This document shows, piece after piece, positions 1 through 64,000 of a stretch of DNA of 64,000 nt. The notes under the pieces are model-generated. The model searched no databases, was not told the origin of the DNA, and worked only from the letters and a program-made list of their open reading frames with translations. Positions within the stretch are counted from its first letter, which is position 1. The number at the start of each line of letters is the position of its first letter. The position numbers were made by a program, and so were the translations under genes. Source of the stretch: Patiria miniata (taxonomy: Eukaryota); NCBI RefSeq assembly GCF_015706575.1, contig NW_024037061.1, positions 915,897-979,896 of the forward strand, read 5' to 3'.

Positions 1-1060
1 TCCCAACAAATTAATATATGTAGGCCTATGGTATTCTCAGCGGATGGTAGATTTTGTAGTTATCGTCACATAATAATCATAATCTCGAGTATTCGAAACA
101 GAGAGATCATGCAAATTGTTGCATGCATAATAGCAAAAGAATCATACATTTCAAGAATAACGTCGCCAAATGAATGGTTAAAATGCCCCTATACCTGTAG
201 AGAGAAGTGGCACAAAATTAATTTTTAAAAAAATCAAAAGGCAAACTGGAATTTAACCACTTATTTTTTTCGTGTATTCCAATATGGCGGCTTTCAACAA
301 GTTAATACAAGTAGTATTATAATTGGTATACAATATGATTTCTTTATGACTTATATCATTGCCCTTGTATATATTGTTAGTTCACAATTCTTCACGAATT
401 TTCGCTAAGTAGTGGTGCTAATTGAATCCACTATAGTTTAAAAAGCCGTTTTATGGCTTAAGAATATTTTTGTCGCATTAATAGTTTTTAAAAATGCCCT
501 TGATTCTCCGTACATTTGTGATGGATGGGACTATAGTGGCAACGAATAAATAGAAAATCTAAGGGCAAACTTGAATGTAACCACATTATCAAAACAATTC
601 ACATATATACATCCCTATTTGAATTGTTTTCGTTTTGCTGAAAGAACACCTACCTTTTCTGTTATCCGCGGACAGAATTTAAAACGGTGGTTGTTTTTAG
701 AATTCCGTTACTTGAAAAGTACACAAGTGATTTGAATGATTCTTGTACGAAATAAAAGCTTATTAATTGGACTTTTATATCTTAGATTTTGAAAGTGCTA
801 CATGCAGAACTTCATTAAATAATTGGCCATGCCATTTGGGTTTCCTTTTTGTTTTTACTCACCCTGCATAAATGAAACAGAGTGATTTCTATATGGCTTA
901 TCGTAGCCCCTGTACATTGTAAGTTTCTTGGCGAAGTAGTAATACTTATTGAATCCTACATGGTGAGTAAAACCAAAAATTACCAACTTGAACAATATTT
1001 TATAAATATTTGGCTTACCTCATTTCACATCAAAACAAATAGGGATAAAGTACTACTTTG
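1..1060. repeat. Block of a local ~300-bp repeat family (units at ~1-260, 330-600, 880-1060); related copies at 9200-9700
   Basis: Shared segments such as gatttctttatggcttatc...agtggtgctaattgaatcc...aatgccc.t.attctccgtacatt...gcaaacttgaatgtaacc recur between the two regions. Confidence 0.6.
635..870. mobile_element. MITE copy (same family as 2525-2767), right TIR ...tactcaccctg
   Basis: ~85% similar to 2560-2767. It ends with the cagggtgag-type TIR complement. Confidence 0.5.
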
Positions 1061-2394
1061 TATTGACTTTTAACTGTGAAAATTTCACGTAATTTGCATA
1101 CTCTATTTCCAAGTTATGTCTATTTCAATTTAAAGATCCCAAAACTCGGGTGGAAAGCCGAGTGATCATTTACGTTCTACGAACCGAACCGATGAATGCC
1201 TATTGAGTTCAATGAAACGTGGACGCGTAATCTGTAATACTCATCCAGCTCAATAGGTTCTATAACAATTGGTTCTTTTAGTGAAACGTTCATAACTCCT
1301 GATAACATGGGTCAATTTCAGTAATTATTTTTTTTTGAGATGAGTGGAAGAAGATGTTCTTTCAGATAAACATTATTGGTGTTTCAAACTAGATTGCTTT
1401 TGAAGAAAATATTAATTAATTTGGGTAACTTTCTTTGTGACTCACCCTGTATTGATATTCACATCATCCAGCGATTCGATATTAGACAAAATACTGATAT
1501 GTTTGCCTGTCATTAAAGTCGGCCATTACAGCGCCGAATTCTGCTCATCAAAAATGACATGAAAAGTGCTATCTTTATCGATTATTTTAGGTCTAGATGA
1601 ATTAGAAATGAACAGTAGAATTAACAAGGTTTGAATGAGAAACCATCCATACTGTTTTCATAAAATAATTAGCAAAAGAAGGGGGAAGAAATAAGTAAAG
1701 TCTTGGCATTGCGTGTCATCAGGTACAAACGCAACCTAAAGTGCAAGTGTCATGAACCATTGATGACCCTATGCCTGTATATTTGTAAACACTGCAATTC
1801 CAAATAAAGACCATTACAAAGAGAGTTGGTTAATTATTAAGCCAAGTGCGTCAAGTTCAAAGTCTGAACCACACCATGATGGAGCACTACGTTCGTGATA
1901 TATTCACAGTTTATAATAGAACCCGTACCAGCAAGGAATATCTCTGAACGCAAAGGAACGACACGTAGGTTAGTAAACCTATACTCTGATGTACTTTGAT
2001 AGTTTGATCGGTTAAATCATGCGTTTTATGTTGTGACTTTCCACTATGTAGAACCAACAAATATCGTTTGATTTTTGATGTGTACATATTCGTTTTATTT
2101 TGTCTTAGCTTAACTCTTGATGATGTTTCTTCGCATCGAATAGAATCTATGAGCAATAATAGAACAAGTATTTATACTCAGAAATCCACGGATATTTGAT
2201 GTTTTGTTAAATCCATTTTTGGCCTGCTCACGAATGATCTCGTCTCTTTCTTGCTTATGAGTTCCCGTCACACATAATGTTTGTTATATATTTTTGAAGA
2301 CATTATCTGTTCATTTGCACACTTTTAATAACATTGATAAAACCCTGCCCAACATTGGTTTGAAATTATCTGAATCGCTGGGTACCGGTAACTC

Positions 2395-2845
2395 TATGGA
2401 TGGGACACCAGTCCATTGCAGGTTACTCCCATGTAATGACGGCATCCATTTATACTCCAGGGTGGAGAGAGGCTAGTGGGGGGTGAAGTATGCTCACCCA
2501 ATTAATGAGTAAGGACACAACATACAGGGTGAGTAAAAAAACCCGAAACCCAAACTTTTTGTGATCCGTGGACAGAACTTTTAAATGGTGGTTGTGTTCA
2601 AAATTCCGTAAGTTGAAAAGTACATCAGTGATTTGAATGATTTGTATACTAAAAGAAAGCTTATGAATTGGGCTTTCATATCCTAGATTTTGAAAGTGTT
2701 ATATGCAGAATTTCACTAAAACAATGGTCCCGACAATTGGGTTCCGTTTTTTTTTTTATTCACCCTGTATTGTCGGCGGCAGATTCGAACCCCTGACCCT
2801 CTGATAATCGGTCAACAACCTAACCACTAGACCACATCTCCTATC
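2395..2845 (-). mobile_element. tRNA-derived SINE (tRNA-like head with GGTTCGAATC T-loop at 2770-2845, body at 2395-2524), interrupted by a nested MITE
   Basis: It is collinear with the uninterrupted copy at 40860-41030. The head shows the tRNA-like boxes GTGGTCTAGTGGTTAGG and GGGGTTCGAATCTGCCGCCG on the minus strand. Confidence 0.6.
2525..2767. mobile_element. MITE with 17-bp TIRs (CAGGGTGAGTAAAAAAA / ...TTTTTTTTTATTCACCCTG) and TA target-site duplication, nested in the SINE
   Basis: The TIRs are visible. A TA dinucleotide flanks both ends (2523-2524 and 2768-2769). The SINE copy at 40860-41030 is uninterrupted at the same position. Confidence 0.65.
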
Positions 2846-2859
2846 CTTCCCTAAGAACC

Positions 2860-3090
2860 ATGCAAATAACCCAGGCCAACGGTCCGGCCAACGGAGTGGT
2901 CCAGCAGCAGAGCCCCGCCGTAGGCTACGGGCGCCGAGCCGCCAAGACACCCCATGGAGTGCCCTGTCTGCTTGTAGTCTCCATCTTCCACCTCGTTCTC
3001 GGAGTACTGAGCGTTGGACTCGGCGTCGCAGCAATCATCCTTCAGTGTGCGTTTTATGAGTCCGGGTGGGCGATCTGGAGTGGAACCCTG
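2860..3090 (+). CDS. MS4A/CD20-like tetraspan membrane protein, exon 1 (ATG at 2860; N-terminus plus TM1)
   Basis: ATG at 2860 in an aaccATGc context. The open frame runs to a GTAAGT donor at 3091. The hydrophobic stretch IFHLVLGVLSVGLGVAAIIL resembles CD20 TM1 (LFHIALGGLL). The exon ends in phase 0. Confidence 0.72.
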
Positions 3091-3426
3091 GTAAGTTTTT
3101 ACACAATGAAATCGTGAAAAAGTTCAAGATTTTAGTGGTTTATGTGTGGCACTAAAAGACAGGCACAACGTGGCCGCAATACAGAGCCCCCAAAGAGACA
3201 TTTAATTTTTAATAATTCCTACACATGTATTAAACACAAATGTTGAGTGACCCTTTAGGTCTGTACCATTGTAGGGTTTTAAATGCCAGTCGAACCACAT
3301 AAGCTAACTTTCAAAAAATCAGAGTGTTCATGCTATCAAGTTAGATTTACCATTAATGTGATGGCCCTTTTTTACACCCATTTTTATGCACAGTTATTTA
3401 AATTATTCTTCCTTCCAATTATTTAG

Positions 3427-3489
3427 TTTTTCGCTGTGACTGGTATCCTGGGCATCATCGCTGCGTGCATTAACAGGAACAAATGCTTG
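3427..3489 (+). CDS. MS4A/CD20-like protein, exon 2 (TM2)
   Basis: Acceptor ag at 3425-3426 and donor GTAAGA at 3490. It encodes FFAVTGILGIIAACINRNKCL, which resembles CD20 IISGSLLAATEKNSRKCL. Phase is 0-0. Confidence 0.72.
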
Positions 3490-3894
3490 GTAAGAATTTC
3501 CTGAACATGTTTTTTTTTAACCTTTGCTTCGGCTTCTGCTTCGGCATTGCATCCTACTTCTGAATCACTGAGAGGCAAACTGAACGAAAATATTCCAACT
3601 TCTGTCTTCATATCAACCGATTGAATGTTCCTGAAGCATAACAGGCACAAAAATGCAGCTGGAGTTCCAGAAGTTGGGGGCCTAAAATGTCATTATAAGC
3701 CGAAGACGAAGCCAAAGCCAGTCGTTTCGAAAACGCTCATAGACTTTTATTCTAGATGACTTCATAATTACGAAGATATTGTTAATTAGTACACCCCCCC
3801 CCCCCATTTTATCTGCCTAGCTAGTCTCCTTCTAGATACGTTTCTCGCTGTCTGGTTTTATTGACTGTTACCTATATATCAACACTGGTTTAGG

Positions 3895-3990
3895 CTGGTG
3901 AGGGCCGGGCAGTGCTATCACATAGGATTACCCCAATGAGTGGGCTAAATCCGGCCCATTATTTAAACCAGATGCATGAAAAGACTTCCA
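3895..3990 (-). repeat. Copy of an interspersed element carrying the motif gggtaatcctatacaatagcactgccc
   Basis: Reverse complement of the motif shared with 7650-7760, 15670-15830 and 44060-45120. Confidence 0.45.
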
Positions 3991-4461
3991 GTGAATAGCC
4001 ATTTTAAATCAATCACAGTCTCTTGAGACACTTGGTGGCAGCAAACACATACCGGTTCATGTTTGCATCCATTGCAACCTCGTTGCCATGGTGTCGAGCA
4101 CTAAGCTAGCACCACTACTTTACTATTGGAAACGCGGTTAAAATTAAAGTAAGCCCTGGAGACGAGGTTGCATCCATTAATCTCCATTTTTTGTGTCATG
4201 TTTAAGCTGATGTGCGCATGTTCAAAATGGACGCCAAGAACAGAAAAAAAGGATCGTTGCCTGTTTGCTGCCACCAAGCGTCTCAAAAGTCTCCCATTGA
4301 GGAAAAAAAACTTCTCAAGCTTAGCGTCACCAGTCTACCTATGTAGTCTTGTGATAAAAGGGCAATGCAGACCGAGTGGATTTTTTGTAATCGATTTTTT
4401 GTAGATCTTTTGTAATCGGCCATTTAATCGTATAGTTTTAATTATATCATCTTAAATGCAG

Positions 4462-4626
4462 ATAATCGCCTTCTTGGTCATGTCCATCCTGTCTTCGGTC
4501 GTTGCTGGTCTACTGTTGCTTGAAGCAGCTATCGGGGCAAGCTTGGAGATTCATGATCCTAGTTGCACGAAACAGTATTACTGGCACGACGGTCATTACG
4601 ACAGTGAATACTGCGTCTCTTCCTGG
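4462..4626 (+). CDS. MS4A/CD20-like protein, exon 3 (TM3 plus extracellular loop with 2 Cys)
   Basis: Acceptor aaatgcag| and donor GTAGGC. It encodes IIAFLVMSILSSVVAGLLLLEAAIG followed by a Cys-containing loop (PSCTKQYYWHDGHYDSEYC), as in the CD20 TM3-TM4 loop. Phase is 0-0. Confidence 0.72.
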
Positions 4627-4789
4627 GTAGGCATAATCAATCTTTTTTTAAATAATATTATTACTTTTTCTAAAATTAGGAGGCGGGGGGATCAAAGGTA
4701 TTTCAAATAAGTTCGAGTTAATTACAAGTCAATTAATTTCACATCGCTTTTGAGTCTTTGTTAGAATATAGTATCAGATTGCCATCTGG

Positions 4790-5045
4790 CTTGAGACCGG
4801 ATGGTTTCAGATAACTTGTGTCAAGCTGACTTACGATTGACCTGCAATCGATTTGTGATTGACTTGTGATGGATTGTGATGGATTTTTGATTGACTTGTG
4901 ATTGCCGTGTGATTGACTTGTGATCGACGAGGAACTGACTTGTGATATTCTTGTAATCGTCTTGTGATCGACCTGTGTTTGACTTGTGATTGATTTGTCT
5001 TTACTTGTGGTCAACTTGTGATTACTTGAAACGATTGCTTGCAAC
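4790..5045. repeat. Minisatellite (tgacttgtgat)n, ~10-11-bp unit, in an intron of the MS4A-like gene
   Basis: Direct tandem periodicity. The same motif forms a larger array at 39230-39890. Confidence 0.8.
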
Positions 5046-5224
5046 TAAACGCATCCGTTTCTGACCAACTTCTCCCAATAGACCTTTAATATGCGTAGCA
5101 GCCATCTCAGAGAGCAATGCCTTTGTTTTACTGGGATGTGCATGAGTGAACCCTTTGTGCATTCATTGTTACTGAACTAAAATAACAAAAGTTGCCCTCT
5201 TCACTGTTCTTCTTCACTGACCAG

Positions 5225-5353
5225 CAATCTCGCCTTGCCGTGGACGTTGTGATCGCAGTGGTTGCTTTGGCTGACCTTATCTTTAGCATCGTGGGTTCGG
5301 CGCTCTGTTGCTACGGCCTGGCCAAATTCGTGCCCACCAACACCTCCGCTACG
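5225..5353 (+). CDS. MS4A/CD20-like protein, exon 4 (TM4)
   Basis: A pyrimidine-rich tract then cag| at 5222-5224, and donor GTATGT at 5354. It encodes VDVVIAVVALADLIFSIVGSALCCYGL, a fourth TM helix. Phase is 0-0. Confidence 0.68.
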
Positions 5354-5467
5354 GTATGTACAACGATAACTAAAGACACATAGAACCATTTGCATTTATC
5401 CCCAAAATAACCTCCCTAATTATGAGTAAGATTTGAGGCTTTGCATGGTGGAGATACTTAATAATGT

Positions 5468-5664
5468 AAGGTTTGCGGAAACACCATGTGCGAATAATTT
5501 CTCAACTAAGTGAATGATTCTGAAAAGAACCGAAGGTTCGGAAAAGAACCAGAGGTTCTGAAAAGAACCAGAGGTATATACCAGAGGTTTATACCTCTGG
5601 TTCTTTTAGAACCATTCTCTTAGTTGAGAAATTATTCGCACATGGTGTTTCCGCAAACCTTTCT
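5468..5664. mobile_element. Palindromic MITE-like element: 43-bp perfect TIRs flanking a central hairpin (gaaccagaggtatataccagaggtttatacctctggttc)
   Basis: aaggtttgcggaaacaccatgtgcgaataatttctcaactaag at 5468-5510 is the exact reverse complement of 5622-5664. Confidence 0.6.
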
Positions 5665-6132
5665 TCCTAATTATTATCAAGCTGACTTGGATTAAAGATC
5701 GTAGTGGTACTAAACTCCCAGTGAAATTATTCCGTCTGGCTTACTCTCATGTAGCAGAAACATGAAACGTAGGTGATTTATAACTATCAGTCAAATGACG
5801 GATTTTGTTGGGAAAAAATGTAAAGACGACACAGTGGTTCGTAATCCGGCTGTGCATGGTTTTTCACTGTTTTCGCGAAAAGTGTAATATCCACCGAGCA
5901 AAGGGTTAGATCTTGAACATTCTTGTTCGGTTTTCGAGTGGTGTTATTATCGAAAAAGAACAAAATGCATGCAAAGTAAATGATCCCATCAGCCTTTAAT
6001 ATCATAATCTATTCTGTAAAGAAGTAGGCCCTATGGTTCTCAAATGAACCACTGGTAAGGAGTGTTCCCCACGCTCTGGGCAGATTTAATAGTCTGTCCG
6101 TTCTTTGGAGTAAAGAGTTGGCAACACCTTTG

Positions 6133-6857
6133 CAGGCGCGGTTCTACGGGGGGCTAGGGGGGGCTGTAGCCCCCCCAAAATTTTGTCTAGCCCCCCAAAA
6201 ATAAATTCCGTAAAAAAAAAATTGCATTAGCAAAAAGAAGGATTGCATGTGATGTACATGTGAACGGTCACCCCCTAAAGAAGAAATAGCCGTGACAAGG
6301 GTGCATTAGTTAATATAGTTCAAGGGCGGATCCAGGAGGGGGGGGGGGGGGCAAAGGGGGCCATGGCCCCCCCCAAAAAAAAACCACCGAAACCAATTAT
6401 CTTTTTTTTTATGTGACATCGCAATTAAGGCAGGCAATGAGTACACCACCATCTTTTCCTCAAAAACAATTGGTTAAAGTGGTCAGAAATTGCCTCAGAT
6501 CGCACCACAGAGCATGTAGAATCCAAAAATTGTTCGGGGCCCTTCAGCGGGCCCCGAACCCCACGCCGTAATTTTTTGGACCCACTTTTTGGGGGGACGA
6601 AAATTTGTTTTGGCCCCCACAAAAAATTGTGTTCTGGATCCGCCCTTGCTATAGTGTGAATGATTTTAGGATTTTATTGGCGCTCCCCATTGAAAATATG
6701 GCATGAGCCCCCCCCCCCCCCCCCACCACCTATTGATTTTCGGAGGCCTAAGTGTCTGGAAAAAATAACCGGTCAACATTTCAGCACGCTTCCCTAAAAA
6801 AAATTCTGGATTCACCGTGCTAGCCCCCCAAAAATATTGGCTCTAGAACCGCGCCTG
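6133..6857. mobile_element. hAT-like non-autonomous DNA transposon / MITE (14-bp TIR caggcgcggttcta, perfect 8-bp TSD cacctttg)
   Basis: The TIRs are at 6133-6146 and 6844-6857. An identical 8-mer cacctttg lies at 6125-6132 and 6858-6865. The interior is full of poly-G/poly-C tracts and sub-palindromes. Confidence 0.7.
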
Positions 6858-7162
6858 CACCTTTGTCAATACCGAGAACATTTCTCGTCACCGCTTCTTG
6901 GTCACAGTGTCCAAAAATGTTGTTGTGATCAATGGACCATTGTGCAGTGAGGCGTGAGGGAAATTAAATGAAACTCGCAGGGGTTTAGGCCAAGGATTAG
7001 GGGTATCTGCACAACTACAAATATCAAAATTTACTGCGTTTTTTGCAGATCTTTAAAAAACATTTAGACGGACACTTTTTTGGGGACATACTGTGACAGA
7101 AGTTCATTTTATTTCAGTACCAAATCTTTGAAATTAAGAGGTTTTGGTTGTATTTTTTATAG

Positions 7163-7307
7163 GAGATGCAGGTTCGTTACGTACCTCAACAACAGCAGCT
7201 GCGGCAGACTGTTACCCAGTTTGTTCCCGTCATAAACACCCAGCAGCCGCGGCAACAGCAACCGTATCAGATGCAAGCCGCACCAGCAGCAGCAACTCCC
7301 GTGCAAG
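7163..7307 (+). CDS. MS4A/CD20-like protein, exon 5 (Gln-rich cytoplasmic tail segment)
   Basis: Acceptor ttttttatag| and donor CAAG|GTACGA. It is Q-rich (VPQQQQLRQTVTQ...). The phase 0 start matches exon 4, and the phase 1 end matches exon 6. I could not exclude intervening exons in 5354-7162. Confidence 0.5.
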
Positions 7308-7649
7308 GTACGAAGAAGCCCGCCGGTGTATTTTGTTGCAGCATACATCTGCACCATATCTTGCGATCCATAGTTCATTACACTATCCACTAAGCCACTG
7401 TGGCATTTCTTTGAAATGCTTTAATGTACATGCATGACGCGGTAGCAATGGTGTGACGTCATTGTTATTTTCTTATGAATAAACATCGAACTAGCTGAAT
7501 AATCATGATCCATTGACGATGGGTGCTGCAGATAAAAACACCGCAGCCCACCGATGCTCGGTTTGAGCGTCTAGGAACAAGACCAGGCGAGCCTAGCATA
7601 AAAGCTGGTCCCAGAGGGAAAAACATTATAGTCAATTGATTCACTTGAA

Positions 7650-7760
7650 TTCTTTCCATGTATCCGATCTACACATTGGGCCGAATTTAGCCCATTGTTT
7701 GACAATATGGGTAATACTATACGACAGCACTGCCCGGTTTACAATATATCAGGGAGTCAG
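7650..7760 (+). repeat. Copy of the gggtaatcctatacaatagcactgccc element
   Basis: Sequence similarity to 15670-15830 and 44060-44230. Confidence 0.45.
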
Positions 7761-8173
7761 TTATTCATTCAGTCAATGCGATAGGTACAAAGCAGAACAA
7801 GGCGAACTTGAAATTGGGATTTCCGATAAAAGTGAAATAATTCTACTGCCTGTCCTTAAATGGCAGGAAAGCTATCTGACGTAAAGTTAAAAAAAAAATT
7901 ACAGTGAGTTTTCATTGAATCATCGCCTGATTGACATGGTATAATAATTATGAGACCATATTTGGAACAACTGAGGGCGCTTTGGGACGCTATTGTGGGG
8001 TCTAGACAGACGAGAATCCGAGGTTAATGCCGTAAATGTGCATGTGTCGCTGCAGCCCAAAATTGGCAAGTTAAAAATTTCTAACTTTGAGATTTAAGAA
8101 AAGTTGCTTAGCCGACTTGTTAATACCGTACAGTTGGTGTTTTTATTTTCAAGATATCAATTTATTCGCGCAG

Positions 8174-8961
8174 GTGGATTCTTAGTGAGTTCCCCGTATG
8201 TTGGTCAAGGCCTGGTTCCCACCCAGCAGGTCGGAGTAGCTACCCAGCAGATAGGTCTTCCTCAACAGCACTCTGGCAGAAGCACCCCACTCCTTGATGT
8301 CTCCCAGCAGCATTCGGGACGCAGCACTCCTCAACTGGTTTATGTCCAACAGCCTGCCGTTGTTCCTGTTGTTGTGCCTCCTCAGCCGAATTTGGTTCCT
8401 CAACTGCAAGTTGGTCTTCAGAGAGAGCAGGCGATTTTCCAGCAATCGGGGGTTCCTATCCAACAGGGAGGTGGTTCCCAACAGGTAGAGGTTGGTTCCC
8501 AACAAGTAGGGATCGATTCGCAGCTAGTGGGCATTGGTTTCCAACAAGAAGGGGTTGGTTCCGAACAGGTTGGCATTGGTTCCCAACAAGTTGGCATTGG
8601 TTCTGAGCAAGGAGGGTTTGGTACCCAACAAGATGGCATTGGTTCCTATCAAGGATCGTTTGGTTCCCAACAGGTTGGCACTGGTTCTCAACAAGTTGGC
8701 ATTGGTTCAGATCAAGGAGTGTTTGGTTCTCCTCAGGTGGGGATTGGTTTCCATCCGGTAGGAATCGGTTCTCCGCAGGTTGGAATCGGTTCCCCACAGG
8801 AGATGGCTTCCCAGCCAGCAGGGATGGCTGCTGATCCGCCGGCCACGCTCCATGGGTCTGATGAGAGGGAGACGGTTCAAGATCAGGAGATTGGTGAACT
8901 GCAAATGGGAGGAGACGAGCAGTACCGGGACGACAAGCTACTCCTTGTCGACACAGATTAG
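8174..8961 (+). CDS. MS4A/CD20-like protein, terminal exon: Gln/Gly-rich tail with ~16 heptad repeats (GSQQVGI), stop TAG at 8959-8961
   Basis: Acceptor ttattcgcgcag|. Joining g from exon 5 to GT here gives Gly and continues the 285-aa ORF at 8104-8961. It contains a 21-bp tandem coding repeat at 8440-8810. Confidence 0.55.
8440..8810 (+). repeat. 21-bp coding minisatellite (ggttcccaacaagttggcatt)n, ~17 copies, inside the terminal exon
   Basis: Imperfect 21-nt periodicity is visible in the sequence. It translates to GSQQVGI-type heptads. Confidence 0.8.
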
Positions 8962-9199
8962 ATTTTGGAGTAATCGAAGCAGATCAGACTCTATAGTAAT
9001 TGCAACTTATTAGATTATGTAGTCATCTGAAAAGAATTGGAATAGGCCTATAATTTGCAGTAATCGAAACTGATCGGAATATGCGGTAATCGCAACAGAT
9101 TATGTAGTTATCGCAAACGAACACATTATCGCAACAGAATGTAGTGATCGCAAAAGATCGGAATCTGTAATAATTGCAACAGACTAGAATGTACACGTA

Positions 9200-9700
9200 A
9201 TAAAAGCAGCGGATGGTAGATTCTGTCGTTATCAGGAAAAAAAAAAGAATGATTATAAACTCCAGTAAATCGAGATTGTGTAATATGATGAGACTCGTGT
9301 ATTGTATTCTGTGCCATTAAAAACCGTCATTAGGCTCAAGAATATTTTCGCCAAATTAATAGTTAAAAAATGCCCTTTATTCTCCGTACATTGATGATGA
9401 TAATAGTGGCATCGAGTAAAAATAAAGGCAAACTTGAATGTAACCTTATTATTTTGACAGAGATTTATAAGAATATTGCAGCTATAAGCTCACAGTGTCA
9501 TAGACGCATGGCGTCTATTTTATTTTTGACAGAGAGTGATTTCTTTATGGCTTATCATTATTTGTGTGTATATAAAATTGTCGTTTTAATTGTCTTCACA
9601 ATTGTTGACGAAGTTTAGCTTAGCAGTGGTGCTAATTGAATCCTATAGGTATTTTGCATCATCCAGCATCATTCAGCCATTTTTTGTGTTCCAAAAATTC
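9200..9700. repeat. Second block of the ~300-bp local repeat family (see 1-1060)
   Basis: High similarity to 40-100, 330-600 and 880-960. Confidence 0.6.
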
Positions 9701-10269
9701 TGCTTTTCAATTTGTTCTAAAAATTGCTATCTTTATAAATCATTTTAGGCCAGGATGAAACAGAAACTATAGAGTTTATAACATTTGAGAGGTAAGCTTT
9801 GCTGTTTATATAAAATTGATTAATCGTCTTGTTGATTATCGGTAAACAAGCAAGAAGTGGGGGGAATGACGGTCCCCTCCCCCCCCCCCCCTTGATGAGA
9901 TAATTTCAGAAATTGGTGACGGTTGGATTTTTTTTTTTTTTAGTGGGTGGAGCAAGGGGTGTACTGGGTCCGGATTGTTTCGACGATTGGGAGGATTATA
10001 ATGGGGAAAATTGTTTCATTTTAATATTGTGACAAAGAAAGGCTTTAAAAAACCTACAGCCTTGTGGCTCTTGGAAGGCAAAACAGCCGTTGTTGAGAAA
10101 AATCGATGAAGTTTGAATATTTGCCGTTTTTGCATGATGGGTCGAAACTGGGTGAAGCAATTATAGGTTGGATACATTTCTTCAAATAAAAGGATTACAA
10201 GTTTATGAAATATAATGATGTTTTGTGAATTCAAATTCTTCTTCACTCAAAAAGTTATTCAGCTTGCGT

Positions 10270-10490
10270 GCCGCAGTGCCATTTGTTTTTACAACACGAC
10301 GTTGGAGGGACTGGGAACTAGTCTCGAATGGAAACACGACGATGGAGGGACTGGAAACCAGCCTAGATCGGAGTCAGATTGTGCGAGAGTCGAACAAGTG
10401 AGGGCGCTCGTTGAAGGAGCGAATTACAGTTTTTTTCGAAGGCAGTTCGTTTGTGTTTGAAAGCGGTGAAGATTCGCTAATTTCATCAAC
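10270..10490 (+). promoter_or_regulatory. Putative promoter / 5'UTR region of the small basic-protein gene
   Basis: A CpG-containing segment lies immediately upstream of the ATG at 10491. It includes a tandem ~40-bp duplication (acacgacg[t/a]tggagggactgg...). No TATA box could be verified. Confidence 0.3.
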
Positions 10491-10507
10491 ATGGGAAGCA
10501 ATTCTAG
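10491..10507 (+). CDS. Ser/Lys-rich coiled-coil nuclear protein, exon 1 (ATG, MGSNS)
   Basis: ATG at 10491 in a Kozak-like tcaacATGg context. Donor AG|GTAAGT at 10508. It ends in phase 2, and AG plus the G of exon 2 gives Arg. Confidence 0.5.
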
Positions 10508-11228
10508 GTAAGTCACACTGTTACATTACAAATTATGTAGTTAGTATTACAATTGTTATGTTTTTGAGAAGACTATGCGCAAAAAGGAGTGCATTCACAC
10601 TTGCCTACAGCCAGGTCAGGTGACAGCCCAGTTTCCGGACATGCCGGACGAACATTATTAAGCCAAAGTAAGGGCAAGGCTGTCCGGCATGTCAAGTAGA
10701 ATTAATTAAAAATAAAGGGGCGCTGCGTCCTCAGAATCTCAGAATCTCAGAATCTCGGAAAGTTGACTGGATATCGCCGCTAGGCATCATCATCCAGTTT
10801 GACTTCACGCCGGTGCCGTGCAAGCGTGAAATTGAATTTAAATAAATTATGAGAGAAAAAAATGTACAACAAAAAAATGGGAAATATTCCCTTATATCTG
10901 GCCATCACTTGTCACCCTGTACGTGCACAAACCGTCATTGATGACTGAGACTGGGTAGGCACTGGTAGGGTTTTGAATTATGAAATTTTACACTGTAGGC
11001 CCTATACGTTTGTATTCTATGATGTCTCAGCTTTTGCCCTCCGGGTTATAAGATTTTTTTTTTAGAAATGTAGGCATCTTTCTGGAGTACATGTACGCCT
11101 AAAATGTCTAATGGCAGCCTTTTTAATGTATAAAACTATGACCCCAAACTGTGACGACGTGAGTATGCACAAATCCTGAGTGGTGTAAGGTGTAAGGAGT
11201 GTTTCTATTCTTGCTATTCCTTTTCCAG

Positions 11229-11320
11229 GGGAAAGGACAAGAAGACCGCGTCGAAGCGACGTGTTAGCAGCAGCGACAGCAGCAGTAGTGACAGCAGCTC
11301 TGCTAACTCCTCATCATCGG
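11229..11320 (+). CDS. Ser/Lys-rich protein, exon 2 (GKDKKTASKRRVSSSDSSSSDSSS...)
   Basis: Acceptor ttttccag| and donor G|GTATGA. Phase is consistent: 1 nt carried in, phase 1 out. Confidence 0.65.
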
Positions 11321-11961
11321 GTATGACTGATCCGTCCCAACTATGGCAGTGGACCCAACTACAGTTGGGACAGGCCCTACAATAGTTTGGGAATTCCTGA
11401 CTATAGTTGAGATGAATCAAACTGTAGTTGGGATTGTCCCAACTAGAATTGGGATGATTCTGTAGTTGGGGCGCAACGTGGCCACTGGGGAAACGTGTTC
11501 CGTCGACAGAAACAGACACAAATGCAAATTTACAGTCCGTACAATTCTGTCGAAAGACGTAAAACACTTGGTTAAGCTTTAGGATATCTTGTCCCTTTGA
11601 AATGATCATTTGCATGTATCCCAAAAGTAACCTGGAGAATTATTATCGGAAAGCTTACATGTACTTGGATTAAAGATCGTACTGGTACTAAACACCCATT
11701 GAAATTATTCCGTCTGGCTTGCTGTCATTTGGAAGAAATAAAAAAGTGTATGTGATTTCCAATGTAATTAGCTATGAAAACTTATAACTTTGAGTGAGTA
11801 AGAGTACATGTACGGCAGGGGTGTGCATTGGAGCGAGGAACCGGTAACATCGATGGGGACATTTGTGAATTTACAGTGATACTACTCAGAGTTGTCTTGT
11901 GCCAGTAAAACTTGCAGCAGTCCAAAGATATGATGTTTCACTCTTCAATTATTCCTTGCAG

Positions 11962-12078
11962 AGTCGGAATCAGAAGCGCCGATTCAGATCAAGAAACAAA
12001 AAGTGGACTCGGCAACCAAGAAGCAGCGCAGGCGAGAGAAGAAACGAGAAGAAAGACGGAAGAAAAAGAAGGAACTAA
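11962..12078 (+). CDS. Ser/Lys-rich protein, exon 3 (basic KKQRRREKKREERRKKKKE)
   Basis: Acceptor ccttgcag| and donor A|GTAAGA. Phase is 1-1. Confidence 0.7.
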   Translation, partial: SRNQKRRFRSRNKKWTRQPRSSAGERRNEKKDGRKRRN

Positions 12079-12432
12079 GTAAGAGAAATGATGACAAAAA
12101 ATTATCATTGTATATTTCTAAAAACGCAGCGGCTATCGTTATGGCAGTCGACCATCTGGTTTCCTGACCTGACAATATTCAACGTCAGGATTTTTTTTGG
12201 TGCTTATTCAACTTAATTCGTCTTAATTCCTGGCAAGCTGCCGCATTGGTAAAAGGTGTTACCAACAGGTCTTGGGAACATTGGCACTCTATCCGAGCAA
12301 TTCCAAGCGAACTTTGCACAGCGGTTATAAGAAGCGCACAAGGAGCCAATTTTTGTTCTACTCAAATTGTTCAATTTGAGGTGGCTGTACTCAACCGTTT
12401 TATGTGAACTTTTTTGTGTGTGTTCTTTTTAG

Positions 12433-12497
12433 ATAAAATCTCCAGGGATGACTTTTATCACAAGAGTACGGAGTTCAGATTATGGCTTGTCGAAGAG
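12433..12497 (+). CDS. Ser/Lys-rich protein, exon 4 (NKISRDDFYHKSTEFRLWLVEE)
   Basis: Acceptor ttttag| and donor GAG|GTAGGT. It ends in phase 0. Confidence 0.7.
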
Positions 12498-13100
12498 GTA
12501 GGTCGACTGTAGCCAATCGTCATAATTTAAAAACAATTGCCAGACACCAATGTTGTAAAGAACACACAAATGTAACTATAACAAATGTCACAAAAAACCT
12601 AACTGTGAGTAGAATAATTGGTCTTTGAAATGCTTTTTAGTTGGTTACATTAGGAATTTTATTCAAAAGATACAGCAATCACGATACGGGACCTTGAAAA
12701 ACCACTTGGGCCACTTGTTTTTATTAATATCTCCTGGTTTTCCAAAAATACCTTTGTCTAAATGATAAGCTGCACAAACACTTTTGACCCCTCCTTTGTG
12801 TGTTTCTCTAACTGTGCTTTCTCACTTTCAAGGAAAGTTGCCCAAGACAATTTTCAACTCTTGAGTTCGATGAAGCATAGCTTTTGTTCCAATGCATCGA
12901 TTTAAATGAAATAAAGTTTGAATGGTAGATTGGTTATCTGACTTTAAGAGGTAATTTGAAAATATTCCAAAACCTTCATGCAATATACCTTTACTAATTG
13001 GTTCTCGACTGTTAGGTTTTTTTTGTGGGACAACCTTTACAATGTAATACAGTTGCCAATGGGTTGAGATTTCATATATTTTTTATATTCTCAATTACAG

Positions 13101-13193
13101 AAAGGCAAATATTTTGACCAGCTGTCAGGGTCAAAAGCCAAGTCCTACTTCAAGAGATTCGTGAAAAAGTGGAACAGCGGAAAACTTTCAAAG
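13101..13193 (+). CDS. Ser/Lys-rich protein, exon 5 (KGKYFDQLSGSKAKSYFKRFVKKWNSGKLSK)
   Basis: Acceptor aattacag| and donor AAG|GTAAGA. Phase is 0-0. Confidence 0.72.
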
Positions 13194-13307
13194 GTAAGAA
13201 GAACGACCAATCTAACCTTTGCATCCCACAAATATTTCTTATCTTTATTGTAAACATTGTTCATTTGATTTGGTTCTTTAATGATTTTTGTTTGCTCCCT
13301 TTTCTAG

Positions 13308-13370
13308 AAGTTCTACAGAGGTATCGACCATGAGGACGCAAGAACGTCTTTGACCAAATACAAATGGAAG
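13308..13370 (+). CDS. Ser/Lys-rich protein, exon 6 (KFYRGIDHEDARTSLTKYKWK)
   Basis: Acceptor ttttctag| and donor AAG|GTGAGA. Phase is 0-0. Confidence 0.7.
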
Positions 13371-13639
13371 GTGAGAAATCTCTCTTCCTTGGCTTCATTT
13401 TCTCTTTTTATCGAAATGAAAAAAAAGTCAAACAAGTGTCAAAATTCCACTTTTGTTAAAATCTTATAGCTGCGAAATTGAAACAGCCTTTTTAGGCATT
13501 TACCACTTCCCGCCGGGTTTACTTTTGCCGAAAATTTCAAAATTTTCAAAAGGCCAAATTTTTCCAGCCAACTTCTGATATACATGCATAAAGCCAAACG
13601 CCACAAATTCTGATTCGCAAGAGGGATGTTAACTGTATT

Positions 13640-13945
13640 TGCTGGATATTTCTTGCGAAAACCGCATTGTATTGTTTCAATACTCCGGGGTGTGCACTGG
13701 AGCGTAAATGGTACAACAATAGGCCGTGCACAAGGGGCCACACAATGGTCAGCACACGGTCCACAATCACAGACTGCTTGGACTTCGCGTGTGTGTACAA
13801 AAGGCACGAGGGATTAGCGTGTTTAGACATCACCCGGAGGCGAGTCGAGGCAATCTTGACGTCTTAACCCGTCAGCCGTGCCTGGGTACACAAACAGGCA
13901 GTGCGTGTTATCACGGCCCCCGGCGCAAAGTGGTTAACATGTAGA
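13640..13945 (+). mobile_element. Interspersed element (inverted copy at 38100-38320)
   Basis: 13800-13905 is the reverse complement of 38115-38220 at ~90% identity. The ORFs inside it are junk. Confidence 0.5.
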
Positions 13946-14377
13946 CCCCTCCCAGTCTGTATTCCGTACGTACATCAAAATAAATTTTGTGCTAGCAAAA
14001 ACAAAATAAAGCTGACTTTTGAAACACGTATGTCAAAAACAAATAAAAATGAAGAAATACTTTCACTGCACCTATTTTAGAGCAACCCTACATGTTGGAC
14101 CAAAAAGTGTTGGATTTTTTGTGGCCTAAATAAATACAACAAGTATAAAAATTACATAGCTTACAACATGTACAATGCATTATGTGTCAGCAAGATAAAT
14201 GAATGTATTAACAATGAAAGTCATTTGAATTAAGGTATTGGGGAATAAAAGAAGTTTTTGGGAGGTTTCAGCTTTAAAAAGCTTACATTCTTAAAAAGTT
14301 AACTTCAGAGGAAAAAGGACAGCATTAAGTTTGCAAAATTCATAACAATTTGTAAAAGAGAGATTTCACACCTTCAG

Positions 14378-14641
14378 TTTGCAGAGCTTCACACACCCCC
14401 AAAGAAACTGGACATCGCCAAATACAGTGACAGACACAACACCGCGAGGGGTGGGGAGCACATGACCCCCGTGGCGGACGGACTCATGAAGCCCAAGACG
14501 TTCTCGACATTCGGCAAATCGTCATCATCCGGTTCTCAGGAGGACGACTGTGGCACTTCGATCGGTCCCAGTAGGCCTGTACAGGGTCCGGCAAGGCCTG
14601 TGCAGGGCCCGACAAGACCTATACAGGGGCCCATGTTACCA
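14378..14641 (+). CDS. Ser/Lys-rich protein, exon 7 (contains 3x RPVQGP repeat)
   Basis: The open frame of 264 nt lies between acceptor ttcag| at 14376-14377 and donor CCA|GTAAGC. Phase 0-0 fits its neighbours. A second acceptor 7 nt downstream (gcag|) would break the phase. The exon is low-complexity, so confidence is moderate. Confidence 0.5.
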
Positions 14642-15428
14642 GTAAGCAGAAAGACACGAGAATTTTCTCAGATTGTACACTTTTTTCTTGAATCTTAATT
14701 TTTCTTGAAACGACTGAAGCAAAACTGACGTTCTTTTAAATAAAGTCCATTTTGCTTACTTTTTGTGTAATTATCAAGACAATTTTCAGTCGAAAAATTT
14801 CATATTTGACAAGTTCCTCATTCAAACAAAGCCAAATAATGCAGTAATTCCCCCCATAGCCTTGGTTGAACTATTGACCCTAAAAATCCCAGCCAAACAC
14901 CACCCCTCTTACAAGAACCACATATTTGTGTAAGGAAATCCCTTAATAGTTTGTCTAGCTGACCTCGACGCAGGCATGGCTAATCATTCATTCTCTCAAC
15001 AAGACTAGTCAGCAACATCTAGTGATGGCTGTTTGCAGTCTTCTGTCCACTATATCGTCCAAACAGACAGTGCATAGTTACGTGGATTTGGACACTAGGA
15101 AAAATTGTTGCAACCTGATGCCACATTTTTCTTAATATATGCATGTAATCTCAATGAAGGTCATTCATTGCAAACATGACGATAAGACATGAATCTGGGA
15201 CTGAGAAACATTTCCAATTTAGTTAGGAAATACTTAGAAAATTTTCTTGACTCTCTATAGACTTTTGACACAACTGCTGAAGTGGCGTCGGGTTGCAACA
15301 TTTTTTTCTGGACACTATTCAAACGAGTACGACCGTACAATCATATGTGTATTATGTTCCCCCCCCCCCCCCAGCCACGCAGGGTTAATTTATGCTCTCT
15401 TAACCCAGCCAGTCTCTTCCATCTTTAG

Positions 15429-15527
15429 GGTTCGACACTTTCCCAAGCAGAACACGAGGACAGACAGGAACAGAGTGCACAACAGCTCAGGAAAGAGAGA
15501 AAAGATTTCAGGAAACACAACCAAATG
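15429..15527 (+). CDS. Ser/Lys-rich protein, exon 8 (AEHEDRQEQSAQQLRKERKDFRKHNQM)
   Basis: Acceptor atctttag| and donor ATG|GTAAGA. Phase is 0-0. The composition is coiled-coil-like. Confidence 0.6.
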
Positions 15528-15669
15528 GTAAGAGCATAACTGCAGAGGGGAAAAGGGCGGGTCCAGCATCCCTTTTTTTTCCCTCGACCAATTTTTGAGC
15601 ATGTACTCAATTGAACTGCATTGATATAAATTGAAAAAAACAAGACGACCCTTGTGATACTGGTTCCAG

Positions 15670-15835
15670 ATGGCACAGTTTTCTATTCTGTTGACACAGA
15701 ATGGCTATTTATTAAACTGGAAGTCTTTTCATGCATCCGGTCTGGACATTGGGCTGGATTTAGCCCATTCATTTGTGTTACGGGGTAATCCTATACAATA
15801 GCACTGCCTGGCTTTCTTCAGTAGTCGACAGCCAT
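15670..15835 (+). repeat. Copy of the gggtaatcctatacaatagcactgccc element
   Basis: Similarity to 44060-44230 (ttatttatt...catgcatc.gg...attgggc...atttagcccatt...gggtaatcctatacaatagcactgcc). Confidence 0.45.
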
Positions 15836-15846
15836 TCCAATTCAGT

Positions 15847-16135
15847 GGGGTGCTGTGGTGCAATGGTTATGGTGTTCAACTCGCATGCCGTGGTTCGTGG
15901 GTTCGAATCCTGACGGGGACCATGGTGCTTGTGCTCTTGAGCAAGGCACTTTACCATTATATGCTTTGTCCTTTGGATAGGATGACAGCCTCAGGTCCCG
16001 TGTGTTATGTAAAACACCAGTAGCACTTATCGCTAAGAGAAGGGGTTTGCCCCGGTGTTTCTGGCAGTGGCTGCAATATGCGCCGCAGCACCTCGTTAAC
16101 CCTTATAAGGTGCTACATAATGGGTCTCATATTTC
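15847..16135 (+). mobile_element. tRNA-derived SINE (tRNA-like head with GGTTCGAATCC T-loop, then a body shared with 38325-38500)
   Basis: The head GGGGTGCTGTGGTGCAATGG...GTGGGTTCGAATCCTGACGGGGACCA has tRNA A/B-box character. The body ...cttgagcaaggcactttacc... recurs at 38400-38440. Confidence 0.6.
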
Positions 16136-16361
16136 TCATAAACTTCATTAACCTGTCTTTAAAAATACGCATAATTACCAGCGCCTTGAGTACCTAATTG
16201 TTGGTAGATACGTGTGTTATATAAGCCCCCGGTATTATTCACAAGTGTCGGTGAGTCGGTCAGACAGTCAGTCAGTCAGTAAGATAGGTGCAGAGAAAAC
16301 TAGGCTGCTCCTGTGGGACCAGCAAAATTCAAGGAATCTTTTGTTTTCTCTATTTGCTCAG

Positions 16362-16492
16362 GTTATGGAAGAACTTGTACCCAAGGCTACAGGTCACGAA
16401 GCCAGGATCGAGAAGAGACTAGCACGAGCTGACAAGAGACGACAAAGGGGGAACAGTCCGGAGACGAGAGAATCGTTTCTGTTTGGCGGAAA
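16362..16492 (+). CDS. Ser/Lys-rich protein, exon 9 (VMEELVPKATGHEARIEKRLARADKRRQR...)
   Basis: Acceptor tttgctcag| and donor AA|GTAAGT. It ends in phase 2. Confidence 0.65.
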
Positions 16493-17176
16493 GTAAGTCA
16501 GAATAAGGGAACTAGACCGTTGTCGGACTGAAGCATTGTTAACCCTAATAGTCTTCTGCACTTCACAACCAGAACCACTTTTGCCCGTAGAGTTAGCGCC
16601 CACACTTCAAATTCCTTTGAGGTAATTTTCAGGGGAGTATGGATAACACTTCCAATCCCTGCACTATTCTTTTGTGTGGTTAAGCTAAGTGCAAGCAGGC
16701 AGAATTGGTCACGCTATATATGTAAAACCCTTTAAACCCTGCAGGTCAGTTTCAGGTGAAGGGATATGAAGTATTAAAGTAACCGTGTCACGCAGAGAGT
16801 CACGACACCTAAAAAATCGAGTACTCGATGCCATTTCTTTAACTGCAAAAATAAATGCGATCAAATAGTGCACCTTACCATAAAAACTGCTGAAAATTAC
16901 GTAACCAGTTTTCCTAAAACGATTTTAAATGTAAAAGTTAAAGGTAGAAAAGTATGATTCATGAATTCTTATTGAAACCTGTGAAGCGTGCAGAGTACTG
17001 GACAAATCAAAAAACCAAATTTTTGCAGACGGTGCATATGTTTTCCGCTGTTCGCACACAAATTGATGGCCAACTTTCATGTATCACACCCCATGCCAAA
17101 ATGAGAACAATCTGGAGTTTCATAAGAAATAAAGTGATTCAAACACGATATGGTTTCCTATTGGTCAATGCCGCAG

Positions 17177-17300
17177 GACCGACATCCAATCACAGCTGGA
17201 CGCTCATCGGCAGAAGAAGGAGCAAAGACGGGAACGGTTAGAGGACAAGGCTGCCACCAAGTTGGAGGTTTACCGGGCTAAGGAGAAAGCTAAAATGACG
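17177..17300 (+). CDS. Ser/Lys-rich protein, exon 10 (TDIQSQLDAHRQKKEQRRERLEDKAATKLEVYRAKEKAKMT)
   Basis: Acceptor ccgcag| and donor ACG|GTGAGT. The carry-in AA+G gives Lys. It ends in phase 0. Confidence 0.65.
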
Positions 17301-17739
17301 GTGAGTTAATGTGCATCTGAACCGGGGATTTGAGTCCCCGACCGCTGATGTCAGGAACCAGTTCCAGATTATGGGATCGGGTAGCCATAACCAACTTTGC
17401 AAATCACTTAGTAACTTCTCAGACTATGAAAAAGATAAGGTTTTGAATGTCATTTGTGGGGAATTTTCAAAAAGAAAACTTGTCTACATGGAAAAAACAA
17501 AACATATTTAACGTTTATGACGCTCACAAAAGTTGTCACCAGAAAGCTGTATTGCTCACTGTACACTGTACACACTTGTATTTTTTCTGTATTGATACGC
17601 TGACGTGGCAGTATTATCTTGCACACCTTTATGAGGAATGTTTACAGCATCTTTCCGAGGTTTGAATTTTGGGGTTAGGTTTCTTGAATGGGTACTCTGG
17701 TAGTCGTGTGTTTTAATACCTTGACAAAGTGCATCCTAC

Positions 17740-17850
17740 GAAATCAGTAACACACTTTTGCCATGTAACCTCAATCCTCCAAATTCCTCCACTTTGGCAA
17801 AGAGGATTTTGAAGGATTCAGGGCAGTTAGGGTTAAGTATTCAATTATTG
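17740..17850. repeat. Fragment of the cctcaatcctgcaaaatcctcc...gaggatt..gggttagggttaa repeat family (see 35190-35600)
   Basis: Similarity to 35520-35590. Confidence 0.4.
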
Positions 17851-17994
17851 GAACTTGTATTTGATGGAATATTCGGTATAAACGGCGTAGCCCTACAGTA
17901 AGTACATAAACATGAGTGTCTTTTTAGGGTAAATAATGGCTATTCAGAAAAAACAGTTCGCAGTTGTGCCAAAAAAATAATATGGTGTTGCCAC

Positions 17995-18372
17995 TAAGGC
18001 CAAAAAAAAAAATAAGTCGGTCTCTGGTCAGCGCGCTCGTCGATTTTAATCATGCGCGTCGATCTTTTTTTTTTCCAAAATGTTCCGCGGTAGCTCCAAC
18101 AGCTCTATTGCCGCACCTCCTCAATTTTTACCAAAGAGCACCAAGGAATGGGAAATTGCACCAAGACAAATGATCGAGAGCACCAAGGCAAATTATGGAG
18201 GACACCAATGTACATGAGGACACCAAAAAAGCAAAATAGTACCCCACCTTGTCTGTACAATCCAAGCTTGAAGAAAAAGAAAAAAAAGCAAAAAAAAAAA
18301 AAAAAGCCGCGTCGCCGCGTCAATTCCGGAACTTTGGTCTGACCAGAGACCGAATATTTTTTTTTTTTGGCC
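17995..18372. mobile_element. MITE with ~30-bp TIRs (ggccaaaaaaaaaaa.aagtcggtctctggtcag), containing poly-A tracts
   Basis: 17995-18030 is the reverse complement of 18337-18372. A partial related copy (gccgcgtcgccgc ... tttttttttggcc) lies at 51040-51150. Confidence 0.55.
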
Positions 18373-18468
18373 TAACCTGAACGACTGTGAAATTTGGCGG
18401 TACGTAGGATCGGCAGTGTATGTTGTATTTTGTTCTTGACCTTGTTGTTTTGTTTGTAACCATTCCAG

Positions 18469-18519
18469 GCACTGCTTGAGCAAGCAAGGGCCAGCAAAAG
18501 TGCCAACGCCCTTTGGTGA
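18469..18519 (+). CDS. Ser/Lys-rich protein, terminal exon (ALLEQARASKSANALW, stop TGA at 18517-18519)
   Basis: Acceptor cattccag|. In-frame stop after 16 codons. An AT-rich 3' region with an A/T-tailed SINE follows. Confidence 0.6.
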   Translation, partial: ALLEQARASKSANALW

Positions 18520-18811
18520 TCACGTTGGTAGTTCAGAGGAGCTTTCAACTTTGTCATCCTTTTGAGCTGGTAAATAGTATGTTTGATTTCAAATTAAGTT
18601 GATGTGTCTTTCGTTTTTCTGTTTTTCTGGTGCTGCCAAAATTCATGAATGAAATGTACTTTTAGGGGGAAAACCAAATGTGAATTTTGAAATAATTTGT
18701 AACTCTGAATTTTAAATATACTTTTAATTTTATGTTGGAGTTTTATTTGATTATTATGATCAATGTTATTTTTTTAAGGACATTATTTGTACAGTTCTAA
18801 ATCAGTGTGAA

Positions 18812-18935
18812 GCCTATTTTTTTTTTTTTTTTTTTTTTACGTTGATCAAAGAAATTGACTGGAGTAAGGTTTGGACCCGCAACCTCCGGATTGCCGTTCC
18901 GGTGCTCTACCAACTGAGCTATCCAGCCCTATGTT
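18812..18935 (-). mobile_element. tRNA-like mini-SINE / pseudo-tRNA (cloverleaf-like but with anticodon loop ACGGCAA and a degenerate T-stem) with an A-tail
   Basis: Minus strand reads GGCTGGATAGCTCAGTTGGTAGAGCACCGGAACGGCAATCCGGAGGTTGCGGGTCCAAACCTTACTCCAGTC followed by poly-A. A second copy lies at 51770-51900. Confidence 0.5.
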
Positions 18936-19589
18936 GGTGGTTCCTCATTTTGTCACGATGCTAGCAACATAAGCAATGCTGCAAAATCATGTCTCATGAT
19001 CAAACGGTTATGCCGTTTTTTTTTCTTCATTTTTTTTCTCGAAAAAGTGTAATTTCCACTGAGCTGAAACTTCAACAGGTTAGGTTCTGAACATTCTTCT
19101 TTGGATTTTGAAAGGTCATTATTGGAAACGAACAAAAAATGCATGAAAAGCAAACGATCCTATATGCCTTTCAAAAAGAATAAAATGTGTTTTTGGCTAC
19201 TTTAAAGTTGAATTTTTAAGAAGCAATATTTTCCATCATGGCGCTCAATGTTACTGTGTCCATGCATAAAGTTTTCACTGATAATTTTGGTATGTTTGTT
19301 TTCAGGGAAAAAAGCTTTATCAGTTTAATTCTTCATTTCATGAGGTAAATGAACATGTTTAAACTTGCATAAGCTTAATTTGCTTTTTTATATTTTTACT
19401 TTATTAAAAGGTGATGGAAACTTTTGGTGGTGGTTATTATTTTAAAATATTTCTTAATAATTGAGAAATAATTTAAACAAGTATTGTTTAAATGATTGCT
19501 GATGGTAGTTCTTACGGGTGAATGCTGCGTTGGTGAAACTATTTTCTTCCCTTTTAAAATTGTGAGTAGTTCACACATTAGGAATTATG

Positions 19590-20220
19590 TTGTGTAGGGT
19601 GAGTCAGAAAAACTGCAATAATGCAGGGATTCCATTTTTTTGTCAAAACCAAGTTGAGGTTTTGTAAGAATGACATATTCGTTGATAACCTTGCGTGAAA
19701 AACTAAAGTTAATCGCATTTACCGTTTGTCCTTTGTGAACCTTTGTACTGCGGTGCCCAATTTGCGGTACAATAAAGACATTAGAGACAACACAGATTTA
19801 AAACTGACTTAACCTTAGCTCAAGCATTATTTTCTGTTTCACTTATTAATGACTAGGCAACGTTTCTCTGGGCTATACTATAGTTACTGTGTCCTTCATT
19901 GTCCACACAATTGCATCTCTGCCCTCTACTTGGCAACCCTGCAAGGCAATGCATGTCTCAGCTCTAGACCTCATGGAAAGAACGGCTCTGGGGGACACAG
20001 TTTGTTCTCGAATAGACGCCTTGTGGACAAAAACGTAAATCGGGCACCGCAGTAAAAAGGTTAAAAAAATAACCGGTATATGCAATTACCCTCGCGTTTT
20101 TTCACACAAGGTTACTGAAGAATGATGTCATTCTTGCAGGGTTTTAAAAATTCAAAACTTCAACTTGGTTTTGAAAGTTACTCACTAAATTTTGGATTAC
20201 CAAATCCCAGCAAGACGAAC
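19590..20220. mobile_element. Foldback / MITE-like element with ~100-bp imperfect terminal inverted repeats
   Basis: 19650-19700 (gtaagaatgacatattcgttgataaccttgcgtgaaaaa) is a near reverse complement of 20095-20135. Confidence 0.4.
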
Positions 20221-20429
20221 TGTATTTCAAAAAGGAGAATATAATAATTAAGCCAACACATTATCTTTTGTAAATAGGAAAAAGACAGAAGGTACAATTT
20301 AAGTTCAGAATATGAGTTGTCAGTATTTGGCAATTAATGTAATTAATGTCAGTTTTTTTCCTAAAACATAATGTATATATGTATATAAAAGCTCAAAAAA
20401 AGTATTTGAATGTGCATCAGTATTTTGAT

Positions 20430-23400
20430 TAAAAACTTTTATTATCGGCGTAATTTATAGAGAAGTTAAACTTTATAGACAAACGGCGAGGTTTTGCAAT
20501 TGTGCATGTTATTAAGAAAAAGTTAGGGGGAAAAAATCTGAATTTTCTCATAATATTTTCAATTTTTTGGCCAAGATCGTGCAAATTTACATGTTTGAAT
20601 ATTGAAACATGGTTCTCATGCCTCAAAAAGCATTTCTGAGTATTTTGAAGAAAAGTCAATTTTTGGGCCAAATTCATCAAAAAAGTAAGGTTTACCCCTT
20701 ACATTTTTTCATAATTTTGATGAAAAATAAAATTTCTTCAAACTTGCTAAAAAGATGCACCAGAGTCTATAAAACACGGTCCTACTCTATATACTGGACA
20801 AATGTGACTTTCAAAGGAAAAAAGAATGCGTCAAAAATTGTGTGGAAAACGTCAAATTTATCTTTTTTCCCCTAATAATTTTATTATAACGTCCGAAATT
20901 TGAGGTAAAATAGGTCAAATATACGATATGCATTTCTGAGTAATTTGGAGAAAATTAATTTTTTGGCCAAAATTGACAAAAAAGTAAGGCTATAAACCCC
21001 TTACATTTTTTTTTCAAATTTGGCTGAAAAATTAAATTTCTTGAAACTTGCTGGGAAGATGCCTCGGGGTCCCTAGAACACGTTTCCACTCTTACATTGG
21101 ACAGATATGCCTTTCAAAAGGAAATATAACGTCGAAAATTTGAGGTAAAATTGGTCAAATTTATGAATTTTTTTCACAATAATGCCACAATTTCGGCCAT
21201 AATTTAGCCAATTTTGCCGGTCTGAATATTAAACCGTGTTCCCAAAGCCTTAATATGCATTGCTGAGTAGTTTGGAGAAAATTCATTTTTTGGCCAAAAT
21301 TGAAAAAAAAGTAAGGCTAACCCCTTACATTTTTTTTCAAATTTGGCTGAAAAATGAAATTTCTTGAAACTTGCTGGGAAGATGCCTCAGGGTCCCTAGA
21401 ACACGTTTCCACTCTTACATTGGACAGATATGCCTTTCAAAAGGAAATATAACGTCGAAAATTTGAGGTAAAATTGGTCAAATTTATGATTTTTTTTCCC
21501 AATAATGCCACAATTCCGGCCAAAATTTAGCCAATTTTGCCGGTCTAAATATTAAATCGTGATCCCAACACCTTATTATGCATTACTGAGTAGTTTGGAG
21601 AAAATTCATTTTTTGGCAAAAATTGAAAAAAAGTAAGGCTAACCCCTTACATTTTTTTCAAAGTTGGCTGAAAAATGAAATTTCTTGCAACTTGCTGGGA
21701 AGATGCATCAGGGTCCCTAGAACACGTTTCCACTCTTACATTGGACAGATATGCCTTTCAAAAGGAAATATAACGTCGAAAATTTGAGGTAAAATTGGTC
21801 AAATTTATGAATTTTTTAACCAATAATGCCACAATTTCGGCACAAATTTAGCCAATTTTGCCGGTCTGAATATTAAATCGTGATCCCAAAGCCTTTATAT
21901 GCATTTCTGAGTAGTTTGGAGAAAATTCATTTTTTGGCCAAAATTGAAAAAAAAGTAAGGCTAACCCCTTACATTTTTTTCAAATTTGGCTGAAAAATGA
22001 AATTTCTTGAAACTTGCTGGGAAGATGCCTCAGGGTCCCTAGAACACGTTTCCACTCTTACATTGGACAGATATGCCTTTCAAAAGGAAATATAACGTCC
22101 ACAATTTGAGGTAAAATTGGTCAAATTTATGATTTTTGTTCCCAATAATGCCACAATTTCAGCCGAAATTGAGCCAATTTTGCCGGTCTGAATATTAAAT
22201 CGTGATCCCAAAGCCTTAATATGCATTTCTGAGTAGTTTGGAGAAAATTCATTTTTTGGCCAAAATTGAAAAAAAAGTAAGGCTAACCCCTTACATTTTT
22301 TTCAAATTTGGCTGAAAAATGAAATTTCTTGAAACTTGCTGGGAAGATGCCTCAGGGTCCCTAGAACACGTTTCCACTCTTACATTGGACAGATATGCCT
22401 TTCAAAAGGAAATATAACGTCGAAAATTTGAGGTAAAATTGGTCAAATTTATGATTTTTGTTCCCAATAATGACACAATTTCAGCCAAAATTGAGCCAAT
22501 TTTGCCGGTCTGAATATTAAATCGTGATCCCAAAGCCTTAATATGCATTTCTGAGTAGTTTGGAAAAAATTCATTTTTTGGCCAAAATTGAAAAAAAAGT
22601 AAGGCTAACCCCTTACATTTTTTTCAAATTTGGCTGAAAAATGAAATTTCTTGAAACTTGCTTGGAAGAGGCCTCAGGGTCCCTAGAACACGTTTCCACT
22701 CTTACATTGGACAGATATGCCTTTCGAAAGGAAATTTAACGTCCACAATTTGAGGTAAAATTGGTCAAATTTATGATTTTTGTTCCCAATAATGCCACAA
22801 TTTCAGCCGAAATTGAGCCAATTTGCCGGTCTGAATATTAAATCGTGATACCAAAGCCTTTATATGCATTTCTGAGTAGTTTGGAGAAAATTCATTTTTT
22901 GGCCAAAATTGAAAAAAAAGGAAGGCTAACCCCTTACATTTTTTTCAAATTTGGCTGAAAAATGAAATTTCTTGAAACTTGCTGGGAAGATGCCTCAGGG
23001 TCCCTAGAACACGTTTCCACTCTTACATTGGACAGATATGCCTTTCAAAAGGAAATATAACGTCCACAATTTGAGGTAAAATTGGTCAAATTTATGATTT
23101 TTGTTCCCAATAATGCCACAATTTCAGCCGAAATTCAGCCAATTTTGCCGGTCTGAATATTAAATCGTGATCCCAAAGCCTTAATATGCATTTCTGAGTA
23201 GTTTGGAGAAAATTCATTTTTTGGCCAAAATTGAAAAAAAAGTAAGCCTAACCCCTTACATTTTTTTCAAATTTGGCTGAAAAATGAAATTTCTTGAAAC
23301 TTGCTGGGAAGATGCCTCAGGGTCCCTAGAACACGTTTCCACTCTTACATTGGACAGATATGCCTTTCAAAAGGAAATATAACGTCGAAAATTTGAGGTA

Positions 23401-26400
23401 AAATTGATCAAATTTATGATTTTTGTTCCCAATAATGACACAATTTCAGCCAAAATTGAGCCAATTTTGCCGGTCTGAATATTAAATCGTGATCCCAAAG
23501 CCTTAATATGCATTTCTGAGTAGTTTGGAAAAAATTCATTTTTTTGGCCAAAATTGAAAAAAAAGTAAGGCTAACCCCTTACATTTTTTTCAAATTTGGC
23601 TGAAAAATGAAATTTCTTGAAACTTGCTTGGAAGAGGCCTCAGGGTCCCTAGAACACGTTTCCACTCTTACATTGGACAGATATGCCTTTCAAAAGGAAA
23701 TATAACGTCGAAAATTTGAGGTAAAATTGGTCAAATTTATGAATTTTTTTCACAATAATGCCACAATTTCGGCCATAATTTAGCCAATTTTGCCGGTCTG
23801 AATATTAAACCGTGTTCCCAAAGCCTTAATATGCATTGCTGAGTAGTTTGGAGAAAATTCATTTTTTGGCCAAAATTGAAAAAAAAGTAAGGCTAACCCC
23901 TTACATTTTTTTTCAAATTTGGCTGAAAAATGAAATTTCTTGAAACTTGCTGGGAAGATGCCTCAGGGTCCCTAGAACACGTTTCCACTCTTACATTGGA
24001 CAGATATGCCTTTCAAAAGGAAATATAACGTCGAAAATTTGAGGTAAAATTGGTCAAATTTATGATTTTTTTTCCCAATAATGCCACAATTCCGGCCAAA
24101 ATTTAGCCAATTTTGCCGGTCTAAATATTAAATCGTGATCCCAACACCTTATTATGCATTACTGAGTAGTTTGGAGAAAATTCATTTTTTGGCAAAAATT
24201 GAAAAAAAGTAAGGGTAACCCCTTACATTTTTTTCAAAGTTGGCTGAAAAATGAAATTTCTTGCAACTTGCTGGGAAGATGCATCAGGGTCCCTAGAACA
24301 CGTTTCCACTCTTACATTGGACAGATATGCCTTTCAAAAGGAAATATAACGTCGAAAATTTGAGGTAAAATTGGTCAAATTTATGAATTTTTTAACCAAT
24401 AATGCCACAATTTCGGCACAAATTTAGCCAATTTTGCCGGTCTGAATATTAAATCGTGATCCCAAAGCCTTTATATGCATTTCTGAGTAGTTTGGAGAAA
24501 ATTCATTTTTTGGCCAAAATTGAAAAAAAAGTAAGGCTAACCCCTTACATTTTTTTCAAATTTGGCTGAAAAATGAAATTTCTTGAAACTTGCTGGGAAG
24601 ATGCCTCAGGGTCCCTAGAACACGTTTCCACTCTTACATTGGACAGATATGCCTTTCAAAAGGAAATATAACGTCCACAATTTGAGGTAAAATTGGTCAA
24701 ATTTATGATTTTTGTTCCCAATAATGCCACAATTTCAGCCGAAATTGAGCCAATTTTGCCGGTCTGAATATTAAATCGTGATCCCAAAGCCTTAATATGC
24801 ATTTCTGAGTAGTTTGGAGAAAATTCATTTTTTGGCCAAAATTGAAAAAAAAGTAAGGCTAACCCCTTACATTTTTTTCAAATTTGGCTGAAAAATGAAA
24901 TTTCTTGAAACTTGCTGGGAAGATGCCTCAGGGTCCCTAGAACACGTTTCCACTCTTACATTGGACAGATATGCCTTTCAAAAGGAAATATAACGTCGAA
25001 AATTTGAGGTAAAATTGATCAAATTTATGATTTTTGTTCCCAATAATGACACAATTTCAGCCAAAATTGAGCCAATTTTGCCGGTCTGAATATTAAATCG
25101 TGATCCCAAAGCCTTAATATGCATTTCTGAGTAGTTTGGAAAAAATTCATTTTTTGGCCAAAATTGAAAAAAAAGTAAGGCTAACCCCTTACATTTTTTT
25201 CAAATTTGGCTGAAAAATGAAATTTCTTGAAACTTGCTTGGAAGAGGCCTCAGGGTCCCTAGAACACGTTTCCACTCTTACATTGGACAGATATGCCTTT
25301 CGAAAGGAAATTTAACGTCCACAATTTGAGGTAAAATTGGTCAAATTTATGATTTTTGTTCCCAATAATGCCACAATTTCAGCCGAAATTGAGCCAATTT
25401 GCCGGTCTGAATATTAAATCGTGATACCAAAGACTTTATATGCATTTCTGAGTAGTTTGGAGAAAATTCATTTTTTGGCCAAAATTGAAAAAAAAGGAAG
25501 GCTAACCCCTTACATTTTTTTCAAATTTGGCTGAAAAATGAAATTTCTTGAAACTTGCTGGGAAGATGCCTCAGGGTCCCTAGAACACGTTTCCACTCTT
25601 ACATTGGACAGATATGCCTTTCAAAAGGAAATATAACGTCGAAAATTTGAGGTAAAATTGGTCAAATTTATGATTTTTGTTCCCAATAATGCCACAATTT
25701 CAGCCGAAATTCAGCCAATTTTGCCGGTCTGAATATTAAATCGTGATCCCAAAGCCTTAATATGCATTTCTGAGTAGTTTGGAGAAAATTCATTTTTTTG
25801 CCAAAATTGAAAAAAAAGTAAGCCTAACCCCTTACATTTTTTTCAAATTTGGCTGAAAAATGAAATTTCTTGAAACTTGCTGGGAAGATGCCTCAGGGTC
25901 CCTAGAACACGTTTCCACTCTTACATTGGACAGATATGCCTTTCAAAAGGAAATATAACGTCGAAAATTTGAGGTAAAATTGATCAAATTTATGATTTTT
26001 GTTCCCAATAATGACACAATTTCAGCCAAAATTGAGCCAATTTTGCCGGTCTGAATATTAAATCGTGATCCCAAAGCCTTAATATGCATTTCTGAGTAGT
26101 TTGGAAAAAATTCATTTTTTTGGCCAAAATTGAAAAAAAAGTAAGGCTAACCCCTTACATTTTTTTCAAATTTGGCTGAAAAATGAAATTTCTTGAAACT
26201 TGCTTGGAAGATGCCTCAGGGTCCCTAGAACACGTTTCCACTCTTACATTGGACAGATATGCCTTTCAAAAGGAAATATAACGTCGAAAATTTGAGGTAA
26301 AATTGATCAAATTTATGATTTTTGTTCCCAATAATGACACAATTTCAGCCAAAATTGAGCCAATTTTGCCGGTCTGAATATTAAATCGTGATCCCAAAGC

Positions 26401-29400
26401 CTTAATATGCATTTCTGAGTAGTTTGAAAAAAAATCATTTTTTTGGCCAAAATTGAAAAAAAAGTAAGGCTAACCCCTTACATTTTTTTCAAATTTGGCT
26501 GAAAAACGAAATTTCTTGAAACTTGCTTGGAAGAGGCCTCAGGGTCCCTCTTACATTGGACAGATATGCCTTTCAAAAGGAAATATAACGTCCACAATTT
26601 GAGGTAAAATTGGTCAAATTTATGATTTTTGTTCCCAATAAATTACATTGGACAGATATGCCTTTCAAAAGGAAATATAACGTCCACAATTTGAGGTAAA
26701 ATTGGTCAAATTTATGATTTTTGTTCCCAATAATGCCACAATTTTAGCCGAAATTTAGCCAATTTTGCCGGTCTGAATATTAAATCGTGATCCCAAAGCC
26801 TTTATATGCATTTCTGAGTAGTTTGGAGAAAATTCAATTTTTTGGCCAAAATTGAAAAAAAAATAAGGCTAACCCCTTACAATTTTTTCAAATTTGGCTG
26901 AAAAATGAAATTTCTTGAAACTTGCTGGGAAGATGCCTCAGGGTCCCTAGAACACGTTTCCACTCTTACATTGGACAGATATGCCTTTCAAAAGGAAATA
27001 TAACGTGGAAAATTTGAGGTAAAATTGATCAAATTTATGATTTTTGTTCCCAATAATGACACAATTTCAGCCAAAATTGAGCCAATTTTGCCGGTCTGAA
27101 TATTAAATCGTGATCCCAAAGCCTTAATATGCATTTCTGAGTAGTTTGGAGAAAATTCATTTTTTGGCCAAAATTGAAAAAAAAGTAAGGCTAACCCCTT
27201 ACATTTTTTTCAAATTTGGCTGAAAAATGAAATTTCTTGAAACTTGCTTGGAAGAGGCCTCAGGGTCCCTAGAACACGTTTCCACTCTTACATTGGACAG
27301 ATATGCCTTTCAAAAGGAAATATAACGTCCACAATTTGAGGTAAAATTGGTCAAATTTATGATTTTTGTTCCCAATAATGCCACAATTTCAGCCGAAATT
27401 GAGCCAATTTTGCCGGTCTGAATATTAAATCGTGATCCCAAAGCCTTTATATGCATTTCTGAGTAGTTTGGAGAAAATTCATTTTTTGGCCAAAATTGAA
27501 AAAAAAGTAAGGCTAACCCCTTACATATTTTTCAAATTTGGCTGAAAAATGAAATTTCTTGAAACTTGCTGGGAAGATGCCTCAGGGTCCCTAGAACACG
27601 TTTCCACTCTTACATTGGACAGATATGCCTTTCAAAAGGAAATATAACGTCCACAATTTGAGGTAAAATTGATCAAATTTATGATTTTTGTTCCCAATAA
27701 TGACACAATTTCAGCCAAAATTGAGCCAATTTTGCCGGTCTGAATATTAAATCGTGATCCCAAAGCCTTAATATGCATTGCTGAGTAGTTTGGAGAAAAT
27801 TCATTTTTTGGCCAAAATTGAAAAAAAAGTAAGGCCTTACATTTTTTTCAAATTTGGCTGAAAAATGAAATTTCTTGAAACTTGCTTGGAAGAGGCCTCA
27901 GGGTCCCTAGAACACGTTTCCACTCTTACATTGGACAGATATGCCTTTCAAAAGGAAATATAACGTCGAAAATTTGAGGTAAAATTGATCAAATTTATGA
28001 TTTTTGTTCCCAATAATGCCACAATTTCAGCCAAAATTGAGCCAATTTTGCCGGTCTGAATATTAAATCGTGATCCCAAAGCCTTAATATGCATTGCTGA
28101 GTAGTTTGGAGAAAATTCATTTTTTTGCCAAAATTGAAAAAAAAGTAAGGCTAACCCCTTACATTTTTTTCAAATTTGGCTGAAAAATGAAATTTCTTGA
28201 AACTTGCTTGGAAGATGCCTCAGGGTCCCTAGAACACGTTTCCACTCTTACATTGGACAGATATGCCTTTCAAAAGGAAATATAACGTCCACAATTTGAG
28301 GTAAAATTGGTCAAATTTATGATTTTTGTTCCCAATAATGCCACAATTTCAGCCGAAATTTAGCCAATTTTGCCGGTCTGAATATTAAATCGTGATCCCA
28401 AAGCCTTTATATGCATTTCTGAGTAGTTTGGAGAAAATTCATTTTTTGGCCAAAATTGAAAAAAAAGTAAGGCTAACCCCTTACATTTTTTTCAAATTTG
28501 GCTGAAAAATGAAATTTCTTGAAACTTGCTTGGAAGAGGCCTCAGGGTCCCTAGAACACGTTTCCACTCTTACATTGGACGGATATGCCTTTCAAAAGGA
28601 AATATAACGTCCACAATTTGAGATAAAATTGGTCAAATTTATGATTTTTGTTCCCAATAATGCCACAATTTCAGCCGAAATTGAGCCAATTTTGCCGGTC
28701 TGAATATTAAATCGTGATCCCAAAGCCTTTATATGCATTTCTGAGTAGTTTGGAGAAAATTCATTTTTTTGCCAAAATTGAAAAAAAAGTAAGGCTAACC
28801 CCTTACATTTTTTTCAAATTTGGCTGAAAAATGAAATTTCTTGAAACTTGCTTGGAAGATGCCTCAGGGTCCCTAGAACACGTTTCCTCTCTTACATTGG
28901 ACAGATATGCCTTTCAAAAGGAAATATAACGTCCACAATTTGAGGTAAAATTGGTCAAATTTATGATTTTTGTTCCCAATAATGCCACAATTTCAGCCGA
29001 AATTTAGCCACTTTTGCCGGTCTGAATATTAAATCGTGATCCCAAAGCCTTTATATGCATTTCTGAGTAGTTTGGAGAAAATTCATTTTTTGGCCAAAAT
29101 TGAAAAAAAAGTAAGGCTAACCCCTTACATTTTTTTCAAATTTGGCTGAAAAATGAAATTTCTTGAAACTTGCTGGGAAGATGCCTCAGGGTCCCTAGAT
29201 GACGTTTCCACTCTTACATTGGACAGATATGCCTTTCAAAAGGAAATATAACGTCGAAAATTTGAGGTAAAATTGATCAAATTTATGATTTTTGTTCCCA
29301 ATAATGCCACAATTTCAGCCAAAATTGAGCCAATTTTGCCGGTCTGAATATTAAATCGTGATCCCAAAGCCTTAATATGCATTTCTGAGTAGTTTGGAGA

Positions 29401-32400
29401 AAATTCATTTTTTTTGCCAAAAGTAAAGCTAACCCCTTACATTTTTTTCAAATTTGGCTGAAAAATGAAATTTCTTGAAACTTGCTTGGAAGATGCCTCA
29501 GGGTCCCTAGAACACGTTTCCACTCTTACATTGGACAGATATGCCTTTCAAAAGGAAATATAACGTCCACAATTTGAGGTAAAATTGGTCAAATTTATGA
29601 TTTTTGTTCCCAATAATGCCACAATTTCAGCCGAAATTTAGCCAATTTTGCCGGTCTGAATATTAAATCGTGATCCCAAAGCCTTTATATGCATTTCTGA
29701 GTAGTTTGGAGAAAATTCATTTTTTTGCCAAAATTGAAAAAAAAGTAAGGCTAACCCCTTACATTTTTTTCAAATTTGGCTGAAAAATGAAATTTCTTGA
29801 AACTTGCTTGGAAGATGCCTCAGGGTCCCTAGAACACGTTTCCTCTCTTACATTGGACAGATATGCCTTTCAAAAGGAAATATAACGTCCACAATTTGAG
29901 GTAAAATTGGTCAAATTTATGATTTTTGTTCCCAATAATGCCACAATTTCAGCCGAAATTTAGCCAATTTTGCCGGTCTGAATATTAAATCGTGATCCCA
30001 AAGCCTTTATATGCATTTCTGAGTAGTTTGGAGAAAATTCATTTTTTGGCCAAAATTGAAAAAAAAGTAAGGCTAACCCCTTACATTTTTTTCAAATTTG
30101 GCTGAAAAATGAAATTTCTTGAAACTTGCTTGGAAGAGGCCTCAGGGTCCCTAGAACACGTTTCCACTCTTACATTGGACGGATATGCCTTTCAAAAGGA
30201 AATATAACGTCCACAATTTGAGGTAAAATTGGTCAAATTTATGATTTTTGTTCCCAATAATGCCACAATTTCAGCCGAAATTGAGCCAATTTTGCCGGTC
30301 TGAATATTAAATCGTGATCCCAAAGCCTTTATATGCATTTCTGAGTAGTTTGGAGAAAATTCATTTTTTTGCCAAAATTGAAAAAAAAGTAAGGCTAACC
30401 CCTTACATTTTTTTCAAATTTGGCTGAAAAATGAAATTTCTTGAAACTTGCTGGGAAGAGGCCTCAGGGTCCCTAGAACACGTTTCCACTCTTACATTGG
30501 ACGGATATGCCTTTCAAAAGGAAATATAACGTCCACAATTTGAGGTAAAATTGGTCAAATTTATGATTTTTGTTCCCAATAATGCCACAATTTCAGCCGA
30601 AATTGAGCCAATTTTGCCGGTCTGAATATTAAATCGTGATCCCAAAGCCTTAATATGCATTTCTGAGTAGTTTGGAGAAAATTCATTTTTTGGCCAAAAT
30701 TGAAAAAAAAGTAAGGCTAACCCCTTACATTTTTTTCAAATTTGGCTGGAAAATGAAATTTCTTGAAACTTGCTTGGAAGAGGCCTCAGGGTCCCTAGAA
30801 CACGTTTCCACTCTTACATTGGACAGATATGCCTTTCAAAAGGAAATATAACGTCGAAAATTTGAGGTAAAATTGATCAAATTTATGATATTTGTTCCCA
30901 ATAATGCCACAATTTCAGCCGAAATTTAGCCAATTTTGCCGGTCTGAATATTAAATCGTGATCCCAAAGCCTTAATATGCATTTCTGAGTAGTTTGGAGA
31001 AGATTCATTTTTTGGCCAAAATTGAAAAAAAAGTAAGGCTAACCCCTTACATTTTTTTCAAATTTGGCTGAAAAATGAAATTTCTTGAAACTTGCTGTGA
31101 AGATGCCTCAGGGTCCCTAGATGACGTTTCCACTCTTACATTGGACAGATATGCCTTTCAAAAGGAAATATAACGTCGAAAATTTGAGGTAAAATTGATC
31201 AAATTCATGATTTTTTTTTCCCAATAATGCCACAATTTCAGCCAAAATTGAGCCAATTTTGCCGGTCTGAATATTAAATCGTGATCCCAAAGCCTTAATA
31301 TGCATTTCTGAGTAGTTTGGAGAAAATTCATTTTTTTTTGCCAAAAGTAAAGCTAACCCCTTACATTTTTTTCAAATTTGGCTGAAAAATGAAATTTCTT
31401 GAAACTTGCTGTGAAGATGCCTCAGGGTCCCTAGAACACGTTTCCACTCTTACATTGGACAGATATGCCTTTCAAAAGGAAATATAACGTCCACAATTTG
31501 AGGTAAAATTGGTCAAATTTATGAATTTTTTTCCAAATAATGCCATAATTTCGGCCAAAATTTAGCCAATTTTTCCGGTCTGAATATTAAATCGTGATCC
31601 CAAAGCCTTGATATGCATTGCTGAGCAGTTTGGAGAAAATTCATTTTTTGGCCAAAATTGAAAAACAAGTAAGGCTAACTCCTTACATTTTTTTCAAATT
31701 TGGCTGAAAAATGAAATTTCTTGAAACTTGCTTGGAAGATGCCTCAGGGTCCCTAGAACACGTTTCCACTCTTACATTGGACAGATACGCCTTTCAAAAG
31801 GAAATAATTTATAACGTCGCAAATTTGAGGTAAAATTGGTCAAATTTATGATTTTTTTACCAAATAATGCCACAATTTCGGCCAAAATTTAGCCAATTTT
31901 GCCGGTCTGAATATTAAATCGTGATCCCAAAGCCTCGATATGCATTGCTGAGTAGTTGGGAGAAAATTCATTTTTTTTGCCAAAAGTAAAGCTAACCCCT
32001 TACATTTTTTTCAAATTTGGCTGAAAAATGAAATTTCTTGAAACTTGCTGGGAAGATACCTCAGGGTCCCTAGAACACGTTTCCAATCTTACATTGGACA
32101 GATATGCTTTTCAAAAAGAAATATAACGTCGAAAATTTGAGGTAAAATAGGTCAAATTTATGATTTTTTTACGCATAATGCCACAATTTCGGCCAACATT
32201 TAGCCAATTTTGCCGGTCTGAATATTAAATCGTGATCCCTAAGCCTCGATATGCATTGCTGAGTAGTTGGGAGAAAATTCATTTTTTTTGCCAAAAGTAA
32301 AGCTAACCCCTTACATTTTTTTCAAATTTGGCTGAAAAATGAAATTTCTTGAAACCTGCTGGGAAGATGCATCAGGGTCCCTAGAACACGTTTCCACTCT

Positions 32401-32700
32401 TACATTGGACAGATATGCCTTATATTTTTTGTGTGAATTTTTTGATGAAAAATGTAATTTCTTCAAACTTGCTAAAAAGAAAGGAAAAACAGTCAAATGT
32501 ATTAATTGATTTCGCAATTATTTCAAAATGTAGGAGAAAAATTGCAAAATTTGCTTGTGTGAATATTGAATAAGGGTTATCAAGCCTTCAAAGACAATTC
32601 AAGCAATTTCGAGAAATACCAATTTTTTTTGGCCAAAATTCATCAAAAATGTATTTTCTTTGGCAGAAAATTGTATATCTTAAAACTCGGAAAATCGGAA
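20430..32700. repeat. Satellite array, 322-bp unit x ~37 (core 20880-32430, degenerate edges)
   Basis: Landmark ccccttacat recurs at 21321, 21643, 21965, 22287 ... (period 322). Copies are ~95% identical. One copy is truncated at ~26520-26640. Confidence 0.95.
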
Positions 32701-34924
32701 ATCGAAGGCAATGAGAAGTAAAAGTAGAGAAAATAAGAAGTTCCTGCTCGTCTCATATAAATATTTGTTTATTTTTTTTTTGCAAATAAACTGAAAAAAA
32801 AACAACCCAACTTTAAATCAGAATAAACATGACAAACGATTAATCCCACTGCAATACACAATTGAAAAAAAAAAGTTGAAGACTATTGCATTTCGGTGTC
32901 ATATGAAATTTGGACCCCTGTGAAATCTGGTCTAACTCACGGTGGCCTGTCGCTATGCTAATTATCTTTACGTAGGCATGCGCAATACATCCAAGGGAAT
33001 CTAGATTTTAAAGTCCAAATTTCACACGCTACACCGGTTTTCCCCAATTTACTGGAAATGCACAAATGCTATCCAAGTATGAAATACGTTGGTACATTTC
33101 GACATTTTAACAGTTTTTGACATTTTGTTAAATATAATTTTCCAATCTCTTATGCATTTGTTTCTGATAGTGCATAGATTCAAGAACAGGCATATGAGTT
33201 GCAAGTCAAAGAAATATGTAAATAATAATAACACAACTGTAAGTTTTTGCATAAAGTCAAATGCATCTTTCATAACTTGGCCCCTTAAAAAGAATTGTTT
33301 CAAAATTTCAGAAAAAAATACAAGACACAAAATACATATTTCTACTGTAAAGCGCTTAACTACAGTGACATCCAATATTCCCTCACAAAATCCCAATACC
33401 AAAACCACATCATTTTGTTTCAAGACATTAATAATAATAATAATAAAATCCATATCTTCAAAAATACAGTACATTTTACTCCCACACCAATTCATAGTTC
33501 TGTGATATAAAATATAGACCGACATTTACACAATCCATTAATTCTTTTAATATATCTTTGTTTATCAGGTTTTTTAAATTTTATTAAACACCTATTTTTT
33601 GTTGGGAAAATCTATATTAAATTGGCAGGGATGGGCAACCATTAAATCATGTGCTGTGATAGATTCATGTTTGGCTTTGAAGTAATATATCTAATTGCGT
33701 TGTGAACCTCCAACAATTCTCGTAAATATGACGAAAATCTCGACCGTTCTGACAACAAAAATGAAGAATATTGGGGTTGGGTGGGTATGCAGACAGCACC
33801 TGTATGGCTGTAGGTGTTCTGTATTACCCCCAGGACCGACACACAAAGGGAGAACAACAGATCATTTCAGTCCTCGGGAGTTGGGTCTTTTGTTTGAAAC
33901 GGTCCTCTGTAGTAGGTTTGTGTGCTTAGTCTATGGGAGAGTATTAAATGACAGGGACAAAGGGTAACACAAAGCATTGTCCTCGAGAGTATAGTAAAAC
34001 AATATTGAGTGCTGGTGGATGCGAGGCCATGCAGTAAACTTGGAATTTCTTCGCTCTAAGTGCAAAAGTTTACAAGACTGGATTTGATTCATCTTGTGGA
34101 TGGTACCCTTTTTCTCCGGGCAGGTTTACTATGCTTTCCAGGATCGGGGCCAGCTGAAAATCAAGTGCTGAAGCAAATACAGTCTTGAAATAAGCCTACA
34201 AGGTACTTGTACACAGTGATCATAAACTGGGTGAAGATGAACAACTTCACATGGAATGTTTTGAATTGTTTGTGGTCGTCACAAGTGTCACATATCCACA
34301 ACACACATAAAATATGCATATGGGTCATTACATAAATTCAGGTCCATTTTTTTTCCCCCTGTTACATCTTACATCTATGATTTGATAAAAATGCAGTCGT
34401 CCTCCAAGATTATGATAGCAAACTACGTACTCAACAAATAAAACAAATCGTTTGAAGTAATTCTTAATAATACTTGAACAACAAATTATAAAGTACCAAG
34501 GTATTTTGAACAGGAAAAAAATGTCACACTTTGGACCCTTAATTCATAGAATGACTCATATCAATTATAAAACACACTACAGTTTTTTTTGCAAAATAGA
34601 TTGGAAATTTTTGTGATTTGAAATTTAGAGTGCTTGATGTGTCTCACACATGTTGAATATAAAGAAAGAAAAAATTTGATTAAATAATTCACGTGATAAA
34701 TATGTACAATATATTTACACTGTTTTACACATCACCCATTAAAATAGAAATGAGATGGTATGTTATTATATTCCTTACAAATATCGTATGATTACTCATA
34801 CGAATCACAAACGAACTTTACAGTACAACATTTGATTCGAATTGCAGCATATCAATCAATGTATACAAAACAAGGATTTGCAAGTCTTTGACAACTTGAA
34901 TGGTTCCGTCACAGAAAGACGTAT

Positions 34925-35060
34925 CAGCCTTCATAAAGAAATACCTTTTTTTTTTCATGGGGTGTTTAGTACCAGTACGACCGTTAATTAATCAAAGTAA
35001 GCTTTCGATAATAATTTGTGGGTCACTTTTGGGATAAATGCAAACTATCTGCTAAAATAA
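34925..35060 (-). repeat. Copy of an interspersed ~150-bp element (tatcccaaaagtaacc...cttggattaaagatcgtactggtactaaacaccc..gtgaaattattccgtctggc)
   Basis: Other copies lie at 5640-5770, 11590-11745, 36850-36960, 40165-40300 and 41640-41800. Confidence 0.5.
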
Positions 35061-35189
35061 TTGGTGCATTTTCAACATCTCTCAAATTAGAATTTTTTTT
35101 TACCTCTGAATTTCTGTTTTAAGATTTCTATTTGTTTGAGTACAAGCGTGATGACCATCTGAAAGGAATTATTAACTCTAACTCAGTAG

Positions 35190-35600
35190 GCATTTTTGCT
35201 AGGATGCAACCTCAATCCTGCATAATCCTCCAACTGCCACCCTGTAAAAATTGCATACAGCCTCAATCCTGCAAAATCCTCCGTTATTTCTTGAATGTGG
35301 TCCTTGGAGGGGTGACCACTGCCTCAATCCTGCAAAATCCTCCAGCAATCACTGTCAATACGTTGAGGCAGAGCCAGTGACATCCTGGAGCAGTGCGGAG
35401 GATTTCAAGTATAATCTAGGCCAAAATTTATGCATGTCTAAGCATAAACAACACAAGGTCCAGCCCAAGACCTTGACACAGTGCATCCTCCAAAATCAAC
35501 CACACATTTTTGCCATACAGCCTCAATCCTGCAAAATCTTCCATTTTGCGAAGAGGATTGTGTAGGATTTGGGAAGGTTAGGGTTAATTACGACATTTAA
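35190..35600. repeat. Repeat cluster with 3-4 tandem copies of cagcctcaatcctgcaaaatcctcc plus an inverted partner
   Basis: The motif recurs at 35205, 35258, 35320 and 35520. A related fragment lies at 17740-17850. Confidence 0.5.
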
Positions 35601-36370
35601 TCGTTATTTCTCCAATTCCAATTTCTATCATCCACAATTGCGTAGACCTGGTATAAATAAGAATTTGTCATCACGTATCTAAATAATCACAGCCGCTTTT
35701 ACAATTATGATTTTTTTTCAGTCAACTTCAAAGCACCGGCTTATGAAAAATCCTCCAAAAATACCTTTTTTTTGTGGTTTAAAAAGGTTTGCATTTCAAA
35801 TGCATAGGCACTGGTAAATTTTGCAAAATGCATAACTTGAAGAAATTGAAATGTACATAGCATTTTATATTAAATAAAGTCACGATCAATATTCTAAAGT
35901 TTGATTCAATGATATCATGCATACAAAAATTCTGAAACCACACACCACATATCAAAGAGGATTGAAAGAAAGGAATAGATAAAACCAGTTTTATAGTTCC
36001 GGAATATATAAGTGGCAATTTTTCAAAATTGTCCTAAGATCAGTTAATTATTACAGTTGATTTTTTTGAGTTGTGCATTGTCTGATTCATGCTAACAATT
36101 TCAGTAGCACAATTCTGATTGGCTAAAATACAACCCTGTACAACAATAGTTTGTACACCTGGCCAATCCCAAGGAGTCTTTGAGACAATGTGGCGTGTAA
36201 GATAATTGTCCCTGATATTTCAGTAACGCTGACAATGATTGGCCAAAAAAATAAAAAAGATCAAAACATTTAGTACTTTTGTCAAAATTATGAACTGTTT
36301 CTTGCAATCATTTTAAAACACTGCAGGTGATTCAGTGAGGTATGATCCAATAAATATAAGAATGTACCTG

Positions 36371-36720
36371 ATTGGATAACGATATCACACCACTACTTGT
36401 TATGGTCAACCAACAGACCAATCCTCACTGACCTTTCATAAGACCAAGGTAGTTAGCAGTGCTTGTAGCACGCACCTGATTGGACAGTAAGTTCAGACAA
36501 AACCAAATCTTCACACAATTGACCAATCCTCACAGGCCATCTAGAAGCTGCAGGTAGTGTGGTGCCTGCAATTATAGCACGCCCCTGATTGGACATTAAG
36601 TCCAAAACAAGGCAAATCTCCACACAATTGACCAATCCTCACAGGCCATCTAGAAGCTGCAGGTAGTAGGGTGCCTGGCCCAGTTGTCTGGCTAGCTTGT
36701 TGGTCTTGAACATGATTGGA
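36371..36720. repeat. ~110-bp tandem repeat (~3.2 units, each starting c.tgattggaca) overlapping the REV3L stop codon and 3'UTR
   Basis: Units start at 36371, 36471, 36589 and 36711. The segment caattgaccaatcctcacaggccatctagaagctgcaggtag occurs twice. Confidence 0.8.
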
Positions 36721-36782
36721 CAGTCTAAAGACACACAGCTAGATGTGTCTTGTTCCTTGAAGTTGCAGCAGCTAGCGCAAAT
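36639..36782 (-). CDS. REV3L: REV3L terminal coding exon (CysB / Fe-S cluster region ICASCCNFKEQDTSSCVSLDCPIMFKTNKLARQLGQAPYYLQLLDGL, stop TGA at 36639-36641)
   Basis: Acceptor ttgtacag|. It matches the vertebrate C-terminus ICKNCTGCF...CVSLNCPVLFKLSRVNRELSKAPYLRQLL. The stop lies inside a ~110-bp tandem repeat. Confidence 0.88.
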   Translation of the reverse strand: MCASCCNFKEQDTSSCVSLDCPIMFKTNKLARQLGQAPYYLQLLDGL

Positions 36783-36967
36783 CTGTACAAACAATAATCC
36801 AAATTTCCAAATAATGGTAATAATTGGACCCATTGGACTAAATTGCATTACCTTTCATTTGTACCTGTACGATCTTTAATCCAAGTCAGATTTTTGATAA
36901 TAATTTTGTTGGTTACTTTTGGGATAAATGCAAATGATCCTACAAGCCATAAAAGTAAGCAACCAAC

Positions 36968-37129
36968 CTTGGCCATGTCTTGCTGGATTGACTGCCACTG
37001 CTGGACTCGGCTCAAGAGGGCAGTAGCCGTGACTTGACCCTTGGCCTTACAGTCACTACACAGGCTCTCCTTGGTAACCTTCTCGCAGATGACGCAGTTA
37101 AGACTGACGAAGTACTGCGAGATAGTTCC
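36968..37129 (-). CDS. REV3L: REV3L C-terminal zinc-finger (CysA) exon (GTISQYFVSLNCVICEKVTKESLCSDCKAKGQVTATALLSRVQQWQSIQQDMAK)
   Basis: Acceptor ccggcag| and donor AAG|GTTGGT. It matches vertebrate GTISQYFTTLHCPVCDDLTQHGICSKCRSQPQ. Confidence 0.88.
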
Positions 37130-37852
37130 CTGCCGGAAAAAGACAACAGTACTCTCTGTAAAAACCCCACCCGATGGTGTTTTGAGAAAATTATCATCTG
37201 CATGCTGTTAGTTTTCTTTCTTGACCCTAACCCTGCCAGACACAACACAGTGCATCAGGTGTCAAAGTCTGTGGGACCTTGCTGCACTGAGCCATCAACA
37301 CCAGTGCATAAACGGTCAATTCTGAGACAATGAGAGCTAGTCCCATTGAATAATGCCACAGTTGTATCCTGCTGCAGTCGGTGACCACAGACTCTGAGGC
37401 AGTTTGGCCTTGAGATTTCTGACCTGATACATCTTGCTACACTCGGCAGGCTTGTTATTATATCAAATGTGAATGTAGGACGTTGGAGAACAAAATCAGG
37501 ATAAAAGTAGGACTTTTGTGGGCTTTCAGGAGTAGTTTTCGTCGATACTCACCCATGTCCACAGCATCATAAGCCTCATTTGGCATGTTCTGTACTCACA
37601 ACACTTTTGCTCCATCCTCAACTAAGCTCTTGGAAGAACAGTTGCAGTACTCCTGCGCCCAAGCCCTTCATTGTGTGATTTACATATGACAGTGTGTAAC
37701 ACTGTTATGAAAAATATTCAAACAGATTTCATTTTCGGAGTTGTGGGGGGAAAGTAGGAATTTCAAGAAAAAAGTAGGAAAGCACAGTGAAAAACAAATT
37801 GGAAAACTAGGACAAGTAGGAACAATTGAAAGCCTGCAGTCATAAAACCGAC

Positions 37853-38020
37853 CTTTTTCCCTGGTGTCCCAAGCTGGTGGAGTGTATTAACCCTATGCCA
37901 CCTAGGGAGTTCCTGGTACCACTGCATGGTGTCCACGCCCAATAGGCCAAAGACTCGGTTCAGGGTGGGTACCAGTTGACGGGTCAGGTAATAGGTGGTG
38001 TTCAGTCGCAGGCTAGGATC
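37853..38020 (-). CDS. REV3L: REV3L exon (DPSLRLNTTYYLTRQLVPTLNRVFGLLGVDTMQWYQELPRWHRVNTLHQLGTPGKK)
   Basis: Acceptor ttttaag| and donor AAG|GTCGGT. It matches vertebrate DPTLRLNATYYITKQILPPLARIFSLIGIDVFSWYHELPR. Confidence 0.88.
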
Positions 38021-38099
38021 CTTAAAAGCGAGAAAAGAATTGTTATTAATTTATGATGGAATTCTGAATTAAGAAAATGTAAATAACCATACTGGTTCC

Positions 38100-38325
38100 A
38101 GTTCGTGTCGGAAGATGTGATAACACGCACTGGCTGTTTTTATACACAGGCACGGCTGACGGGTTAAGACGTCAAAATTGCCTCGATACGCCTCCGGGTG
38201 ACGTCTAAACACGCTAATCCTTCAGGTGGGACTCGAACCCACGACCTCCTGCTTACTAGTGCAGACGTCTTACAACTCGACCACCGAGCTTGCTACGGTC
38301 AGCTGGCTGGTCCAAATCTCCCCGA
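38100..38325 (-). mobile_element. Inverted copy of the 13640-13945 element (antisense tRNA-like head)
   Basis: Reverse-complement match. The minus strand shows GGTCGTGGGTTCGAGTCCCACC T-loop-like sequence. Confidence 0.5.
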
Positions 38326-38500
38326 CACAATGGTTTACAGTTCTTGCCATGTTAGGTGGTTTCAAACCCTGCCGGGTTACATGGGACTTGTGTTCTCAGG
38401 CAAGACATTTTACCACAATTGTCTTCTCTATCCAGGAGTCCAACTGGGTACCTGAGAAGGTAGCTGCTGCAAAAACTGGTCTCATGGCCTGACGCTTTGA
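38325..38500 (+). mobile_element. Second copy of the SINE body seen at 15880-16050
   Basis: Similarity to 15860-15960 (ggtttcaaaccctgccgggttacatgggacttgtgttctcaggcaagacattttacc versus gtggttcgtgggttcgaatcctgacggggaccatggtgcttgtgctcttgagcaaggcactttacc). Confidence 0.5.
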
Positions 38501-38663
38501 GACCAGTAAATTAAGTGCTATAATATGAACACCAAATTATTATTATTAAGAAAATTCATCATCCGAGGGTAAATTCTGTTAATGACTAAAACAATGTTGA
38601 TGATAAAACAAACCAGATAGTTCTAATTATTCATCCAGATCAGGAATTGGGAGTCTGCTTTAC

Positions 38664-38790
38664 CTGTAGAACTTGACCAGGGGTACGTACTAGCTGTATG
38701 AGGGGTAACCCCGGGCTACCGTGTACGATGACGTAGGGTACGCGCTGACCAACGCGAGGCTCGGCACGGCGATCGACTGCAAGAAGCCGT
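38664..38790 (-). CDS. REV3L: REV3L exon (RLLAVDRRAEPRVGQRVPYVIVHGSPGLPLIQLVRTPGQVLQ)
   Basis: Acceptor caccccag| and donor CAG|GTAAAG. It matches vertebrate RKMLTYDRRSEPQVGERVPYVIIYGTPGVPLIQLVRRP. Confidence 0.88.
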
Positions 38791-38933
38791 CTGGGGTGAA
38801 ATGAAAAAAAGGTAGATCAAAATTAGTTCCGCATATACTGTTGCCTTTTGCGGACGAACCAGCACTCGTAGGTTGTGTCCCCCCTACCACAGATACTTTC
38901 AAAGCGATCCCAAAGTACCGTCTCACGGCTTAC

Positions 38934-39124
38934 CTGCTGATTTCCAGTGCCGGTACGCAGGCTCCCGGCCGGTACGTATGCTTGCCGCGATACTCCTTGG
39001 CGAAGACCAGGTCCTGCATGGTGGCCTGGCCGTCCAGAATCTTCTGGAATTGTTTCTGGACGTACTGCTTGATCTGGGACACGTCCCGCGTGGTGAAGAG
39101 GATCTTCAGGGCTCTCTCAAGAAT
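38934..39124 (-). CDS. REV3L: REV3L exon (ILERALKILFTTRDVSQIKQYVQKQFQKILDGQATMQDLVFAKEYRGKHTYRPGACVPALEIS)
   Basis: Acceptor ccttccag| and donor AG|GTAAGC. It strongly matches vertebrate KILFETRDISLIKQYVQRQ...FIFAKEYRG. Confidence 0.9.
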
Positions 39125-39229
39125 CTGGAAGGAGAAAGATTGCAGCTACTTAAAAGTGGAAAAACAAGGACTTCAGCACTGAAATATAGTCTCAGTTTGA
39201 GTACTGTGCCAAAGCTTGTCACTCGACTT

Positions 39230-39890
39230 AATGACACTAGATGACTTATGATAGACTTGTGATGTCTTGTGAATGATTTGTGATGACATTTGACTGACTT
39301 TTGATGACTTGTGCTGGCTTGTGATTGACCTGTGATGACTTTTGATGTGATATGAAAACTTGAGTGATTAATGATGACTTGTGATGGATTTGTGATGACT
39401 TGTGATTTACGTGTGATATACTTGTGATGGCTTGTGGACTTGTGATTGACTTGTGATTGACCTGTGATTGACTTGTGATGACTTTTGATTTACTTGTGTG
39501 GACTTGTGATTGTTTGTGATGACTTGTGATGGACTTGTGATGGACAAGTGGTGGACAAGTGGTGGACTTGTGATGGACTTGTGATGGACTTGTGATGGAC
39601 TTGTGATGGACTTGTGATGGACATGTGATGGACTTGTGATGGACTTGTGATTGAGTTGTGATGGACTTGTGATTGACTTGTAATTGACTTGTAATTGACT
39701 TGTGATAACTTACGTTTATTTGTGATTGACTTGTGATTGACTTATGACTGACTTGTGATTGACCTGTGATTGACTTGTGATGGACTTGTGATCGACTTGT
39801 GATGACTTGTGATTGACTTGTAATTGACTTGTGATTGACTTGGGATTGACTTGGGATTGACTTGGGATTGACTTGAGCAACGACAAGTCA
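39230..39890. repeat. Minisatellite (tgacttgtgat / ggacttgtgat)n, ~60 copies, in a REV3L intron
   Basis: A direct 11-bp period is visible throughout. It is the same motif as 4790-5045. Confidence 0.9.
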
Positions 39891-39960
39891 ATGACAAGTC
39901 AATCACACCAAAAATACTGGTTTCCCGACAGAGCCACACAATTTGTCACGGAGAAAATAC

Positions 39961-40098
39961 CTTGCCAACCGCAGGACAGGAATCTCTGCGTACTGTCTCA
40001 ATCCCCTTAGCATCAAACTCGGGCTCAACCTGGTCAGGCGATTCGTAGCTGTAGCCAACGTAACGCTTCTTGGATTGCAAGACACACGGATGATAAAC
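39961..40098 (-). CDS. REV3L: REV3L exon (VYHPCVLQSKKRYVGYSYESPDQVEPEFDAKGIETVRRDSCPAVGK)
   Basis: Acceptor ctgcag| and donor AAG|GTATTT. The KKRYVGY motif is conserved. Confidence 0.9.
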
Positions 40099-40619
40099 CT
40101 GCAGAATGCAAAAGATTATCAGAAATCATAATAAGTGACAAAATACTTTTCCGGTTAAAGACACAGAGGTTCATTAGCATGTATCCCAAAAGTAGACTAC
40201 CACATATATTATAAAAAAGCTTACTTGGATTAAAGATTGCACTGGTACTATAAACACCCCGTGAAATTATTCCATCTGGCTTGCTGTCATTTAGAAGAAA
40301 TCAAGAAATGTACGTGATTTCCAACGATCAGTCGATCGACAGATTTTTTGGAAATGAAGAGTGAAGAGACAAAATCGTACTGATCAAAAGGTTGTGCGTG
40401 GTTTTCACTGCTTTCTCGAAAAGTGTAATATCTACTGAGCTGAAACTTCAACAGGTTAGGTTCTGAACATTCTTCTTTGGATTTTGAGTGGTGTTTTTAT
40501 TTGAAACGAGCAAAATGCATGAAAAGCAAATGATCCTATATGCCTTTAAGGTTGACAGGGTGGATGAGGGAATGTTATATTTGATCAGCAATGGGACAGG
40601 ATGTCCACTTATTACAGAC

Positions 40620-40734
40620 CTTTTCCAGTTTGAGTTTGACCGGTTTGGGATTGGCAGCCGTGACAGCATCTCGGATCTCCCTCCCGACCTCAAAGGCACG
40701 CTCCTTGCTCGCTCCTTCAACCAACACAAACATG
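40620..40734 (-). CDS. REV3L: REV3L exon (MFVLVEGASKERAFEVGREIRDAVTAANPKPVKLKLEK)
   Basis: Acceptor ttcacag| and donor AAG|GTCTGT. It matches vertebrate MFVLLKGATKEQSFKIGQEIAEAVTATNPKPVKLKFEK. Confidence 0.9.
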
Positions 40735-40859
40735 CTGTGAAGAAAAAACGGAAGCAAATCAGTAAGTAAAGTAAGTAACATCTGACATGAGCCAACTCAT
40801 CACGCCGGCGTTTTTCTCCGGTTTCTTAGACATGAAACGACTGAGATACTTGTATTCCC

Positions 40860-41030
40860 CCTGGATGGGATACCAGCTAATGCCGGTACCCATTCATACT
40901 CCTGGGTGGAGAGAGGCAAGGGGGGTGAAGTGGCTTGCCCAAGGACACACATATGGCCAGCGGCTGGATTCGAACCCCTGACTCTCTGATTACGAGTCAC
41001 AAACCCTAACCACTAGACCACACTCCCCCA
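40860..41030 (-). mobile_element. tRNA-derived SINE, uninterrupted copy (same family as 2395-2845)
   Basis: Minus strand reads GGGGGAGTGTGGTCTAGTGGTTAGGGTTTGTGACTCGTAATCAGAGAGTCAGGGGTTCGAATCCAGCCGCTGGCC, then a body collinear with 2395-2524. Confidence 0.6.
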
Positions 41031-41438
41031 TGGCAATCCCATGGCAGTCCCATGGCAATCCCATGGCAATCCTATGGCAATCCCATGGCAATCCCATGGC
41101 AATCCCATGGCAATCCCATGGCAGTCCCACATGAATCTATGAACCCACCTGTCCGTGTCCCCATAAACCACTCTAACCACTAGACCACACTCCCCCATGG
41201 CAATCCCATGGCAATCCCATGGCAATCCCATGGCAATCCCATGGCAATCCCATGGCAATCCAATGGCAATCCCATGGCAATCCCATGGCAATCCCATGGC
41301 AATCCCATGGCAATCCCATGGCAGTCCCACAGGAATCTATGTACCCACCTGTCCGTGTCCCCATAAACCACTCTAACCACTAGACGACCCTCCCCCATGG
41401 CAATCCCATAGCAGTCCCACAGGAATCTATGTACCCAC
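41013..41438. repeat. Composite tandem structure: (catggcaatc)n 10-bp minisatellite blocks (41020-41130, 41195-41330) alternating with two extra copies of the 3' end plus donor of the REV3L motif-C exon
   Basis: The segment cccacaggaatctatg(a/t)acccacct(g/a)tccgtgtccccataaaccactct occurs at 41126-41175, 41326-41375 and in the real exon at 41418-41466. Confidence 0.8.
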
Positions 41439-41548
41439 CTATCCGTGTCCCCATAAACCACTCTGGCTCCCCACTTCTTAGTGCTTTCCACCATATGAAT
41501 GGCTCTCTCCAGTGTCTCACGTCCCTTTCTCACCACGCTGTCACCAAC
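41439..41548 (-). CDS. REV3L: REV3L polymerase motif C exon (VGDSVVRKGRETLERAIHMVESTKKWGARVVYGDTDS)
   Basis: Acceptor ctgacag| and donor AG|GTGGGT. The catalytic YGDTDS motif is conserved. Confidence 0.9.
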
Positions 41549-42243
41549 CTGTCAGACAAAAAGCAAAAACGACGGAAAGTCAAACAGTTGGCACACTCTC
41601 TTCTTTGCACAAAATTATACATAAATTATTTTTTTTTAAATGGCTAATTTAAAGCTACAGCCCATCATTTGCAGCTATCCAAAAAGTAACTGACGTAATT
41701 ATTGCTGTAAAGCATACTTGGTTTTATAGATAGTGATGGGACTAAACTCCCTGTGAAATTATTCTTTCTGGCAAGCTTTCATTTTGAAAAAAACAACGAA
41801 AGAAGGCCATTTCCAATGATGGGTCTAAAGAAGCTTTCTTGGAAATTTCCGTTAATAGTTCGTTTTAAATTCGGCGAAGCGCGCGCAAGCGTTGACAAGA
41901 TGCACACGCGCGCGCAGTTGCTGTAATTCGTCGGTTCAGTGCGCGACATCGCATAGCTGCAATCAGCTCAGTGAGAACGTGTCTCAGACGCTGAATTCAG
42001 GCCCAATTCAAAAACATGACTCAACAACTTTGATTTGAAATCGAGATCCTAGATTATTGTTTTCTCGGAACATACAGCATTCACTGAGATAAAACCTCAT
42101 CAGGTTAGTTGTTCAGCACCCTTCTTAAGATTTTGAGCACTTTTGTTGCTTCAAACGAACAAAATGCACAAATTACAAATGGACGCTATCTTTATATTAT
42201 CCAAACCATGATGTTAACTAGTAGGGTCTGGTTTGGGACCTAC

Positions 42244-42351
42244 CTCGATGCATGGCATTCGCCCAGAGAAGTTTGCCGATGTGTAGCCGTAGGTGACGTT
42301 GGCTATCAACTTAAGAGCCAGCTGTCGGCTGTTCAACATGCGATGTAGCGT
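42244..42351 (-). CDS. REV3L: REV3L polymerase motif B exon (TLHRMLNSRQLALKLIANVTYGYTSANFSGRMPCIE)
   Basis: Acceptor ctcaacag| after a long pyrimidine tract, and donor GAG|GTAGGT. The KxxxN(S/V)xYG motif B is conserved. Confidence 0.9.
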
Positions 42352-42691
42352 CTGTTGAGCAAGAATCAAAAACAAAAAAGTAAATACACCATGTATACAA
42401 AAAAAAGAAAACAAATAAATAAAAATACATATTTTGTCTTTGAATTATTACATTTCCAGCAGTACAAAAGGTTGTGCACTTTTGAATGAGACATCAGCCC
42501 AAAAAATAGAAAAATTGGCCCACGTTATATGTTATGGAAAAACTACTTAACAAAGTTTGAAATATTTGTGGTCCAAAAATAATCTTACAGGGTAGACTCG
42601 TTCCTGCCCCTTCTAGAAAAATGTGTTTTGATCCTTCTGTCAAAACCAAGTGTTAATGCAGTTCTGGGAGTAATCTGCTTCATTGTTTTAC

Positions 42692-42761
42692 CTTGTCATC
42701 CTTAAAGTCCTTGAGAGACTTCTTGACGATGAGACGGAGTTTGAGAATTTGCTCCAACATC
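42692..42761 (-). CDS. REV3L: REV3L exon (MLEQILKLRLIVKKSLKDFKDDK)
   Basis: Acceptor taaacgcag| and donor AAG|GTAAAA. It matches vertebrate MLEEILKTRFMVKQSMK. Confidence 0.82.
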
Positions 42762-43738
42762 CTGCGTTTAAATAAAAACATCACAGAAAGATATTTTATT
42801 GTTTACCCTCAATTCTTTTTAATCCTTATATGGTCGGCTGGCGTGTACCCATTCATAGGTGTGTAATCAATTGCAAACAAGCTGCGGACCTACTTCATGT
42901 ATATGGTAAATTGGGGGCAGTTTTTTCCAACCCTGGTCGGCCGACTAGCGTTAGAAATTGATACAAAAATACCACTTTTCTTGAAAAGGTCAGCACACCA
43001 GGTGCCATGATTTCACAGGATGCTTGAGACTATTATTCACTTACAGTCCAGTAAGGGTATGTCATGTAAATTTGGAAGTTTCGTTTTTAGATGTTTGCAA
43101 ATGTTGTATATTCCCTTTAATTCCACATTGAATTAAAATCTCAACTGTTATGAAATAAACAGAAGCTTTTTCAAATTGTATTTCATGAAGGCCGAGCCAA
43201 CAAATCGTGGCATATTTTGATTTTAGCCTAATGCCTGTCTCAATTCTATTCAGGACGAGTTTCGGACAAGTTGCGGACCTTGTGTTGGGTATAAGTTGCA
43301 GGATTCTGAGCAACTTCCCCGCAGTCTTCCCGCAATGAAGTGATCAATATTGGTGAGTCTAGCCGTTGCTCATGTAAATTTCTCCGGAACATGTCCGTGA
43401 CAAGTGCAGAGCTTCTTCAAGACAAAAAGAATCATTCTACCTTAACTCGTCCAGAATTCGTCCAAGTTATGAACTGAGTTGGGCCCCAAAATTCACACTT
43501 AGAGAAAAAAAGGTGATATTTAGTTTTTCTCTTGTGGTCCTCATTAAATCTAAACTCTATCACACCATGGTGGTTAAAGTTGCAAACAAGTTATCATTGT
43601 TTTTGTGAAGAGACCAAAAAATAGTTTTTAAGCGATACAACATTTCGCTCTCGGTGAGATATGATGCTTCAAAATGATATCATAAACAGATTGTTAAATG
43701 CAATGGTTTCTCAAACTGAATTCAGACAGCACACTTAC

Positions 43739-43882
43739 ATTGGTAGGACACCACGGCGGACACTGGGCTTGACAAACACGATGCCGTTGGGGGAGACGTG
43801 GAGGCTGTCAGACTGGTAGAGTTTCTTGAGTTGGGACACGGAGACAGACAGAGAGCCACATCCCAGGGCATACTCCCCACCA
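43739..43882 (-). CDS. REV3L: REV3L exon (GGEYALGCGSLSVSVSQLKKLYQSDSLHVSPNGIVFVKPSVRRGVLP)
   Basis: Acceptor ttcccaag| and donor AT|GTAAGT. It matches vertebrate ...ITVSPNGVAFVKPSVRKGVLP. Confidence 0.85.
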
Positions 43883-44229
43883 CTTGGGAAAAAAGACAAT
43901 TGAATTCAGTCTTACGAAAACAATTCATTTACTGAACTTCCCCAACTCACAAATTATAGAAGGTAAATTAAATGGAAAAAACCAAAAACCTAAAACAAGC
44001 TAAGGCAAACTTTAAGTAGAGTTGGCCCCAGAGCCCCAAAAATTCTATTCAATTGATTCAGAATGGTTATTTATTGGAAGTCATGCATCTGGTCGAATTC
44101 ACTGGTATAATGGGGTAATCCTATACAATAGCACTGCCCGGCTCACAGCTGACAGTCAGTTAATTAGTCAGTCAGTGCGTCTGTCAGTGAGGTACAGCGG
44201 ACTATAGAATGGCCCTCTCTGGGACCGGG

Positions 44230-45120
44230 AACAGTGACATTACGGGGTCATCCTATACAATAGCACCCTGGCTCACAGGGACAAGCAAAGGTGGCAGTAC
44301 AGGGTAATCCTATACAATAGCACTGCCCAGCTCACAAGTGACGGTCAGTTAGTGAGTCAGGGATTGACAAGCAAAAATGGCTTTACAGGGTTATCCTATA
44401 CAATAGCACTGCCCAGCTCACAAGTGACGGTCAGTTAGTGAGTCAGGGATTGACAAGCAAAAGTGGCGTTACAGTGTAATCCTATACAATAACACTGCCC
44501 AGCTCACAAGTGACGGTCAGTTAGTGAGTCAGGGATTGACAAGCAAAAATGGCGTTACAGTGTAATCCTATACAATAACACTGCCCGGCTCACAAGTGAC
44601 TGTCAGTTAGTGAGTCAGGGATTGACAAGCAAAAATGGCGTTACAGTGTAATCCTATACAATAGCACTGCCCGGCTCACAAGTGACAGTCAGTTAGTGAG
44701 TCAGGGATTGACAAGCAAAAATGGCGTTACAGGGTAATCCTATACAATAGCACTGCCCAGCTCACAAGTAACGGTCAGTTAGTGAGTCAGGGATTGACAA
44801 GCAAAAATGGCTTTACAGGGTTATCCTATACAATAGCACTGCCCGGCTCACAGGTGAGGGTCAGTTAGTGAGTCACGGATGGACAAGCAAAAATGGCATT
44901 ACAGGCGGGTTATCCTATACAATAGCACTGCCCGGCACACAAGTGACAGTCACTTAGTTAGTTGGTGTTCAGTCAGTGAATACAGCGGACTATAGGTTGG
45001 CCCTCTCGTGGGCCAGCAAAAGTGGCCTTAGGGGGTAATCCTATACAATAGCACTGCCCAGCTCACAACTGACAGTCACTTCGTCAGTGAGATAGTCAGT
45101 GACGTACAGCAGACTATAGG
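44230..45120 (+). repeat. 86-bp tandem repeat (~8-10 units) derived from the gggtaatcctatacaatagcactgccc interspersed element
   Basis: cctatacaat recurs at 44309, 44395, 44481, 44567 ... (period 86). A single-copy element head lies at 44060-44230. Confidence 0.85.
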
Positions 45121-45172
45121 CTGGCTGTTTGCATTTAAAATGAATGTGTAATTACAATCTGCACTGTCTTAC

Positions 45173-45334
45173 TTGGCAATGTGTTCTAAGCGTCCGAGGC
45201 ACGTAGAGTAGCAGTAGTTATAAGCAATCATCATGGTAGGATAGAGAGACTGGAAATCCAGCACGATGACAGGATCCTGATAGAAACGAGACTCAGGCTC
45301 CATGACCAACGGGATGCACTCCGGTGCCTTCATT
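45173..45334 (-). CDS. REV3L: REV3L polymerase motif A exon (MKAPECIPLVMEPESRFYQDPVIVLDFQSLYPTMMIAYNYCYSTCLG)
   Basis: Acceptor tgacgtag| and donor AA|GTAAGA. The family-B polymerase motif A (DxxSLYPS) is conserved. Confidence 0.9.
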
Positions 45335-45655
45335 CTACGTCACGGAAAATGAAAAATGCTCCCAAATACAGCCATTACTTGTATCAGTTCAGAGGATCAT
45401 TTGCTTTTGTGTGTTTTGTTTGTTTCCAATAATTACACCACTCCAAATCGGATGTTCAAAACCTGTTAAAGTTTCAGCTCGGTGAATATTACACTTTTTC
45501 GAGAAAACTGTGGAAAACCATGCACAACCTTTCCATCAAAAGATTTGTATTCCCATAGATCCGTAATGCTAGCCCCAGGTAAACAAGAATTCTTCTTGTA
45601 AATTTAGACAGACGTGACATTTTTTTTAGTTTACTGTATGCAATTTTATCTTTAC

Positions 45656-45738
45656 CTTGAGCGTTGTTGCACGCTGGGTGACATGGCAACGTAGTTCTGT
45701 GGTTTCGCTGTCCTCAACATCATGGACTCAACGCGAAA
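45656..45738 (-). CDS. REV3L: REV3L exon (FRVESMMLRTAKPQNYVAMSPSVQQRS)
   Basis: Acceptor tgtgtacag| and donor AG|GTAAAG. It matches vertebrate YRVESMMLRIAKPMNYIPVTPSVQQRSQ. Confidence 0.88.
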
Positions 45739-46499
45739 CTGTACACAAACACACAAATAAAATGAACCATTTACTGAAATCCAGAATCCAGGAGTGTATG
45801 TTTTACATCACCCCGATGCAAATTTGTGACCTACTGCGGCTAAATGAGGAATGTATCCCAAAAACTTGTTTTGAGTAATCAGCACCTGAAGTTGGATCGT
45901 GTGAAAAATTGTTCCAAAATAGATCTGGAGTTTTTTGTATTTTTGAGCAGCCAAGGTATTCAAGATTCACACTTCGTAATGAAAATAACACCATCTGATT
46001 GGACCACATCGTATGAACGGGCAATAGAGCATGCGCTGCAAGTGTCGTTTACTTAGATACGTGAGGTATTGCAGCACTGATCCAATCTGTGAGCGCGAGC
46101 CTACAGCGCACGCTCTCAGAAAGTGTTACAATGGAAAAAACCGTCCCGAATGTGTATGTAAGTACATGTCACACATAAGCTTGCAATGCGCAACGTAAAC
46201 TTTTTAAAGTTGCTTTTTCTCAAAATAAGGTCGCAGAAGTTTGCGACGCATTGCCGACTTTCTCGCAACATATCTTTGAAATAAATTAAGCCACAGATAT
46301 CAATTTGGTAACATTAGCAAGCTACAGGGAGTTGCTCTTTTACATGGTATTTAAAACTTAAAAGTAAAGGATGGAAGTTATTCCTCATTATGCCACGGCA
46401 GGTCACATTTTATCTTATGAATTCAAGCATCTATATTTTATCAAATAAAAATACTCCAAAGTTGTCTTTGAAATTCAAGCTCTCCCAGAATTTTTTTAC

Positions 46500-46641
46500 C
46501 TGTGATCCCCTGGAGAGCACCGAGTAGAACTGAATGCCAAAGACCCTGGCTAACTCGCTGGTCCGGCCGATCAAATCCAACTGATGGAGAAGTTTGAGAG
46601 ATCCACGGACCCTGACTGAGTAGTACTCTATCACTCGCCAT
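46500..46641 (-). CDS. REV3L: REV3L exon (RWRVIEYYSVRVRGSLKLLHQLDLIGRTSELARVFGIQFYSVLSRGSQ)
   Basis: Acceptor tttgttgcag| and donor CAG|GTAAAA. It matches vertebrate ...VRGNLQMLEQLDLIGKTSEMARLFGIQF..TRGSQ. Confidence 0.88.
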
Positions 46642-46789
46642 CTGCAACAAAAAAGGTCAACATTGAAACAAGTCGATATAAATTTCTTGCCATTTTGAGA
46701 AAAAAAATGGTTTTCTCTAGTAGAAAACATGGTCGAAGCTTCGGTACTTTGGGCCAGGCGGGAAAAAATGAACTTTCGGCAACACAGAA

Positions 46790-47395
46790 AAAAGATATTG
46801 TATGTATTTTTGGCCTCAACAAAACAGTTAAATAAGTCACATGGCAAAAGCTACGGTATGGTACTTTGGCCAAAGTGGAAAAAGTGGTGTTCATTTGGGC
46901 AAAAATGGCAAAAACTATGGTATTTTTGGCAACGTGGCAAAAGCTGTTGTCATTATGGTAACATGGCAAAACCTATGGCATTTTTGGGCAATGTGGCAGA
47001 AGCTGTTGCTATTTTGGCTACGTAGAAAAAGCTATGGTATTTTGGGCAACATGGCAAAAGCTATAGTATTTTGGGAAATATGGCGAAAGCTGTTGCTATT
47101 TTGGCAACATGGCAAAAGCTATGGTATTTTGGGAAACATGGTAAAATTAAAAGCTATGGTATTTCGGGCAAGGTGGCAAAAGCTACAGTATTTTAGCAAC
47201 CGTTGCAAAAGCCGTGGTATTTTGGGCAAGGTGGCAAAAGCAATGGTATTTTGGGCAAGGTGGCAAAAGCCATGGTATTCTAGCCAACGTTGCAAAAGCT
47301 GTTGAATTTTGGGCAACGCGGCAATACCCATGGTATCTGGGGCAACATGGCAAAACCTATACTATGTATTGGCCCCACTTGCAGGTCCCAAAGAG
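46790..47395. repeat. ~30-bp minisatellite (ggcaa[c/g].tggcaaaagc.atggtattttg)n, ~20 copies, in a REV3L intron
   Basis: Direct periodicity. It generates the spurious plus-strand ORFs 46729-47405 (MAKATVWYFGQ...). Confidence 0.85.
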
Positions 47396-47529
47396 TAAAT
47401 CATAATTTTAAAAACAAAAAGGGAAACGTCCTTAACGTCTCTTAACTGAAATAACTAAAATAACACTTGTAAAATTATCTTCAATCAACGGAAGAATATT
47501 TGTCTGGCTGTTGTGAAACTAAAACCAAC

Positions 47530-47651
47530 CTGAATAGTTGCGCATTTCGGTGGTCGAACCAGTCGGTCAGTTTACGGAAGGTGAAGAGAGGCACACGTTG
47601 ATGCAGGACGTGGAACGCAACGTTCTCAAACGTGTAGTTAGTCAGGGCCAC
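47530..47651 (-). CDS. REV3L: REV3L exon (VALTNYTFENVAFHVLHQRVPLFTFRKLTDWFDHRNAQLF)
   Basis: Acceptor ttaactag| and donor AG|GTTGGT. It matches vertebrate VALTNYTFENVSFHVLHQRFPLFTFRVLSDWF. Confidence 0.88.
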
Positions 47652-48147
47652 CTAGTTAAACAATCACACACCAAAATAATCTTACAGTTCAACAGAAATG
47701 AGTAAAAACTTTGAAACAATGTTAAATACATAAAAACATTCATCTGGAGTTTTTTTGGTGTTTTTCCCACGGCAGAGTGAAACATGCCATGGGCTTGAGC
47801 TGCTTATGTTGGTTGGTCGGTTGGTCGGTGGGTTGGTTGGTTGGTGGACAGTATTACACTGTTCCATGCCATGCGTGTATCACAGCTTTGCCAGTGAGTT
47901 ACTATGGAATACCTACAGCTTTGCGACACTGATGCGCATGCATCTTAGTTGCATATTAGATCACGCCCAATTGCATTGCAAAATTTGTGGTAGTACTGTT
48001 CGTGGAACTGCCGTGGGTTGTACCACTTGGTGCTTGTTAGTAATATATATTGAAACTTTAGAGAGTTTCATGAAACACTCCTAATTGTATTTCCTTATTT
48101 TACAAACAAAGGAAAACACTTCAAATAAGTTTGATATTTTGTTCGAC

Positions 48148-48266
48148 CTCGTGTCTCATGAGCCGCCACAGGTTCAGAGTGATGCGGCCTGCGATGTTGA
48201 TTTCCGATTGGTGGTCCGCTCCGTACGCATCCCGCTCCGCCGAGAAACTACTCTCCTTCTTGAAGT
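48148..48266 (-). CDS. REV3L: REV3L exon (DFKKESSFSAERDAYGADHQSEINIAGRITLNLWRLMRHE)
   Basis: Acceptor ttttgttccag| and donor GAG|GTCGAA. It matches vertebrate ...AAERDEYG...INIVGRITLNLWRIMRNE. Confidence 0.88.
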
Positions 48267-48904
48267 CTGGAACAAAAGAGAAGCACGACTGAATATGAAG
48301 CGATCACAAAACCGTTTCTGTGAATGATTTACGACTTCACACAGTGGATAATATGTATACATTTGTCATGGCGCTCAGGCCAAGTAATAAAATAAACCCG
48401 TTTCTCGCCCCTTTCTGCTTCCTCTTTTCTACCCGCCTCTTCTTTTTTTTAAAATTTAAATCATACATTTTCCATACATTCTGTCGTCTTATTTGTTTTA
48501 TTTTTAGCTATGTATGCACGTTGAAAATCTGGTAGAAATGCTGACGGCTTCTTTGTTCACAATTTTAGTATGAGCAAAAGAGTCAAGAAAATGGAAGAAG
48601 ACATCCGCCATCTTGGAATATTTGCCATTTTGTTGGGGGGATTTAAAAAAAGGGACAACCCTTTTAATATTTTTCAAAAAAAATTCTTTCCCTTAGCCTT
48701 ATCTTTAATACATTTATGCATTATCCTCAAGGAACAAATGAGGTCTTTTTGTTAAAATATTTCGACAGTAAGGCTTTTATCAACGTCAGGGATTTTACAG
48801 TTATTTTGCGGTTGTTACAGCTCAATTAAATTTAAAAAAAAATCGCGCTTGGCAAAATTTGTTTGGTGGAATTGTGCGCTCGGTAGCTCCTGTACCCTAC
48901 TTAC

Positions 48905-49020
48905 CAGGTAATCTTGAGATCTGGGTGCACAGGTCCATGTCCAGGAAGGCAGCTCGTTGCAGCAGATAGCCCCAGGAAAGCTGCTGGACTTCATAGCCCA
49001 CCAAGATGTCTGGATCGTGC
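48905..49020 (-). CDS. REV3L: REV3L exon (HDPDILVGYEVQQLSWGYLLQRAAFLDMDLCTQISRLP)
   Basis: Acceptor cttgaccag| and donor G|GTAAGT. It matches vertebrate WDPDILIGYEIQMHSWGYLLQRAAAL. Confidence 0.88.
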
Positions 49021-49865
49021 CTGGTCAAGAAATATATCCATTATTAACCATTATTAGTACTTATTTCTGGTAATGAAACCAAGGACTCCTAAAAAAAAAG
49101 TGCCCTAGGCAGTGCAGCTCGCAAGCCTGAAGAAACCTGCAGAGAAAAGACAATGAGAAGAAATTACAGTTTTAGAGGTGGGAGGAAAACCCCCGAAGAA
49201 TATACTGGGGAAAACCCACGGAATCAGGTAGGGACTGAAAACCCAATCCACATGTGGTCTGGGCAGGAATCGAACCCAGGCCACAGCGGTGGAAGGAACG
49301 AAACCACTGCGTCAACCTGACTCCCTAGCAGATAACTTTCACAGTAATGGAAGGGCTTTGTTAGAGCTGGGACGGCTATCTGGGAGCCCGATACCCGACT
49401 GAAAATGCCGGAGAACTAATTCACTTGTCCAGTTATAGTACCCGAATCATCTATGGCCAAGTTCGGGCAAGGACCATTAGTCGACTAATGGTTGATTTGT
49501 GACGTACCTTACGCCTGCGCACTGATAGCAACGCGCAAACGTCTCTAGTCAAATGCTGGTCAAAATGTCATTGCAAAACTTCTGGATCCTGGCTCTCTGC
49601 TAGCGTTATGAATGCGCGCGGCTATTGGTTACCAGAGATGAAGACACAAATACAACCTTTCTGAACAGTAGAAACTAGTTTCTCATTGATAAGTTGGTGA
49701 AAAAAAATTTGGAAAAAAGGTCCTTTGTGCCCAAGGAATACTAAAGTTATGATTCAAATTGCCTGAATGGTTTGTGGTGTCGAAGACAGTTCCGGTGAAA
49801 TAACTAAGATTAAGGGGTTAAAACAACCCTGTTTTTCGCAGGGTTAGAACAATTTCAAAACTCAC

Positions 49866-50040
49866 TTCCTGATGATGGCCAAGAGTTCATCCAGCAGGTC
49901 CGTTTCCGTGGCAACCCATTTGATGAAGACGTTGCTGATGCCAGCGTGGGCCAGGGAGGCCTGAGCACTGGATGAGGTGGATGCGCCGCCTCCGTTGCCA
50001 TGGTTACTGTCGTCAACGATGACGACGCCATGGATGAAAC
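49866..50040 (-). CDS. REV3L: REV3L exon (FIHGVVIVDDSNHG ... DLLDELLAIIRK)
   Basis: Acceptor aaatccag| and donor AA|GTGAGT. Phases chain with its neighbours. Confidence 0.8.
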
Positions 50041-50694
50041 CTGGATTTTGTTTTTCGCAGAAAAGAAAAAAATATATAAAAGTAAACATTTTCAATAAAG
50101 TAAACATTCTGTAAGTGTATGTGGGCCGACATTTTTGATTTGACGTCACAATAATTATAACATTGCGTGCTGATTTATTTTTTTTTTTTGATTTCTCATG
50201 CAATGCAACGATTGGATTGGATTATTTGGCACTTACACAGAAAATAATAATAGGGAAAAAACAAAACACAGATATACATTGAATAGCCTTTGTATTGCTT
50301 AAAAAGTTGTAATAAAGCCATTTGCAAGTTATATTCGAATAAAATCTGGAACGCTGACTTAATCCAATGCTTTGCACGTTTAAACTTCGCATTCTCCTGA
50401 CCAAAGAGACTGTTACCCTATCACGTGATACGGGGCAAGCCTTATGCTAGCAACCCCCAGCTCCGGAATGGTCTGGTGTCTTTGTGCCGTTCCCACCCAG
50501 TGTGAACAATGTATTGGTGCTGAGCGTCTCTTACGTAACCACGCAAGAGCTTGCCCCGAATCATGTGATTAGCAACAGCGTCTTTGGTCTGGAGAATGGA
50601 GAAGTTAAAATGTGCCAAGCATTCTGAGCAAGTCAGTGTACCAGATGTTTTTCAAATGTAAATCCCAAAGGGTATAGGTTACTCGCAAATAGCT

Positions 50695-50727
<33 letters not shown>

Positions 50728-50757
50728 AGTTAAAAAAAAAAAAAAAAAAACTATTAC

Positions 50758-50914
50758 CATCATCTTGCTGGCTGCACCCTGCACTGTCTTGCACTGGCTT
50801 GTCATGCTGGATACTATAGAACAAAGCTCGGATGGGATCAAAGTCAGGGTCTGGGCAATAGTCACGTCGGGTCTTAACGTGAAGCTCCAAGCTCAGGACA
50901 GTCAGATGCTGCAC
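50758..50914 (-). CDS. REV3L: REV3L exonuclease-like domain exon (VQHLTVLSLELHVKTRRDYCPDPDFDPIRALFYSIQ...)
   Basis: Acceptor gtcatacag| and donor G|GTAATA. It strongly resembles vertebrate NLTVLSVELHARTRRDLEPDPEFDPICALFYC. Confidence 0.85.
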
Positions 50915-51307
50915 CTGTATGACACGGAAAACAAGACGAGGCTACCTAGTAAAGCTGGTCCCAGAGCACACAAAGTTCTATTCATTTGGTTCGGATTGGC
51001 GATTAAATAAATTCACAGACTACGCGTCATCTGCAACATCAGCCGACATTTGAAGAAAAAAAAAGCAGGGGGAAAAAAAAAACCCGCGTCGCCGCACCAC
51101 TTTTGGGCCAAGCTCCATACCAGAAACTGGAGACTTTTTTTTTTGGCCTTAGGTACAAAGCAGATACAACGCAAGCCCCTCTCTGGAACAGCAAAAAGCT
51201 GAAGTGATACTATCGTCCAATAGTTTGTACTATCATCTGCTAAATAAATTCATGTGAATTTTGTTCTGATCAACCAAAAACACAGTCCATCATAGTGATC
51301 AGCCAAC

Positions 51308-51427
51308 CTCATGCATCGTCTTGGCATCCTGCATGTTCAGCTGTGGCATCTTGAAGCCGCACGTGTTGCTGGGCGTGGCTCCTTCTATTTGAGACATCTC
51401 CCGGCCTGGCCCGCCGACTCCAGAGCT
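51308..51427 (-). CDS. REV3L: REV3L exon (SSGVGGPGREMSQIEGATPSNTCGFKMPQLNMQDAKTMHE)
   Basis: Acceptor ggtttgcag| and donor GAG|GTTGGC. It resembles vertebrate ...NTYGFK...NLQEAKALHE. Phase is 0-0. Confidence 0.75.
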
Positions 51428-51769
51428 CTGCAAACCAAACCGAAATGAATTCCAAAGATAAAAAAATGTTTTGAGTTTGCTAGTATCCCTTGAAGGATGT
51501 AATCTCACGGGTTTAAATATTTTGACATTCACCAAAGTATTTCCTATTTCTTGGTTTATTTAGTTTTTGTTTACAAAGCTGCGATGACACAGCCCTCATA
51601 TGTTGTTTAACCACAAGTGCTTGTAAGATAATAGACCTGAAACAGGCAACTAATAACATGAACAAAGTCAACGCAAGACACTAGAAGAGAAAGTTGTATG
51701 CGGTAGAGGGAACTGGCATGTACTATAAATCCACAATGCCACTGATCAAGAAGCATGTGTATCCAGACA

Positions 51770-51900
51770 GTTTTTTTTATAAAGTTGAACAAAGAAATTG
51801 ACTGGAGTAGGGTTTGAACCTGCGACCTCCAAATTGCCGGTCTGGTGCTCTGTCAACTGAGCTATCCAGCCCTATGTTGGAAGTTCCCCAATTTTGCTTT
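51770..51900 (-). mobile_element. Second copy of the tRNA-like mini-SINE (see 18812-18935) in a REV3L intron
   Basis: Minus strand reads GGCTGGATAGCTCAGTTGACAGAGCACCAGACCGGCAATTTGGAGGTCGCAGGTTCAAACCCTACTCCAGTC plus A-tail. The long ORF 51777-52820 reads through it. Confidence 0.5.
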
Positions 51901-51965
51901 TTCAAAGAATAAAACTTATAGGTCTTTCTTTTCATGTGTTTAGGTTTTCTGAGACGTATCAATAC

Positions 51966-52830
51966 CTCTTTTGGAGTGAAGAGCAACGTCTGTCTCATGC
52001 TGGATGAGGAAGGATGCCTTTCTCTGGATCCACCTGCTGAGGATGGATCCAAGGGTCGCTTCCATCCACTGATGGGGGTGAGTGGCAAACTGGCTTCCAC
52101 TGTCCCTGGGTCGACTCTCAGAGGGGTACTGTGCTGAGGCTGGCTGCTCCCCCTCCTGGATAATGGGTTAGTCCCCGGCGTGCTCAATCGGGGCTGAATG
52201 CTGTTCTTTTTCCAAGGGGTGGGGCTGGAAAACGGGGAGCCTCCTTGTGGGGTAGAGTCGGGTTTGGTTGAAGGTGTGCTGTTCTTTTGCCAGTGGGGTA
52301 AATATCCCTTTGGTGTTTGTATCTTAGAGGTGGATGGTTCGTCTTGCAATTGTTGGCAAGCCTGTGTCGCAGACGCTGCACTTTGCCTCCTATCCTGATT
52401 TGATTGTGAGACTTCTTCAGGGAAGCCTTGACTGGGGCCTTTAGAGCTGGAGGTCTTATTGGCAGGATCAAAACGAGTTACCTTTTCCTTGACTGGCTTT
52501 TCAGCTAGCTGTGTGCCATTGGTTTCTTTGTCACCATATTTCGCATCTTCAGGGCGCTTGTCGTTTTTATCCTCCAACCAAGTCCGAACCAACGCACAGC
52601 TCGGCGGAGATCTACAAGGCGTGATCACAGCATCAGCTTCCCCGAGCAATGCAGCTTTTAATCCAGGTTCGGGGGCCACATTGCTAGCCGACAGCAAGGG
52701 GTGTGGCTGCAGGGCCATCAGGTTGGCCTGCCATTGGCCGAGGCCAGTCTGGGAGAGTCTACTCTCTGCCTCGGGGAGGCGGGATGGGAGGTTGCTCTGT
52801 AGATGACCATCATTGTGCACACCAGGTTTA
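51966..52830 (-). CDS. REV3L: REV3L exon following the giant exon (KPGVHNDGHLQ ... ITPCRSPPSCALVRTWLEDK ... RQTLLFTPKE)
   Basis: Acceptor ttatctttttcgcag| and donor GAG|GTATTG. Phases are consistent on both sides. ITPCRSPPSCALVRTWLEDK resembles vertebrate IMPCKCAPSRQLVQVWLQAK. An internal alternative donor (AAG|GTAACT at 52482) has the same phase. The ORF seen downstream of 51966 is read-through into a SINE. Confidence 0.6.
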
Positions 52831-53126
52831 CTGCGAAAAAGATAACATTAAACCTTGTTATTTTTCTGGAGCGGAGAAATTAATGACTGTTTTAACATAT
52901 TGTGGTGTTTCATCACAAAGACCTGTTGCTGTTTCATATGAGGAAGAAACACATTAAGCACCTGCACTTCATTGTAATACATTATATTTATTCGCTGATC
53001 ACTCCTGCGAACTGTCCAGTGCTTAGGGCGGTTTTGGGCAGAACAGGGAGTATCAGGCAGTGCGCTGTGGGGCAGTGCAGGGACCAATAGGTTAAGAGCT
53101 CAAAGTAAGAAACACTTGACAATTAC

Positions 53127-56100
53127 CTTGGATGGTGTGCGTCATCTGGATTCCCGCAAAATGCCCTCTGGTGGTGGAACTGAGGCAGGCCATACTCTTG
53201 CAGAGATGCCCGCACCATCTCAGCACTTGGGGGACAATGTGAAGGTGTCCAAATTGTGCTCTTTGCCTCCGTAAACGACGTCAGGTTTGGCATTTCTTCT
53301 GCTCTGGAGGTAGTCTGATGTGTGTTTTGCGTCTGATTAGTGTTTTGGTTATCGCTTTCTAGAGAGGATGCTAGTGGAGGTCCTGGGTAGACTGGAGTAC
53401 TTTGTGAGCTGTCATGAGCCTGGTTTTGGACAGCCTTATCCTCTACATCATCTTCTACTGGATGGGTGTTATTCTTGTGCTGATGGCCTCTGTCTGTTTG
53501 CTGACTAGGGTGAGCAGAGAATGCCGAGGATACTGGTATTTCCCTTGTAGACAACAGGGAATCTTGGTGCAAGGCAGATGTTTGTGTCTGGTCCGTACTT
53601 GGTGGTGAAGTTAGACTTTCGTCGTTGCGACCTGGCTGAGAAGTTTGATTGATGGCAGTCTTCTTTGTTACAGTGCTGTCCGAGTGTGCAGGCGGCTGAA
53701 AATGATGACCAGAGTAAACAGTGGGATCTTCACCACTAAGTGATGAGGACCATTCAGACTTAGTCGCGGTAGAGGTCCTATCTGTAGCTTCTCTGTCTCT
53801 GTGGAGATGCCTAATATCTTCTGGATGTTGGGACTGCTCATGTGACTCCCTTACCTGGTATGATGGAGAGTGTCGCGTAGACAGGTTTAGGCTTCCACTC
53901 TCCTCTTGAGACAAGTCAATCTCCATTGCCTCCACCTCTTCATCTGAGTCAGCCTCTTCAACAATTCTTGGAGAACTGGGCGAATTCAACTTGAGTGCTG
54001 ATTCCTTCTTTGTTGGGGACGAAAGGTTCAAGGGCTCTTCGCAGGCATCACCTGTGCTGCTCACTGTTAACTTTTCAACGGCCGGAGATGATAGATATCT
54101 CTGTGTCTTGCTTTCATTTGTGACTGGTATCGGTCTGCCAGAGGATGGGGTATCTGACTGTGAACAGGGCTTTTTCTGGGAGGACCTGTGAGGATCAAGT
54201 GAGGCTCTTGGTGAAGGAGTTTCCGGACAGACAAGCTGTGAAAACGTATCAGAATCATCACTGTTGCTGCCCGATAGGAGATGCCTTTTAGTCTGGTCTT
54301 CCCCAACAGCAACTGAGCCATTCTTAAGTGTCCTTGCACATGTGATTCTGATTTCACTAAAGCTGCATGCACTGAGACCAGAAGAATCTGTTTGTTTACC
54401 CGAAATCAAAGTGGGTGTCAGACTTCCATCATCCATTAGGACATGATCAGATGGATGTCGACTCCTTTGATGATCTGATCCTGTTTCTTTCAAGACTGCA
54501 TCTTGTGTACTCCATGTGTCTTGAGACAAATCAAGAGCACCCGATGATTCCCCAAATTGGCTCCAATGATCTGCTGTCTCGGACACAGAACTTGCCTTCT
54601 GTTCTGTCTTTTGATAATCTTTGGTGATCTTCTCTTGAACAGCTTCCGGGGATCCAGGTGGGTCCTGTTGCAAGGAGCTTCTCTCTGACTCTAGTAATTC
54701 TCTGGTTGGGGAAATGGAAGGTACACGGCTGATGATCAGAGACATGTCTAGTGACAATGATGCACCTGTGCTGCTGGAGCCGTGGGACATGTTACAGATG
54801 TTATCGCTATCCTCTTCTTCCACTTCTTGGCTGGGAGATCTGCGCAACCTCTGTGCTGGTGTGATGTCATCAGAGGACGAACTGAGACTCCTGGCATTTG
54901 GAGTGCCTCCATCACCCAAGGCCTTCACATCCGGTGACAGGGGTCTGTGTTCCGCTTCGGTACCAGAACTCGGCTTGGAAAGAAGTTCAGACCCTGTGGC
55001 AGAGGAACTTGAATCCAAGTCGGAGGTCTGAATATCAGACATCGCAGAGGAATTAGCACAGTCATCCAGACTCTTTCTCTGAGGCATCTGGGCTTGGCCG
55101 TGAACGCAGGTCATATAACCATCTGAATGACCAGCACTCTGTGACATTTTGGCAACTTCTGGATGAGATGGATGTAATGATGCCGCTTTCTTTGTGTCTG
55201 GGCTTGGGGTTGATGCTTCACTGTCCTCCGCAAACATTAATGCACTATCATCAGGAGATGCATTTTCAGTGACAGCAGTTACCCCATTCTGAGTTGCAGT
55301 CAGATTTGTCAACACGTCCACCGATTGATTCTTTTCCAGATTTTTAACCCCAACGACTGATGCCAAGACATTAGTTGTATCATTAGAATCAAGTGAGAGT
55401 TGTACAGGGCTAGACTGTTCGGTTTTCTCAGAAAAGGCCACTCTGCTACTTTGTACACTACCCAATGCAACTTCCTTTCTCTCCTCATGAGTACCTCCAA
55501 CATCGACATCAGCTTCCTTGAGAGTTGTACAGGAGTTTAGAGTGTTGTTCAACTCTGGAGAGTCACCTGGCTTGGTTTGAGATGAAGTAGGGTTAGATGT
55601 TTTGTCGGCTCTTTCTGAGCTCAGGATTGGGATTTCGTTATTGCCAGTTTCAGTTTTGTAATTGTTTTCGTTGGCCAAGTCATCAGGATGCGAGTTCCCA
55701 CAGGAGGTAAAGCCATTCCTTGCTTCTTCCTGACGGGAAGCTTCCACGCCTCTGTGGCCGTCTGTGTGTGTACTTTCTTTCTGTTCTTCACTTGTGACAT
55801 CTGCCTTAGTTTGGTCAACTTCCATCTTGTTTTCTTGCTTGTCCTCAAAAGTTTCACTTCTCACCGGTTCACCTTCATCAAAATTGTCAGTATTGCACAA
55901 ATGTTTAGACTCTGGACTCCTGCTTCTACTGTTGGAGGTCCTGGAGTTGGAGGTATTCAGCTGCGTGTAATCTGTTTGATTCTTCCCCTTCAAGCCAGCA
56001 GTACCACTCTGCGACTTCCCCCTGTTGGTATCTGCGGCTTTCTTCTTAGACTCTTTCTTTTGATCGATCAGTTTCATTCTTTCCCAAGGCTTCTGTACCT

Positions 56101-59067
56101 TGGAGGGTTTATGCTTAGGGGTTATCTCAACAATGCCTTCAGAAGCATGTTGTGCCCTCCTTGAGCTATCCCTGTCGATACTTGGTGACCAGCACCTGGG
56201 CGGTGAGCCCTCTCTTTCATTTCTGTGGGGAGAAAAGTAACCCAGGTTCCACATGGCGTCCCTGTAGAGAGTGGGCTCACTGTCGTCATCATGGATGCTG
56301 GAATGATGCCCATTCACAGTGGTAGGGACAGGTTCAGGTCTAGAGCGAGGCCGGTGTTGGTCATTTGTGGAGACACTTGTGGACAACTGGCTATCAGTTG
56401 CCTTGGTCACAGGTGATTGCCTGGTATCTGACTGAACCACCTTGGCTTGGGTAGCTGTGGGTATGGATGGCAATGGTCCACCCAATGAGCTGTGGCTAGT
56501 GGCGGTAATCATGATTGGCTTCGCTGATCTGGTTTGCGCAAGTTCCATCAAGCTGTTGTTGTGCGTTGCACAATTGCCAGTGGTGGTTGAAGCTGGTTCC
56601 ATCCAGTTGGTGTGCTTTGTGCCATTGCTAGGTGTGGTTGGAACTGGTTCCATCCGGCTGGTGCTTTGCGTTGTACTACTGCTAGTAGTGGTGAAAACTG
56701 GTTCCATCTGGCTTAAACTGTGTTTTACATTATTGGTATACATGGTTGGTTCCAAGTTGGTGTTGTGAGTTTTAATTTGATTTTCGCCATTGCTCGCTGT
56801 AGTTGGCATTGTTCCAATTCGACTTTTATCCGGCTTTGAACCTATGTATGGTAATGAGTCAACGGTGAAGGACAAGTGCTGCTTGTGTCTTGATGAGGGA
56901 CTACTGAGGAGTTTGGATTTTTTTTTGCTACCACAGGGGCGTCCTCTTTTACGTGGGGGACTCTGTTGCTGCTCCTGTACTGCTTTTGCTGTTTGATTGC
57001 AGGCCAGGAGAACAGAGCTGCTGGATTTCATTGTTTTATCAAACCTACGCGGTTCTGAGAGTGGTTGTGACTGTTGATGTGGCTGAGGCTCTGGCAGCAA
57101 CTCGGTAGTTCTTGTCTCCGAGTGCATATGAGACCTCTGTGGGAGAAGCTCTACGGAGTCCTCTTCATCTGACCAACACATGATCTCAAACCCGACGTCG
57201 GGAAAATCGCCTTCATCGTAGCTGATTCTCTCCCTCTTACGAAAGCCGTAGGTCCTGCCGAACATCCACGGGTCCTCGTTACTGTTGGAGCCTTGACTGC
57301 TTTTTCGTTTGTGACTTTTCCGCCTCTCAGCCCAGTCATCACTGCTGTCACTCCCTCGGCGTTTCCTAGAACCTGGACTGCTCTTCTTAATCTGCTTGGT
57401 AGTTTCCAACGGTTCAAAGAGTGCCGTGAAACTGCTACTTTGGCCTGGAGATAAACCTACCCCCAACAAATGACTAGATGGCGTGGTCGTCATTGCAAAA
57501 TTACTGATACTACTACTTGTTGGAATTACTGAAGTGACAGGGCTGGAAGTCTCAGATTTGGAGATTCCAGGATCCACAGCTGTGCTTTGTGCAGCTTCTG
57601 AGTTTGTTATACATGATGGCTCTCCACAAGGTTCTTGAGGAGTCAAACTGAGTTTGTTAAAAGTTCTTGAGAGCATCCCATACCTCTTGGCATCTCTCTC
57701 TGAGAAAAGTTTGCCGTGTGAGCCTTTCCTACTCAATTTTCTGTGTTTGTCAGAGGAGTTTAAACTCTTGTAGTACTTCTCTTGAAGCATGGCCTTTGTC
57801 TTTGTGACGACTGTCTGCTTTTCAGGACATGTCTGCTGAGCAGGAATTCCATTGCCTACGGCTGCTATCTTCTCCAAGACTGGCATTGGAAGATTGTCCT
57901 TAACGCTTGCAAGTTGAGCTGGTGACATCAAGCACGGTGGTTCTTTGGCAATTTCTGACGCATCTTCCCTCTGCACCTCTGATTTGTCTGGGACTGTCAC
58001 TTGAACCCTATCCTTCTCTGCTGTCTCCTCGATTTGTTTATGAGGGCGTCTGCGCTTTATTTTGGGTGTCGAACCAGTGTTTAACTTTTGAGGAGAGCTG
58101 CCAAGTTGTTCTAAAGTCTTCTGTTTGGATGCTTTCTCTATCTGGTCCATCCAGTACTGCTCGTCCATAAACTTTTTTGGGGGTACAATCTTCCTTGAGA
58201 AGCTGCTGCGACGGAATGGCATAGCTTTTAGATTTTCCTTCCGGATCTGTTCTAATTGCTGTTGCGGTAAGCTGGTTCCAGAACAGGTGATTCTTCCCTT
58301 GGAGTCAGTTTCGATTGGGCACTTCATGAGCATAACAACAGGGTTCCACATAGGGTCCTTCTTCACATCACCGACACTAGAATATCCTTTAAGCTCCTCA
58401 CATCCTTTGAAATGGGTTTGGCCTGCTGTGTAAGGCACTTTTACAAGGTGTAGTTTGGATGAGCCTGCTTGATGTTGTGGAGCAGTATTAGTGTCAGAAG
58501 CGGGATCCCTCACCAAAGAAGCTTCCACCTGAACATTTCCTGGAGGGATGTGGTTTGCCGAACTCCTCCCTTGGGTGACTTTTTCTACCACCTTCCATTC
58601 AGAAGAAGATTGGCTCCGGATAGCTCCAGGATCTTTGGACAACAGTTTATCCCGAGCAAGTTCCTGCAGCCACTGCGTTTTCAAAGAAGCTCCTGATAAG
58701 ATTCTTCTCCGTTTGGATTTCGATGCAGCAGCAGGTCTGACTTCCACTGGTTTCTTTGGGACCTTGTGGAGATTCACAACCCCAGGTGGTGTTCCGGTTT
58801 TCTTCCGGATGCCTGGTTTCTGGGCAAGTTTTCTAGCACGCTGAAAGACAGATTTTTGCATTTCCCGTGTGTCAGAGGATGCCAGACCTGTATTGACCCA
58901 AGCCTTTCCTGGACTGGACAGAAGCTGCTTTTTGTGGGAGTAGGTTTTGATCTGGGGCGGAAAGGGACTGAACGTTGCGGCATGGCTTCCCAGAGCATCT
59001 TGATGCAAGTTGGGAGCGACCTTGGGAAGTTGCCTTTTAATGCCAAGACTTTTCTTCTTTGCTGGTT
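53127..59067 (-). CDS. REV3L: REV3L giant central exon (~1980 codons; Ser/Thr/Pro-rich disordered region, contains SPPRCWSP and an AT-hook-like PRKRGRP)
   Basis: A single 5.9-kb open frame on the minus strand. Its 5' end has a strong acceptor (tttgttttctttgtttttccgtcag| at ~59068) and its 3' end a donor (CATCCAAG|GTAATT at 53126). Vertebrate REV3L has an equivalent giant exon. The SPPRCWSP and FCxNPxD landmarks are conserved. Confidence 0.88.
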
Positions 59068-59251
59068 CTGACGGAAAAACAAAGAAAACAAAGAGTTTGA
59101 GGCAGTTACGGAGGCATTCACAGCATATTTGTGGGCATGATTGAGGAGAGAAAATGATCGAGGACGCAGAAATTCGGAGTAGGGTAACAGGGAGGGCAAT
59201 GAGGACCTACTTCGCTGGAGCAGTGAACTAGCTTCGCAAGCATCTGTTTAC

Positions 59252-59346
59252 CTTGTTTTTCATCGGAGCCCCCGTCAAATTGAGGAATAGTGACAGCTTG
59301 GCTGTCCTGTGTGTCTTCCTCACTGGCTGATATGTCATGAGTTGTG
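59252..59346 (-). CDS. REV3L: REV3L exon (TTHDISASEEDTQDSQAVTIPQFDGGSDEKQ)
   Basis: Acceptor ctattacag| and donor G|GTAAAC. G plus AA from the giant exon gives Glu. Confidence 0.7.
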
Positions 59347-59786
59347 CTGTAATAGAGAGCAAGAGCAAAATAGTCTTTCAAAACATTTAGTTCTGTTTAC
59401 CTTCAACACATGAGTAATGACAAATCTGATATAATATTAGTGTTGTCAGTTCATATATAATTCCAAACATTGTACAGATGAATATCGTAGAGGTAGCATA
59501 GACATGCAACCGAATCTCTTCTTTAGAGCTGTTGTTGTAGGTGTTTGGCAATTAAAATTACTATACCTCATACATATTCATGATCAAAAGCCGAGTTCTC
59601 ACTGGTCCATTCACCATCACATGTCAGCAGCTAGTTTTGCTGTTAACCAAGTGAGCACGCGAAGTTTCACGCACAGGTTAAATATGCATGCGTAGTGGAT
59701 TATCAAACTGGTTACCAGTGCGCTAGTCTGCAACACAAAGCAATCTTAGAGCTAGTGCACGGGGGTAGTGTTGTTGTTAGCCTCAC

Positions 59787-60003
59787 CTTTCTTCCACAGT
59801 ATCCTCCCCATCAGAACCATCATCCCAAGCTTGGGACATCTCTAAGGACTCTCTGGCATCCTCGTCCTCATCCTTGTTCTGCTCCTCCTGTCTCTGCTCA
59901 TCCTGCGTGTCCTGGCTGGACAGGATGCTGCCGTCTTCTGGGGACGGACCACCGTCCTGAGCCAGGTCCACCAGCAACTGGGCTAAATCTTCATCATCCC
60001 CAC
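59787..60003 (-). CDS. REV3L: REV3L acidic exon (GDDEDLAQLLVDLAQDGG...SLEMSQAWDDGSDGEDTVEE)
   Basis: Acceptor tcaccag| and donor AG|GTGAGG. It resembles vertebrate EALVHLLAGLESDG ... SLVMSQRWDSNIEEH. Phase chaining is correct. Confidence 0.7.
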
Positions 60004-60310
60004 CTGGTGACAAATGACAACAAATGACACAAAAATATGACGGACATGGCCTCCAGCACCTGGACTAGGTCTTGGTCTTCCCCAGCTGGTGACAAATGAC
60101 AACAAATGACAAAAACATATGACAGACATGGCCACCAGCACCTGGACTAGGTCTTGGTCTTCCCCAACTGGTGACAAATGACAACAAATGACACAAAAAT
60201 GACAGACATGTCCACTAGCAACTGGGCTAGATCTTGGTCTAACCCAACTGTTGACAAATGACAACAAATGACAACTAATGACAACAAATGACAAAACATG
60301 ACAGAGGAAC
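59965..60310. repeat. ~88-bp tandem duplication x4 spanning the 3' splice site and first ~38 nt of the REV3L acidic exon
   Basis: Units at ~59965-60053 (authentic), 60054-60146, 60147-60232 and 60233-60310. Each carries ...ggtgacaaatgacaacaaatgaca... plus an exon-like ccagcacctggactaggtcttggtcttcccc segment. Confidence 0.8.
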
Positions 60311-60772
60311 AAGGCAGAAACGCCATACAGTAGATGCACATACATGATATTAAATAATGACAAATGGATCCAATTTACAAAGTTATAAATGGCAACAAAT
60401 GACAGCATGGCGGAATGACAAAAGGGTAATGACACGCAGTTGATAATGACATGACCAATGGATCCATTAAACAAAGTGAAAAATTGCATCCTCATCAAGA
60501 AATGACAAACACCATGGTCTGACTATTGATGGATCAATGGCAAATTAAAAACCTTCACAACCATGAACAAAATGACATCTGCATGACAAACGTCAACAAT
60601 TGACAAATTTCAATAGAGTGTCAATCAACATGTCGATCAAATGACAAATGACAACAGTGCGTCAACTGAGAAGTGCACAACAAATGGCAATCTTTTTGGG
60701 TATGGGGATCCAACAATGTCAGCAATGACGGAAATGACTCTGACAAATGACAAATGACAAATGACACTGTAC

Positions 60773-60889
60773 CTGCTTGTTGGGAGTACTGGCTGCTGCG
60801 CTGAGAAGCCTCCACCAGCGACTGGACCAGCTCTTCATTGACCACAGGCTGAGATTCCTCCTCCGGGTTTGAAATCGAGTCTTCATCGC
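60773..60889 (-). CDS. REV3L: REV3L acidic repeat exon (DEDSISNPEEESQPVVNEELVQSLVEASQRSSQYSQQA)
   Basis: Acceptor gtccag| and donor G|GTACAG. It is 117 nt, in the same phase class as the previous exon, with related sequence. This looks like a tandem exon duplication. Confidence 0.65.
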
Positions 60890-61372
60890 CTGGACATCCG
60901 GAAATGTTTCATTCGATAAAAAAACAAGAATTTGATAAATCTTATCATGAGTAGGCCATACTTTGTCTTTATTGAAGCAAAGTTTCAGATTATCAAAGAT
61001 TGTTAAAAAGAGGACTGATTGTTGAATTATCGAAAAATGTAAATAACAGCGCTCTGATTATCAGATACTTCTACAGACAGGGCAAGTTTTGCATTCAATT
61101 CGCAGATGGAATTTTTGTGTTGCATATTAAGCCTAGAAACGTGTGACAAACTCACTCCATGTATTTGTCGATTGGAGTGAATCAGTATAAAACTGCCAGG
61201 CATGTACAAAAACGTCAAACTTGTGCGCTACGTTAATACCTTTTTGCGAGCTTTTTTATATTACCATTATTTTTAAAATTATGTTTGCATTCCAAGCTGT
61301 GCAAACAATCATCAGGTTTTGACAGATAGTGACATCATGGTTCAAAAGACAATATTAGCAAGTCAAACCAAC

Positions 61373-61488
61373 CTGCATACTGGGAGTCGTGGACAATGAG
61401 CTGGCTGGCAGTCAACGACGGCTCAGCCAACGTGTCATGAAGAAGGCTTTCATTGTCATCATCTCCAGCATCTCCGGCCAACACCCTC
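61373..61488 (-). CDS. REV3L: REV3L acidic repeat exon (RVLAGDAGDDDNESLLHDTLAEPSLTASQLIVHDSQYA)
   Basis: Acceptor tttaccag| and donor G|GTTGGT. The unit is 116 nt and phase 1. Confidence 0.65.
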
Positions 61489-61979
61489 CTGGTAAAGGTC
61501 ATTACAAAGGTCATCAAGAGGTCAAAGGTCAATACAAGGGGTCGTTATAAGTAAATCACGAGTGTTTGTCCAAGACTAGATTTCAACTTTATTCCTCTTA
61601 TATAACCTGATCTCGATAAGCGCAGTATTGCCGCTGTGGCAGTAAAGATCACTATCAACAATCAAGATGAATTATGAGACTTTGGAACTTTGGCAACGCT
61701 ACCCAGGAAATTCAGAGTATAAATGCAACCCAGGAAATTCAGAGTACGGTATACCTCAAGTGCGCTGTATGCAAGCTAGTGCACGCGCGTGTGGTACTCT
61801 TAGAATTTTCTGGGTACTGCTGCCGAAGTTCCCAAGACTTCCGTAAAGACTTACGATGAGCTTGACTACAACAGTTAAAAATGGCGTTGAAGCATCTCCA
61901 GTTACCGATAATGTTTTCTTTTTACTATGAATACGGCTGAAGGCCTTGCTATTCATTGTCAATCTGAACTCATACTTAC

Positions 61980-62064
61980 AATTCATCGAGTTGTTTCTGT
62001 ATAATATCGGCCAGTCTTGCTTTGCCATGCACCTCGCTGTCTGTATCTTCTATAACTCCTCGAT
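61980..62064 (-). CDS. REV3L: REV3L exon (RGVIEDTDSEVHGKARLADIIQKQLDEL)
   Basis: Acceptor ttttcag| and donor TT|GTAAGT. Phases chain from the upstream exon and into the next one. Confidence 0.65.
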
Positions 62065-62449
62065 CTGAAAACAAATAACAAACCATGAATCTGCTGTGGA
62101 TTTTTGATAACTTTTCATGAAAAAAAAAGGCCGGATTTGAACCTGCGTCTCCACCCTAATTAAACAGCTGAAAAGATGCCAGTTTTTTTCCAACACTGTT
62201 CATACAAAAATGCTATTTATCTTGAAAATGACAGCACACCAGGTGCCGTGATTTTACAGGATGCTTTAGACTGTCATTCACTAACAGTCCAATAAGGTAT
62301 TTCATAATAGTTTGCTAGTTTTGCTGTTTGATGTGTGCAAATGTTGTATATTCCCTTGAATTGCATGCTTGAAAATAAACAATTAAAATAAAATACACAA
62401 CTCTGCAATTTTCAGATTTTTAAAAAAAGTATCTGAGACTGCACTCTAC

Positions 62450-62554
62450 CTGGAGACGCTGGGGGGTGGAGATCATCCAGTTGACCCTTGACCTCTCTCC
62501 TCTCCTTCTCCTCATTGTAGATAGCAAGAAGGCCAGGGTTCATTTCAGTATTTC
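62450..62554 (-). CDS. REV3L: REV3L exon (NTEMNPGLLAIYNEEKERREVKGQLDDLHPPASP)
   Basis: Acceptor tctcag| and donor G|GTAGAG. It resembles vertebrate NPGLQAIWEDEKQRR. Phase is 1-1. Confidence 0.65.
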
Positions 62555-63541
62555 CTGAGAAAAAAAAATCTCTTTTTAAAATAGGATTGGAAAAGATTGG
62601 AGTTTTCCCTGTACCTTTTTCTTTTCAACACATTTGGTTTCATAAGAGTATATACACTATAAAAATGTGTCCACAAAGTCTATGTCTCAACCACTAAACA
62701 CCAAGTCATAACACTATGAATTTCAACACCGTGAATTTGGAGTGAATATATAATTTGACATGAATTCACCGTGAAGTTTTTTTTCACGGCGATGTCATTG
62801 CGAAGTATCTGGTGAAATCGCCCTGAAAACCATCACGTAACCAGGACATGTTAAAGTCAAGTAAAAACACCGTGAAAATGCAGTAAAGCCTTCTGTGGAG
62901 CCCAGCTCATTAACTTTGTGGTTGCGTTAATCCGTTGAGCAGTTTATCAACTTTGGGGCCTAATCCTCCTCATAAAAAGGCACATTGCCTGTCAATCTTA
63001 ATTAGGTGATCACAATAAACAGGGTGTTGGATACTTGTAGGAGGAGACTTTGTAGCTTTTGTGTACTTGGGCAGTGGGCATTGGGTAGTAAGTGTAGCTG
63101 TCAATCACACTAATCCTGTAATCACTCAGACCGTTAATCTGTGGTTTTCACACCTTCAGTGGAGTGAAGCTGGACCTGCTATACAGTTATGAATAACAAT
63201 AGACCCTTGGACCTCATGAAACTGAGTGAGCTAATATCCCCTGCTGAGGGCCCAGTTTGGCACCTTGAAAATGAGCTTACTTGGCAGTGTAAAAAAGTTT
63301 CACAGTGACTTCATTGTAAACTATATTTTTACGGTGTTGAAATTCATGGTGTAAATGTACCGTACAACACCACCACCACATAAGCTTTTGTTGTTCGTTG
63401 CCCTCATGAAATTGTTTTCATGCTAACGTTGTGCCAGTAAATGTCTTCTGTTTTTTGCATAATGATGACGGTTCATATGCCACTTCCAGTTTGCCTCCAA
63501 CATGAACTGTCCGATACAAATAAAATGCTGCTAATTAATAC

Positions 63542-63639
63542 CTTGTAGTTCATGACGGTTCAGAATGTCGATTGCCACAGCATCAACTTCCAGTTCACAT
63601 ACACTCTGCTTCTGAATTTCAGCGTCTAATAGTAAGCCA
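63542..63639 (-). CDS. REV3L: DNA polymerase zeta catalytic subunit (REV3L) N-terminal-region exon (GLLLDAEIQKQSVCELEVDAVAIDILNRHELQ)
   Basis: Minus-strand acceptor tttaaacag| and donor G|GTATTA. STCELEVDAVAADILNRLDIE-like conservation with vertebrate REV3L (recalled from memory). Phase is consistent with the next exon. Confidence 0.65.
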
Positions 63640-64000
63640 CTGTTTAAAAATCGAAGGAAAAAAAAATTTCTTATATTTCATCTGTCCCCATGCTCATTTC
63701 ATCCATGTCATTGGTTATTTGGCAAGCAATGTGCAATCTGAACAGAAAATCATACGCATACAAAACGCTGCTAAACCGAACATTCAGCCATACCGAACAT
63801 CATCCTTGACTCCCAGTTTTTTGGTACAATATGAACCGAACATCGTTGTTAAAAAAAGTCAATAGATCAACAAAATCTACTGGTTATATTAAACACTAAT
63901 TGGGCCATTTCTAATTAATTAATTCCTGAATGTCAAACAGCCCATGCTTACATCGGACTTGACTGTTGAAGAGTAACAGGTGGCTTTTATTTCACAAGGA

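Follow-up and report, generated by a model that had tools for sequence, protein, structure and literature searches.

A CD20/MS4A-like tetraspan gene of Patiria miniata with a long Q-rich tail and an in-frame 21-bp minisatellite

The window, a stretch of 64,000 nucleotides from contig NW_024037061.1 of Patiria miniata, holds one CD20-like gene, whose start lies 2.9 kb inside the window, and searching this 64-kb sequence with 159 family proteins revealed no further CD20-like gene outside positions 2860-8961. The six exons (Table 1) join to a coding sequence of 1521 nt specifying 506 aa, in which the terminal TAG (8959-8961) is the sole stop. AG acceptors and GT donors are present throughout, with introns 1-4 in phase 0 and intron 5 in phase 1. 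The gene is LOC119730623, an already predicted and uncharacterised member of a large family; its NCBI entry, itself a prediction, has the same 506-aa protein as the six-exon model. All exon boundaries of the original prediction proved exact, and the in-frame fusion it described, of a tetraspan domain to a Q/G-rich tail of about 300 aa with about 16 heptads, is reproduced in the identical NCBI protein, the architecture recurring in the Acanthaster orthologues and a paralogue. Exon 1 gave a 100% tblastn match with NCBI protein P0001 and is conserved with Acanthaster at the DNA level. Literature searches on the locus name and on MS4A in echinoderms returned nothing specific.

Acanthaster planci carries two tandem copies (A and B), each with the same six exons, and the orthologue LOC110984657 (470 aa) is 52% (BLAST) to 61% (MAFFT) identical to the Patiria protein. 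DNA conservation between the two loci by blastn is restricted to the six exons, of which exon 5 is the best conserved (80.5% DNA and 72% protein identity). On the Acanthaster contig DF978614.1, six or more CD20-like genes share one strand over ~130 kb. The genes of FcεRIβ (MS4A2) and CD20 (MS4A1) sit in tandem clusters, and the Patiria window shows this one gene. Full-length searches, with the single sequence or a three-sequence profile, returned nothing beyond the Patiria and two Acanthaster proteins.

Table 1. Exons and coding features of the CD20-like gene, with positions in the window
Feature	Position	Strand	Description
Exon 1	2860..3090	+	ATG, predicted cytosolic N-terminal segment, TM1, short outer loop 1, start of TM2; aa 1-77
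Exon 2	3427..3489	+	Remainder of TM2, inner loop NRNK; aa 78-98; conserved with Acanthaster
Exon 3	4462..4626	+	TM3, outer loop 2; Cys133 at 4564-4566, Cys149 at 4612-4614
Exon 4	5225..5353	+	TM4, initial residues of predicted cytosolic part; aa 154-196; AlphaFold helix 153-187
Exon 5	7163..7307	+	Start of Q-rich tail; aa 197-245; MQVRYVPQ (7166-7189) at its opening
Exon 6	8174..8961	+	Remaining tail, aa 245-506, TAG stop; array flanks conserved with Acanthaster
Duplicated motif QQHSGRSTP-x5-QQHSGRSTP	8263..8331	+	aa 275-297; invariant in Patiria and both Acanthaster copies
21-bp coding minisatellite	8473..8808	+	16 in-register heptads, consensus GSQQVGI; aa 345-456; in-frame cut
C-terminal acidic box DEQYRDDKLLL	8914..8946	+	DEQYxDDKQLL in Acanthaster
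Acidic dileucine pattern [DE]xxxL[LI], DDKLLL	8929-8946	+	D497-L502; DDKQLL in Acanthaster

The assignment of the membrane domain to the CD20/MS4A family, also part of the original prediction, was supported by three kinds of search. The Pfam CD20 profile (PF04103) matched with 39.1 bits against a gathering cut-off of 27.9 (E=1e-9), aligning aa 42-182 to positions 4-156 of its 156, and aa 1-196 alone scored 41.1 bits. A profile built from 108 relatives recovered FcεRIβ (8.5e-19), CD20 (3.4e-14) and sarcospan (1.8e-7). Such a profile was needed, as single-sequence phmmer of the membrane domain against PDB sequences reached FcεRIβ at just E=0.49; a word-indexed search for homologues, run with aa 31-204 alone, gave no matches, the query protein included, and the family became visible in an exhaustive representative search. 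AlphaFold modelling of aa 1-208 with the 108-relative alignment yielded pLDDT 83 and pTM 0.77, with helices at 34-60, 70-91, 96-129 and 153-187. The top six Foldseek matches in the PDB comprised five of FcεRIβ or CD20 and one of sarcospan, with a TM-score of 0.74-0.75 normalised to FcεRIβ. Within the CD20/MS4A-like tetraspan family, the Patiria protein falls into the branch of invertebrate deuterostomes, and all close relatives with species identified are invertebrate deuterostomes or an annelid.

The TM1 and TM2 strings and the cysteine pair (C133 and C149) quoted from the DNA are present in this protein. Both cysteines lie in outer loop 2, are invariant in Acanthaster and are found in 78 and 74 of the 108 relatives, and their spacing of 16 residues equals that of the C167-C183 disulfide in CD20. 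Counting from the sequence, seven Lys/Arg residues lie on the predicted inner segments versus one on the outer loops. The fold is the four-helix bundle of FcεRIβ, CD20 and sarcospan, and both termini are probably cytosolic. Besides PF04103 and the bundle, FcεRIβ and CD20 likewise have a short outer loop 1 and a longer outer loop 2 with a Cys pair; their termini are cytosolic, as predicted for Patiria, and their C-terminal tails carry signalling or sorting motifs, which in FcεRIβ include an ITAM that the Patiria protein lacks. Identity in the structure-based alignment is ~14%, without apparent one-to-one orthology. The gene in itself is of little importance; the combined profile and fold evidence, however, firmly links invertebrate CD20-like proteins to vertebrate MS4A and sarcospan, a link that a phylogenetic study of 2010 had doubted (PMC2826416).

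The long tail had been thought unusual, which is true against typical vertebrate MS4A proteins only; the tails of FcεRIβ and CD20 run to tens of residues versus the 310 Q/G/V/P-rich residues of Patiria with their 16-unit heptad array. Tails of 135 relatives have a median of 96 aa, and 25 of them reach at least 150 aa; the longest are mostly Q/P-rich (with two exceptions) and, where the species is named, come from echinoderms, hemichordates or amphioxus. The same domain, the V-x-Y box after TM4 and a Q/P-rich tail of 180-300 aa with a D-D-x-x-L-[LI] type terminus recur in uncharacterised CD20-like proteins of Ambulacraria and amphioxus, among them Lytechinus LOC121424793 (473 aa), a 408-aa protein of Diadema, 'MS4A4A' of Branchiostoma (369 aa) and Acanthaster LOC110984657. 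Long tails are common among these relatives, and other members display PPxY in place of the dileucine or unrelated repeats such as the GQMQPxPQ octads of Asterias P0011. The Patiria tail is a long example of a pattern ordinary for the family in echinoderms and their relatives; with a heptad array of about double the length, it is the longest Q-rich tail of those compared. PPxY occurs in 57 of 119 tails, against 13.7 expected on shuffling, and an acidic dileucine within the last 16 residues in 10 of 119 (0.2 expected), both tests overstating independence since the relatives share kinship. Human MS4A14 resembles the Patiria protein in its described tail length: it is called an 'otherwise typical' MS4A protein whose C-terminal region is exceptionally long, exceeding the usual length more than twofold (PMC2826416). 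It was not seen among the species-checked members of the closest 150 relatives.

The 310 aa that follow exon 4 (aa 197-506; Q 20%, G 15%, V 12%) matched no PDB sequence when searched alone, and Pfam gave nothing for them up to E=10. The full-length AlphaFold model, computed from a three-sequence alignment, has a pLDDT of 35 overall and of 24-39 without secondary structure from residue 190 on; since the run used three sequences only, these low values argue for disorder only weakly. Identity to Acanthaster amounts to 72% in exon 5, 67% in exon 6 before the array, 60% in the TM core and 51% in the array, which indicates that, between sea-star species, the non-repeat tail is conserved at least as well as the membrane core. 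The predicted cytosolic tail is probably intrinsically disordered yet not junk. Its V-x-Y motif is found in about 70-80% of the 108 relatives, with Y202 occupied by Tyr in 78 and Phe in 11, and V200 by Val or Ile in 66 of 108. The two QQHSGRSTP boxes are candidate proline-directed phosphorylation sites, and DDKLLL is a putative sorting signal. The dileucine and S/T-P patterns are short, so that either may occur by chance in one protein, and their support consists of conservation and family enrichment.

Exon 6 had been described as a 21-bp coding minisatellite throughout, but the array takes up 336 nt out of 788. Unique, well-conserved sequence makes up the first 300 nt, and the acidic C-terminus is encoded by the last 150 nt. 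TRF detected a 21-bp periodicity between 8472 and about 8800, a 63-bp higher-order period scoring better, and the consensus 21-mer (at most three mismatches) occurs six times, in exon 6 only, against zero expected. The unit length is a multiple of three, the repeat is in frame and its copy number differs between relatives. Open frames across the array are the annotated one, which is the only one on the plus strand, and one antisense frame. Differences between units per site reach 0.48 at third codon positions against 0.20 and 0.31 at the other two, an excess that fits coding sequence. The array is composed of 24% V/I/F and 27% G with some Pro and 7% charged residues, and G1, Q4, G6 and the hydrophobic position 7 are kept in 12-14 of the 15 tabulated units (aa 352-456), possibly more constraint than a plain spacer requires. 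A coiled-coil reading of the heptads was rejected given 27% Gly, some Pro and no predicted helix beyond residue 187; the period of seven is a property of the DNA repeat. The array is shorter in Acanthaster, where 49 and 35 of its 112 positions are gapped in the two copies, and it would have arisen by slippage or unequal exchange of the 21-bp (partly 63-bp) unit, having grown about twofold in Patiria compared with Acanthaster. The locus is a clean case of coding minisatellite expansion inside an otherwise strongly conserved, probably disordered tail, and possibly a natural experiment on tolerated spacer length.

On balance we favour a scaffold role at the membrane, in which a disordered tail in the cytosol bears conserved motifs for docking and sorting and the heptad array serves as a spacer able to expand. 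By analogy with FcεRIβ, CD20 and sarcospan, the protein most likely works as a small scaffold that oligomerises in the membrane or as the partner of a receptor, not as an enzyme or transporter. Its tail would present short linear motifs, namely the family-wide V-x-Y box near the membrane, the duplicated QQHSGRSTP box and the C-terminal acidic dileucine, and the array would be a weakly constrained, flexible spacer between them. DDKLLL resembles signals that clathrin adaptor complexes read for endosomal or lysosomal sorting, pointing to a possible role in trafficking. In LAPTM4 and LAPTM5, small four-helix lysosomal proteins, PPxY and sorting motifs of the cytosolic C-tail send the protein together with its partners to late endosomes and lysosomes; the analogy is functional only, as they belong to a different family (Pfam Mtp), and the Patiria protein has a dileucine and no PPxY.

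The array might instead be the functional core, a self-associating sticker-and-spacer low-complexity domain (V/I/F stickers, G/S/Q spacer) that gathers the tetraspan in membrane-attached condensates or a gel, a type of role that the original prediction had put forward. The regular hydrophobic positions 5 and 7, the near-invariant G1, Q4 and G6 over the 15 tabulated units and the paucity of charge are in keeping with this proposal, as are heptad arrays of at least 8-11 units in both Acanthaster copies, which show that the periodicity has been retained since the species split. Yet no part of the protein is less conserved than the array (gaps against Acanthaster take up from one third to almost half of its positions), its copy number varies among species and paralogues, its V/I/F and G content is unlike that of classical Q/N prion-like domains, and the shorter paralogue P0005, which lacks the array, still has the flanking motifs. 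We regard such a condensate function as improbable. Similarly speculative is an evolutionary reading in which the long Q/P-rich tail ending in PPxY or an acidic dileucine was ancestral to the deuterostome MS4A-like family, was lost in typical vertebrate MS4A proteins and was elaborated in this sea-star lineage into a membrane-anchored, multivalent low-complexity domain, its non-repeat parts being more strongly constrained than the membrane core; if true, the family would originally have supplied adaptors for endolysosomal trafficking that worked with Nedd4-type ligases or AP complexes. The biochemical roles of MS4A-like proteins are still debated, and the common long Q/P-rich tails with PPxY or dileucine ends in the invertebrate branch offer a testable hint at trafficking as a core MS4A-like function.

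Exons 4 and 5 are joined across intron 4, which measures 1.8 kb in Patiria and 0.5 kb in the Acanthaster copies. The long tail could be a minor product, with the main isoform stopping soon after exon 4, by retention of intron 4 or an unseen terminal exon, as an ordinary short-tailed MS4A protein. Read-through of the exon-4 donor adds nine residues (VCTTITKDT) before a stop, AATAAA/ATTAAA hexamers lie inside the intron, and isoforms are listed by NCBI for the Acanthaster paralogue LOC110984661. However, blastn of intron 4 against the Acanthaster locus detected no conservation and thus no conserved alternative terminal exon in 5354-7162, inverted-repeat transposon-like inserts fill the intron, and V-x-Y, which normally follows TM4 family-wide, is encoded by exon 5 alone, the most conserved exon, making a predominantly short product quite unlikely. 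A four-exon MS4A gene followed by a second, Q-rich gene whose start codon would be the in-frame ATG at 7166, an artefact of joining that the original prediction had itself raised and that the length of intron 4 and a Met (M198) two codons into exon 5 might suggest, is rejected as very improbable on comparative evidence: both Acanthaster paralogues have the same join over their short intron, the full-length searches retrieved only the Patiria and two Acanthaster proteins, the shorter paralogue P0005 has the join too, conservation is confined to the six exons, and the V-x-Y that opens exon 5 and the DDKxxLL terminus are traits of single-polypeptide relatives in sea urchins, brittle stars and amphioxus. 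The locus is therefore best described, on its predicted structure, as one single six-exon protein-coding gene, and P0005, whose product ends in DDKEGLL, shares with it the introns that precede the V-x-Y exon and the last exon.

Joining the six segments delimited by the original prediction gave a 1521-nt reading frame with its sole stop at the end, and the 506-aa product was identical over its full length to the NCBI predicted 'uncharacterized protein LOC119730623 [Patiria miniata]', the hand-built gene model being the same as the public one. All introns are GT...AG, introns 1-4 lying in phase 0 and intron 5 in phase 1. No second copy of the gene was found in the 64-kb window, which is ordinary eukaryotic DNA of ~41% G+C with spliced genes, satellites and transposon-like inserts.

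Positions of the gene segments, repeats and other features in the window
Feature	Position	Strand	Description
Conserved block	1849-1878		30 bp; 90% identical to 17582-17611 of the Acanthaster locus L001
CDS segment 1	2860-3090	+	
CDS segment 2	3427-3489	+	
CDS segment 3	4462-4626	+	
11-bp array	4827-5028		Intron 3; unit TGACTTGTGAT, 18.6 copies
CDS segment 4	5225-5353	+	
MITE-like inverted-repeat element	5468-5661		Intron 4; 58-nt arms, 95% complementary, 78 nt apart
Two nested elements	~6133-6860		Intron 4; rich in C and G runs; seen directly in sequence
Inner nested element	~6325-6648		
CDS segment 5	7163-7307	+	
CDS segment 6	8174-8961	+	
Heptad array	8473-8808	+	aa 345-456; 21-bp unit
AT-rich satellite	20926-32421		322-bp unit; 11.5-kb block, 35.6 copies, ~90% match
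11-bp array	39242-39875		Unit TGACTTGTGAT, 59.6 copies, 34 kb downstream of the first array
347-aa ORF	51777-52820	-	
1961-aa ORF	53123-59008	-	Ser/Thr/Pro-rich

LOC119730623 is an MS4A-fold tetraspan with a long, conserved and compositionally biased C-terminal extension, structural statements that we regard as very nearly certain. The proposed family assignment was borne out by an end-to-end match of residues 42-182 to Pfam CD20 (PF04103) at 39.1 bits, against a gathering score of 27.9. Used as a single query against the PDB, the domain barely detected FcεRIβ (E=0.49). When 1.8 billion representatives were searched exhaustively, 268 relatives were recovered at E≤0.001, and a profile built from 108 of them detected FcεRIβ (8.5e-19), CD20 (3.4e-14) and sarcospan (1.8e-7). 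AlphaFold analysis of residues 1-208 with the 108-relative alignment (pLDDT 83, pTM 0.77) resulted in four long helices (34-60, 70-91, 96-129 and 153-187), with the second outer loop containing a small hairpin. Among PDB structures, Foldseek placed FcεRIβ (TM-score normalised on the target 0.74-0.75) or CD20 in five of its first six ranks and sarcospan in the other. Cys133 and Cys149 of the second outer loop are invariant in Acanthaster and present in 78/108 and 74/108 relatives, respectively, and they lie 16 residues apart, as do the cysteines of the CD20 disulfide C167-C183. By HMM, profile, fold and loop cysteines alike, the protein is a member of the CD20-like family. Seven Lys/Arg residues fall on the N-terminus, the TM2-3 loop and the post-TM4 segment versus one on the outer loops, a distribution that would place both ends in the cytosol, as in the MS4A orientation.

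A 2010 phylogenetic study described invertebrates as being without MS4A-like genes (PMC2826416), which our profile and fold results contradict. Since then, studies of Ciona and amphioxus have already assigned genes of this kind to MS4A, so the family result is corroboration and not discovery. A literature search on the locus returned no paper mentioning LOC119730623, which is an uncharacterised member at the long end of a tail feature typical of the family; the main value lies in the family-level pattern of tail motifs and in an unusually well conserved, probably disordered tail.

Five comparative observations, which we consider independent, say that exons 1-6 belong to a single predicted gene, and they reject the original alternative of two genes joined. 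The full-length Acanthaster planci orthologue (470 aa) is 52% identical by BLAST and 61% in a MAFFT alignment, and both it and a second tandem copy have six exons with boundaries as in Patiria. A shorter paralogue of the Acanthaster cluster, LOC110984661 (286 aa), shares with the Patiria gene the intron before '...VMVQYVPQQ' and the intron before the last exon, which in the paralogue ends 'HDDKEGLLH' and codes for 42 residues versus 262 in Patiria; the exon 4-5-6 linkage is therefore older than these duplications, and the extra length arose inside the last exon. Exon 5 opens with MQVRY, and among the 108 aligned relatives, from sea urchins, brittle stars, hemichordates and amphioxus, 78 have Y and 11 have F at the Tyr position, and 66 have V or I at the Val position, so this exon encodes a family-wide element adjoining the membrane. 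When the Patiria and Acanthaster loci were compared by blastn, the six exons matched and nothing else within the gene body, exon 5 being the best conserved (80.5% DNA identity); intron 4, where a search for an alternative terminal exon had been proposed, contained no conserved block that could be one. A minor short isoform may accompany the long-tailed product; read-through of the exon-4 donor adds just VCTTITKDT before a stop. Full-length searches, with the single sequence or a three-sequence profile, retrieved nothing beyond the Patiria protein and the two Acanthaster copies.

Residues 197-506 comprise 20% Q, 15% G, 12% V, 8% P and 8% S. The 21-bp array found by TRF encodes exactly 16 in-register heptads with the consensus GSQQVGI, in agreement with the ~16 first counted in this Q/G-rich tail, and G1 is kept in 14/15, Q4 in 13/15 and G6 in 12/15 of the units tabulated (aa 352-456). 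The consensus 21-mer does not occur outside the array anywhere in the window. The annotated frame is the sole open frame of the array on the + strand, and unit-to-unit differences concentrate at third codon positions (0.48 versus 0.20 and 0.31 at the other two), indicating that the repeat evolves as coding sequence. The initial description of the whole last exon as a minisatellite applies to the array and not to the rest, the array being just 43% of exon 6; it is preceded by 100 unique residues, within which a QQHSGRSTP box is duplicated, and followed by an acidic 50-residue end, ...GGDEQYRDDKLLLVDTD. The tail had no match in Pfam or among PDB sequences, and AlphaFold, run with a thin alignment, predicted no secondary structure for it. 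A coiled-coil reading of the heptads is ruled out by 27% glycine. In the tail outside the repeat, identity between Patiria and Acanthaster is 72% (exon 5) and 67% (exon 6 before the array), more than in the membrane core (60%); the array is least conserved, at 51% and with gaps at between one third and almost half of its positions. We infer that the extension is cytosolic and disordered.

The tail is unusual, as first supposed, in comparison with typical vertebrate MS4A proteins (200-300 aa), but not in comparison with its own relatives, among which long tails are frequent. Human and bovine MS4A14 have C-termini that were called exceptionally long (PMC2826416). The median tail of 135 relatives aligned through TM4 was 96 aa, with 63 tails of at least 100 aa, 25 of at least 150, 13 of at least 200 and 3 of at least 300. 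Measured from the end of TM4, the tail of the Patiria protein is 320 aa, the third longest overall and the longest of the Q-rich ones. The long-tailed relatives that could be named are all Ambulacraria or amphioxus (Lytechinus, Diadema, Strongylocentrotus, Amphiura, Asterias, Ptychodera, Saccoglossus and Branchiostoma), nearly all labelled 'uncharacterized', and their tails are Q/P-rich, several with unrelated tandem repeats of their own such as GQMQPxPQ in Asterias. Relative to per-tail shuffles over 119 tails, PPxY was present in 57 (13.7 expected, shuffle maximum 23); in 47 it fell among the final 40 residues (5.6 expected). An acidic dileucine, [DE]xxxL[LI], was present within the last 16 residues in 10/119 (0.2 expected); the Patiria (DDKLLL) and Acanthaster (DDKQLL) proteins are of this dileucine type.

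By analogy with FcεRIβ, CD20, MS4A4A and sarcospan, the membrane domain of LOC119730623 may self-associate and join partner receptors, and its tail may set trafficking or signalling. Because conservation falls from the non-repeat parts through the core to the array, the tail could be a string of docking motifs with the array as spacer. Short motifs would be kept apart by flexible Q/P/G-rich sequence, the candidates being the V-x-Y box, the two RSTP boxes, which resemble proline-directed phosphorylation sites, and the acidic dileucine, of the type that AP clathrin adaptors read; the array would be an expandable spacer grown through slippage of 21-bp, and partly 63-bp, units. We put this trafficking-and-spacer mechanism at somewhat below even chances. 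In its main rival the protein would be clustered by the array itself, a self-associating domain of hydrophobic V/I/F 'stickers' separated by G/S/Q 'spacer' residues. The regular hydrophobic positions across the heptads and the periodicity retained in Acanthaster are consistent with this reading; the poor conservation of the array and its absence from a paralogue that still has the flanking motifs count against it.

Other relatives showed further arrangements. P0131 (394 aa), from a marine metatranscriptome or metagenome, combines a CD20-like domain, an N/Q-rich repeat tail and a Cys-rich C-terminal segment (CDCCNPCNLMCFYAFYCTPC...) that by sequence looks like a PLAC8-type domain, which would be an unusual combination. 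P0004 (Owenia), P0007 and P0153 (Ptychodera) and P0046 each contain two complete tandem CD20-like domains per polypeptide; tandem-domain MS4A proteins were described in chicken, opossum and platypus (PMC2826416).

On Acanthaster contig DF978614.1, a span of ~130 kb contains at least six CD20-like genes, all on one strand. The gene annotated there as 'ataxin-2 homolog' (P0003, 379 aa), a name owed to the Q-rich tail only, is in fact the second of the tandem CD20-like copies; its exons 1 and 2 are omitted from the model, apparently because the frame changes close to where exon 1 ends, yet are present upstream (L001 18096-18334 and 20081-20146). At L002 (DF978614.1 961088-989119) tblastn finds the exons of two adjacent CD20-like genes a second time, offset by 9076 bp and with 96-100% amino-acid identity; the cause is either tandem duplication in the very recent past or an artefact of assembly. 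The 30-bp block was the sole conserved non-coding piece found by blastn between the Patiria and Acanthaster loci; its match in L001 precedes exon 1 of the second copy by ~500 bp, and it may belong to a promoter or 5'-UTR.

Inside the MITE-like element are a 22-nt palindrome and tandem repeats of 19 bp. Each nested element is flanked by short terminal inverted repeats, GCAGGCGCGGTTCTA...TAGAACCGCGCCTGC for the outer and CAAGGGCGGATCCAG...CTGGATCCGCCCTTG for the inner, and together they account for much of the excess length of intron 4 relative to Acanthaster. The 11-bp arrays look like a dispersed microsatellite-bearing element, and the satellite block falls on the window's low-GC stretch. Neither the very long 1961-aa ORF nor the 347-aa ORF downstream of it on the same strand matched Pfam, and the former matched no PDB sequence; the region probably corresponds to a giant exon encoding a large disordered protein, and it shows the highest G+C of the window (0.47-0.50) and a strong AT skew.

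Follow-up and report, generated by a model that had tools for sequence, protein, structure and literature searches.

A satellite-type tandem array of 322-bp units between the convergent SCI1-like and REV3L genes of the bat star Patiria miniata

Between the 3' ends of two convergent genes of the bat star Patiria miniata lies a large array of near-identical tandem repeats, which raises the question of what kind of sequence it is: a satellite, the cargo of a transposon, an RNA-producing locus, a gene cluster or a product of the assembly. Our analysis favors the first answer. With a probability of about 0.8, this is a satellite-type, non-coding array that arose in the SCI1-like/REV3L spacer after the split from Acanthaster, from a composite foldback-bearing unit, and was then homogenised in place. 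It is an ordinary satellite-type repeat that gives no sign of a new kind of element, and it apparently constitutes an undescribed tandem-repeat family in P. miniata. All coordinates are positions within the window, the whole 64-kb stretch of P. miniata DNA that was analysed (Table 1).

Table 1. Positions of the array, its internal features and the flanking genes within the 64-kb window
Feature	Position	Strand	Description	Basis
SCI1-like small basic protein gene	10491..18519	+	11 exons, 371 aa	HMMER exon match, tblastn exon map, splice model
Left degenerate edge	20533..20925	.	partial unit, old unit m0 and short fragment	nhmmer, BLAST
Core tandem array	20926..32421	.	monomers m1-m36, 322-bp unit	TRF, monomer table, pairwise identity matrix
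8-unit block tandem duplication	21067..26218	.	2 x 2,576 bp	lag-2576 mismatch scan, block BLAST
Representative intra-unit hairpin	22235..22336	.	consensus positions 17-118	repeat search, folding
Representative pair of 29-nt direct subrepeats	22422..22502	.	52 bp apart; consensus ~204-232 and ~256-284	
Aberrant monomer m18	26405..26803	.	399 bp	TRF row, sequence reading
Right degenerate edge	32422..32689	.	decayed second half of last unit (to 32587) and weak partial unit	
REV3L (DNA polymerase zeta catalytic subunit)	36639..60498	-		Pfam, PDB matches, ORFs

Both flanks were verified, and the array does lie between convergent genes as the earlier note had described. The spliced product of the SCI1-like gene is P. 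miniata XP_038059539.1 (LOC119730624) according to an exact-sequence look-up, and its ortholog bears PF27660 SCI1_hairpin. The stop codon of this gene is at 18517-18519 and its 3' end faces the array at a distance of 2.0 kb. On the other side, the stop codon of REV3L (36639-36641) is 3.95 kb from the array. REV3L contains a giant exon (53123-59008), matches the Pfam families DNA_pol_B (3.1e-97) and zf-C4pol (7.9e-12), and has its best PDB matches with Pol zeta Rev3 (2.8e-135) as opposed to Pol delta (1.4e-70). Blocks of its 3'UTR are conserved with Acanthaster planci. The upper bound of REV3L is uncertain, as position 60498 is the end of a putative minus-strand ORF and the gene may extend further or off the window.

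The array is real, and the first description of it, as ~37 copies in 11.9 kb at 20430-32700, was essentially right. TRF recovered the 322-bp period in one array with 35.6 copies (90% matches, 3% indels, score 17,846), and an nhmmer profile added degenerate units on both sides, extending the array to 20533-32689, that is 12.2 kb or ~38 unit-equivalents, with nothing detected between 20430 and 20533. The left edge comprises a partial unit at 20533-20624 (model positions 228-321, E = 0.0017), the old unit m0 at 20630-20878 (E = 7.7e-40; BLAST HSP ~79% identical to the consensus) and a short fragment at 20885-20927 (E = 9.4e-07). At the right edge the profile matched 32250-32587 (E = 3.4e-62) and 32602-32689 (model positions 14-120, E = 0.0071). 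BLAST with the consensus returned contiguous full-length units in head-to-tail order, and 70% of the consensus columns are invariant by per-column conservation. Outside the array, neither BLAST nor nhmmer found a copy of the unit or of its hairpin in the 64-kb window. Other tandem arrays in the window amount to ~4 kb.

Each unit contains a hairpin of 48 + 6 + 48 nt with arms that are 85% complementary. Inverted repeats forming a foldback, the hallmark of MITE and foldback elements, are thus present in every unit, as are minus-strand self-matches of the consensus in BLAST. The hairpin folds as RNA with -56.6 kcal/mol (z = -10.5), and the whole unit folds as DNA with z = -5.8. A repeat search identified the motif TTTYRGCCRAAATTGA as common to the hairpin arms and the two 29-nt subrepeats. 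The sub-repeats that had been noticed within the unit were borne out: TTTTGGCCAAAATTGA and TTTCAGCCRAAATTGA are accompanied by the inverted copy TCAAATTTGGCTGAAA and by the two 29-nt subrepeats. Eight of the 12 distinct indel events fall inside the hairpin, which makes up 32% of the unit (binomial P = 0.014); the palindrome, together with its A/T homopolymer runs, is the main indel hotspot of the unit.

Identity between copies is highest in the interior. Neighbouring units share a mean identity of 96.3%, and central copies are 97-99.7% identical to the consensus, compared with 65-94% at the edges (m1 94.5%; m33-35 91.6%, 94.2% and 90.1%; m0 ~65%). This centre-to-edge gradient agrees with the proposal of older, degenerate edge units. 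Several monomers that are not neighbours are nearly identical (e.g., m20/m29, m24/m29 and m25/m28), and the array is a mosaic in which two main variant haplotypes are mixed and the older variants occupy both ends. A block of eight units is duplicated in tandem: 21067-23642 and 23643-26218 differ by 7 mismatches and no gaps (99.73% identity), and the monomers pair across the duplication from m2=m10 through m8~m16. The copy that had been described as internally deleted is m18, which does carry a 15-bp deletion (AGAACACGTTTCCAC at ~26551) but is longer rather than shorter than the unit, owing to an internal 92-bp stretch that is perfectly duplicated in tandem (26551-26642 and 26643-26733; TRF period 92, 2.0 copies, 100%). 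A homogenised interior, divergent array ends and multi-monomer exchange characterize concerted evolution, and all three are found here.

The syntenic spacer of A. planci provides the evolutionary context. It measures 7.75 kb compared with 18.1 kb in P. miniata and is thus ~10 kb shorter, in a locus with the same three genes and flanks that are collinear with those of P. miniata. The unit profile did not match the syntenic A. planci locus (best E = 0.35), nor was a long tandem repeat found there. Because the syntenic A. planci intergenic region lacks the repeat, the array is lineage-specific, and it is evolutionarily young. Recent amplification or concerted evolution, as the earlier note had suggested, is supported by four observations: the homogeneous centre with divergent edges, the 8-monomer duplication with only 7 mismatches in 2,576 bp, the near-identical non-adjacent monomers and the missing repeat in A. 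planci.

How the array might have formed can be proposed from these features. The founding 322-bp unit would have been composite, with a ~102-bp foldback (48-nt inverted arms) next to ~220 bp that held two 29-nt subrepeats with the 16-nt motif common to the arms. Such an architecture would be typical of what remains of a foldback or MITE-like transposon, or of a palindromic sequence duplicated locally, and judged by it the seed was possibly a foldback or MITE-like sequence. Since neither the window nor the A. planci locus contains a dispersed single copy, the architecture is what points to a transposon as the source of the seed. In reading the flank sequences, we recognised no target-site duplication or transposon terminus at the array edges. 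The seed would then have been amplified head to tail, and homogeneity may have been kept by unequal crossing-over, replication slippage and gene conversion. Such exchange would be effective at keeping the interior uniform but much less so at the ends, which would explain why the edges are decayed and the centre is 97-99% identical. Multi-unit exchanges appear to be still occurring because the two 8-unit blocks have hardly diverged.

Instead of having grown in place, the array could be the internal tandem-repeat cargo of an inserted non-autonomous transposon (a MITE, a pearl/DTC84-like element, a Helentron or a foldback element), either largely pre-formed or expanded from internal repeats. The 48/6/48 inverted repeat with its motif-sharing subrepeats would suit such an origin, as would the array's absence from the orthologous A. 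planci spacer. Tandem repeats within such elements are well known from marine invertebrates and Drosophila (PMC3879986, PMC7492417, PMC4079207), and the array has transposon-like neighbours, namely a tRNA-derived SINE (18828-18952) and a MITE-like inverted repeat (19666-20138). However, instead of ending at defined termini, the array fades gradually into degenerate units at both edges. The flanks have no common terminal inverted repeats or LTRs, and the only sequence that matches between them is a dispersed repeat of 123 bp, in direct orientation and ~2.7 kb away from either edge. Reading and comparing the flanks, without a dedicated Helitron model, revealed no obvious Helitron/Helentron termini (5' TC, 3' CTRR with a subterminal GC-rich hairpin) or flanking cassettes. 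The lack of further copies extends to dispersed solo copies with target-site duplications, of which there were none in the 64-kb window or the A. planci locus. In addition, ~37 units far exceed the ~1-5 repeats that are typical of cargo arrays (PMC3879986). Overall, we consider a cargo origin unlikely.

The same homogeneity that speaks for recent exchange could also arise from the assembly, since arrays of near-identical units are difficult to assemble. The earlier note's warning of an assembly hazard is reasonable. The array, or at least its size and the 8-unit duplication, would then result, for example, from over-expansion or collapse of a repeat or from wrongly joined haplotypes, and the few differing sites between the duplicate blocks might be seen in this light. 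Additionally, the variants comprise 61 transversions versus 28 transitions, an excess that is unusual for animal DNA; together with many 1-bp homopolymer indels it partly resembles consensus error and could in part stem from long-read assembly errors in homopolymer-rich sequence. Still, the array contains no Ns and is flanked by sequence collinear with A. planci. It has a rich and self-consistent structure, with the two-haplotype mosaic, shared indels, graded edges and the unique 92-bp duplication, and does not look like the invention of an assembler. An artefact is thus quite improbable.

That the array is a tandem gene cluster, whether protein-coding or of a known RNA class (tRNA, 5S, snRNA or histone), can be regarded as effectively refuted. 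Short ORFs of 41-75 aa do recur in each unit, the longest being 75 aa, but at 322 bp the unit has a length of 3n+1, every frame is interrupted by stops and the unit ORFs had no match in Pfam. A six-frame search of the unit against a 5.8-billion-protein database returned no protein, and within 20533-32689 neither Rfam at gathering score nor ARAGORN detected an RNA family or a tRNA. No homologue of the unit was found in any of the collections searched. The array consists of head-to-tail tandem monomers that are non-coding, as in satellite DNA.

The hairpin deserves separate consideration as a potential source of function. About 36 tandem 102-nt hairpins at the convergence of REV3L and the SCI1-like gene could conceivably be transcribed, for instance by read-through of the two genes, and diced into endogenous siRNAs, miRNA-like RNAs or piRNA-like RNAs. 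Another possibility is that they terminate transcription or insulate the two genes from each other, with cruciforms or heterochromatin halting read-through and transcription-replication conflict. The high stability of the hairpin in each unit and the position of the array exactly between two convergent 3' ends would be in line with such roles, as would the sub-threshold matches of the hairpin to several miRNA-precursor models in a lenient Rfam search (E as low as 5e-6). Yet these matches reach only 30-39 bits against gathering scores of 67-195 (the best, MIR9563, 39.2 bits against 90), they occur on both strands, and they involve unrelated, mostly plant families; they are generic long-hairpin similarity. 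The RNAalifold covariation term of +0.3 lends the pairing no support, although copies this alike do not permit a strong test. Only one compensated pair stands against many broken ones, and uncompensated changes include a left-arm deletion of 9-10 bp shared by four copies and a G>T substitution found in six. As an indel hotspot the hairpin is unprotected from change, and the orthologous A. planci spacer works without a hairpin array. Both an RNA-producing locus and a cruciform or heterochromatin barrier thus appear very unlikely. If either was nevertheless true, the array would be a young, lineage-specific regulatory spacer at its birth, for which the "empty" Acanthaster site would serve as a natural control. 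As judged from its sequence, the satellite-type array is non-coding without a sign of gene-like function, and it is most likely neutral or, at the most, spacer DNA that forms chromatin.

Tandem repeats are generally plentiful in the window, so that arrays of this kind are normal for the P. miniata genome. The satellite does not challenge the current understanding of repeats, and as P. miniata is a model of developmental biology, the main value of its description is practical: it flags a site near REV3L where assemblies and read mapping may be unreliable. In addition, the conserved single-copy flanks and the repeat-free Acanthaster ortholog could make the locus a tractable example of the birth and homogenisation of a euchromatic satellite. 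In the searchable literature there is hardly any work on sea-star satellite DNA.

Several repeats of other animals can be compared with the array. The euchromatic X-linked 1.688 (359-bp) satellite of Drosophila consists of ~360-bp monomers in arrays of short to medium length that lie within or between genes, and shows rapid turnover between species with new arrays born at new loci. Its monomer size class, gene-proximal arrays and fast turnover are shared with the P. miniata array. The 1.688 satellite additionally builds heterochromatic blocks of megabase size and has documented links to siRNAs and dosage compensation, features that the P. miniata array is not known to have. Further comparables are arrays of ~170/340-bp units that lie in euchromatin close to genes, and arrays that descend from foldback elements or MITEs (PMC4675708, PMC4079207, PMC3879986, PMC7492417, PMC12628747). 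The MITE/Helentron arrays of bivalves (DTC84/pearl, PMC3879986; Crassostrea gigas, PMC7492417) likewise occur in marine invertebrates, are short satellite-like arrays dispersed in euchromatin and contain a palindrome in their units that is proposed as a hotspot of length change. They are, however, short (up to ~5 core repeats in DTC84) and bounded by cassettes with inverted repeats and target-site duplications, whereas the P. miniata array runs to ~37 units, decays gradually at its edges and shows no recognisable cassette. The TIR-220 arrays of the foldback transposon Tetris in Drosophila virilis (PMC4079207) also show a foldback-associated repeat of a few hundred bp growing into satellite-like arrays of kb size. 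In that case the parent transposon is known and amplification took place in beta-heterochromatin, whereas for the P. miniata array no parent element was found and it lies between expressed-type single-copy genes. The euchromatic satellite-like families Cast1-Cast9 of Tribolium castaneum (PMC4675708) were defined across the whole genome and comprise thousands of monomers on many chromosomes, compared with the one array seen in our 64-kb window, and have no sequence similarity to the P. miniata unit. Still, they too are non-coding arrays of ~170/340-bp monomers with high sequence dynamics that are located in gene-rich chromosome arms, and concerted evolution was found to be more effective in their longer arrays (PMC4675708).

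One long tandem repeat lies in the DNA between the convergent SCI1-like and REV3L genes of Patiria miniata, and it is most simply explained as a euchromatic array of an ordinary satellite-like kind. In TRF it came out as one array of very high score (17,846) at 20926-32421, with a 322-bp period, 35.6 copies, 3% indels and 90% matches, and the consensus BLASTed to the window returned full-length units in contiguous head-to-tail order and no copy beyond 20630-32473. Searching with an nhmmer profile of 34 well-behaved monomers recovered degenerate units on the left (20533-20624, 20630-20878 and 20885-20927) and, on the right, the final unit's decayed half, reaching 32587, followed by a weak partial unit at 32602-32689. 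Because these degenerate units flank the TRF core on both sides, we place the full array at 20533-32689, corresponding to 12.2 kb and ~38 unit-equivalents, with 34% G+C and no Ns. An earlier note on this DNA had put it at 20430-32700, in good agreement with our measurement except that 20430-20533 gave no unit.

That note also placed the array between two convergent genes, and both could be identified. The upstream exon fragment with motif KYFDQLSGSKAKSYFKRFVKKWNSGKL had relatives in HMMER searches, the best being Acanthaster planci XP_022100803.1; the product of the gene model is exactly P. miniata XP_038059539.1, which, unlike REV3L, identifies the window as DNA of the bat star, and PF27660 (SCI1_hairpin) is present in the A. 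planci ortholog. Downstream of the array, hand-joined exon peptides of REV3L matched DNA_pol_B (3.1e-97) and zf-C4pol (7.9e-12) in Pfam and, among solved structures, the catalytic subunit of Pol zeta (2.8e-135), with Pol delta (1.4e-70) far behind. The polymerase domain is ~55-65% identical to many phyla, with only fragment-length REV3L entries surfacing as matches; the only relative found for the giant exon, whose ORF gave no exact match, is, at 36% identity, a 2,091-aa ORF on a 10.3-kb contig of ENA ERZ26222911. This contig stems from a metagenome assembly and is presumably the DNA of another echinoderm-like animal. The spacer measures 18.1 kb from stop to stop, 12.2 kb of it array. In a third syntenic gene, the N-terminal part is four-transmembrane-like and the Gln-rich C-terminal exon is made of 21-bp (GSQQVGI heptad) repeats (8472-8800); the gene had no match in Pfam.

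Genes and repeats of the window outside the 322-bp array
Feature	Position	Strand	Remarks
Third syntenic gene, upstream	2824-8958	+	counterpart is a 379-aa A. planci gene
TGACTTGTGAT minisatellite	4827-5028		11-bp unit
SCI1-like gene	10491-18519	+	11 exons, 371 aa; tblastn and GT-AG splice model
123-bp dispersed repeat	17715-17836, 35467-35587		81%, direct orientation
tRNA-derived SINE-like retroelement	18816-18952	-	ARAGORN Ala-GGC; Rfam tRNA, 49-57 bits over the three elements
Dispersed repeat	19035-19171, 40412-40547		90% match
Inverted repeat	19666-19766 / 20034-20138		~105-bp arms, 79% complementary, ~270-bp spacer
109-bp tandem duplication	36466-36677		1.9 copies, 89%
REV3L stop codon	36639-36641	-	3.95 kb from array
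tRNA-derived SINE-like retroelement	38222-38287	-	as for 18816-18952
TGACTTGTGAT minisatellite	39242-39875		11-bp unit
CCCATGGCAAT array	41027-41419		11-bp unit, 200-bp higher-order period
REV3L intronic minisatellite	44280-44962		86 bp x 7.9
REV3L intronic minisatellite	46857-47360		29/58 bp x 17
tRNA-derived SINE-like retroelement	51771-51896	-	as for 18816-18952
REV3L giant exon	53123-59008	-
REV3L intronic minisatellite	59968-60303		82 bp x 3.8

Adjacent monomers, numbered m0 to m36 from left to right, are on average 96.3% identical, and most central ones are 97-99.7% identical to the consensus. Identity to the consensus drops toward the ends (94.5% in m1; 91.6%, 94.2% and 90.1% in m33-35; ~65-79% in the outermost recognisable unit), which marks the edges as older and homogenised to a lesser degree. 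Compared at a 2,576-bp offset, 21067-23642 and 23643-26218 showed only 7 differences and zero gaps (99.73%): this 8-monomer block is a very recent tandem duplication, which shows amplification and exchange to be recent or ongoing. Near-identical pairs also occur among non-adjacent monomers (m20/m29, m24/m29 and m25/m28), and informative sites resolve two main variant haplotypes in mosaic order, with an older variant type at both array ends. The one copy described earlier as internally deleted is m18 (26405-26803). It does carry a deletion, of 15 bp, but also a perfect 92-bp internal tandem duplication that brings its length to 399 bp.

The syntenic locus of A. planci retains the same three genes around a spacer of just 7.75 kb. 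The monomer profile found no match there (best E = 0.35) and TRF no tandem repeat beyond a few dozen bases, so the array is lineage-specific; only exons and REV3L 3'UTR blocks align between the two species at this locus (67-87%). The array would thus have arisen in the Patiria lineage once it had separated from that of Acanthaster, its loss in Acanthaster being less parsimonious. Together with the homogeneous centre, the decayed edges and the 8-unit duplication, the repeat-free A. planci spacer supports the earlier proposal of recent amplification or concerted evolution.

The unit is itself composite. Its consensus folds back on itself at positions 17-118, where two 48-nt arms, 85% complementary, enclose a 6-nt loop (-56.6 kcal/mol as RNA, z = -10.5 vs shuffles; z = -5.8 for the entire unit folded as DNA). 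Two direct subrepeats of 29 nt, spaced 52 bp apart, lie in the other ~220 bp; they share with the hairpin arms a 16-nt motif, TTTYRGCCRAAATTGA, that is repeated in both orientations. This bears out the sub-repeats noted before. The hairpin occupies 32% of the unit and holds 8 of the monomers' 12 distinct indel events (P = 0.014), which makes the palindrome and its A/T runs the main hotspot of length change.

Evidence from coding and RNA-family tests says that the unit is not a gene, and an array of genes has next to no probability. With a length of 3n+1, the unit has stops in every frame and a longest ORF of 75 aa; neither a Pfam scan of its recurrent ORFs nor a search of 5.8 billion protein clusters with a six-frame trimer pseudo-protein gave a match. 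At the gathering threshold, Rfam matched only the three tRNA-like SINE heads in the whole window, and like ARAGORN found nothing within the array. With lenient settings, two units gave 30-39-bit Rfam matches to assorted, chiefly plant, miRNA-precursor models, far under gathering scores of 67-195. Membership of a miRNA family was rejected, since sub-threshold matches to assorted models on both strands are what any long A/U-rich hairpin gives. Covariation over 33 copies, which are too similar for a powerful test, was unsupported (term +0.3), and no compensating change accompanies a 9-10-bp left-arm deletion (four copies) or a shared G>T change; nothing suggests selection for pairing. A functional hairpin-RNA or insulator locus is an unsupported and very unlikely reading.

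Could the array be a product of assembly? The excess of transversions over transitions among array variants (61 vs 28, ratio of transitions to transversions 0.46) and the homopolymer indels may point to a degree of consensus error. The variant structure is nevertheless rich and consistent and the flanks are collinear, and we consider an artefact quite unlikely; copy number and the 8-unit duplicate are given as assembled and need long-read confirmation. Variation at 2 of 10 CpG positions and the mutation spectrum of the array gave no clear methylation signal.

For a satellite-like array, the seed may have been a composite sequence including a foldback, possibly a remnant of a MITE or foldback transposon; a transposon origin is what we infer from its architecture. 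This seed would then have been amplified in tandem within the intergenic spacer, unequal exchange, slippage and conversion keeping the interior homogeneous while the ends decay. Neither solo copies of the unit nor transposon termini or target-site duplications turned up in the window and array flanks. Searches of prokaryotic-genome and viral contigs yielded no relative of the unit, and the single hit of a pattern scan of metagenome contigs is a 21-mer that a GC-rich bacterial contig shares by chance. The literature searched in full text contained neither unit oligonucleotides nor '322 bp' satellites, and searches for papers on sea-star satellite DNA brought up nothing relevant.

That the array travelled as cargo of a transposon is unlikely given its gradual edges, its length and the lack of a flanking cassette. 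A transposon frame was sought by comparing flank with flank and rejected, as this returned unrelated dispersed repeats and no terminal inverted repeats or LTRs. The 123-bp direct repeat pair, ~2.7 kb off each array edge, is the only sign of a composite element around the array, and its symmetric placing is probably coincidence.

The window contains further repeats. The inverted repeat, ~400 bp to the left of the array, is MITE-like and shows no sequence relation to the 322-bp unit. Each SINE-like element combines a tRNA-like head with a short tail and a poly(A) run; the first, adjoined by a dispersed repeat, lies in the SCI1-like gene's 3' flank, the rest in REV3L introns. The two TGACTTGTGAT arrays, one of 18.6 and the other of 59.6 copies, are intronic in two different genes, and their unrelated places suggest a dispersed minisatellite, possibly transposon-borne. 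The CCCATGGCAAT array, also in a REV3L intron, directly follows the exon encoding the YGDTD catalytic motif, and the 109-bp duplication spans the REV3L stop codon, so that the final bases of the coding sequence are repeated in the 3'UTR. With ~4 kb of tandem repeat outside the main array, this genome region is generally tandem-repeat-rich.

The array offers a clean and modestly useful example of the birth of a satellite whose orthologous site in A. planci is empty, and calls for caution in assembly and read mapping near REV3L in P. miniata. Overall, our account is in line with the euchromatic 170/340-bp families of Tribolium (PMC4675708), the foldback-derived TIR-220 arrays of Drosophila virilis (PMC4079207), the palindrome-bearing repeats carried by bivalve MITEs and Helentrons (PMC3879986, PMC7492417), and the general view that nearly any transposon fragment can become tandemised (PMC12628747).

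Follow-up and report, generated by a model that had tools for sequence, protein, structure and literature searches.

Human REV3L has 3,130 amino acids, and the mammalian giant exon 14 encodes 1,386 amino acids (PMC6895278). According to the same review, the giant exon lies between the exon with the TASP1 site and the exon with REV7 motif 2, and it ends after REV7 motif 1. The human TASP1 motif is QLDGTAD, with the D and the G being essential (PMC7144948). A 2026 paper described the TASP1 site, like the giant exon, as a vertebrate innovation. In another gene, AHDC1, AT-hooks and DUF4683 are found within one large coding exon (PMC12476444).

We analyzed a stretch of 64,000 nucleotides (the window) with a gene that, judging from its sequence, almost certainly encodes Pol zeta's catalytic subunit (REV3L). 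The locus is a known gene with a known mechanism.

Gene model

The gene runs on the minus strand from 63639 to 36639 and has 29 GT-AG exons whose phases all match. A preliminary description of this DNA had proposed 29 exons with consistent phases between these ends, a giant ~5.9-kb exon of 1980 codons, an exon at 51966-52830, and a 5' end beyond position 64000. Our independent reconstruction, which combined a position-weight scan for splice sites with a constraint on the reading frame, led to the same count, ends, and exons (29/29 are bounded by AG...GT). The spliced length of 10,312 nt is a single ORF of 3,436 codons with its sole stop at the end (TGA at 36641-36639, minus strand). Inside the window, the first exon opens at 63639 with an acceptor of good quality (TTTTTTTTTCCTTCGATTTTTAAACAG|TGG); the two proposed end coordinates are thus exact. 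The first residue of our model aligns to position 50 of the partial REV3 from Tribolium, which is consistent with the start codon and the exons for the N-terminal domain lying past position 64000, outside the window.

The closest sequences that we found are P0001/L001 (a contig from a metagenome assembly in ENA) and P0002/L002 (Logan SRR6173504). The exons, as numbered within the window, and what supports them or what they contain, are:

63542..63639 (-): exon 1, 98 nt; start phase 2, end phase 1
62450..62554 (-): exon 2, 105 nt; splice scan, Tribolium REV3 alignment
61980..62064 (-): exon 3, 85 nt; orthologous exon in L001
61373..61488 (-): exon 4, 116 nt; splice scan, L001
60773..60889 (-): exon 5, 117 nt; splice scan, L001
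59787..60003 (-): exon 6, 217 nt; splice scan, L001
59252..59346 (-): exon 7, 95 nt; TASP1-type motif
53127..59067 (-): giant exon 8, 5,941 nt, 1,980 codons; spacer rich in Ser/Thr/Pro/Lys, with conserved islands
51966..52830 (-): exon 9, 865 nt; REV7-binding motif 2; L001 match
51308..51427 (-): exon 10, 120 nt; splice scan, P0002 alignment
50758..50914 (-): exon 11, 157 nt; degenerate ExoI region, DPDFDP
49866..50040 (-): exon 12, 175 nt; weak acceptor, chosen by homology
48905..49020 (-): exon 13, 116 nt; degenerate ExoII region DPDILVGYEVQQLSWGYLLQRA
48148..48266 (-): exon 14, 119 nt; splice scan, P0002 alignment
47530..47651 (-): exon 15, 122 nt; splice scan, P0002 alignment
46500..46641 (-): exon 16, 142 nt; splice scan, P0002 alignment
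45656..45738 (-): exon 17, 83 nt; splice scan, P0002 alignment
45173..45334 (-): exon 18, 162 nt; polymerase motif A
43739..43882 (-): exon 19, 144 nt; splice scan, P0002 alignment
42692..42761 (-): exon 20, 70 nt; splice scan, P0002 alignment
42244..42351 (-): exon 21, 108 nt; polymerase motif B
41439..41548 (-): exon 22, 110 nt; motif C at its 3' end
40620..40734 (-): exon 23, 115 nt; splice scan, P0002 alignment
39961..40098 (-): exon 24, 138 nt; splice scan, P0002 alignment
38934..39124 (-): exon 25, 191 nt; splice scan, P0002 alignment
38664..38790 (-): exon 26, 127 nt; splice scan, P0002 alignment
37853..38020 (-): exon 27, 168 nt; splice scan, P0002 alignment
36968..37129 (-): exon 28, 162 nt; CysA cluster
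36639..36782 (-): exon 29, coding part, 144 nt; CysB cluster, stop TGA

Exon 1 encodes the tail of the N-terminal region, ends in …CELEVDAVAIDILNRHELQ (donor AAG|GTATTA), and falls in the block that aligns to residues 50-272 of Tribolium REV3. P0002/L002 is an uninterrupted ORF of 1,031 amino acids on a transcript-like contig. When it is aligned to our model, junctions 12|13 to 28|29 are mostly free of indels within 10 residues (the exceptions are two gaps of one residue, located 3 residues before 15|16 and 9 residues before 27|28), and junction 10|11 is likewise clean. From 10|11 to 28|29, 18 of the 19 junctions have no nearby gap relative to yeast Rev3 and relative to the ORF from the related species. 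Junction 11|12 (donor 50758, acceptor 50040, minus strand) was selected by homology because the pyrimidine tract of the acceptor is weak. In exon 9, an internal GT at 52482 outscores the exon's own donor in the splice-site scan, but the long form is supported by its open frame and by an end-to-end match (52.6% identity) in a second species (L001). The other two frames of the giant exon hold 68 and 144 stops, so its one open frame is not due to chance.

Catalytic and C-terminal domains

In the spliced product, Pfam identifies DNA_pol_B (343 bits, E = 2.7e-102, profile positions 2-450 of 453 in a single stretch), DNA_pol_B_exo1 (E = 1.9e-15), and zf-C4pol (E = 4.5e-11, profile positions 1-69 of 70). 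The best matches in PDB are to yeast Rev3 (7lxd and 6v8p; E = 4e-198, 664 bits, a single stretch of 867 residues), as compared to 306 bits for Pol delta. Named relatives in the databases are annotated as DNA polymerase zeta or as REV3-like. (Among the database relatives, submitters labelled one as POLD1 and one as Pol delta.) The preliminary description had identified the gene as REV3L, with motifs A, B, and C on separate exons, an exonuclease-like region, and C-terminal CysA and CysB clusters, and had proposed alignment to REV3 as a check. Besides the alignment, we located all seven of the peptides that it quoted, on the minus strand and where it had placed them. The features of this part of the protein are:

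50879-50905 (-): LTVLSLELH, exon 11 (longer form LTVLSLELHV at 50876-50905)
50834-50851 (-): DPDFDP, exon 11
45238-45264 (-): motif A, VLDFQSLYP, exon 18
42250-42312 (-): motif B, KLIANVTYGYTSANFSGRMPC, exon 21 (KLIANVTYGYT at 42280-42312)
41441-41455 (-): YGDTD of motif C (VVYGDTD|S), which closes exon 22; an intron splits the Ser codon into exon 23
37049-37096 (-): CysA cluster, CVIC…CSDC, exon 28
36720-36779 (-): CysB cluster, CASC…C…C, exon 29

The polymerase catalytic motifs and the eight C-terminal cysteines are all intact. The exonuclease domain has lost three of its four carboxylates: relative to yeast Pol delta, FDIEC is replaced by LSLELH (the ExoI region aligns to FDIEC, with the first Asp substituted), NFD by LSW, and YxxxD by Y-S-V-R-V. 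Going by its family, the product would be a polymerase of the B family whose proofreading domain is dead, and it would extend primers beyond damaged or mismatched sites in the template (translesion synthesis). The CysA zinc module and the CysB iron-sulfur module would probably dock the accessory subunits POLD2 and POLD3.

REV7 and TASP1 motifs

59262-59282 (-): TASP1-type motif, Q-F-D-G-G-S-D, exon 7
53222..53254 (-): REV7-binding motif 1, IWTPSHCPPSA, 3' end of the giant exon
52596-52628 (-): REV7-binding motif 2, VITPCRSPPSC, exon 9 (51966..52830)

Both of the REV7 motifs, which the preliminary description had expected in these two exons, agree with the consensus in the literature (PMC4333420). 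For motif 2, there is an alignment to the peptide of human REV3L that was co-crystallized with REV7 (6ekm_B and 6bc8_B); the E-values are weak (0.09 and 0.31) because these peptides have only 28 residues. The L001 equivalent of motif 1 is KIWTPIHHPPSF. The TASP1-type motif retains the Q, D, G, and D that are critical (PMC7144948), and L001 has QLDGGSD. As in other members of the family, the two adjacent proline motifs would each be expected to clamp one REV7 (MAD2L2) subunit. Taspase-1 might plausibly cleave at Q-F-D|G-G-S-D, which lies immediately upstream of the giant exon; such a cut would split the N-terminal domain from the remainder.

The giant exon

The 5.9-kb exon encodes mostly low-complexity spacer, from the putative Taspase-1 site to the first REV7 motif, with a few conserved islands. 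Among them are a basic motif that resembles an AT-hook and a stretch similar to the C-terminal end of DUF4683:

56918..56956 (-): AT-hook-like motif PRKRGRPCGSKKK (PRKRGRP at 56936-56956)
56183..56278 (-): island EPTLYRDAMWNLGYFSP…GSPPRCWSP (SPPRCWSP at 56183-56206), weakly similar to DUF4683 at its C-terminal end

PRKRGRP and SPPRCWSP were already noted in the preliminary description. The AT-hook-like motif is kept in P0001 as QRKRGRPPGSKNK; the AT_hook model of Pfam does not report it in the giant exon. The match of the island to DUF4683 (20.2 bits, E = 5.6e-4, profile positions 375-410 of 411) is below the 27-bit cutoff, and DUF4683 is not detected in the spliced product at this curated threshold. 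The equivalent island in P0001 scores 23.9 bits (E = 4.1e-5).

It is possible, although we lean against it, that this exon arose by an independent, lineage-specific expansion of the spacer and is not homologous to the vertebrate exon, with the short motifs as older anchor points. The match to DUF4683 covers no more than the final 36-39 of its 411 positions, and an exhaustive phmmer search with 761 central residues against 1.84 billion representative proteins found P0001 alone (the giant exon is 36-47% identical to its P0001/L001 orthologue). Also, only ~120 residues separate the TASP1 motif from REV7 motif 1 in Tribolium REV3, so the length of the spacer is very plastic, and in-frame tandem repeats within our exon show that expansion is still under way. 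On the other hand, the match to the end of DUF4683 is seen at identical profile positions in two species, and an arthropod-like fragment (P0023) also bears LLRDVLWKLGRFSP…PPCPSSP. Furthermore, the exon is in the same slot, between the exon with the TASP1 site and the exon with REV7 motif 2, and it ends shortly after REV7 motif 1, as in mammals (PMC6895278). The likeness to the giant exon of vertebrates that had been claimed for it holds for the slot and the order of the motifs, but DUF4683 is sub-threshold and the gene itself lies outside the vertebrates.

Evolutionary placement

Across 725 shared columns of the polymerase domain, bat REV3L is 92% identical to turtle, 81% to medaka, and 69% to lamprey, but 64% to the window's gene, which is the same as to a bivalve (64%) and near the value for a sea anemone (63%). 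A vertebrate clade that includes lamprey and excludes the window's gene was recovered in 90/100 neighbor-joining bootstraps, and the window's gene paired with P0002 in 100/100. On this sequence evidence, the gene does not belong among the vertebrate REV3L genes. If it were one (from a fish or otherwise), and its giant exon the known exon 14, then the vertebrate-looking architecture (the giant exon, SPPRCWSP, two REV7 motifs, and the TASP1 motif) would be explained, as would the vertebrate origin of those named matches that are most identical across the entire query (~60%). We consider this very unlikely given the bat comparisons and the bootstraps; and REV7 and TASP1 motifs are also found in REV3 from a beetle (P0021) and a sea anemone (P0077), so they are not vertebrate markers. 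A plausible TASP1 site and a giant exon in a gene from outside the vertebrates would be at odds with the description of both as vertebrate innovations.

Tandem duplications at exon edges

Three tandem duplications (41027-41475, 59968-60273, and 36466-36677) overlap exon edges and produce decoy splice sites. One of them affects the start of intron 22:

41027..41438 (-): the final 23 nt of exon 22 with the GT donor, repeated twice more

These decoy donors (after 41349 and 41149) are interleaved with a (GGGATTGCCAT)n microsatellite. The decoys by motif C score at least as high as the authentic donor in a crude position-weight model, and there may be some aberrant splicing. The last unit of an 82-nt minisatellite supplies the acceptor and the first ~36 nt of exon 6. 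The authentic sites are still in place, as every duplication keeps one correct copy adjoining its exon, and these copies are the ones that we predict to be used.

Such duplications might suggest a decaying or misassembled copy (a pseudogene or an assembly artefact). This is extremely improbable, as 10.3 kb of coding sequence, including the 1,980-codon exon, has no frameshift or premature stop, and the catalytic motifs, the cysteines, and the authentic splice sites are all kept. That the gene encodes another B-family polymerase such as POLD1, a reading suggested by the submitters' labels on two database relatives, is scarcely conceivable: the score for Rev3 is more than twice that for Pol delta, the exonuclease carboxylates that are lost here are kept in Pol delta, and a long spacer with REV7 motifs is a feature of Pol zeta.

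Comparison with known systems

AHDC1 and NEXMIF are stand-alone vertebrate genes with a single coding exon that share DUF4683 with REV3L but have no polymerase. AHDC1, like our giant exon, combines AT-hook or AT-hook-like motifs with DUF4683 (in the window, a match to its C-terminal end); the likeness of these genes to the window amounts to a single short motif plus a domain match below threshold.

Rev3 from S. cerevisiae (6v8p, 7lxd) is the best solved relative and aligns contiguously from the exonuclease-like domain through the polymerase to the C-terminal cysteines. Its ExoI is also degenerate (LTHLTLEIH, versus LTVLSLELH in the window). However, the yeast spacer is ~280 amino acids instead of ~2,300, and yeast Rev3 lacks the phi-phi-x-P-x-x-x-x-P-S motifs (PMC4333420, PMC7144948), of which the window's gene has two.

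Vertebrate REV3L has its parts in the same order. Both have a TASP1 motif, one giant exon for a mostly disordered spacer, and REV7 motif 1 at the end of this exon; these are followed by REV7 motif 2 in the next exon, a dead exonuclease, motifs A, B, and C, and CysA and CysB. They also share the SPPRCWSP island, with its weak match to the end of DUF4683. In contrast, the polymerase domain is only ~64% identical and the window's gene falls outside the vertebrate clade; its giant exon is ~43% longer (1,980 versus 1,386 codons in mammals); its DUF4683 is below threshold; its REV7 motifs end in PSA and PSC instead of PSR; and its TASP1 motif is QFDGGSD instead of the human QLDGTAD. The window's gene also has the AT-hook-like PRKRGRPxGSK; to our knowledge, human REV3L has no such motif.

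The contig L001 is collinear with exons 3-9 and has a giant exon of ~2,000 codons, both REV7 motifs, QLDGGSD where the window has QFDGGSD, the AT-hook-like motif, and SPPRCWSP. P0001/L001 and P0002/L002 share only 36-47% identity with the window across the giant exon and ~60-70% across the polymerase domain; these sequences are therefore from different and fairly distant species.

Gene structure and splice junctions

The minus strand of the window, from 63639 down to 36639, contains a near-complete orthologue of REV3L, DNA polymerase zeta's catalytic subunit. The preliminary description had outlined this gene as 29 exons with consistent splice phases, including a giant exon of about 5.9 kb and 1980 codons, and we rebuilt it without using that exon table. 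Stop-to-stop segments and a tblastn scaffold supplied the coding cores. The first scaffold was a human REV3L sequence, which served as a lead only, and no conclusion was built on it. (A mammal-like fragment, P0003, looks the same as this scaffold across the C-terminal part, as judged by eye.) Between neighbouring cores, all frame-preserving GT or GC donors and AG acceptors were listed and scored with simple position-weight matrices; the two gene ends and one ambiguous junction were checked by eye.

The rebuilt model also has 29 exons, with AG...GT borders throughout and matching phases, and its coordinates are the same to the base. The spliced exons (10,312 nt) form a single ORF of 3,436 codons. 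The peptides quoted in the preliminary description were all found on the minus strand at matching positions by a six-frame motif search. The main landmarks of the model are:

63639, minus strand: start of exon 1, the first exon in the window, preceded by a long pyrimidine tract
59067-53127, minus strand: exon 8, the giant exon (5,941 nt, 1,980 codons)
52830-51966, minus strand: exon 9, which follows the giant exon
36641-36639, minus strand: the only stop codon, TGA

Most of the protein's spacer, which runs from the N-terminal domain to the exonuclease-like domain, is encoded by the giant exon alone. The remaining two frames of this exon hold 68 and 144 stops, so its open frame is not due to chance. 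G+C content is 50% in the exons and 40% in the introns, and the median REV3L intron is 588 nt. The N-terminal domain lies beyond position 64000, and the window holds only its tail: exons 1-7 align with residues 50-272 of REV3 from the beetle Tribolium (P0021; E = 2.6e-16). That the match begins only at residue 50 agrees with the earlier placement of the gene's 5' end past 64000.

The closest database protein is P0002, an uninterrupted ORF of 1,031 amino acids on a 3.3-kb Logan contig (L002, from SRR6173504) that looks like a transcript. When the model is aligned to P0002, junction 10/11 and junctions 12/13 to 28/29 are free of indels within 10 residues, with two exceptions, which are single-residue gaps 3 residues before 15/16 and 9 residues before 27/28. 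The other nearby gaps are in poorly conserved loops just after 9/10 and on both sides of 11/12. Another relative, the 10-kb contig L001 from an ENA metagenome assembly (ERZ26222911), carries orthologues of exons 3-9 in unchanged order, and its match to exon 9 covers exactly residues 2258-2548 of the model, at 52.6% identity.

Two alternative splice sites were rejected. Exon 9 has a better-scoring internal donor at 52482, but the long form is supported by a frame that stays open as far as 51966 and by L001, whose match covers the entire exon. For exon 12, an acceptor at 50108 would add 23 residues that derive from poly-T and are absent from all relatives.

A 27-kb gene with 29 exons that are exact to the base is indeed the internal positive control that the preliminary description took it for, and this exact match validates the coordinates that were derived by hand elsewhere in the window. 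The locus matters mainly as this control.

Polymerase, exonuclease-like, and C-terminal domains

On the spliced protein, Pfam's DNA_pol_B scores 343 bits in one stretch (profile positions 2-450 of 453), and polymerase motifs A (pattern DxxSLYPS; here VLDFQSLYP), B (pattern KxxxNxxYG; here KLIANVTYGYT), and C (pattern YGDTDS; here VVYGDTD/S, where the slash is the exon border) are present. The best match among all PDB chains, using phmmer, is yeast Rev3 (7lxd and 6v8p; E = 4e-198, 664 bits), in a single 867-residue alignment that runs across about 20 exon junctions. This score is over twice that of Pol delta (306 bits) and about five times that of Pol alpha (about 122 bits), and the named relatives carry Pol zeta or REV3-like annotations. 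On these scores and its Pfam domains, the locus is the orthologue of a thoroughly studied gene and a new member of REV3/REV3L, as had been proposed. Because Pol zeta's role as a translesion polymerase is already well understood, little is gained from one more orthologue.

The exonuclease-like region noted earlier is recognized as DNA_pol_B_exo1 (E = 1.9e-15). In an alignment to yeast Pol delta, the first Asp of ExoI, the Asp of ExoII, and the Asp of ExoIII are all replaced (FDIEC becomes LSLELH, F-D of ExoII becomes S-W, and Y-x-x-x-D of ExoIII becomes Y-S-V-R-V). With these carboxylates lost, the domain is predicted to be catalytically dead. Yeast Rev3 has likewise degenerate exonuclease motifs.

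At the C-terminus, zf-C4pol is matched over profile positions 1-69 of 70 (E = 4.5e-11), and there are two four-cysteine clusters, CVIC…CSDC and CASC…C…C. Judging from sequence, these are the putative CysA (zinc) and CysB (iron-sulfur) clusters of the Pol zeta C-terminal domain, which is the assignment that they had been given before.

By analogy to the family, the product would be a proofreading-deficient B-family polymerase that extends distorted primer termini during translesion synthesis. It would bind two REV7 (MAD2L2) subunits via tandem proline motifs and would be joined to Pol delta accessory subunits through its C-terminal metal clusters. Cleavage by Taspase-1 (TASP1) might mature the protein.

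Candidate REV7-binding and Taspase-1 motifs

REV7-binding motifs were expected in the giant exon and in the exon after it, and at the sequence level each of these exons contains a candidate. There is also a TASP1-type motif further upstream:

59262-59282, minus strand: TASP1-type motif Q-F-D-G-G-S-D in exon 7, upstream of the giant exon
53222-53254, minus strand: candidate REV7-binding motif IWTPSHCPPSA, 30 codons upstream of the giant exon's end
52596-52628, minus strand: candidate REV7-binding motif VITPCRSPPSC in exon 9

The REV7-binding consensus is phi-phi-x-P-x-x-x-x-P-S-R (PMC4333420), and both candidates match it except at the final residue, which is not Arg. VITPCRSPPSC can be aligned with the human REV3L peptide of 28 residues that was crystallized with REV7 (6ekm and 6bc8; E = 0.09 and 0.31); the weakness of these E-values is due solely to the shortness of the peptides. 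In mammals, one REV7 motif sits within the giant exon (PMC6895278), as is the case here.

Taspase-1 cuts human REV3L at Q-L-D/G-T-A-D, where the slash marks the cut; the D and the G are essential, and the Q and the final D also matter (PMC7144948). Q-F-D-G-G-S-D keeps all four of these residues and fits the pattern Q-[LFIV]-D/G-x-x-D. Similar motifs are found in relatives: L001 carries QLDGGSD, KIWTPIHHPPSF and AVITPCRSPPSI; beetle REV3 (P0021) has IPQLDGSGDE as well as both REV7-type motifs; and a REV7-type motif is present in REV3 from a sea anemone (P0077).

Content of the giant exon

The spacer encoded by the giant exon is rich in Ser (15%), Thr (8%), Pro (7%), and Lys (7%), with a handful of islands that are conserved between the window and L001. 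The SPPRCWSP landmark and the AT-hook-like PRKRGRP that had been reported from this exon were both located by the six-frame motif search, and both are within these islands:

KKDPMWNPVVMLMKCPIETDSKG…FMDEQYWM
RTYGFRKRERISYDEGDFPDVGF
PRKRGRPxGSK (AT-hook-like)
EPTLYRDAMWNLGYFSP…GSPPRCWSP
SHGSSSTGASLSLDMS…VPSISPTRE
FSQLVCPETPSP

Pfam did not report DUF4683 (PF15735) in segments of 600-1,300 amino acids. A 73-amino-acid segment around SPPRCWSP gives a sub-threshold DUF4683 match that covers profile positions 375-410 of 411 (E = 5.6e-4; 20.2 bits, where the cut-off is 27), and P0001, the orthologous protein from L001, scores 23.9 bits against the same cut-off and at the same profile positions. PRKRGRPxGSK was not reported by the Pfam AT_hook model. 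When the giant exon was compared to a collection of 5.8 billion proteins, P0001 was the one match, and it was again the only one when 761 central residues were run exhaustively with phmmer against 1.84 billion representative proteins. The assembly index contains no record identical to the giant ORF.

The giant exon also contains an in-frame coding tandem repeat at 56542-56708 (minus strand), with about 3 copies of a 51/54-nt unit (MEPVFTTT… / MEPVPTTP… / MEPASTTT…). The orthologue in L001 is also repetitive at roughly this position, with another short unit (SKPVTTG…), which suggests that local expansion has recurred.

Tandem duplications at exon edges

Three tandem duplications cover exon edges, and none of them disturbs the authentic reading frame:

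59968-60273, minus strand: 82-nt minisatellite (3.8 copies) across intron 5 and exon 6
41027-41475, minus strand: two extra copies of the end of exon 22, at the start of intron 22
36466-36677, minus strand: 109-nt tandem duplication (1.9 copies, 89% match) at the end of the gene

In the first of these, the last unit provides the acceptor and the first ~36 nt of exon 6. Near-identical decoy acceptors (…TTGTCACCAG/) lie 82 and 164 nt upstream of the exon 6 acceptor, and both would shift the frame.

In the second, each extra copy comprises the terminal 23 nt of exon 22, which encode RVVYGDTD, together with the GT donor and ~45 nt of intron. Identity between the two extra copies is 98%, and their identity to the authentic copy is ~80%. 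They alternate with a (GGGATTGCCAT)n microsatellite, and a tRNA-like SINE head (GTCTAGTGGTTAG) is fused to them. Use of the decoy donor after 41349 would keep the frame and place 30 additional residues in motif C; use of the one after 41149 would shift the frame. Both decoys read CAG/GTGGGT, versus TAG/GTGGGT for the authentic donor.

In the third, the unit takes in the final 36 nt of coding sequence and the TGA stop, and extends ~70 nt into the 3' UTR.

Other features of the window

A search of the whole window with Rfam gave three tRNA-like matches only, all of which are above the threshold for tRNA. Other repeats lie in REV3L introns:

51799-51871, minus strand: tRNA-like element
38222-38287, minus strand: tRNA-like element
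18856-18928, minus strand: tRNA-like element
50699-50750: 52-nt homopolymer run immediately downstream of the exon 11 donor
46857-47360: 29/58-nt repeat, 17 copies, in intron 15
44280-44962: 86-nt repeat, 7.9 copies, in intron 18
39242-39875: 11-nt repeat, 60 copies, in intron 24

ARAGORN calls two of the three tRNA-like elements tRNA-Ala(GGC), and two are within REV3L introns 9 and 26. These elements are probably SINE heads that derive from tRNAs, rather than functional tRNA genes. The intron 15 repeat gives rise to a spurious plus-strand ORF at 46841-47305.

Among seven ORFs in 1-36000, Pfam found nothing above noise. Open segments noted in this region are:

2824-3114 and 4456-4707, plus strand: hydrophobic and transmembrane-looking (…LLVVSIFHLVLGVLSVGLGVAAIIL… and MQIIAFLVMSILSSVVAGLLLLEAAIG…); no Pfam match
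8098-8958, plus strand: 287-codon open frame, rich in Gln, Gly, and Val, with degenerate repeats (QQVGIGSQQVGIGSEQ…); no Pfam match
11155-12164 and 14303-14695, plus strand: Ser-rich and Lys/Arg/Glu-rich (…SSSDSSSSDSSSANSSSSG…, …KKQRRREKKREERRKKKKEL…, …RPVQGPARPVQGPTRPIQGP…); Pfam noise only

The first pair may be plus-strand exons that encode a small multi-pass membrane protein; 8098-8958 could be a low-complexity coding exon or merely a repeat; and the last pair is reminiscent of a nuclear protein of the SR or basic type. G+C falls to 32-35% within 20000-36000, which is gene-poor and downstream of REV3L. The observed/expected ratio of CpG is 0.61 for the whole window, ~0.50 for all REV3L exons, and 0.41 for the giant exon; these values are compatible with gene-body methylation.

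Relationship to vertebrate REV3L

This gene is not a vertebrate REV3L. Across 725 well-aligned columns of the polymerase domain, it is 64% identical to the bat protein, versus the ~69% or more that is typical of vertebrates:

Identity to bat REV3L in the polymerase domain
Turtle: 92%
Medaka: 81%
Lamprey: 69%
Window: 64%
Pearl oyster: 64%
Sea anemone: 63%

Also, a vertebrate clade that includes lamprey excludes the window's gene in 90 of 100 neighbour-joining bootstraps. The window pairs with P0002 in 100 of 100 bootstraps, and the tree does not fix the wider placement of this pair.

The large exon has been called vertebrate-specific, with a possible origin through retrotransposition in a vertebrate ancestor, and the TASP1 site has been called an acquisition during vertebrate evolution (PMC13408197, 2026). 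Here, both a giant exon and a TASP1-type motif are present in an apparently non-vertebrate REV3L. Between the same anchor motifs, there are ~120 residues in the beetle protein and ~1,940 here. If the source is confirmed as an invertebrate, this locus and L001 would show that the very large central exon and the Taspase-1 site predate the vertebrates, and that the length of the giant exon is highly plastic (~120 to ~1,940 residues). A pre-vertebrate origin would be relevant to the published proposal that cleavage arose as a way of coping with an insertion specific to vertebrates, and specialists in Pol zeta would find it modestly interesting.

The mammalian counterpart of the giant exon encodes 1,386 amino acids (PMC6895278), versus 1,980 codons here. 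In sequence, only the DUF4683 tail is recognizable, given the sub-threshold match to that tail and the central search that found P0001 only. AHDC1 shares DUF4683 with REV3L and NEXMIF, and has a single coding exon and two AT-hooks (PMC12476444). [quoted passage not shown] That the ancestral giant exon carried AT-hook motifs is speculation from one short motif. As in AHDC1, where AT-hooks and DUF4683 occur together, the giant exon of this gene combines an AT-hook-like motif with a sub-threshold match to the C-terminal landmark of DUF4683.

Follow-up and report, generated by a model that had tools for sequence, protein, structure and literature searches.

Tandem duplication of a gene segment that contains AGGT can give rise to an intron, as has been demonstrated for the AGGT model of intron gain (Hellsten et al., 2011, PMC3265369), and the potato RdRp gene is a case of such a gain (PMC4974935). 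The locus described here resembles the AGGT duplications (PMC3265369) in that an intragenic AG|GT duplicate would be spliced out, leaving the coding sequence unchanged, with splice signals copied from the gene itself. In the AGGT model, however, the AGGT lies within an exon and a new intron is born, whereas here an existing, conserved exon-intron junction has been copied, lengthening the intron and adding redundant donors. SINE-linked micro- and minisatellites are also known, from the tRNA-SINE-associated microsatellites of carnivores (PMC1634856). There, as here, a short-period array abuts a tRNA-derived SINE; the carnivore array sits at the 3′ tail of the element, whereas the array described here sits at the 5′ end and is absent from the other copy of the SINE in the window.

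With respect to mechanism, the locus is an ordinary microhomology-type tandem duplication combined with minisatellite dynamics, a new instance of a known event that points to no new mechanism. It shares with tandem duplication at microhomology, followed by unequal crossing-over and slippage, the head-to-tail copies, a single reused junction, a 2-nt microhomology, a variable internal array and an array-rich setting. It differs in that the unit spans the exon-intron boundary of an essential-type gene, ends in the head of a SINE and copies a complete donor twice. We consider it likely that the structure is a lineage-specific and probably non-functional tandem segmental duplication in an intron of REV3.

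When 5′ splice sites compete, the outcome depends on their strength, their proximity and flanking enhancers, and natural alternative donors usually lie a few to tens of nucleotides apart and are conserved. Like 5′-splice-site competition constructs and natural tandem donors, the present intron offers near-identical donors in series before one acceptor. In contrast to the natural cases, the extra donors lie 90 and 290 nt away, are lineage-specific, were made by duplication and are predicted from sequence.

The motif-C exon of a REV3 gene

The window (the whole stretch of eukaryotic DNA analysed, 64,000 nt) carries on its minus strand a gene that homology identifies as the orthologue of the catalytic subunit of DNA polymerase zeta (REV3/REV3L). 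The original prediction had recognized a YGDTD exon of a genome-maintenance gene; this is the motif-C exon of REV3/Pol zeta, as borne out by alignment to yeast Rev3 and a DNA_pol_B match. The exon and its neighbors are as follows.

41439..41548, minus strand: motif-C exon of REV3/Pol zeta, 110 nt, VGDSVV...KKWGARVVYGDTD followed by AG, with the acceptor ...tttgtctgacAG before it
40735..41438, minus strand: intron after the motif-C exon, 704 nt, with the acceptor ...ttttttcttcacAG at 40736-40735
40602..40734, minus strand: next REV3 exon, (S)MFVLVEGASKERAFEVGREIRDAVTAANPKPVKLKLEK, with the donor AAG|GTCTGT

The motif-C exon translates as VGDSVVRKGRETLERAIHMVESTKKWGARVVYGDTD and is followed by AG|GTGGGT, its end thus reading ...VVYGDTD-AG|GTGGGT, and after the acceptor the next exon reads from 40734 as (S)MFVLVEGASKERAF.... 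Joined at 41439|40734, the two exons align without gaps to residues 1110-1184 of yeast Rev3 (E 2e-19), with YGDTDS identical. The pair scores 72 bits against Pol zeta (E 2e-19) versus 30 bits against Pol delta (E 3e-6) and 24 bits against Pol alpha; it is nearer to Pol zeta than to Pol delta, Pol alpha or archaeal PolB, and its named database matches are ‘DNA polymerase zeta’. Furthermore, four spliced exons give a single uninterrupted match to DNA_pol_B (PF00136) of 160.9 bits, with the motif C YGDTDS inside it. The flanking exons, placed by homologue fragments, lie at ~43741-43902, 42238-42351, 40602-40734 and 39955-40101, and all have GT-AG borders. Upstream on the gene strand is an open exon of 1,961 aa (59008-53123, minus strand) with one homologue match, at 36% identity, which we take to fit the giant, poorly conserved central exon of metazoan REV3L. 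Searches of 5.8 billion proteins with the exon pair, the giant exon and an ORF that reads through part of the repeat described below returned no homologue from the same species or a close relative, the exon reaching at best 86% identity and the giant exon 36%. Exact-protein look-ups in public assemblies gave no record of the read-through ORF or of the ORF of the next exon.

Two distant orthologues, L003 (a Tara Oceans contig) and L004 (the single distant orthologue from a scan of metagenome DNA for the pattern of exon end plus donor), have the intron at the identical codon position and phase, reading GAC-AG|GT. Neither of the two has an exon-tail repeat or an 11-mer array near the donor. Two further fragments (P0128 and P0132) read ...VVYGDTD and then continue into unrelated sequence. 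Because L003 and L004 share the intron position and lack the duplicate, the comparison indicates that the intron is old and that the duplication is lineage-specific and derived. Intron gain according to the AGGT model was considered and rejected, the intron after YGDTD-AG being already present in P0128, P0132, L003 and L004.

Anatomy of the repeat

The 704-nt intron consists almost wholly of three repeat units and a SINE. The original prediction held that the exon end and its donor recur twice downstream, interleaved with a minisatellite, and indeed two complete donor copies lie at +90 and +290 nt. It had pictured the exon end as duplicated into the intron; the copies are real, but the true structure is a tandem unit, repeated head to tail, that extends from the exon tail into the head of a SINE. 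The intron start forms three such units, beginning at 41464, 41374 and 41174 on the minus strand, each composed, in order, of 26 nt of exon tail, the GT donor with 26 further intron nucleotides, an 11-bp minisatellite and the first ~20 nt of a tRNA-derived SINE.

41375..41464, minus strand: unit A, 90 nt; exon tail 41464-41439 (the true exon end), GT 41438-41437, 28-nt intron start 41438-41411, 1.5 copies of the 11-mer 41410-41395, SINE-head fragment 41394-41375
41175..41374, minus strand: unit B, 200 nt; exon-tail copy 41374-41349, decoy GT 41348-41347, 28-nt intron copy 41348-41321, 11.5 copies of the 11-mer 41320-41195, SINE-head fragment 41194-41175
41006..41174, minus strand: unit C; exon-tail copy 41174-41149, decoy GT 41148-41147, 28-nt intron copy 41148-41121, 8.5 copies of the 11-mer 41120-41028, SINE head from 41027, running on into the SINE body
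Sequence from the repeated block: AGAGTGGTTTATGGGGACACGGACAGGTGGGT

Within the units, the 26-nt exon tail reads AGAGTGGTTTATGGGGACACGGA[T/C]AG and the 28-nt unique intron start (GT counted) reads GTGGGTACATAGATTCCTGTGGGACTGC; an array of CATGGGATTGC units comes next, and after the array GGGAGTGTGGTCTAGTGGTTAG. The 71 nt from 41464 to ~41394 recur at 41374-41304 with 97.2% identity (E 3e-30) and at 41174-41104 with 94.4% identity (E 1.5e-27), all on the minus strand. TRF detects a period of 200 nt with 2.0 copies and 95% matches, plus an embedded short-period (11-nt) array. The 50-nt blocks at 41326-41375 and 41126-41175 had been located correctly before, but their division into ~45 nt of exon and ~10 nt of intron was wrong, the actual split being 26 nt of exon, the GT and 26 nt of intron. 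Similarly, the minisatellite had been described as a 10-nt repeat, (catggcaatc)n; its measured period is 11, with the unit CCATGGGATTG. Two such units joined make a 22-mer that matches 20 times in the window, always at this locus, whereas chance predicts 0 matches. The single ORF that was said to pass through all copies does exist at 41180-41536 (minus strand, reading ...VVYGDTDRWVHRF...), but it covers only units A and B and stops at a TAG at 41182-41180. Because 200 is not a multiple of 3, copy C is in another frame and is read by a different ORF, 41013-41330.

The SINE had been overlooked in the original prediction. Each unit ends in ~20 nt of its head and the third unit enters the whole element, and it is this component that explains the architecture of the repeat.

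40761..41027, minus strand (gene orientation): tRNA-derived SINE, with a tRNA-like head at 41027-40955, a conserved body and a tail of short tandem repeats; 3′ boundary approximate

The A box, TGGTCTAGTGG, begins at position 8 of the SINE (window 41020-41010); the B box, GGTTCGAATCC, lies near 40975. The body reads ...GTGTCCTTGGGCAAGCCACTTCACC...CTCTCTCCACCCAGGAGTATGAATGGGTACCGG...CCCATCCAGGGGG...AAACCGGAG..., and a tail-like repeat, (TTACTTAC)x2, occupies 40778-40761, ending near 40761. The Rfam tRNA model matches the head over its full length (1-71, at 41027-40955) with 14.5 bits (gathering score 29, E 8), and ARAGORN called no tRNA at the head; a weak full-length match of this kind fits a decayed tRNA-like head. 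By the same match, position 1 of the SINE follows immediately on the last 11-mer unit. Searching the 64-kb window revealed a second copy at 2841-2434 (minus strand), with homologous head and body split by an insertion of ~230 bp, and a more distant relative at 15846-15955 (plus strand). No convincing target-site duplication was seen around the intronic SINE, whose 5′ flank is now the 11-mer array. The core of the element may be Nin-DC/Deu-like.

A rival reading takes the block for a composite mobile or satellite element, an 11-mer array plus a SINE head, that resembles the exon end by chance and is no copy of it. The 11-mer does occur beyond this locus, since similar (CCATGGGACTG)n arrays are present, without a SINE and in both orientations, in two metagenome contigs (L001 and L002) that are unrelated; those contigs, however, have only the 11-mer in common with the window. 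The top matches to the read-through ORF were likewise just translated 11-mer arrays of unrelated metagenome contigs. Nor does the window hold a similar block elsewhere, and its second SINE copy is preceded by neither an 11-mer nor exon-like sequence. Since that copy lacks the 11-mer and such arrays occur without a SINE, the array is probably not a SINE component. A literature search with the 11-mer sequence returned only PCR primers. The copies match the original at 25 of 26 positions of the exon tail and at 26-28 of the 28 positions of donor plus unique intron, far beyond what chance would give. The composite-element reading is most improbable.

A further concern is the assembly, given that a minisatellite-rich tandem repeat is of the type that assemblers mishandle: a single true unit of exon, donor, one 11-mer array and SINE could have been expanded to three. 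The look-ups and protein searches brought to light no second assembly, reads, transcripts or second individual of this species. Spurious expansions, however, normally yield identical copies, and long-read errors are mostly indels, whereas the units are distinguished, in their 76 nt of non-array sequence, by 2-5 point substitutions (A versus B, 3; B versus C, 2; A versus C, 5), with no indels, and variant 11-mers occupy different positions in arrays B and C. Unit A has a private, diverged SINE-head fragment (GGGAGGGTCGTC versus GGGAGTGTGGTC), which cannot come from copying B or C. Furthermore, no join of SINE head and exon tail could appear at all unless one or more of the junctions were real. 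An artefact of this kind is very unlikely. Unit B carries 0 private substitutions. Comparison with the other SINE copy and with the two orthologues, which read GAC-AG|GT, suggests that the differences of unit A are derived, including a synonymous GAT for GAC in the true exon.

Origin of the duplication

The A/B and B/C junctions are identical, …TCTAGTGGTTAG|AGTGGTTTATGG (also given as TCTAGTGGTTAG|AGTGGTTTATG), and in every unit the sequence of the SINE head continues as far as ...GGTTAG and then gives way to exon sequence. The parents read ...GGAGCCAG|AGTGGTTT in the exon (...GCCAG|AGTGG) and ...AGTGGTTAG|GGTTTGTG in the SINE (...GGTTAG|GGTTTG), and the breakpoint microhomology amounts to 2 nt, the AG common to both parents. 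A 7-mer, AGTGGTT, adjoins the breakpoint in both parents and is not the actual crossover point; its presence could be coincidental, the probability that the parents share a 7-mer no more than ~12 nt from each breakpoint being roughly estimated at ~1%.

From these features we infer the following mutational mechanism and order of events. A tRNA-derived SINE would have inserted ~45 nt or more downstream of the motif-C donor, beside a short 11-mer proto-repeat. A single rearrangement, likely caused by a replication template switch or end-joining, would then have linked the SINE head (…TCTAGTGGTTAG) to a point in the exon 26 nt before the donor (AGAGTGGTTTATGG…) and so doubled a segment made up of exon tail, donor, start of the intron, 11-mer array and SINE head. 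A third unit with the same junction may have come from unequal exchange between these two, and slippage would have altered the copy number of the 11-mer to the present 1.5, 11.5 and 8.5. The SINE-head fragments in units A and B indicate that the duplication came after the SINE insertion, and the recurrence of one junction type speaks for a single founding tandem duplication, followed by amplification to three through unequal exchange. A large target-site duplication of the SINE was ruled out as the source, since every copy is located 5′ of the SINE and has its own SINE-head fragment.

The surroundings are rich in similar structures. The window holds about ten distinct tandem arrays, including two arrays of another 11-mer (TGACTTGTGAT; 18.6 and 59.6 copies), 11.5 kb of a tandemly repeated 322-bp satellite, and arrays of 86-, 82- and 29/58-bp units in other REV3 introns. 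The 59.6-copy array begins ~75 nt after the donor of the exon at 39955-40101 and has captured no exon sequence. Judging from this abundance, local tandem duplication is evidently frequent in this genome, and the duplication near 41 kb is special only in that its unit crosses an exon-intron boundary.

Donors and predicted splicing consequences

Three donors precede the acceptor at 40735, each scored with a generic donor matrix.

41433..41441, minus strand: authentic donor A, TAG|GTGGGT, GT 41438-41437, score 4.35
41343..41351, minus strand: decoy donor B, CAG|GTGGGT, GT 41348-41347, score 5.97, +90 nt from A, in frame
41143..41151, minus strand: decoy donor C, CAG|GTGGGT, GT 41148-41147, score 5.97, +290 nt from A, out of frame

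The suggestion that the copies contain decoy donors is credible. All three sites are identical from -2 to +6 (AG|GTGGGT), and at -3 the true donor has T and the decoys the consensus C; with this generic score the three are the top GT sites of the intron, decoys B and C coming first. C at position -3 of a donor pairs with U1 snRNA. To find decoys that match the consensus better than donor A and show no mutational decay is somewhat unexpected if they are harmful; with only ~0.3 substitutions expected per 9-nt site, however, a count of zero is uninformative. Cryptic splicing and replication-slippage instability, which the original prediction had suggested as consequences, are conjectural.

Only donor A, joined to the acceptor at 40735, yields the conserved gapless sequence ...YGDTDSMFV..., and we infer for this reason that donor A is mainly used. 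The authentic donor comes before the duplication, and splicing from 41438 to 40735 would accordingly remove the whole of it and give a normal protein; the duplication would be silent and the allele could persist. The copied stretch of exon comprises its final eight complete codons (RVVYGDTD) and the AG that opens the next codon. Use of donor B would consequently add exactly 90 nt in an open frame, or 30 aa (RWVHRFLWDCYGIAMGEGRLVVRVVYGDTD), and remake ...RVVYGDTD|SMFV...; use of donor C would extend the exon by 290 nt into an in-frame TAG at 41182-41180.

These predicted products raise the question of whether donor B, and perhaps donor C, serves as a functional alternative 5′ splice site that is used appreciably, with B giving an in-frame isoform longer by 30 aa and C a transcript targeted to NMD that lowers REV3. 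Such a role would accord with the intactness of B and C, with their advantage over A in consensus match (the extra C at -3 being able to pair with U1 snRNA), and with the distance from A to B of exactly 90 nt in an open frame that restores the motif. The arrays are G-triplet-rich and such sequence follows each donor; in the small introns of vertebrates, G triplets promote use of the 5′ splice site upstream of them. The added peptide, however, would be a translation of intron, minisatellite and SINE, with other translated 11-mer arrays as its only homologues; it would sit directly before the catalytic β-hairpin of the palm domain, it is absent from orthologues, and its in-frame length hangs on a labile array of 1.5 units. 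Taken together, we regard appreciable use of the decoys as unlikely. That donor B in fact supplies a lineage-specific Pol zeta isoform with a 30-residue insertion before an intact hairpin, or that donor C acts as an NMD-coupled brake on REV3, appears quite unlikely; if it were true, the donor-B isoform would have been born in one step from a SINE-anchored tandem duplication.

In the RNA fold predicted for the exon with its intron, imperfect hairpins formed by the arrays, which contain the palindrome CCAUGG, predominate (z = -4.8), and this fold showed no clear differential masking among the three donors. Sub-threshold miRNA-like Rfam matches in the array were dismissed as artefacts of its self-complementarity. 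Recursive splicing, or a mini-intron between units, was likewise ruled out, the AGs at the unit junctions having no upstream polypyrimidine tract.

If real, the probable tandem duplication in REV3 would be a clean natural case of a duplication that spans an exon-intron boundary and is silent since the upstream donor restores the reading frame, by the same logic as the AGGT duplications that create introns. It would also show a SINE head acting as a duplication breakpoint. In practice, the locus is mainly a hazard for annotation: predictors could choose the in-frame donor B, and the annotated REV3 protein would then carry a spurious insertion of 30 aa and two YGDTD motifs. The duplication may, furthermore, serve as a polymorphic marker. 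Finally, the two equal-or-stronger decoys beside the catalytic exon of a translesion polymerase would, if real, constitute a natural 5′-splice-site competition experiment.

Open reading frames around the giant REV3 exon and at 8 kb

53123-59008 (-), REV3L-type giant exon, open over 1,961 aa
51777-52820 (-), 347-aa ORF downstream of the giant exon
8104-8961 (+), 285-aa ORF, Gln/Gly/Val-rich

In a collection of 5.8 billion proteins, the giant exon of REV3, which encodes the catalytic subunit of DNA polymerase zeta, found one match (ENA ERZ26222911; 36% identity over 47%); that collection seems to contain neither the source species nor its near kin. The 285-aa ORF carries a 21/63-bp coding-like tandem repeat, read as …QQVGIGS… repeats.

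Satellite and longer tandem arrays

20926-32421, AT-rich satellite array with a 322-bp unit (11.5 kb, 35.6 copies, 90% matches)
26551-26733, 92-bp unit in exactly two copies, within the 322-bp satellite
44280-44962, 86-bp tandem array of 7.9 copies, in a REV3 intron

The satellite array occupies the low-GC part of the window (~34%). The two 92-bp copies within it are 100% identical, whereas the head-to-tail REV3 units differ between copies; this perfect identity may point to an event in the very recent past or to a problem with the assembly. The 86-bp array shares the motif GGGTAATCCTATACAATAGCACTGCC with 15780-15812, directly 5′ of a SINE-like element at 15846-15955, and this sharing suggests that the sequence bearing the motif is a dispersed element that additionally builds arrays.

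SINEs and tRNA-like sequences

2434-2841 (-), second copy of the tRNA-derived SINE family of the REV3 intron
18856-18928 (-), tRNA-like, called tRNA-Ala(GGC) by ARAGORN
51799-51871 (-), tRNA-like, called tRNA-Ala(GGC) by ARAGORN
38222-38287 (-), tRNA-like

In the second SINE copy, a ~230-bp insertion separates the tRNA-like head from the body. The elements at 18856 and 51799, the latter just 3′ of the giant REV3 exon region, are ~100 nt long, each with a poly(A) tail and with flanks that are nearly identical between the two (…CCAACATAGGGCTGGATAGCTCAG…). On these grounds they are not tRNA genes but members of another tRNA-SINE family, one that is short and ends in poly(A).

Minisatellites with an 11-bp period

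39242-39875, 59.6 copies of the 11-bp unit TGACTTGTGAT
4827-5028, 18.6 copies of TGACTTGTGAT

Downstream of REV3 exon 39955-40101, the longer array starts ~75 nt past the splice donor. TGACTTGTGAT is distinct from CCATGGGATTG, the 11-bp unit inside the REV3 units, and with arrays of both present, 11-bp periods are recurrent in this genome. Two contigs of one metagenome project, WEIG22-1 (ERZ23499512, L001; ERZ23499182, L002), contain several arrays of (CCATGGGACTG)n, some in one orientation and some in the other, which are 85-90% identical to the array inside the REV3 units; L001 and L002 share no sequence with the window besides these 11-mer arrays. At least one eukaryotic genome besides this one carries the 11-mer motif.

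Follow-up and report, generated by a model that had tools for sequence, protein, structure and literature searches.

A stretch of about 82 bp that spans the boundary between an intron and an acidic exon of REV3L is repeated in tandem in the 64-kb stretch of DNA analyzed here (the window), leaving a row of three decoy 3' splice sites upstream of the authentic one. Taken as a whole, the array is very probably a lineage-specific minisatellite of the type known as a mirage. It is most likely a harmless side effect of DNA prone to form repeats, and the array itself is probably without function. The first-pass annotation had offered two readings of the extra copies, in-frame coding extensions and intronic slippage products, and the evidence favors the latter.

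A tandem array over a REV3L splice acceptor

Using TRF on the plus strand, we found an 82-bp-period tandem array at positions 59968 to 60273, with 3.8 copies, 88% matches, and a score of 451. A repeat search of the window placed four in-register copies at spacings of 82, 82, and 80 nt, a copy number that comes from a single assembly and one haplotype. By both measures, the units lie head to tail and are of minisatellite size. The location and the four copies are as first annotated; the unit length, originally given as ~88 bp, is corrected by the TRF period and the copy spacing. The 21-mer GTCATTTGTTGTCATTTGTCA occurs four times in the 64-kb window, each time within the array, compared to an expectation of 0 from 100 shuffles. 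Chance is ruled out as the source of the acceptor-region repeat, and the repeat is real.

The gene that carries the array is REV3/REV3L, which encodes the catalytic subunit of Pol zeta, and it lies on the minus strand. When spliced, the polymerase exons at 38.9 to 45.3 kb matched the yeast Pol zeta catalytic subunit in the PDB (7lxd and 6v8p, E = 3e-106), and the match to Pol delta was 8e-50. Homologues of these exons in the databases carry the name DNA polymerase zeta. For the array region, the best match among named homologues is a "DNA polymerase zeta catalytic subunit-like" protein of the crinoid Antedon mediterranea, which the N-terminal exons also match, as expected of a REV3/REV3L gene. 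The Pol zeta structures and the Antedon homologue thus agree with the gene name assigned in the first-pass annotation. Pfam returned no domain matches for the authentic exon, the giant exon, or the next open reading frame (ORF), and a PDB search with the N-terminal exons returned nothing meaningful.

Each unit of the array consists of ~43 nt of intron tail (…gtcatttgttgtcatttgtcaccag) followed by ~39 nt that resemble the start of the exon. Read on the minus strand, every unit is closed by a pyrimidine-rich ...caccag or ...caacag, with exon-like sequence next, so that a unit joins an intron end and its splice signal to adjoining exon sequence. The decoys translate as AGEDQDLVQVLEAMS, VGEDQDLVQVLVAMS, and VGLDQDLAQLLVDMS, compared to GGDDEDLAQLLVDLA for the authentic exon, and an acceptor-like end and an exon-like start in each unit had been described from the outset. 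The copy at 60003 is the authentic junction and is continuous with the exon; the first ~39 nt of that exon (60003 to 59965) form the fourth, terminal copy of the repeat. The exon is entered in phase 1 and left in phase 2, and it has homologues in proteins P0121, P0122, P0125, and P0124. Across the array-hosting intron, the upstream exon reads …SQYSQQA plus one G at its end, before GTACAG. It is homologous to P0123/L008 (1189 to 1285), P0121, and Antedon (4738 to 4839). Coordinates of all these parts are collected in Table 1.

Table 1. Parts of the array, its intron, and the flanking exons, from upstream to downstream (a slash marks a splice junction)
Feature	Positions	Strand	Remarks
Upstream REV3L exon (…GDEDSISNPEEESQPVVNEELVQSLVEASQRSSQYSQQA + G)	60773..60889	minus	donor CAG/GTACAG; from frame translation and sequence
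Array-hosting intron, phase 1	60004..60772	minus	769 nt; T 40%, A 20% on the transcribed strand
10-bp microsatellite (TTGTCATTTG)n, upstream array edge	60254..60303	minus	TRF period 10, 5.0 copies, 90% matches
I4, outermost intron-tail copy	60248..60298	minus	two extra 10-mers; decoy acceptor caacAG, AG 60249-60248
E4, exon-start copy TTGGGTTAGACCAAGATCTAGCCCAGTTGCTAGTGGACA (VGLDQDLAQLLVD)	60209..60247	minus	acceptor use adds 244 nt
I3, intron-tail copy	60168..60208	minus	decoy caccAG, AG 60169-60168; equals authentic over -30..-1
E3, exon-start copy TTGGGGAAGACCAAGACCTAGTCCAGGTGCTGGTGGCCA (VGEDQDLVQVLVA)	60129..60167	minus	acceptor use adds 164 nt
I2, intron-tail copy	60086..60128	minus	decoy caccAG, AG 60087-60086; equals authentic over -25..-1
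E2, exon-start copy CTGGGGAAGACCAAGACCTAGTCCAGGTGCTGGAGGCCA (AGEDQDLVQVLEA)	60047..60085	minus	acceptor use adds 82 nt
I1, intron tail of authentic acceptor	60004..60046	minus	caccAG, AG 60005-60004
Authentic acidic REV3L exon (G)GDDEDLAQLLVDLAQDGGPSPEDGSILSSQ…ESLEMSQAWDDGSDGEDTVEE	59787..60003	minus	217 nt; donor AAAG/GTGAGG; 64% purine

Two short motifs in these exons are related to each other. One, VNEELVQSLVEASQ, lies in the upstream exon (60811 to 60838), and the other, DDEDLAQLLVDLAQ, lies at 59967 to 59994; their DNA is 82% identical over 28 nt. Antedon holds both related motifs (IDEEAVLSVVEASQ and HLVALLADLAT), which marks them as an ancient internal protein repeat, separate from the young array. 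The giant exon also contains a coding tandem repeat at 56542 to 56708, with ~3 copies of 51 to 54 bp, 75% matches, and segments of the type MEPxxTT….

History of the array and the orthologous junctions

The copies preserve a version of the exon that the working exon no longer has. Where the decoys read GAA GAC CAA GAC CTA (E-D-Q-D-L), the working exon reads GAT GAT GAA GAT TTA. The corresponding codons are GAA GAT CAA GAC TTG in the ortholog L008 and GAT GAC CAG GAC CTC in L001, both of which are similar to the decoys, and the older exon sequence G-E-D-Q-D-L is found in the decoys as well as in L008. This resemblance makes the copies fossils of an earlier state of the exon, in effect dated ones. 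Since the copies were made, the real exon has acquired about five substitutions in 15 nt.

Identities among the units differ along the array. E3I2 and E2I1 are 94% identical, E4I3 and E3I2 are 88% identical, and the start of the real exon is 72 to 77% identical to the copies. U2 and U3 share derived changes; U4 does not have them and resembles the real exon. The oldest-looking decoy is E4, which retains GCCCAGTTGCT.GTGGAC in common with the real exon. Inner units are thus homogenized and edge units are left out, which is the pattern of tandem-repeat turnover. Because E2 plus I1 is 94% identical to E3 plus I2, the working acceptor region also belongs to the array, and we infer that the real acceptor took its present intron tail from the last expansion.

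We propose that an ~82-bp boundary-spanning segment, made up of the last ~43 nt of the phase-1 intron and the first ~39 nt of the acidic exon and including the candidate branch sites, pyrimidine tract, and AG, was duplicated in tandem. The duplication would most likely have begun in the adjoining (TTGTCATTTG)n microsatellite, a likely slippage substrate, through slippage during replication or through unequal exchange. The array could then have grown to three extra copies by ordinary minisatellite expansion. The most downstream copy is still continuous with the rest of the exon, and splicing at its acceptor, 60003, takes out all the extra copies as intron and leaves the coding sequence intact, which is why the gene survives.

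For comparison with relatives, we searched exhaustively with HMMER, using the spliced exon pair as the query; this yielded four proteins, whose DNA we compared. The closest relative is L008, a 10.3-kb ENA contig in which the upstream exon is 81% identical and the giant exon 36% identical. It retains the phase-1 intron and has just one acceptor there, …ttgttgaag/GTGAAGATCAAGACTTGGCCCAG, reading (G)EDQDLAQLLVDLA. In L001 (TARA) and L002 (SOLA), too, there is only one acceptor, with the junction at the homologous place. A single acceptor is likewise found in Antedon REV3L (XP_071956758.1, a RefSeq model; locus L009), and the Gly codon split as G/GT is common to Antedon, L008, and the window junction. 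A further contig, L007 (GCA_014845345.1 JACSEG010011728.1), is intron-less, and its reading frame continues as …SQMA-DEDGELVQLLVDLAQ through the homologous junction. The position and phase in L008 and Antedon, together with intron-less L007, match the window junction and bear out the earlier assignment of the authentic acceptor to 60003. The authentic junction is conserved.

At the orthologous junctions of L008, L001, L002, and L009, all four of them sequences from marine invertebrates, TRF and BLAST found no array and no self-similarity. The first-pass annotation had proposed looking for the units elsewhere; they are absent in every relative found, all of which are distant. On these comparisons, the array is not ancient and is specific to the lineage of the window, with the qualification that the relatives compared are all distant.

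Four other searches yielded little. A word-indexed homologue search with a 374-aa spliced query returned 5001 candidates, none of them significant, and was swamped by low-complexity words. Exact look-up of ten window ORFs in a collection of 15 billion proteins found none of them, and no cDNA-like or conspecific sequence was found by exact look-ups and searches. The DNA pattern TTGTCATTTGTCACCAGNTGGGGA had 0 matches in metagenome contigs, and a related-locus search of metagenomes returned only the L007 contig. On that contig (626 to 1165), four window exons, including both that flank the array intron, are fused into one. L007 keeps two introns further upstream and misses the array-bearing intron and two neighbors, which fits a pattern of loss of adjacent introns.

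Decoy acceptors and competing explanations

The exon-like starts lie at 60003 (authentic) and at 60085, 60167, and 60247 (decoys). Three upstream decoy 3' splice sites had been recognized previously, and that count stands, with the approximate positions then given (~60090, ~60178, and ~60265) now replaced. The acceptors of U1 (the authentic one) and U3 are identical over -30 to -1, that of U2 is identical over -25 to -1, and that of U4 carries one change, at -4. Upstream of the authentic acceptor, there is no AG between -49 and -2, the nearest one being at -49. GTCAT occurs at -21 and at -34 as a candidate branch site, and every unit has this same layout. Splice-site scoring by PWM or MaxEnt is uninformative here because the sites are identical over -25 to -1. 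The decoys are pseudo-acceptors whose intrinsic strength nearly equals that of the real site. With the AG, the pyrimidine tract, and the candidate branch sites intact, and essentially only +1 differing, appreciable cryptic use of the decoys may occur.

Downstream of the junction, the sites differ. The +1 base is G at the real site and C, T, and T at the decoys. The decoy-derived extensions are T-rich and intron-like (43 to 46% purine), compared to 64% purine for the authentic exon. The purine-rich start of the latter is GATGATGAAGAT, and its ancestral counterpart is GAAGACCAAGAC. By its purine richness, the acidic exon could be enhancer-like. Given the G at +1 of the real site and the purine-rich exon, we would expect the decoys to be silent or little used. 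No inverted repeats were found around the array, and there is thus no obvious RNA structure to mask the decoys. Recursive splicing was considered and rejected, since the decoys read cag/CT or cag/TT and do not regenerate GT.

The extensions that decoy use would add leave remainders of 1, 2, and 1 (for 82, 164, and 244 nt, respectively) when divided by three. With the phase-1 donor fixed, the 82-nt extension runs into a TGA at 59996 to 59994 after 30 codons, the 164-nt extension into a TAG at 59985 to 59983 after 61 codons, and the 244-nt extension into a TAG at 60149 to 60147 after 33 codons. In-frame extensions are excluded because none of these lengths is a multiple of three and all reach stops. 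Judging from the frame, transcripts spliced at a decoy could only be unproductive and would probably be subject to NMD.

The array matches the described mirage minisatellites, which are known from amphioxus Adh3, retinol dehydrogenase, presenilin, troponin C, BflGb6, BflGb9, and PGBD5 and duplicate splice sites without aberrant mRNAs (PMC3087553, PMC3902484). The name itself is credited in both of these papers to Canestro et al. 2002 (NAR 30:2871). In amphioxus as in REV3L, tandem minisatellite units (10 to 160 bp there, 82 bp here) span an intron/exon boundary, the splice signal is multiplied, the terminal copy is the working junction, and inner units are homogenized while edge units are more divergent. 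BflGb6 has the same geometry, joining the 3' end of an intron to the 5' part of an exon. Both kinds of boundary can be affected in mirages, and REV3L also has a donor-side array. However, the organism here is one other than amphioxus: among named proteins, crinoid REV3L comes nearest, with 44% identity over the region. The REV3L copies are also older and more diverged (72 to 94%) than most of those described. Normal splicing and length polymorphism have been demonstrated for the amphioxus mirages.

A second parallel is the 37-bp variable-number tandem repeat (VNTR) in human F7 intron 7, in which the first unit extends across the donor of exon 7 and the pseudo-donors are functional but silent (PMC1557585). 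Like the REV3L array, it is an exon-boundary minisatellite that sets out several pseudo splice sites in a row, each the same as the authentic one. In contrast, F7 multiplies 5' splice sites, the first of which is chosen by 5'-to-3' scanning, whereas REV3L multiplies 3' sites, the last of which must be chosen, and the mechanism of choice would not be the same. Tandem duplication within genes has also been described as a source of intron gain (2011, PMC3265369; reviewed in PMC3443670). There, as here, the duplication is tolerated since duplicated splice signals let the extra copy be spliced out, but in REV3L no new intron resulted; an ancient intron was lengthened by ~245 nt.

Alternative 3' splice sites of the NAGNAG type and longer ones are tandem acceptors that give in-frame isoforms. 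The REV3L array is similar in having several usable AGs in a row upstream of one exon. It is unlike them in that the sites are 82, 164, and 244 nt away, each with a branch site and tract of its own, and that none keeps the frame, all leading to stops.

It is conceivable, though unlikely, that the array acts as a brake through unproductive splicing, with decoys used at a meaningful rate, the resulting transcripts degraded, and REV3L output lowered, perhaps proportionally to the number of copies. Over -25 to -1, the decoys do not differ from the authentic site, they have their own candidate branch sites, and all three premature stops lie upstream of the following exon junction by more than 190 nt. 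It is also general knowledge that the Pol zeta catalytic subunit is kept at low levels in animals. Against such a brake, the described mirages and F7 intron 7 give no aberrant mRNAs (PMC3087553, PMC3902484, PMC1557585), the array is absent from all orthologues found, and other plain minisatellites in the same gene and window speak for mutation pressure and not design. An extension of this idea, to which we give little credence, is that the row of decoys forms a copy-number-dependent, heritable rheostat in which each added unit diverts a fraction of the REV3L pre-mRNA to frameshifted, degraded transcripts. If so, individuals with longer arrays would have less of a mutagenic translesion polymerase, and the independent arrays in Antedon REV3L would hint that the gene recurrently tolerates or exploits such brakes.

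It is improbable that the unit number is untrue of the locus because of an assembly artifact or a mis-sized variable repeat. Minisatellites are often misassembled, and the BflGb6 mirage of amphioxus is aberrant in the draft genome (PMC3087553). But the REV3L units differ by 6 to 15%, with unit-specific substitutions and a 2-nt indel, which is not the stutter of identical copies, and a second, unrelated boundary-spanning array exists in the same gene.

Birth of an exon or intron, with a unit becoming a mini-exon or an intron being made by duplication (Rogers' model), is highly improbable. There is precedent in the mirage model of intron gain (PMC3087553) and in tandem duplication as a gain mechanism (PMC3443670, PMC2891723), and the units hold a weak donor-like motif, CAG/GTGCTG. 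However, that motif is without the consensus G at +5, a mini-exon from decoy acceptor to this motif would be 26 nt and shift the frame, and the intron is old, since L008 and Antedon have it in the same place and phase, on which grounds we rejected a new intron made under the Rogers model. Tandem exon duplication with mutually exclusive exons was also rejected, as the copies contain only the first ~39 of 217 nt of the exon and are without a donor.

The coding reading drew on an ORF at 59983 to 60498 on the minus strand. As reported, it stays open across the units (171 aa); the exon's own frame is a different one, and the ORF ends 18 nt inside the exon at a TAG (59985 to 59983). At 171 codons (179 stop-free codons), it exceeds the length found in any of 2000 shuffles. 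The array strand contains no TAA and no TGA; its only stops are TAGs within the exon-like parts, and both younger units have one such TAG at a homologous place. The ORF is open because a period of 82 (1 mod 3) puts the TAGs of the units in other frames, and the TAG copy in the real exon closes it. Its openness is thus a matter of repeat arithmetic, for which no coding function is needed. The first suggestion, that the upstream acceptors give in-frame N-terminal (internal) extensions of the acidic exon, is thus refuted: although the ORF outruns every shuffle and the unit-encoded peptides resemble the exon start, the extensions shift the frame and meet stops in all three cases, the ORF lies in another frame and owes its length to the period and to TAG being the sole stop trinucleotide, and the insertion is absent from orthologous proteins and from intron-less L007. 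In-frame alternative 3' splice sites keep the frame without a stop, and no decoy in the array does so.

The array has practical consequences. A gene predictor may pick any of the four equivalent acceptors, three of which wreck the REV3L frame, which calls for caution in annotation. It also presents, as a natural experiment, successive 3' splice sites that agree over 25 to 30 nt. The locus thereby mirrors the donor model of F7 intron 7 and could be used to ask how the last acceptor is chosen, through exon definition or enhancers and not through scanning.

Other repeats in REV3L and the window

A second boundary-spanning array lies on the minus strand at 41027 to 41419 (wider context, 41016 to 41551), where it covers the end of the …VVYGDTD(S) exon and its donor. 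The last ~26 nt of the exon and the donor AG/GTGGGT occur three times, with GT at 41438, 41348, and 41148. Between the copies lie an 11-bp microsatellite, (CCATGGGATTG)n, and fragments similar to a tRNA-like SINE head (gtggtctagtggttag). Splicing from the +90-nt pseudo-donor would preserve the frame, with an insertion of 30 aa in which the catalytic YGDTD motif is repeated, and the +290-nt pseudo-donor would shift the frame. This donor-side array is the true counterpart of the F7 repeat.

In Antedon REV3L (L009 10296 to 11351, GCA_964355755.1 OZ206126.1), ~23 copies of a 46-bp unit make up the whole intron that follows the giant exon; each unit joins the acceptor "ttttatttcag" to the first 37 nt of the exon downstream (TAATCAACCATCACATCATAACAGAATCAAATCTGTT). 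The gene family and the geometry are the same as for the window array, and here, too, it is the last copy that the annotated RefSeq model uses. The two arrays differ in intron and in unit and arose independently, and the Antedon one has far more copies and a higher identity (89 to 93%). Mirages, so far described from amphioxus in the literature searched, are thereby suggested for echinoderm-like genomes too, by the acceptor array, the donor-side array, and the crinoid array.

The REV3L coding end and its stop codon are overlapped by another tandem repeat in the window (36466 to 36677, 109 bp × 1.9). Antedon also has a tandem repeat over the REV3L coding end (L009 18510 to 18869, 86 bp × 4.1), unrelated in sequence to that of the window. 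Intronic REV3L minisatellites lie at 39242 to 39875, 44280 to 44962, and 46857 to 47360 (11-bp × 59.6, 86-bp × 7.9, and 29/58/87-bp units), and tandem repeat makes up about a tenth of the REV3L span in the window. Downstream of the gene is a large satellite of 11.5 kb (20926 to 32421), built of 35.6 copies of a 322-bp unit at 90% matches. Minisatellites are thus plentiful in the window, and the occurrence of several arrays points to a mutational habit of such genomes and not to a designed element.

ARAGORN identified two tRNA-Ala(GGC)-like sequences, at 18856 to 18928 and 51799 to 51871 (minus strand). Similar tRNA-like heads (ggtctagtggttag…gttcgaatcc) are also found at 41012 to 40980 and at about 2759 to 3034. 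These copies are probably a tRNA-derived SINE, and one of them abuts the donor-side array.
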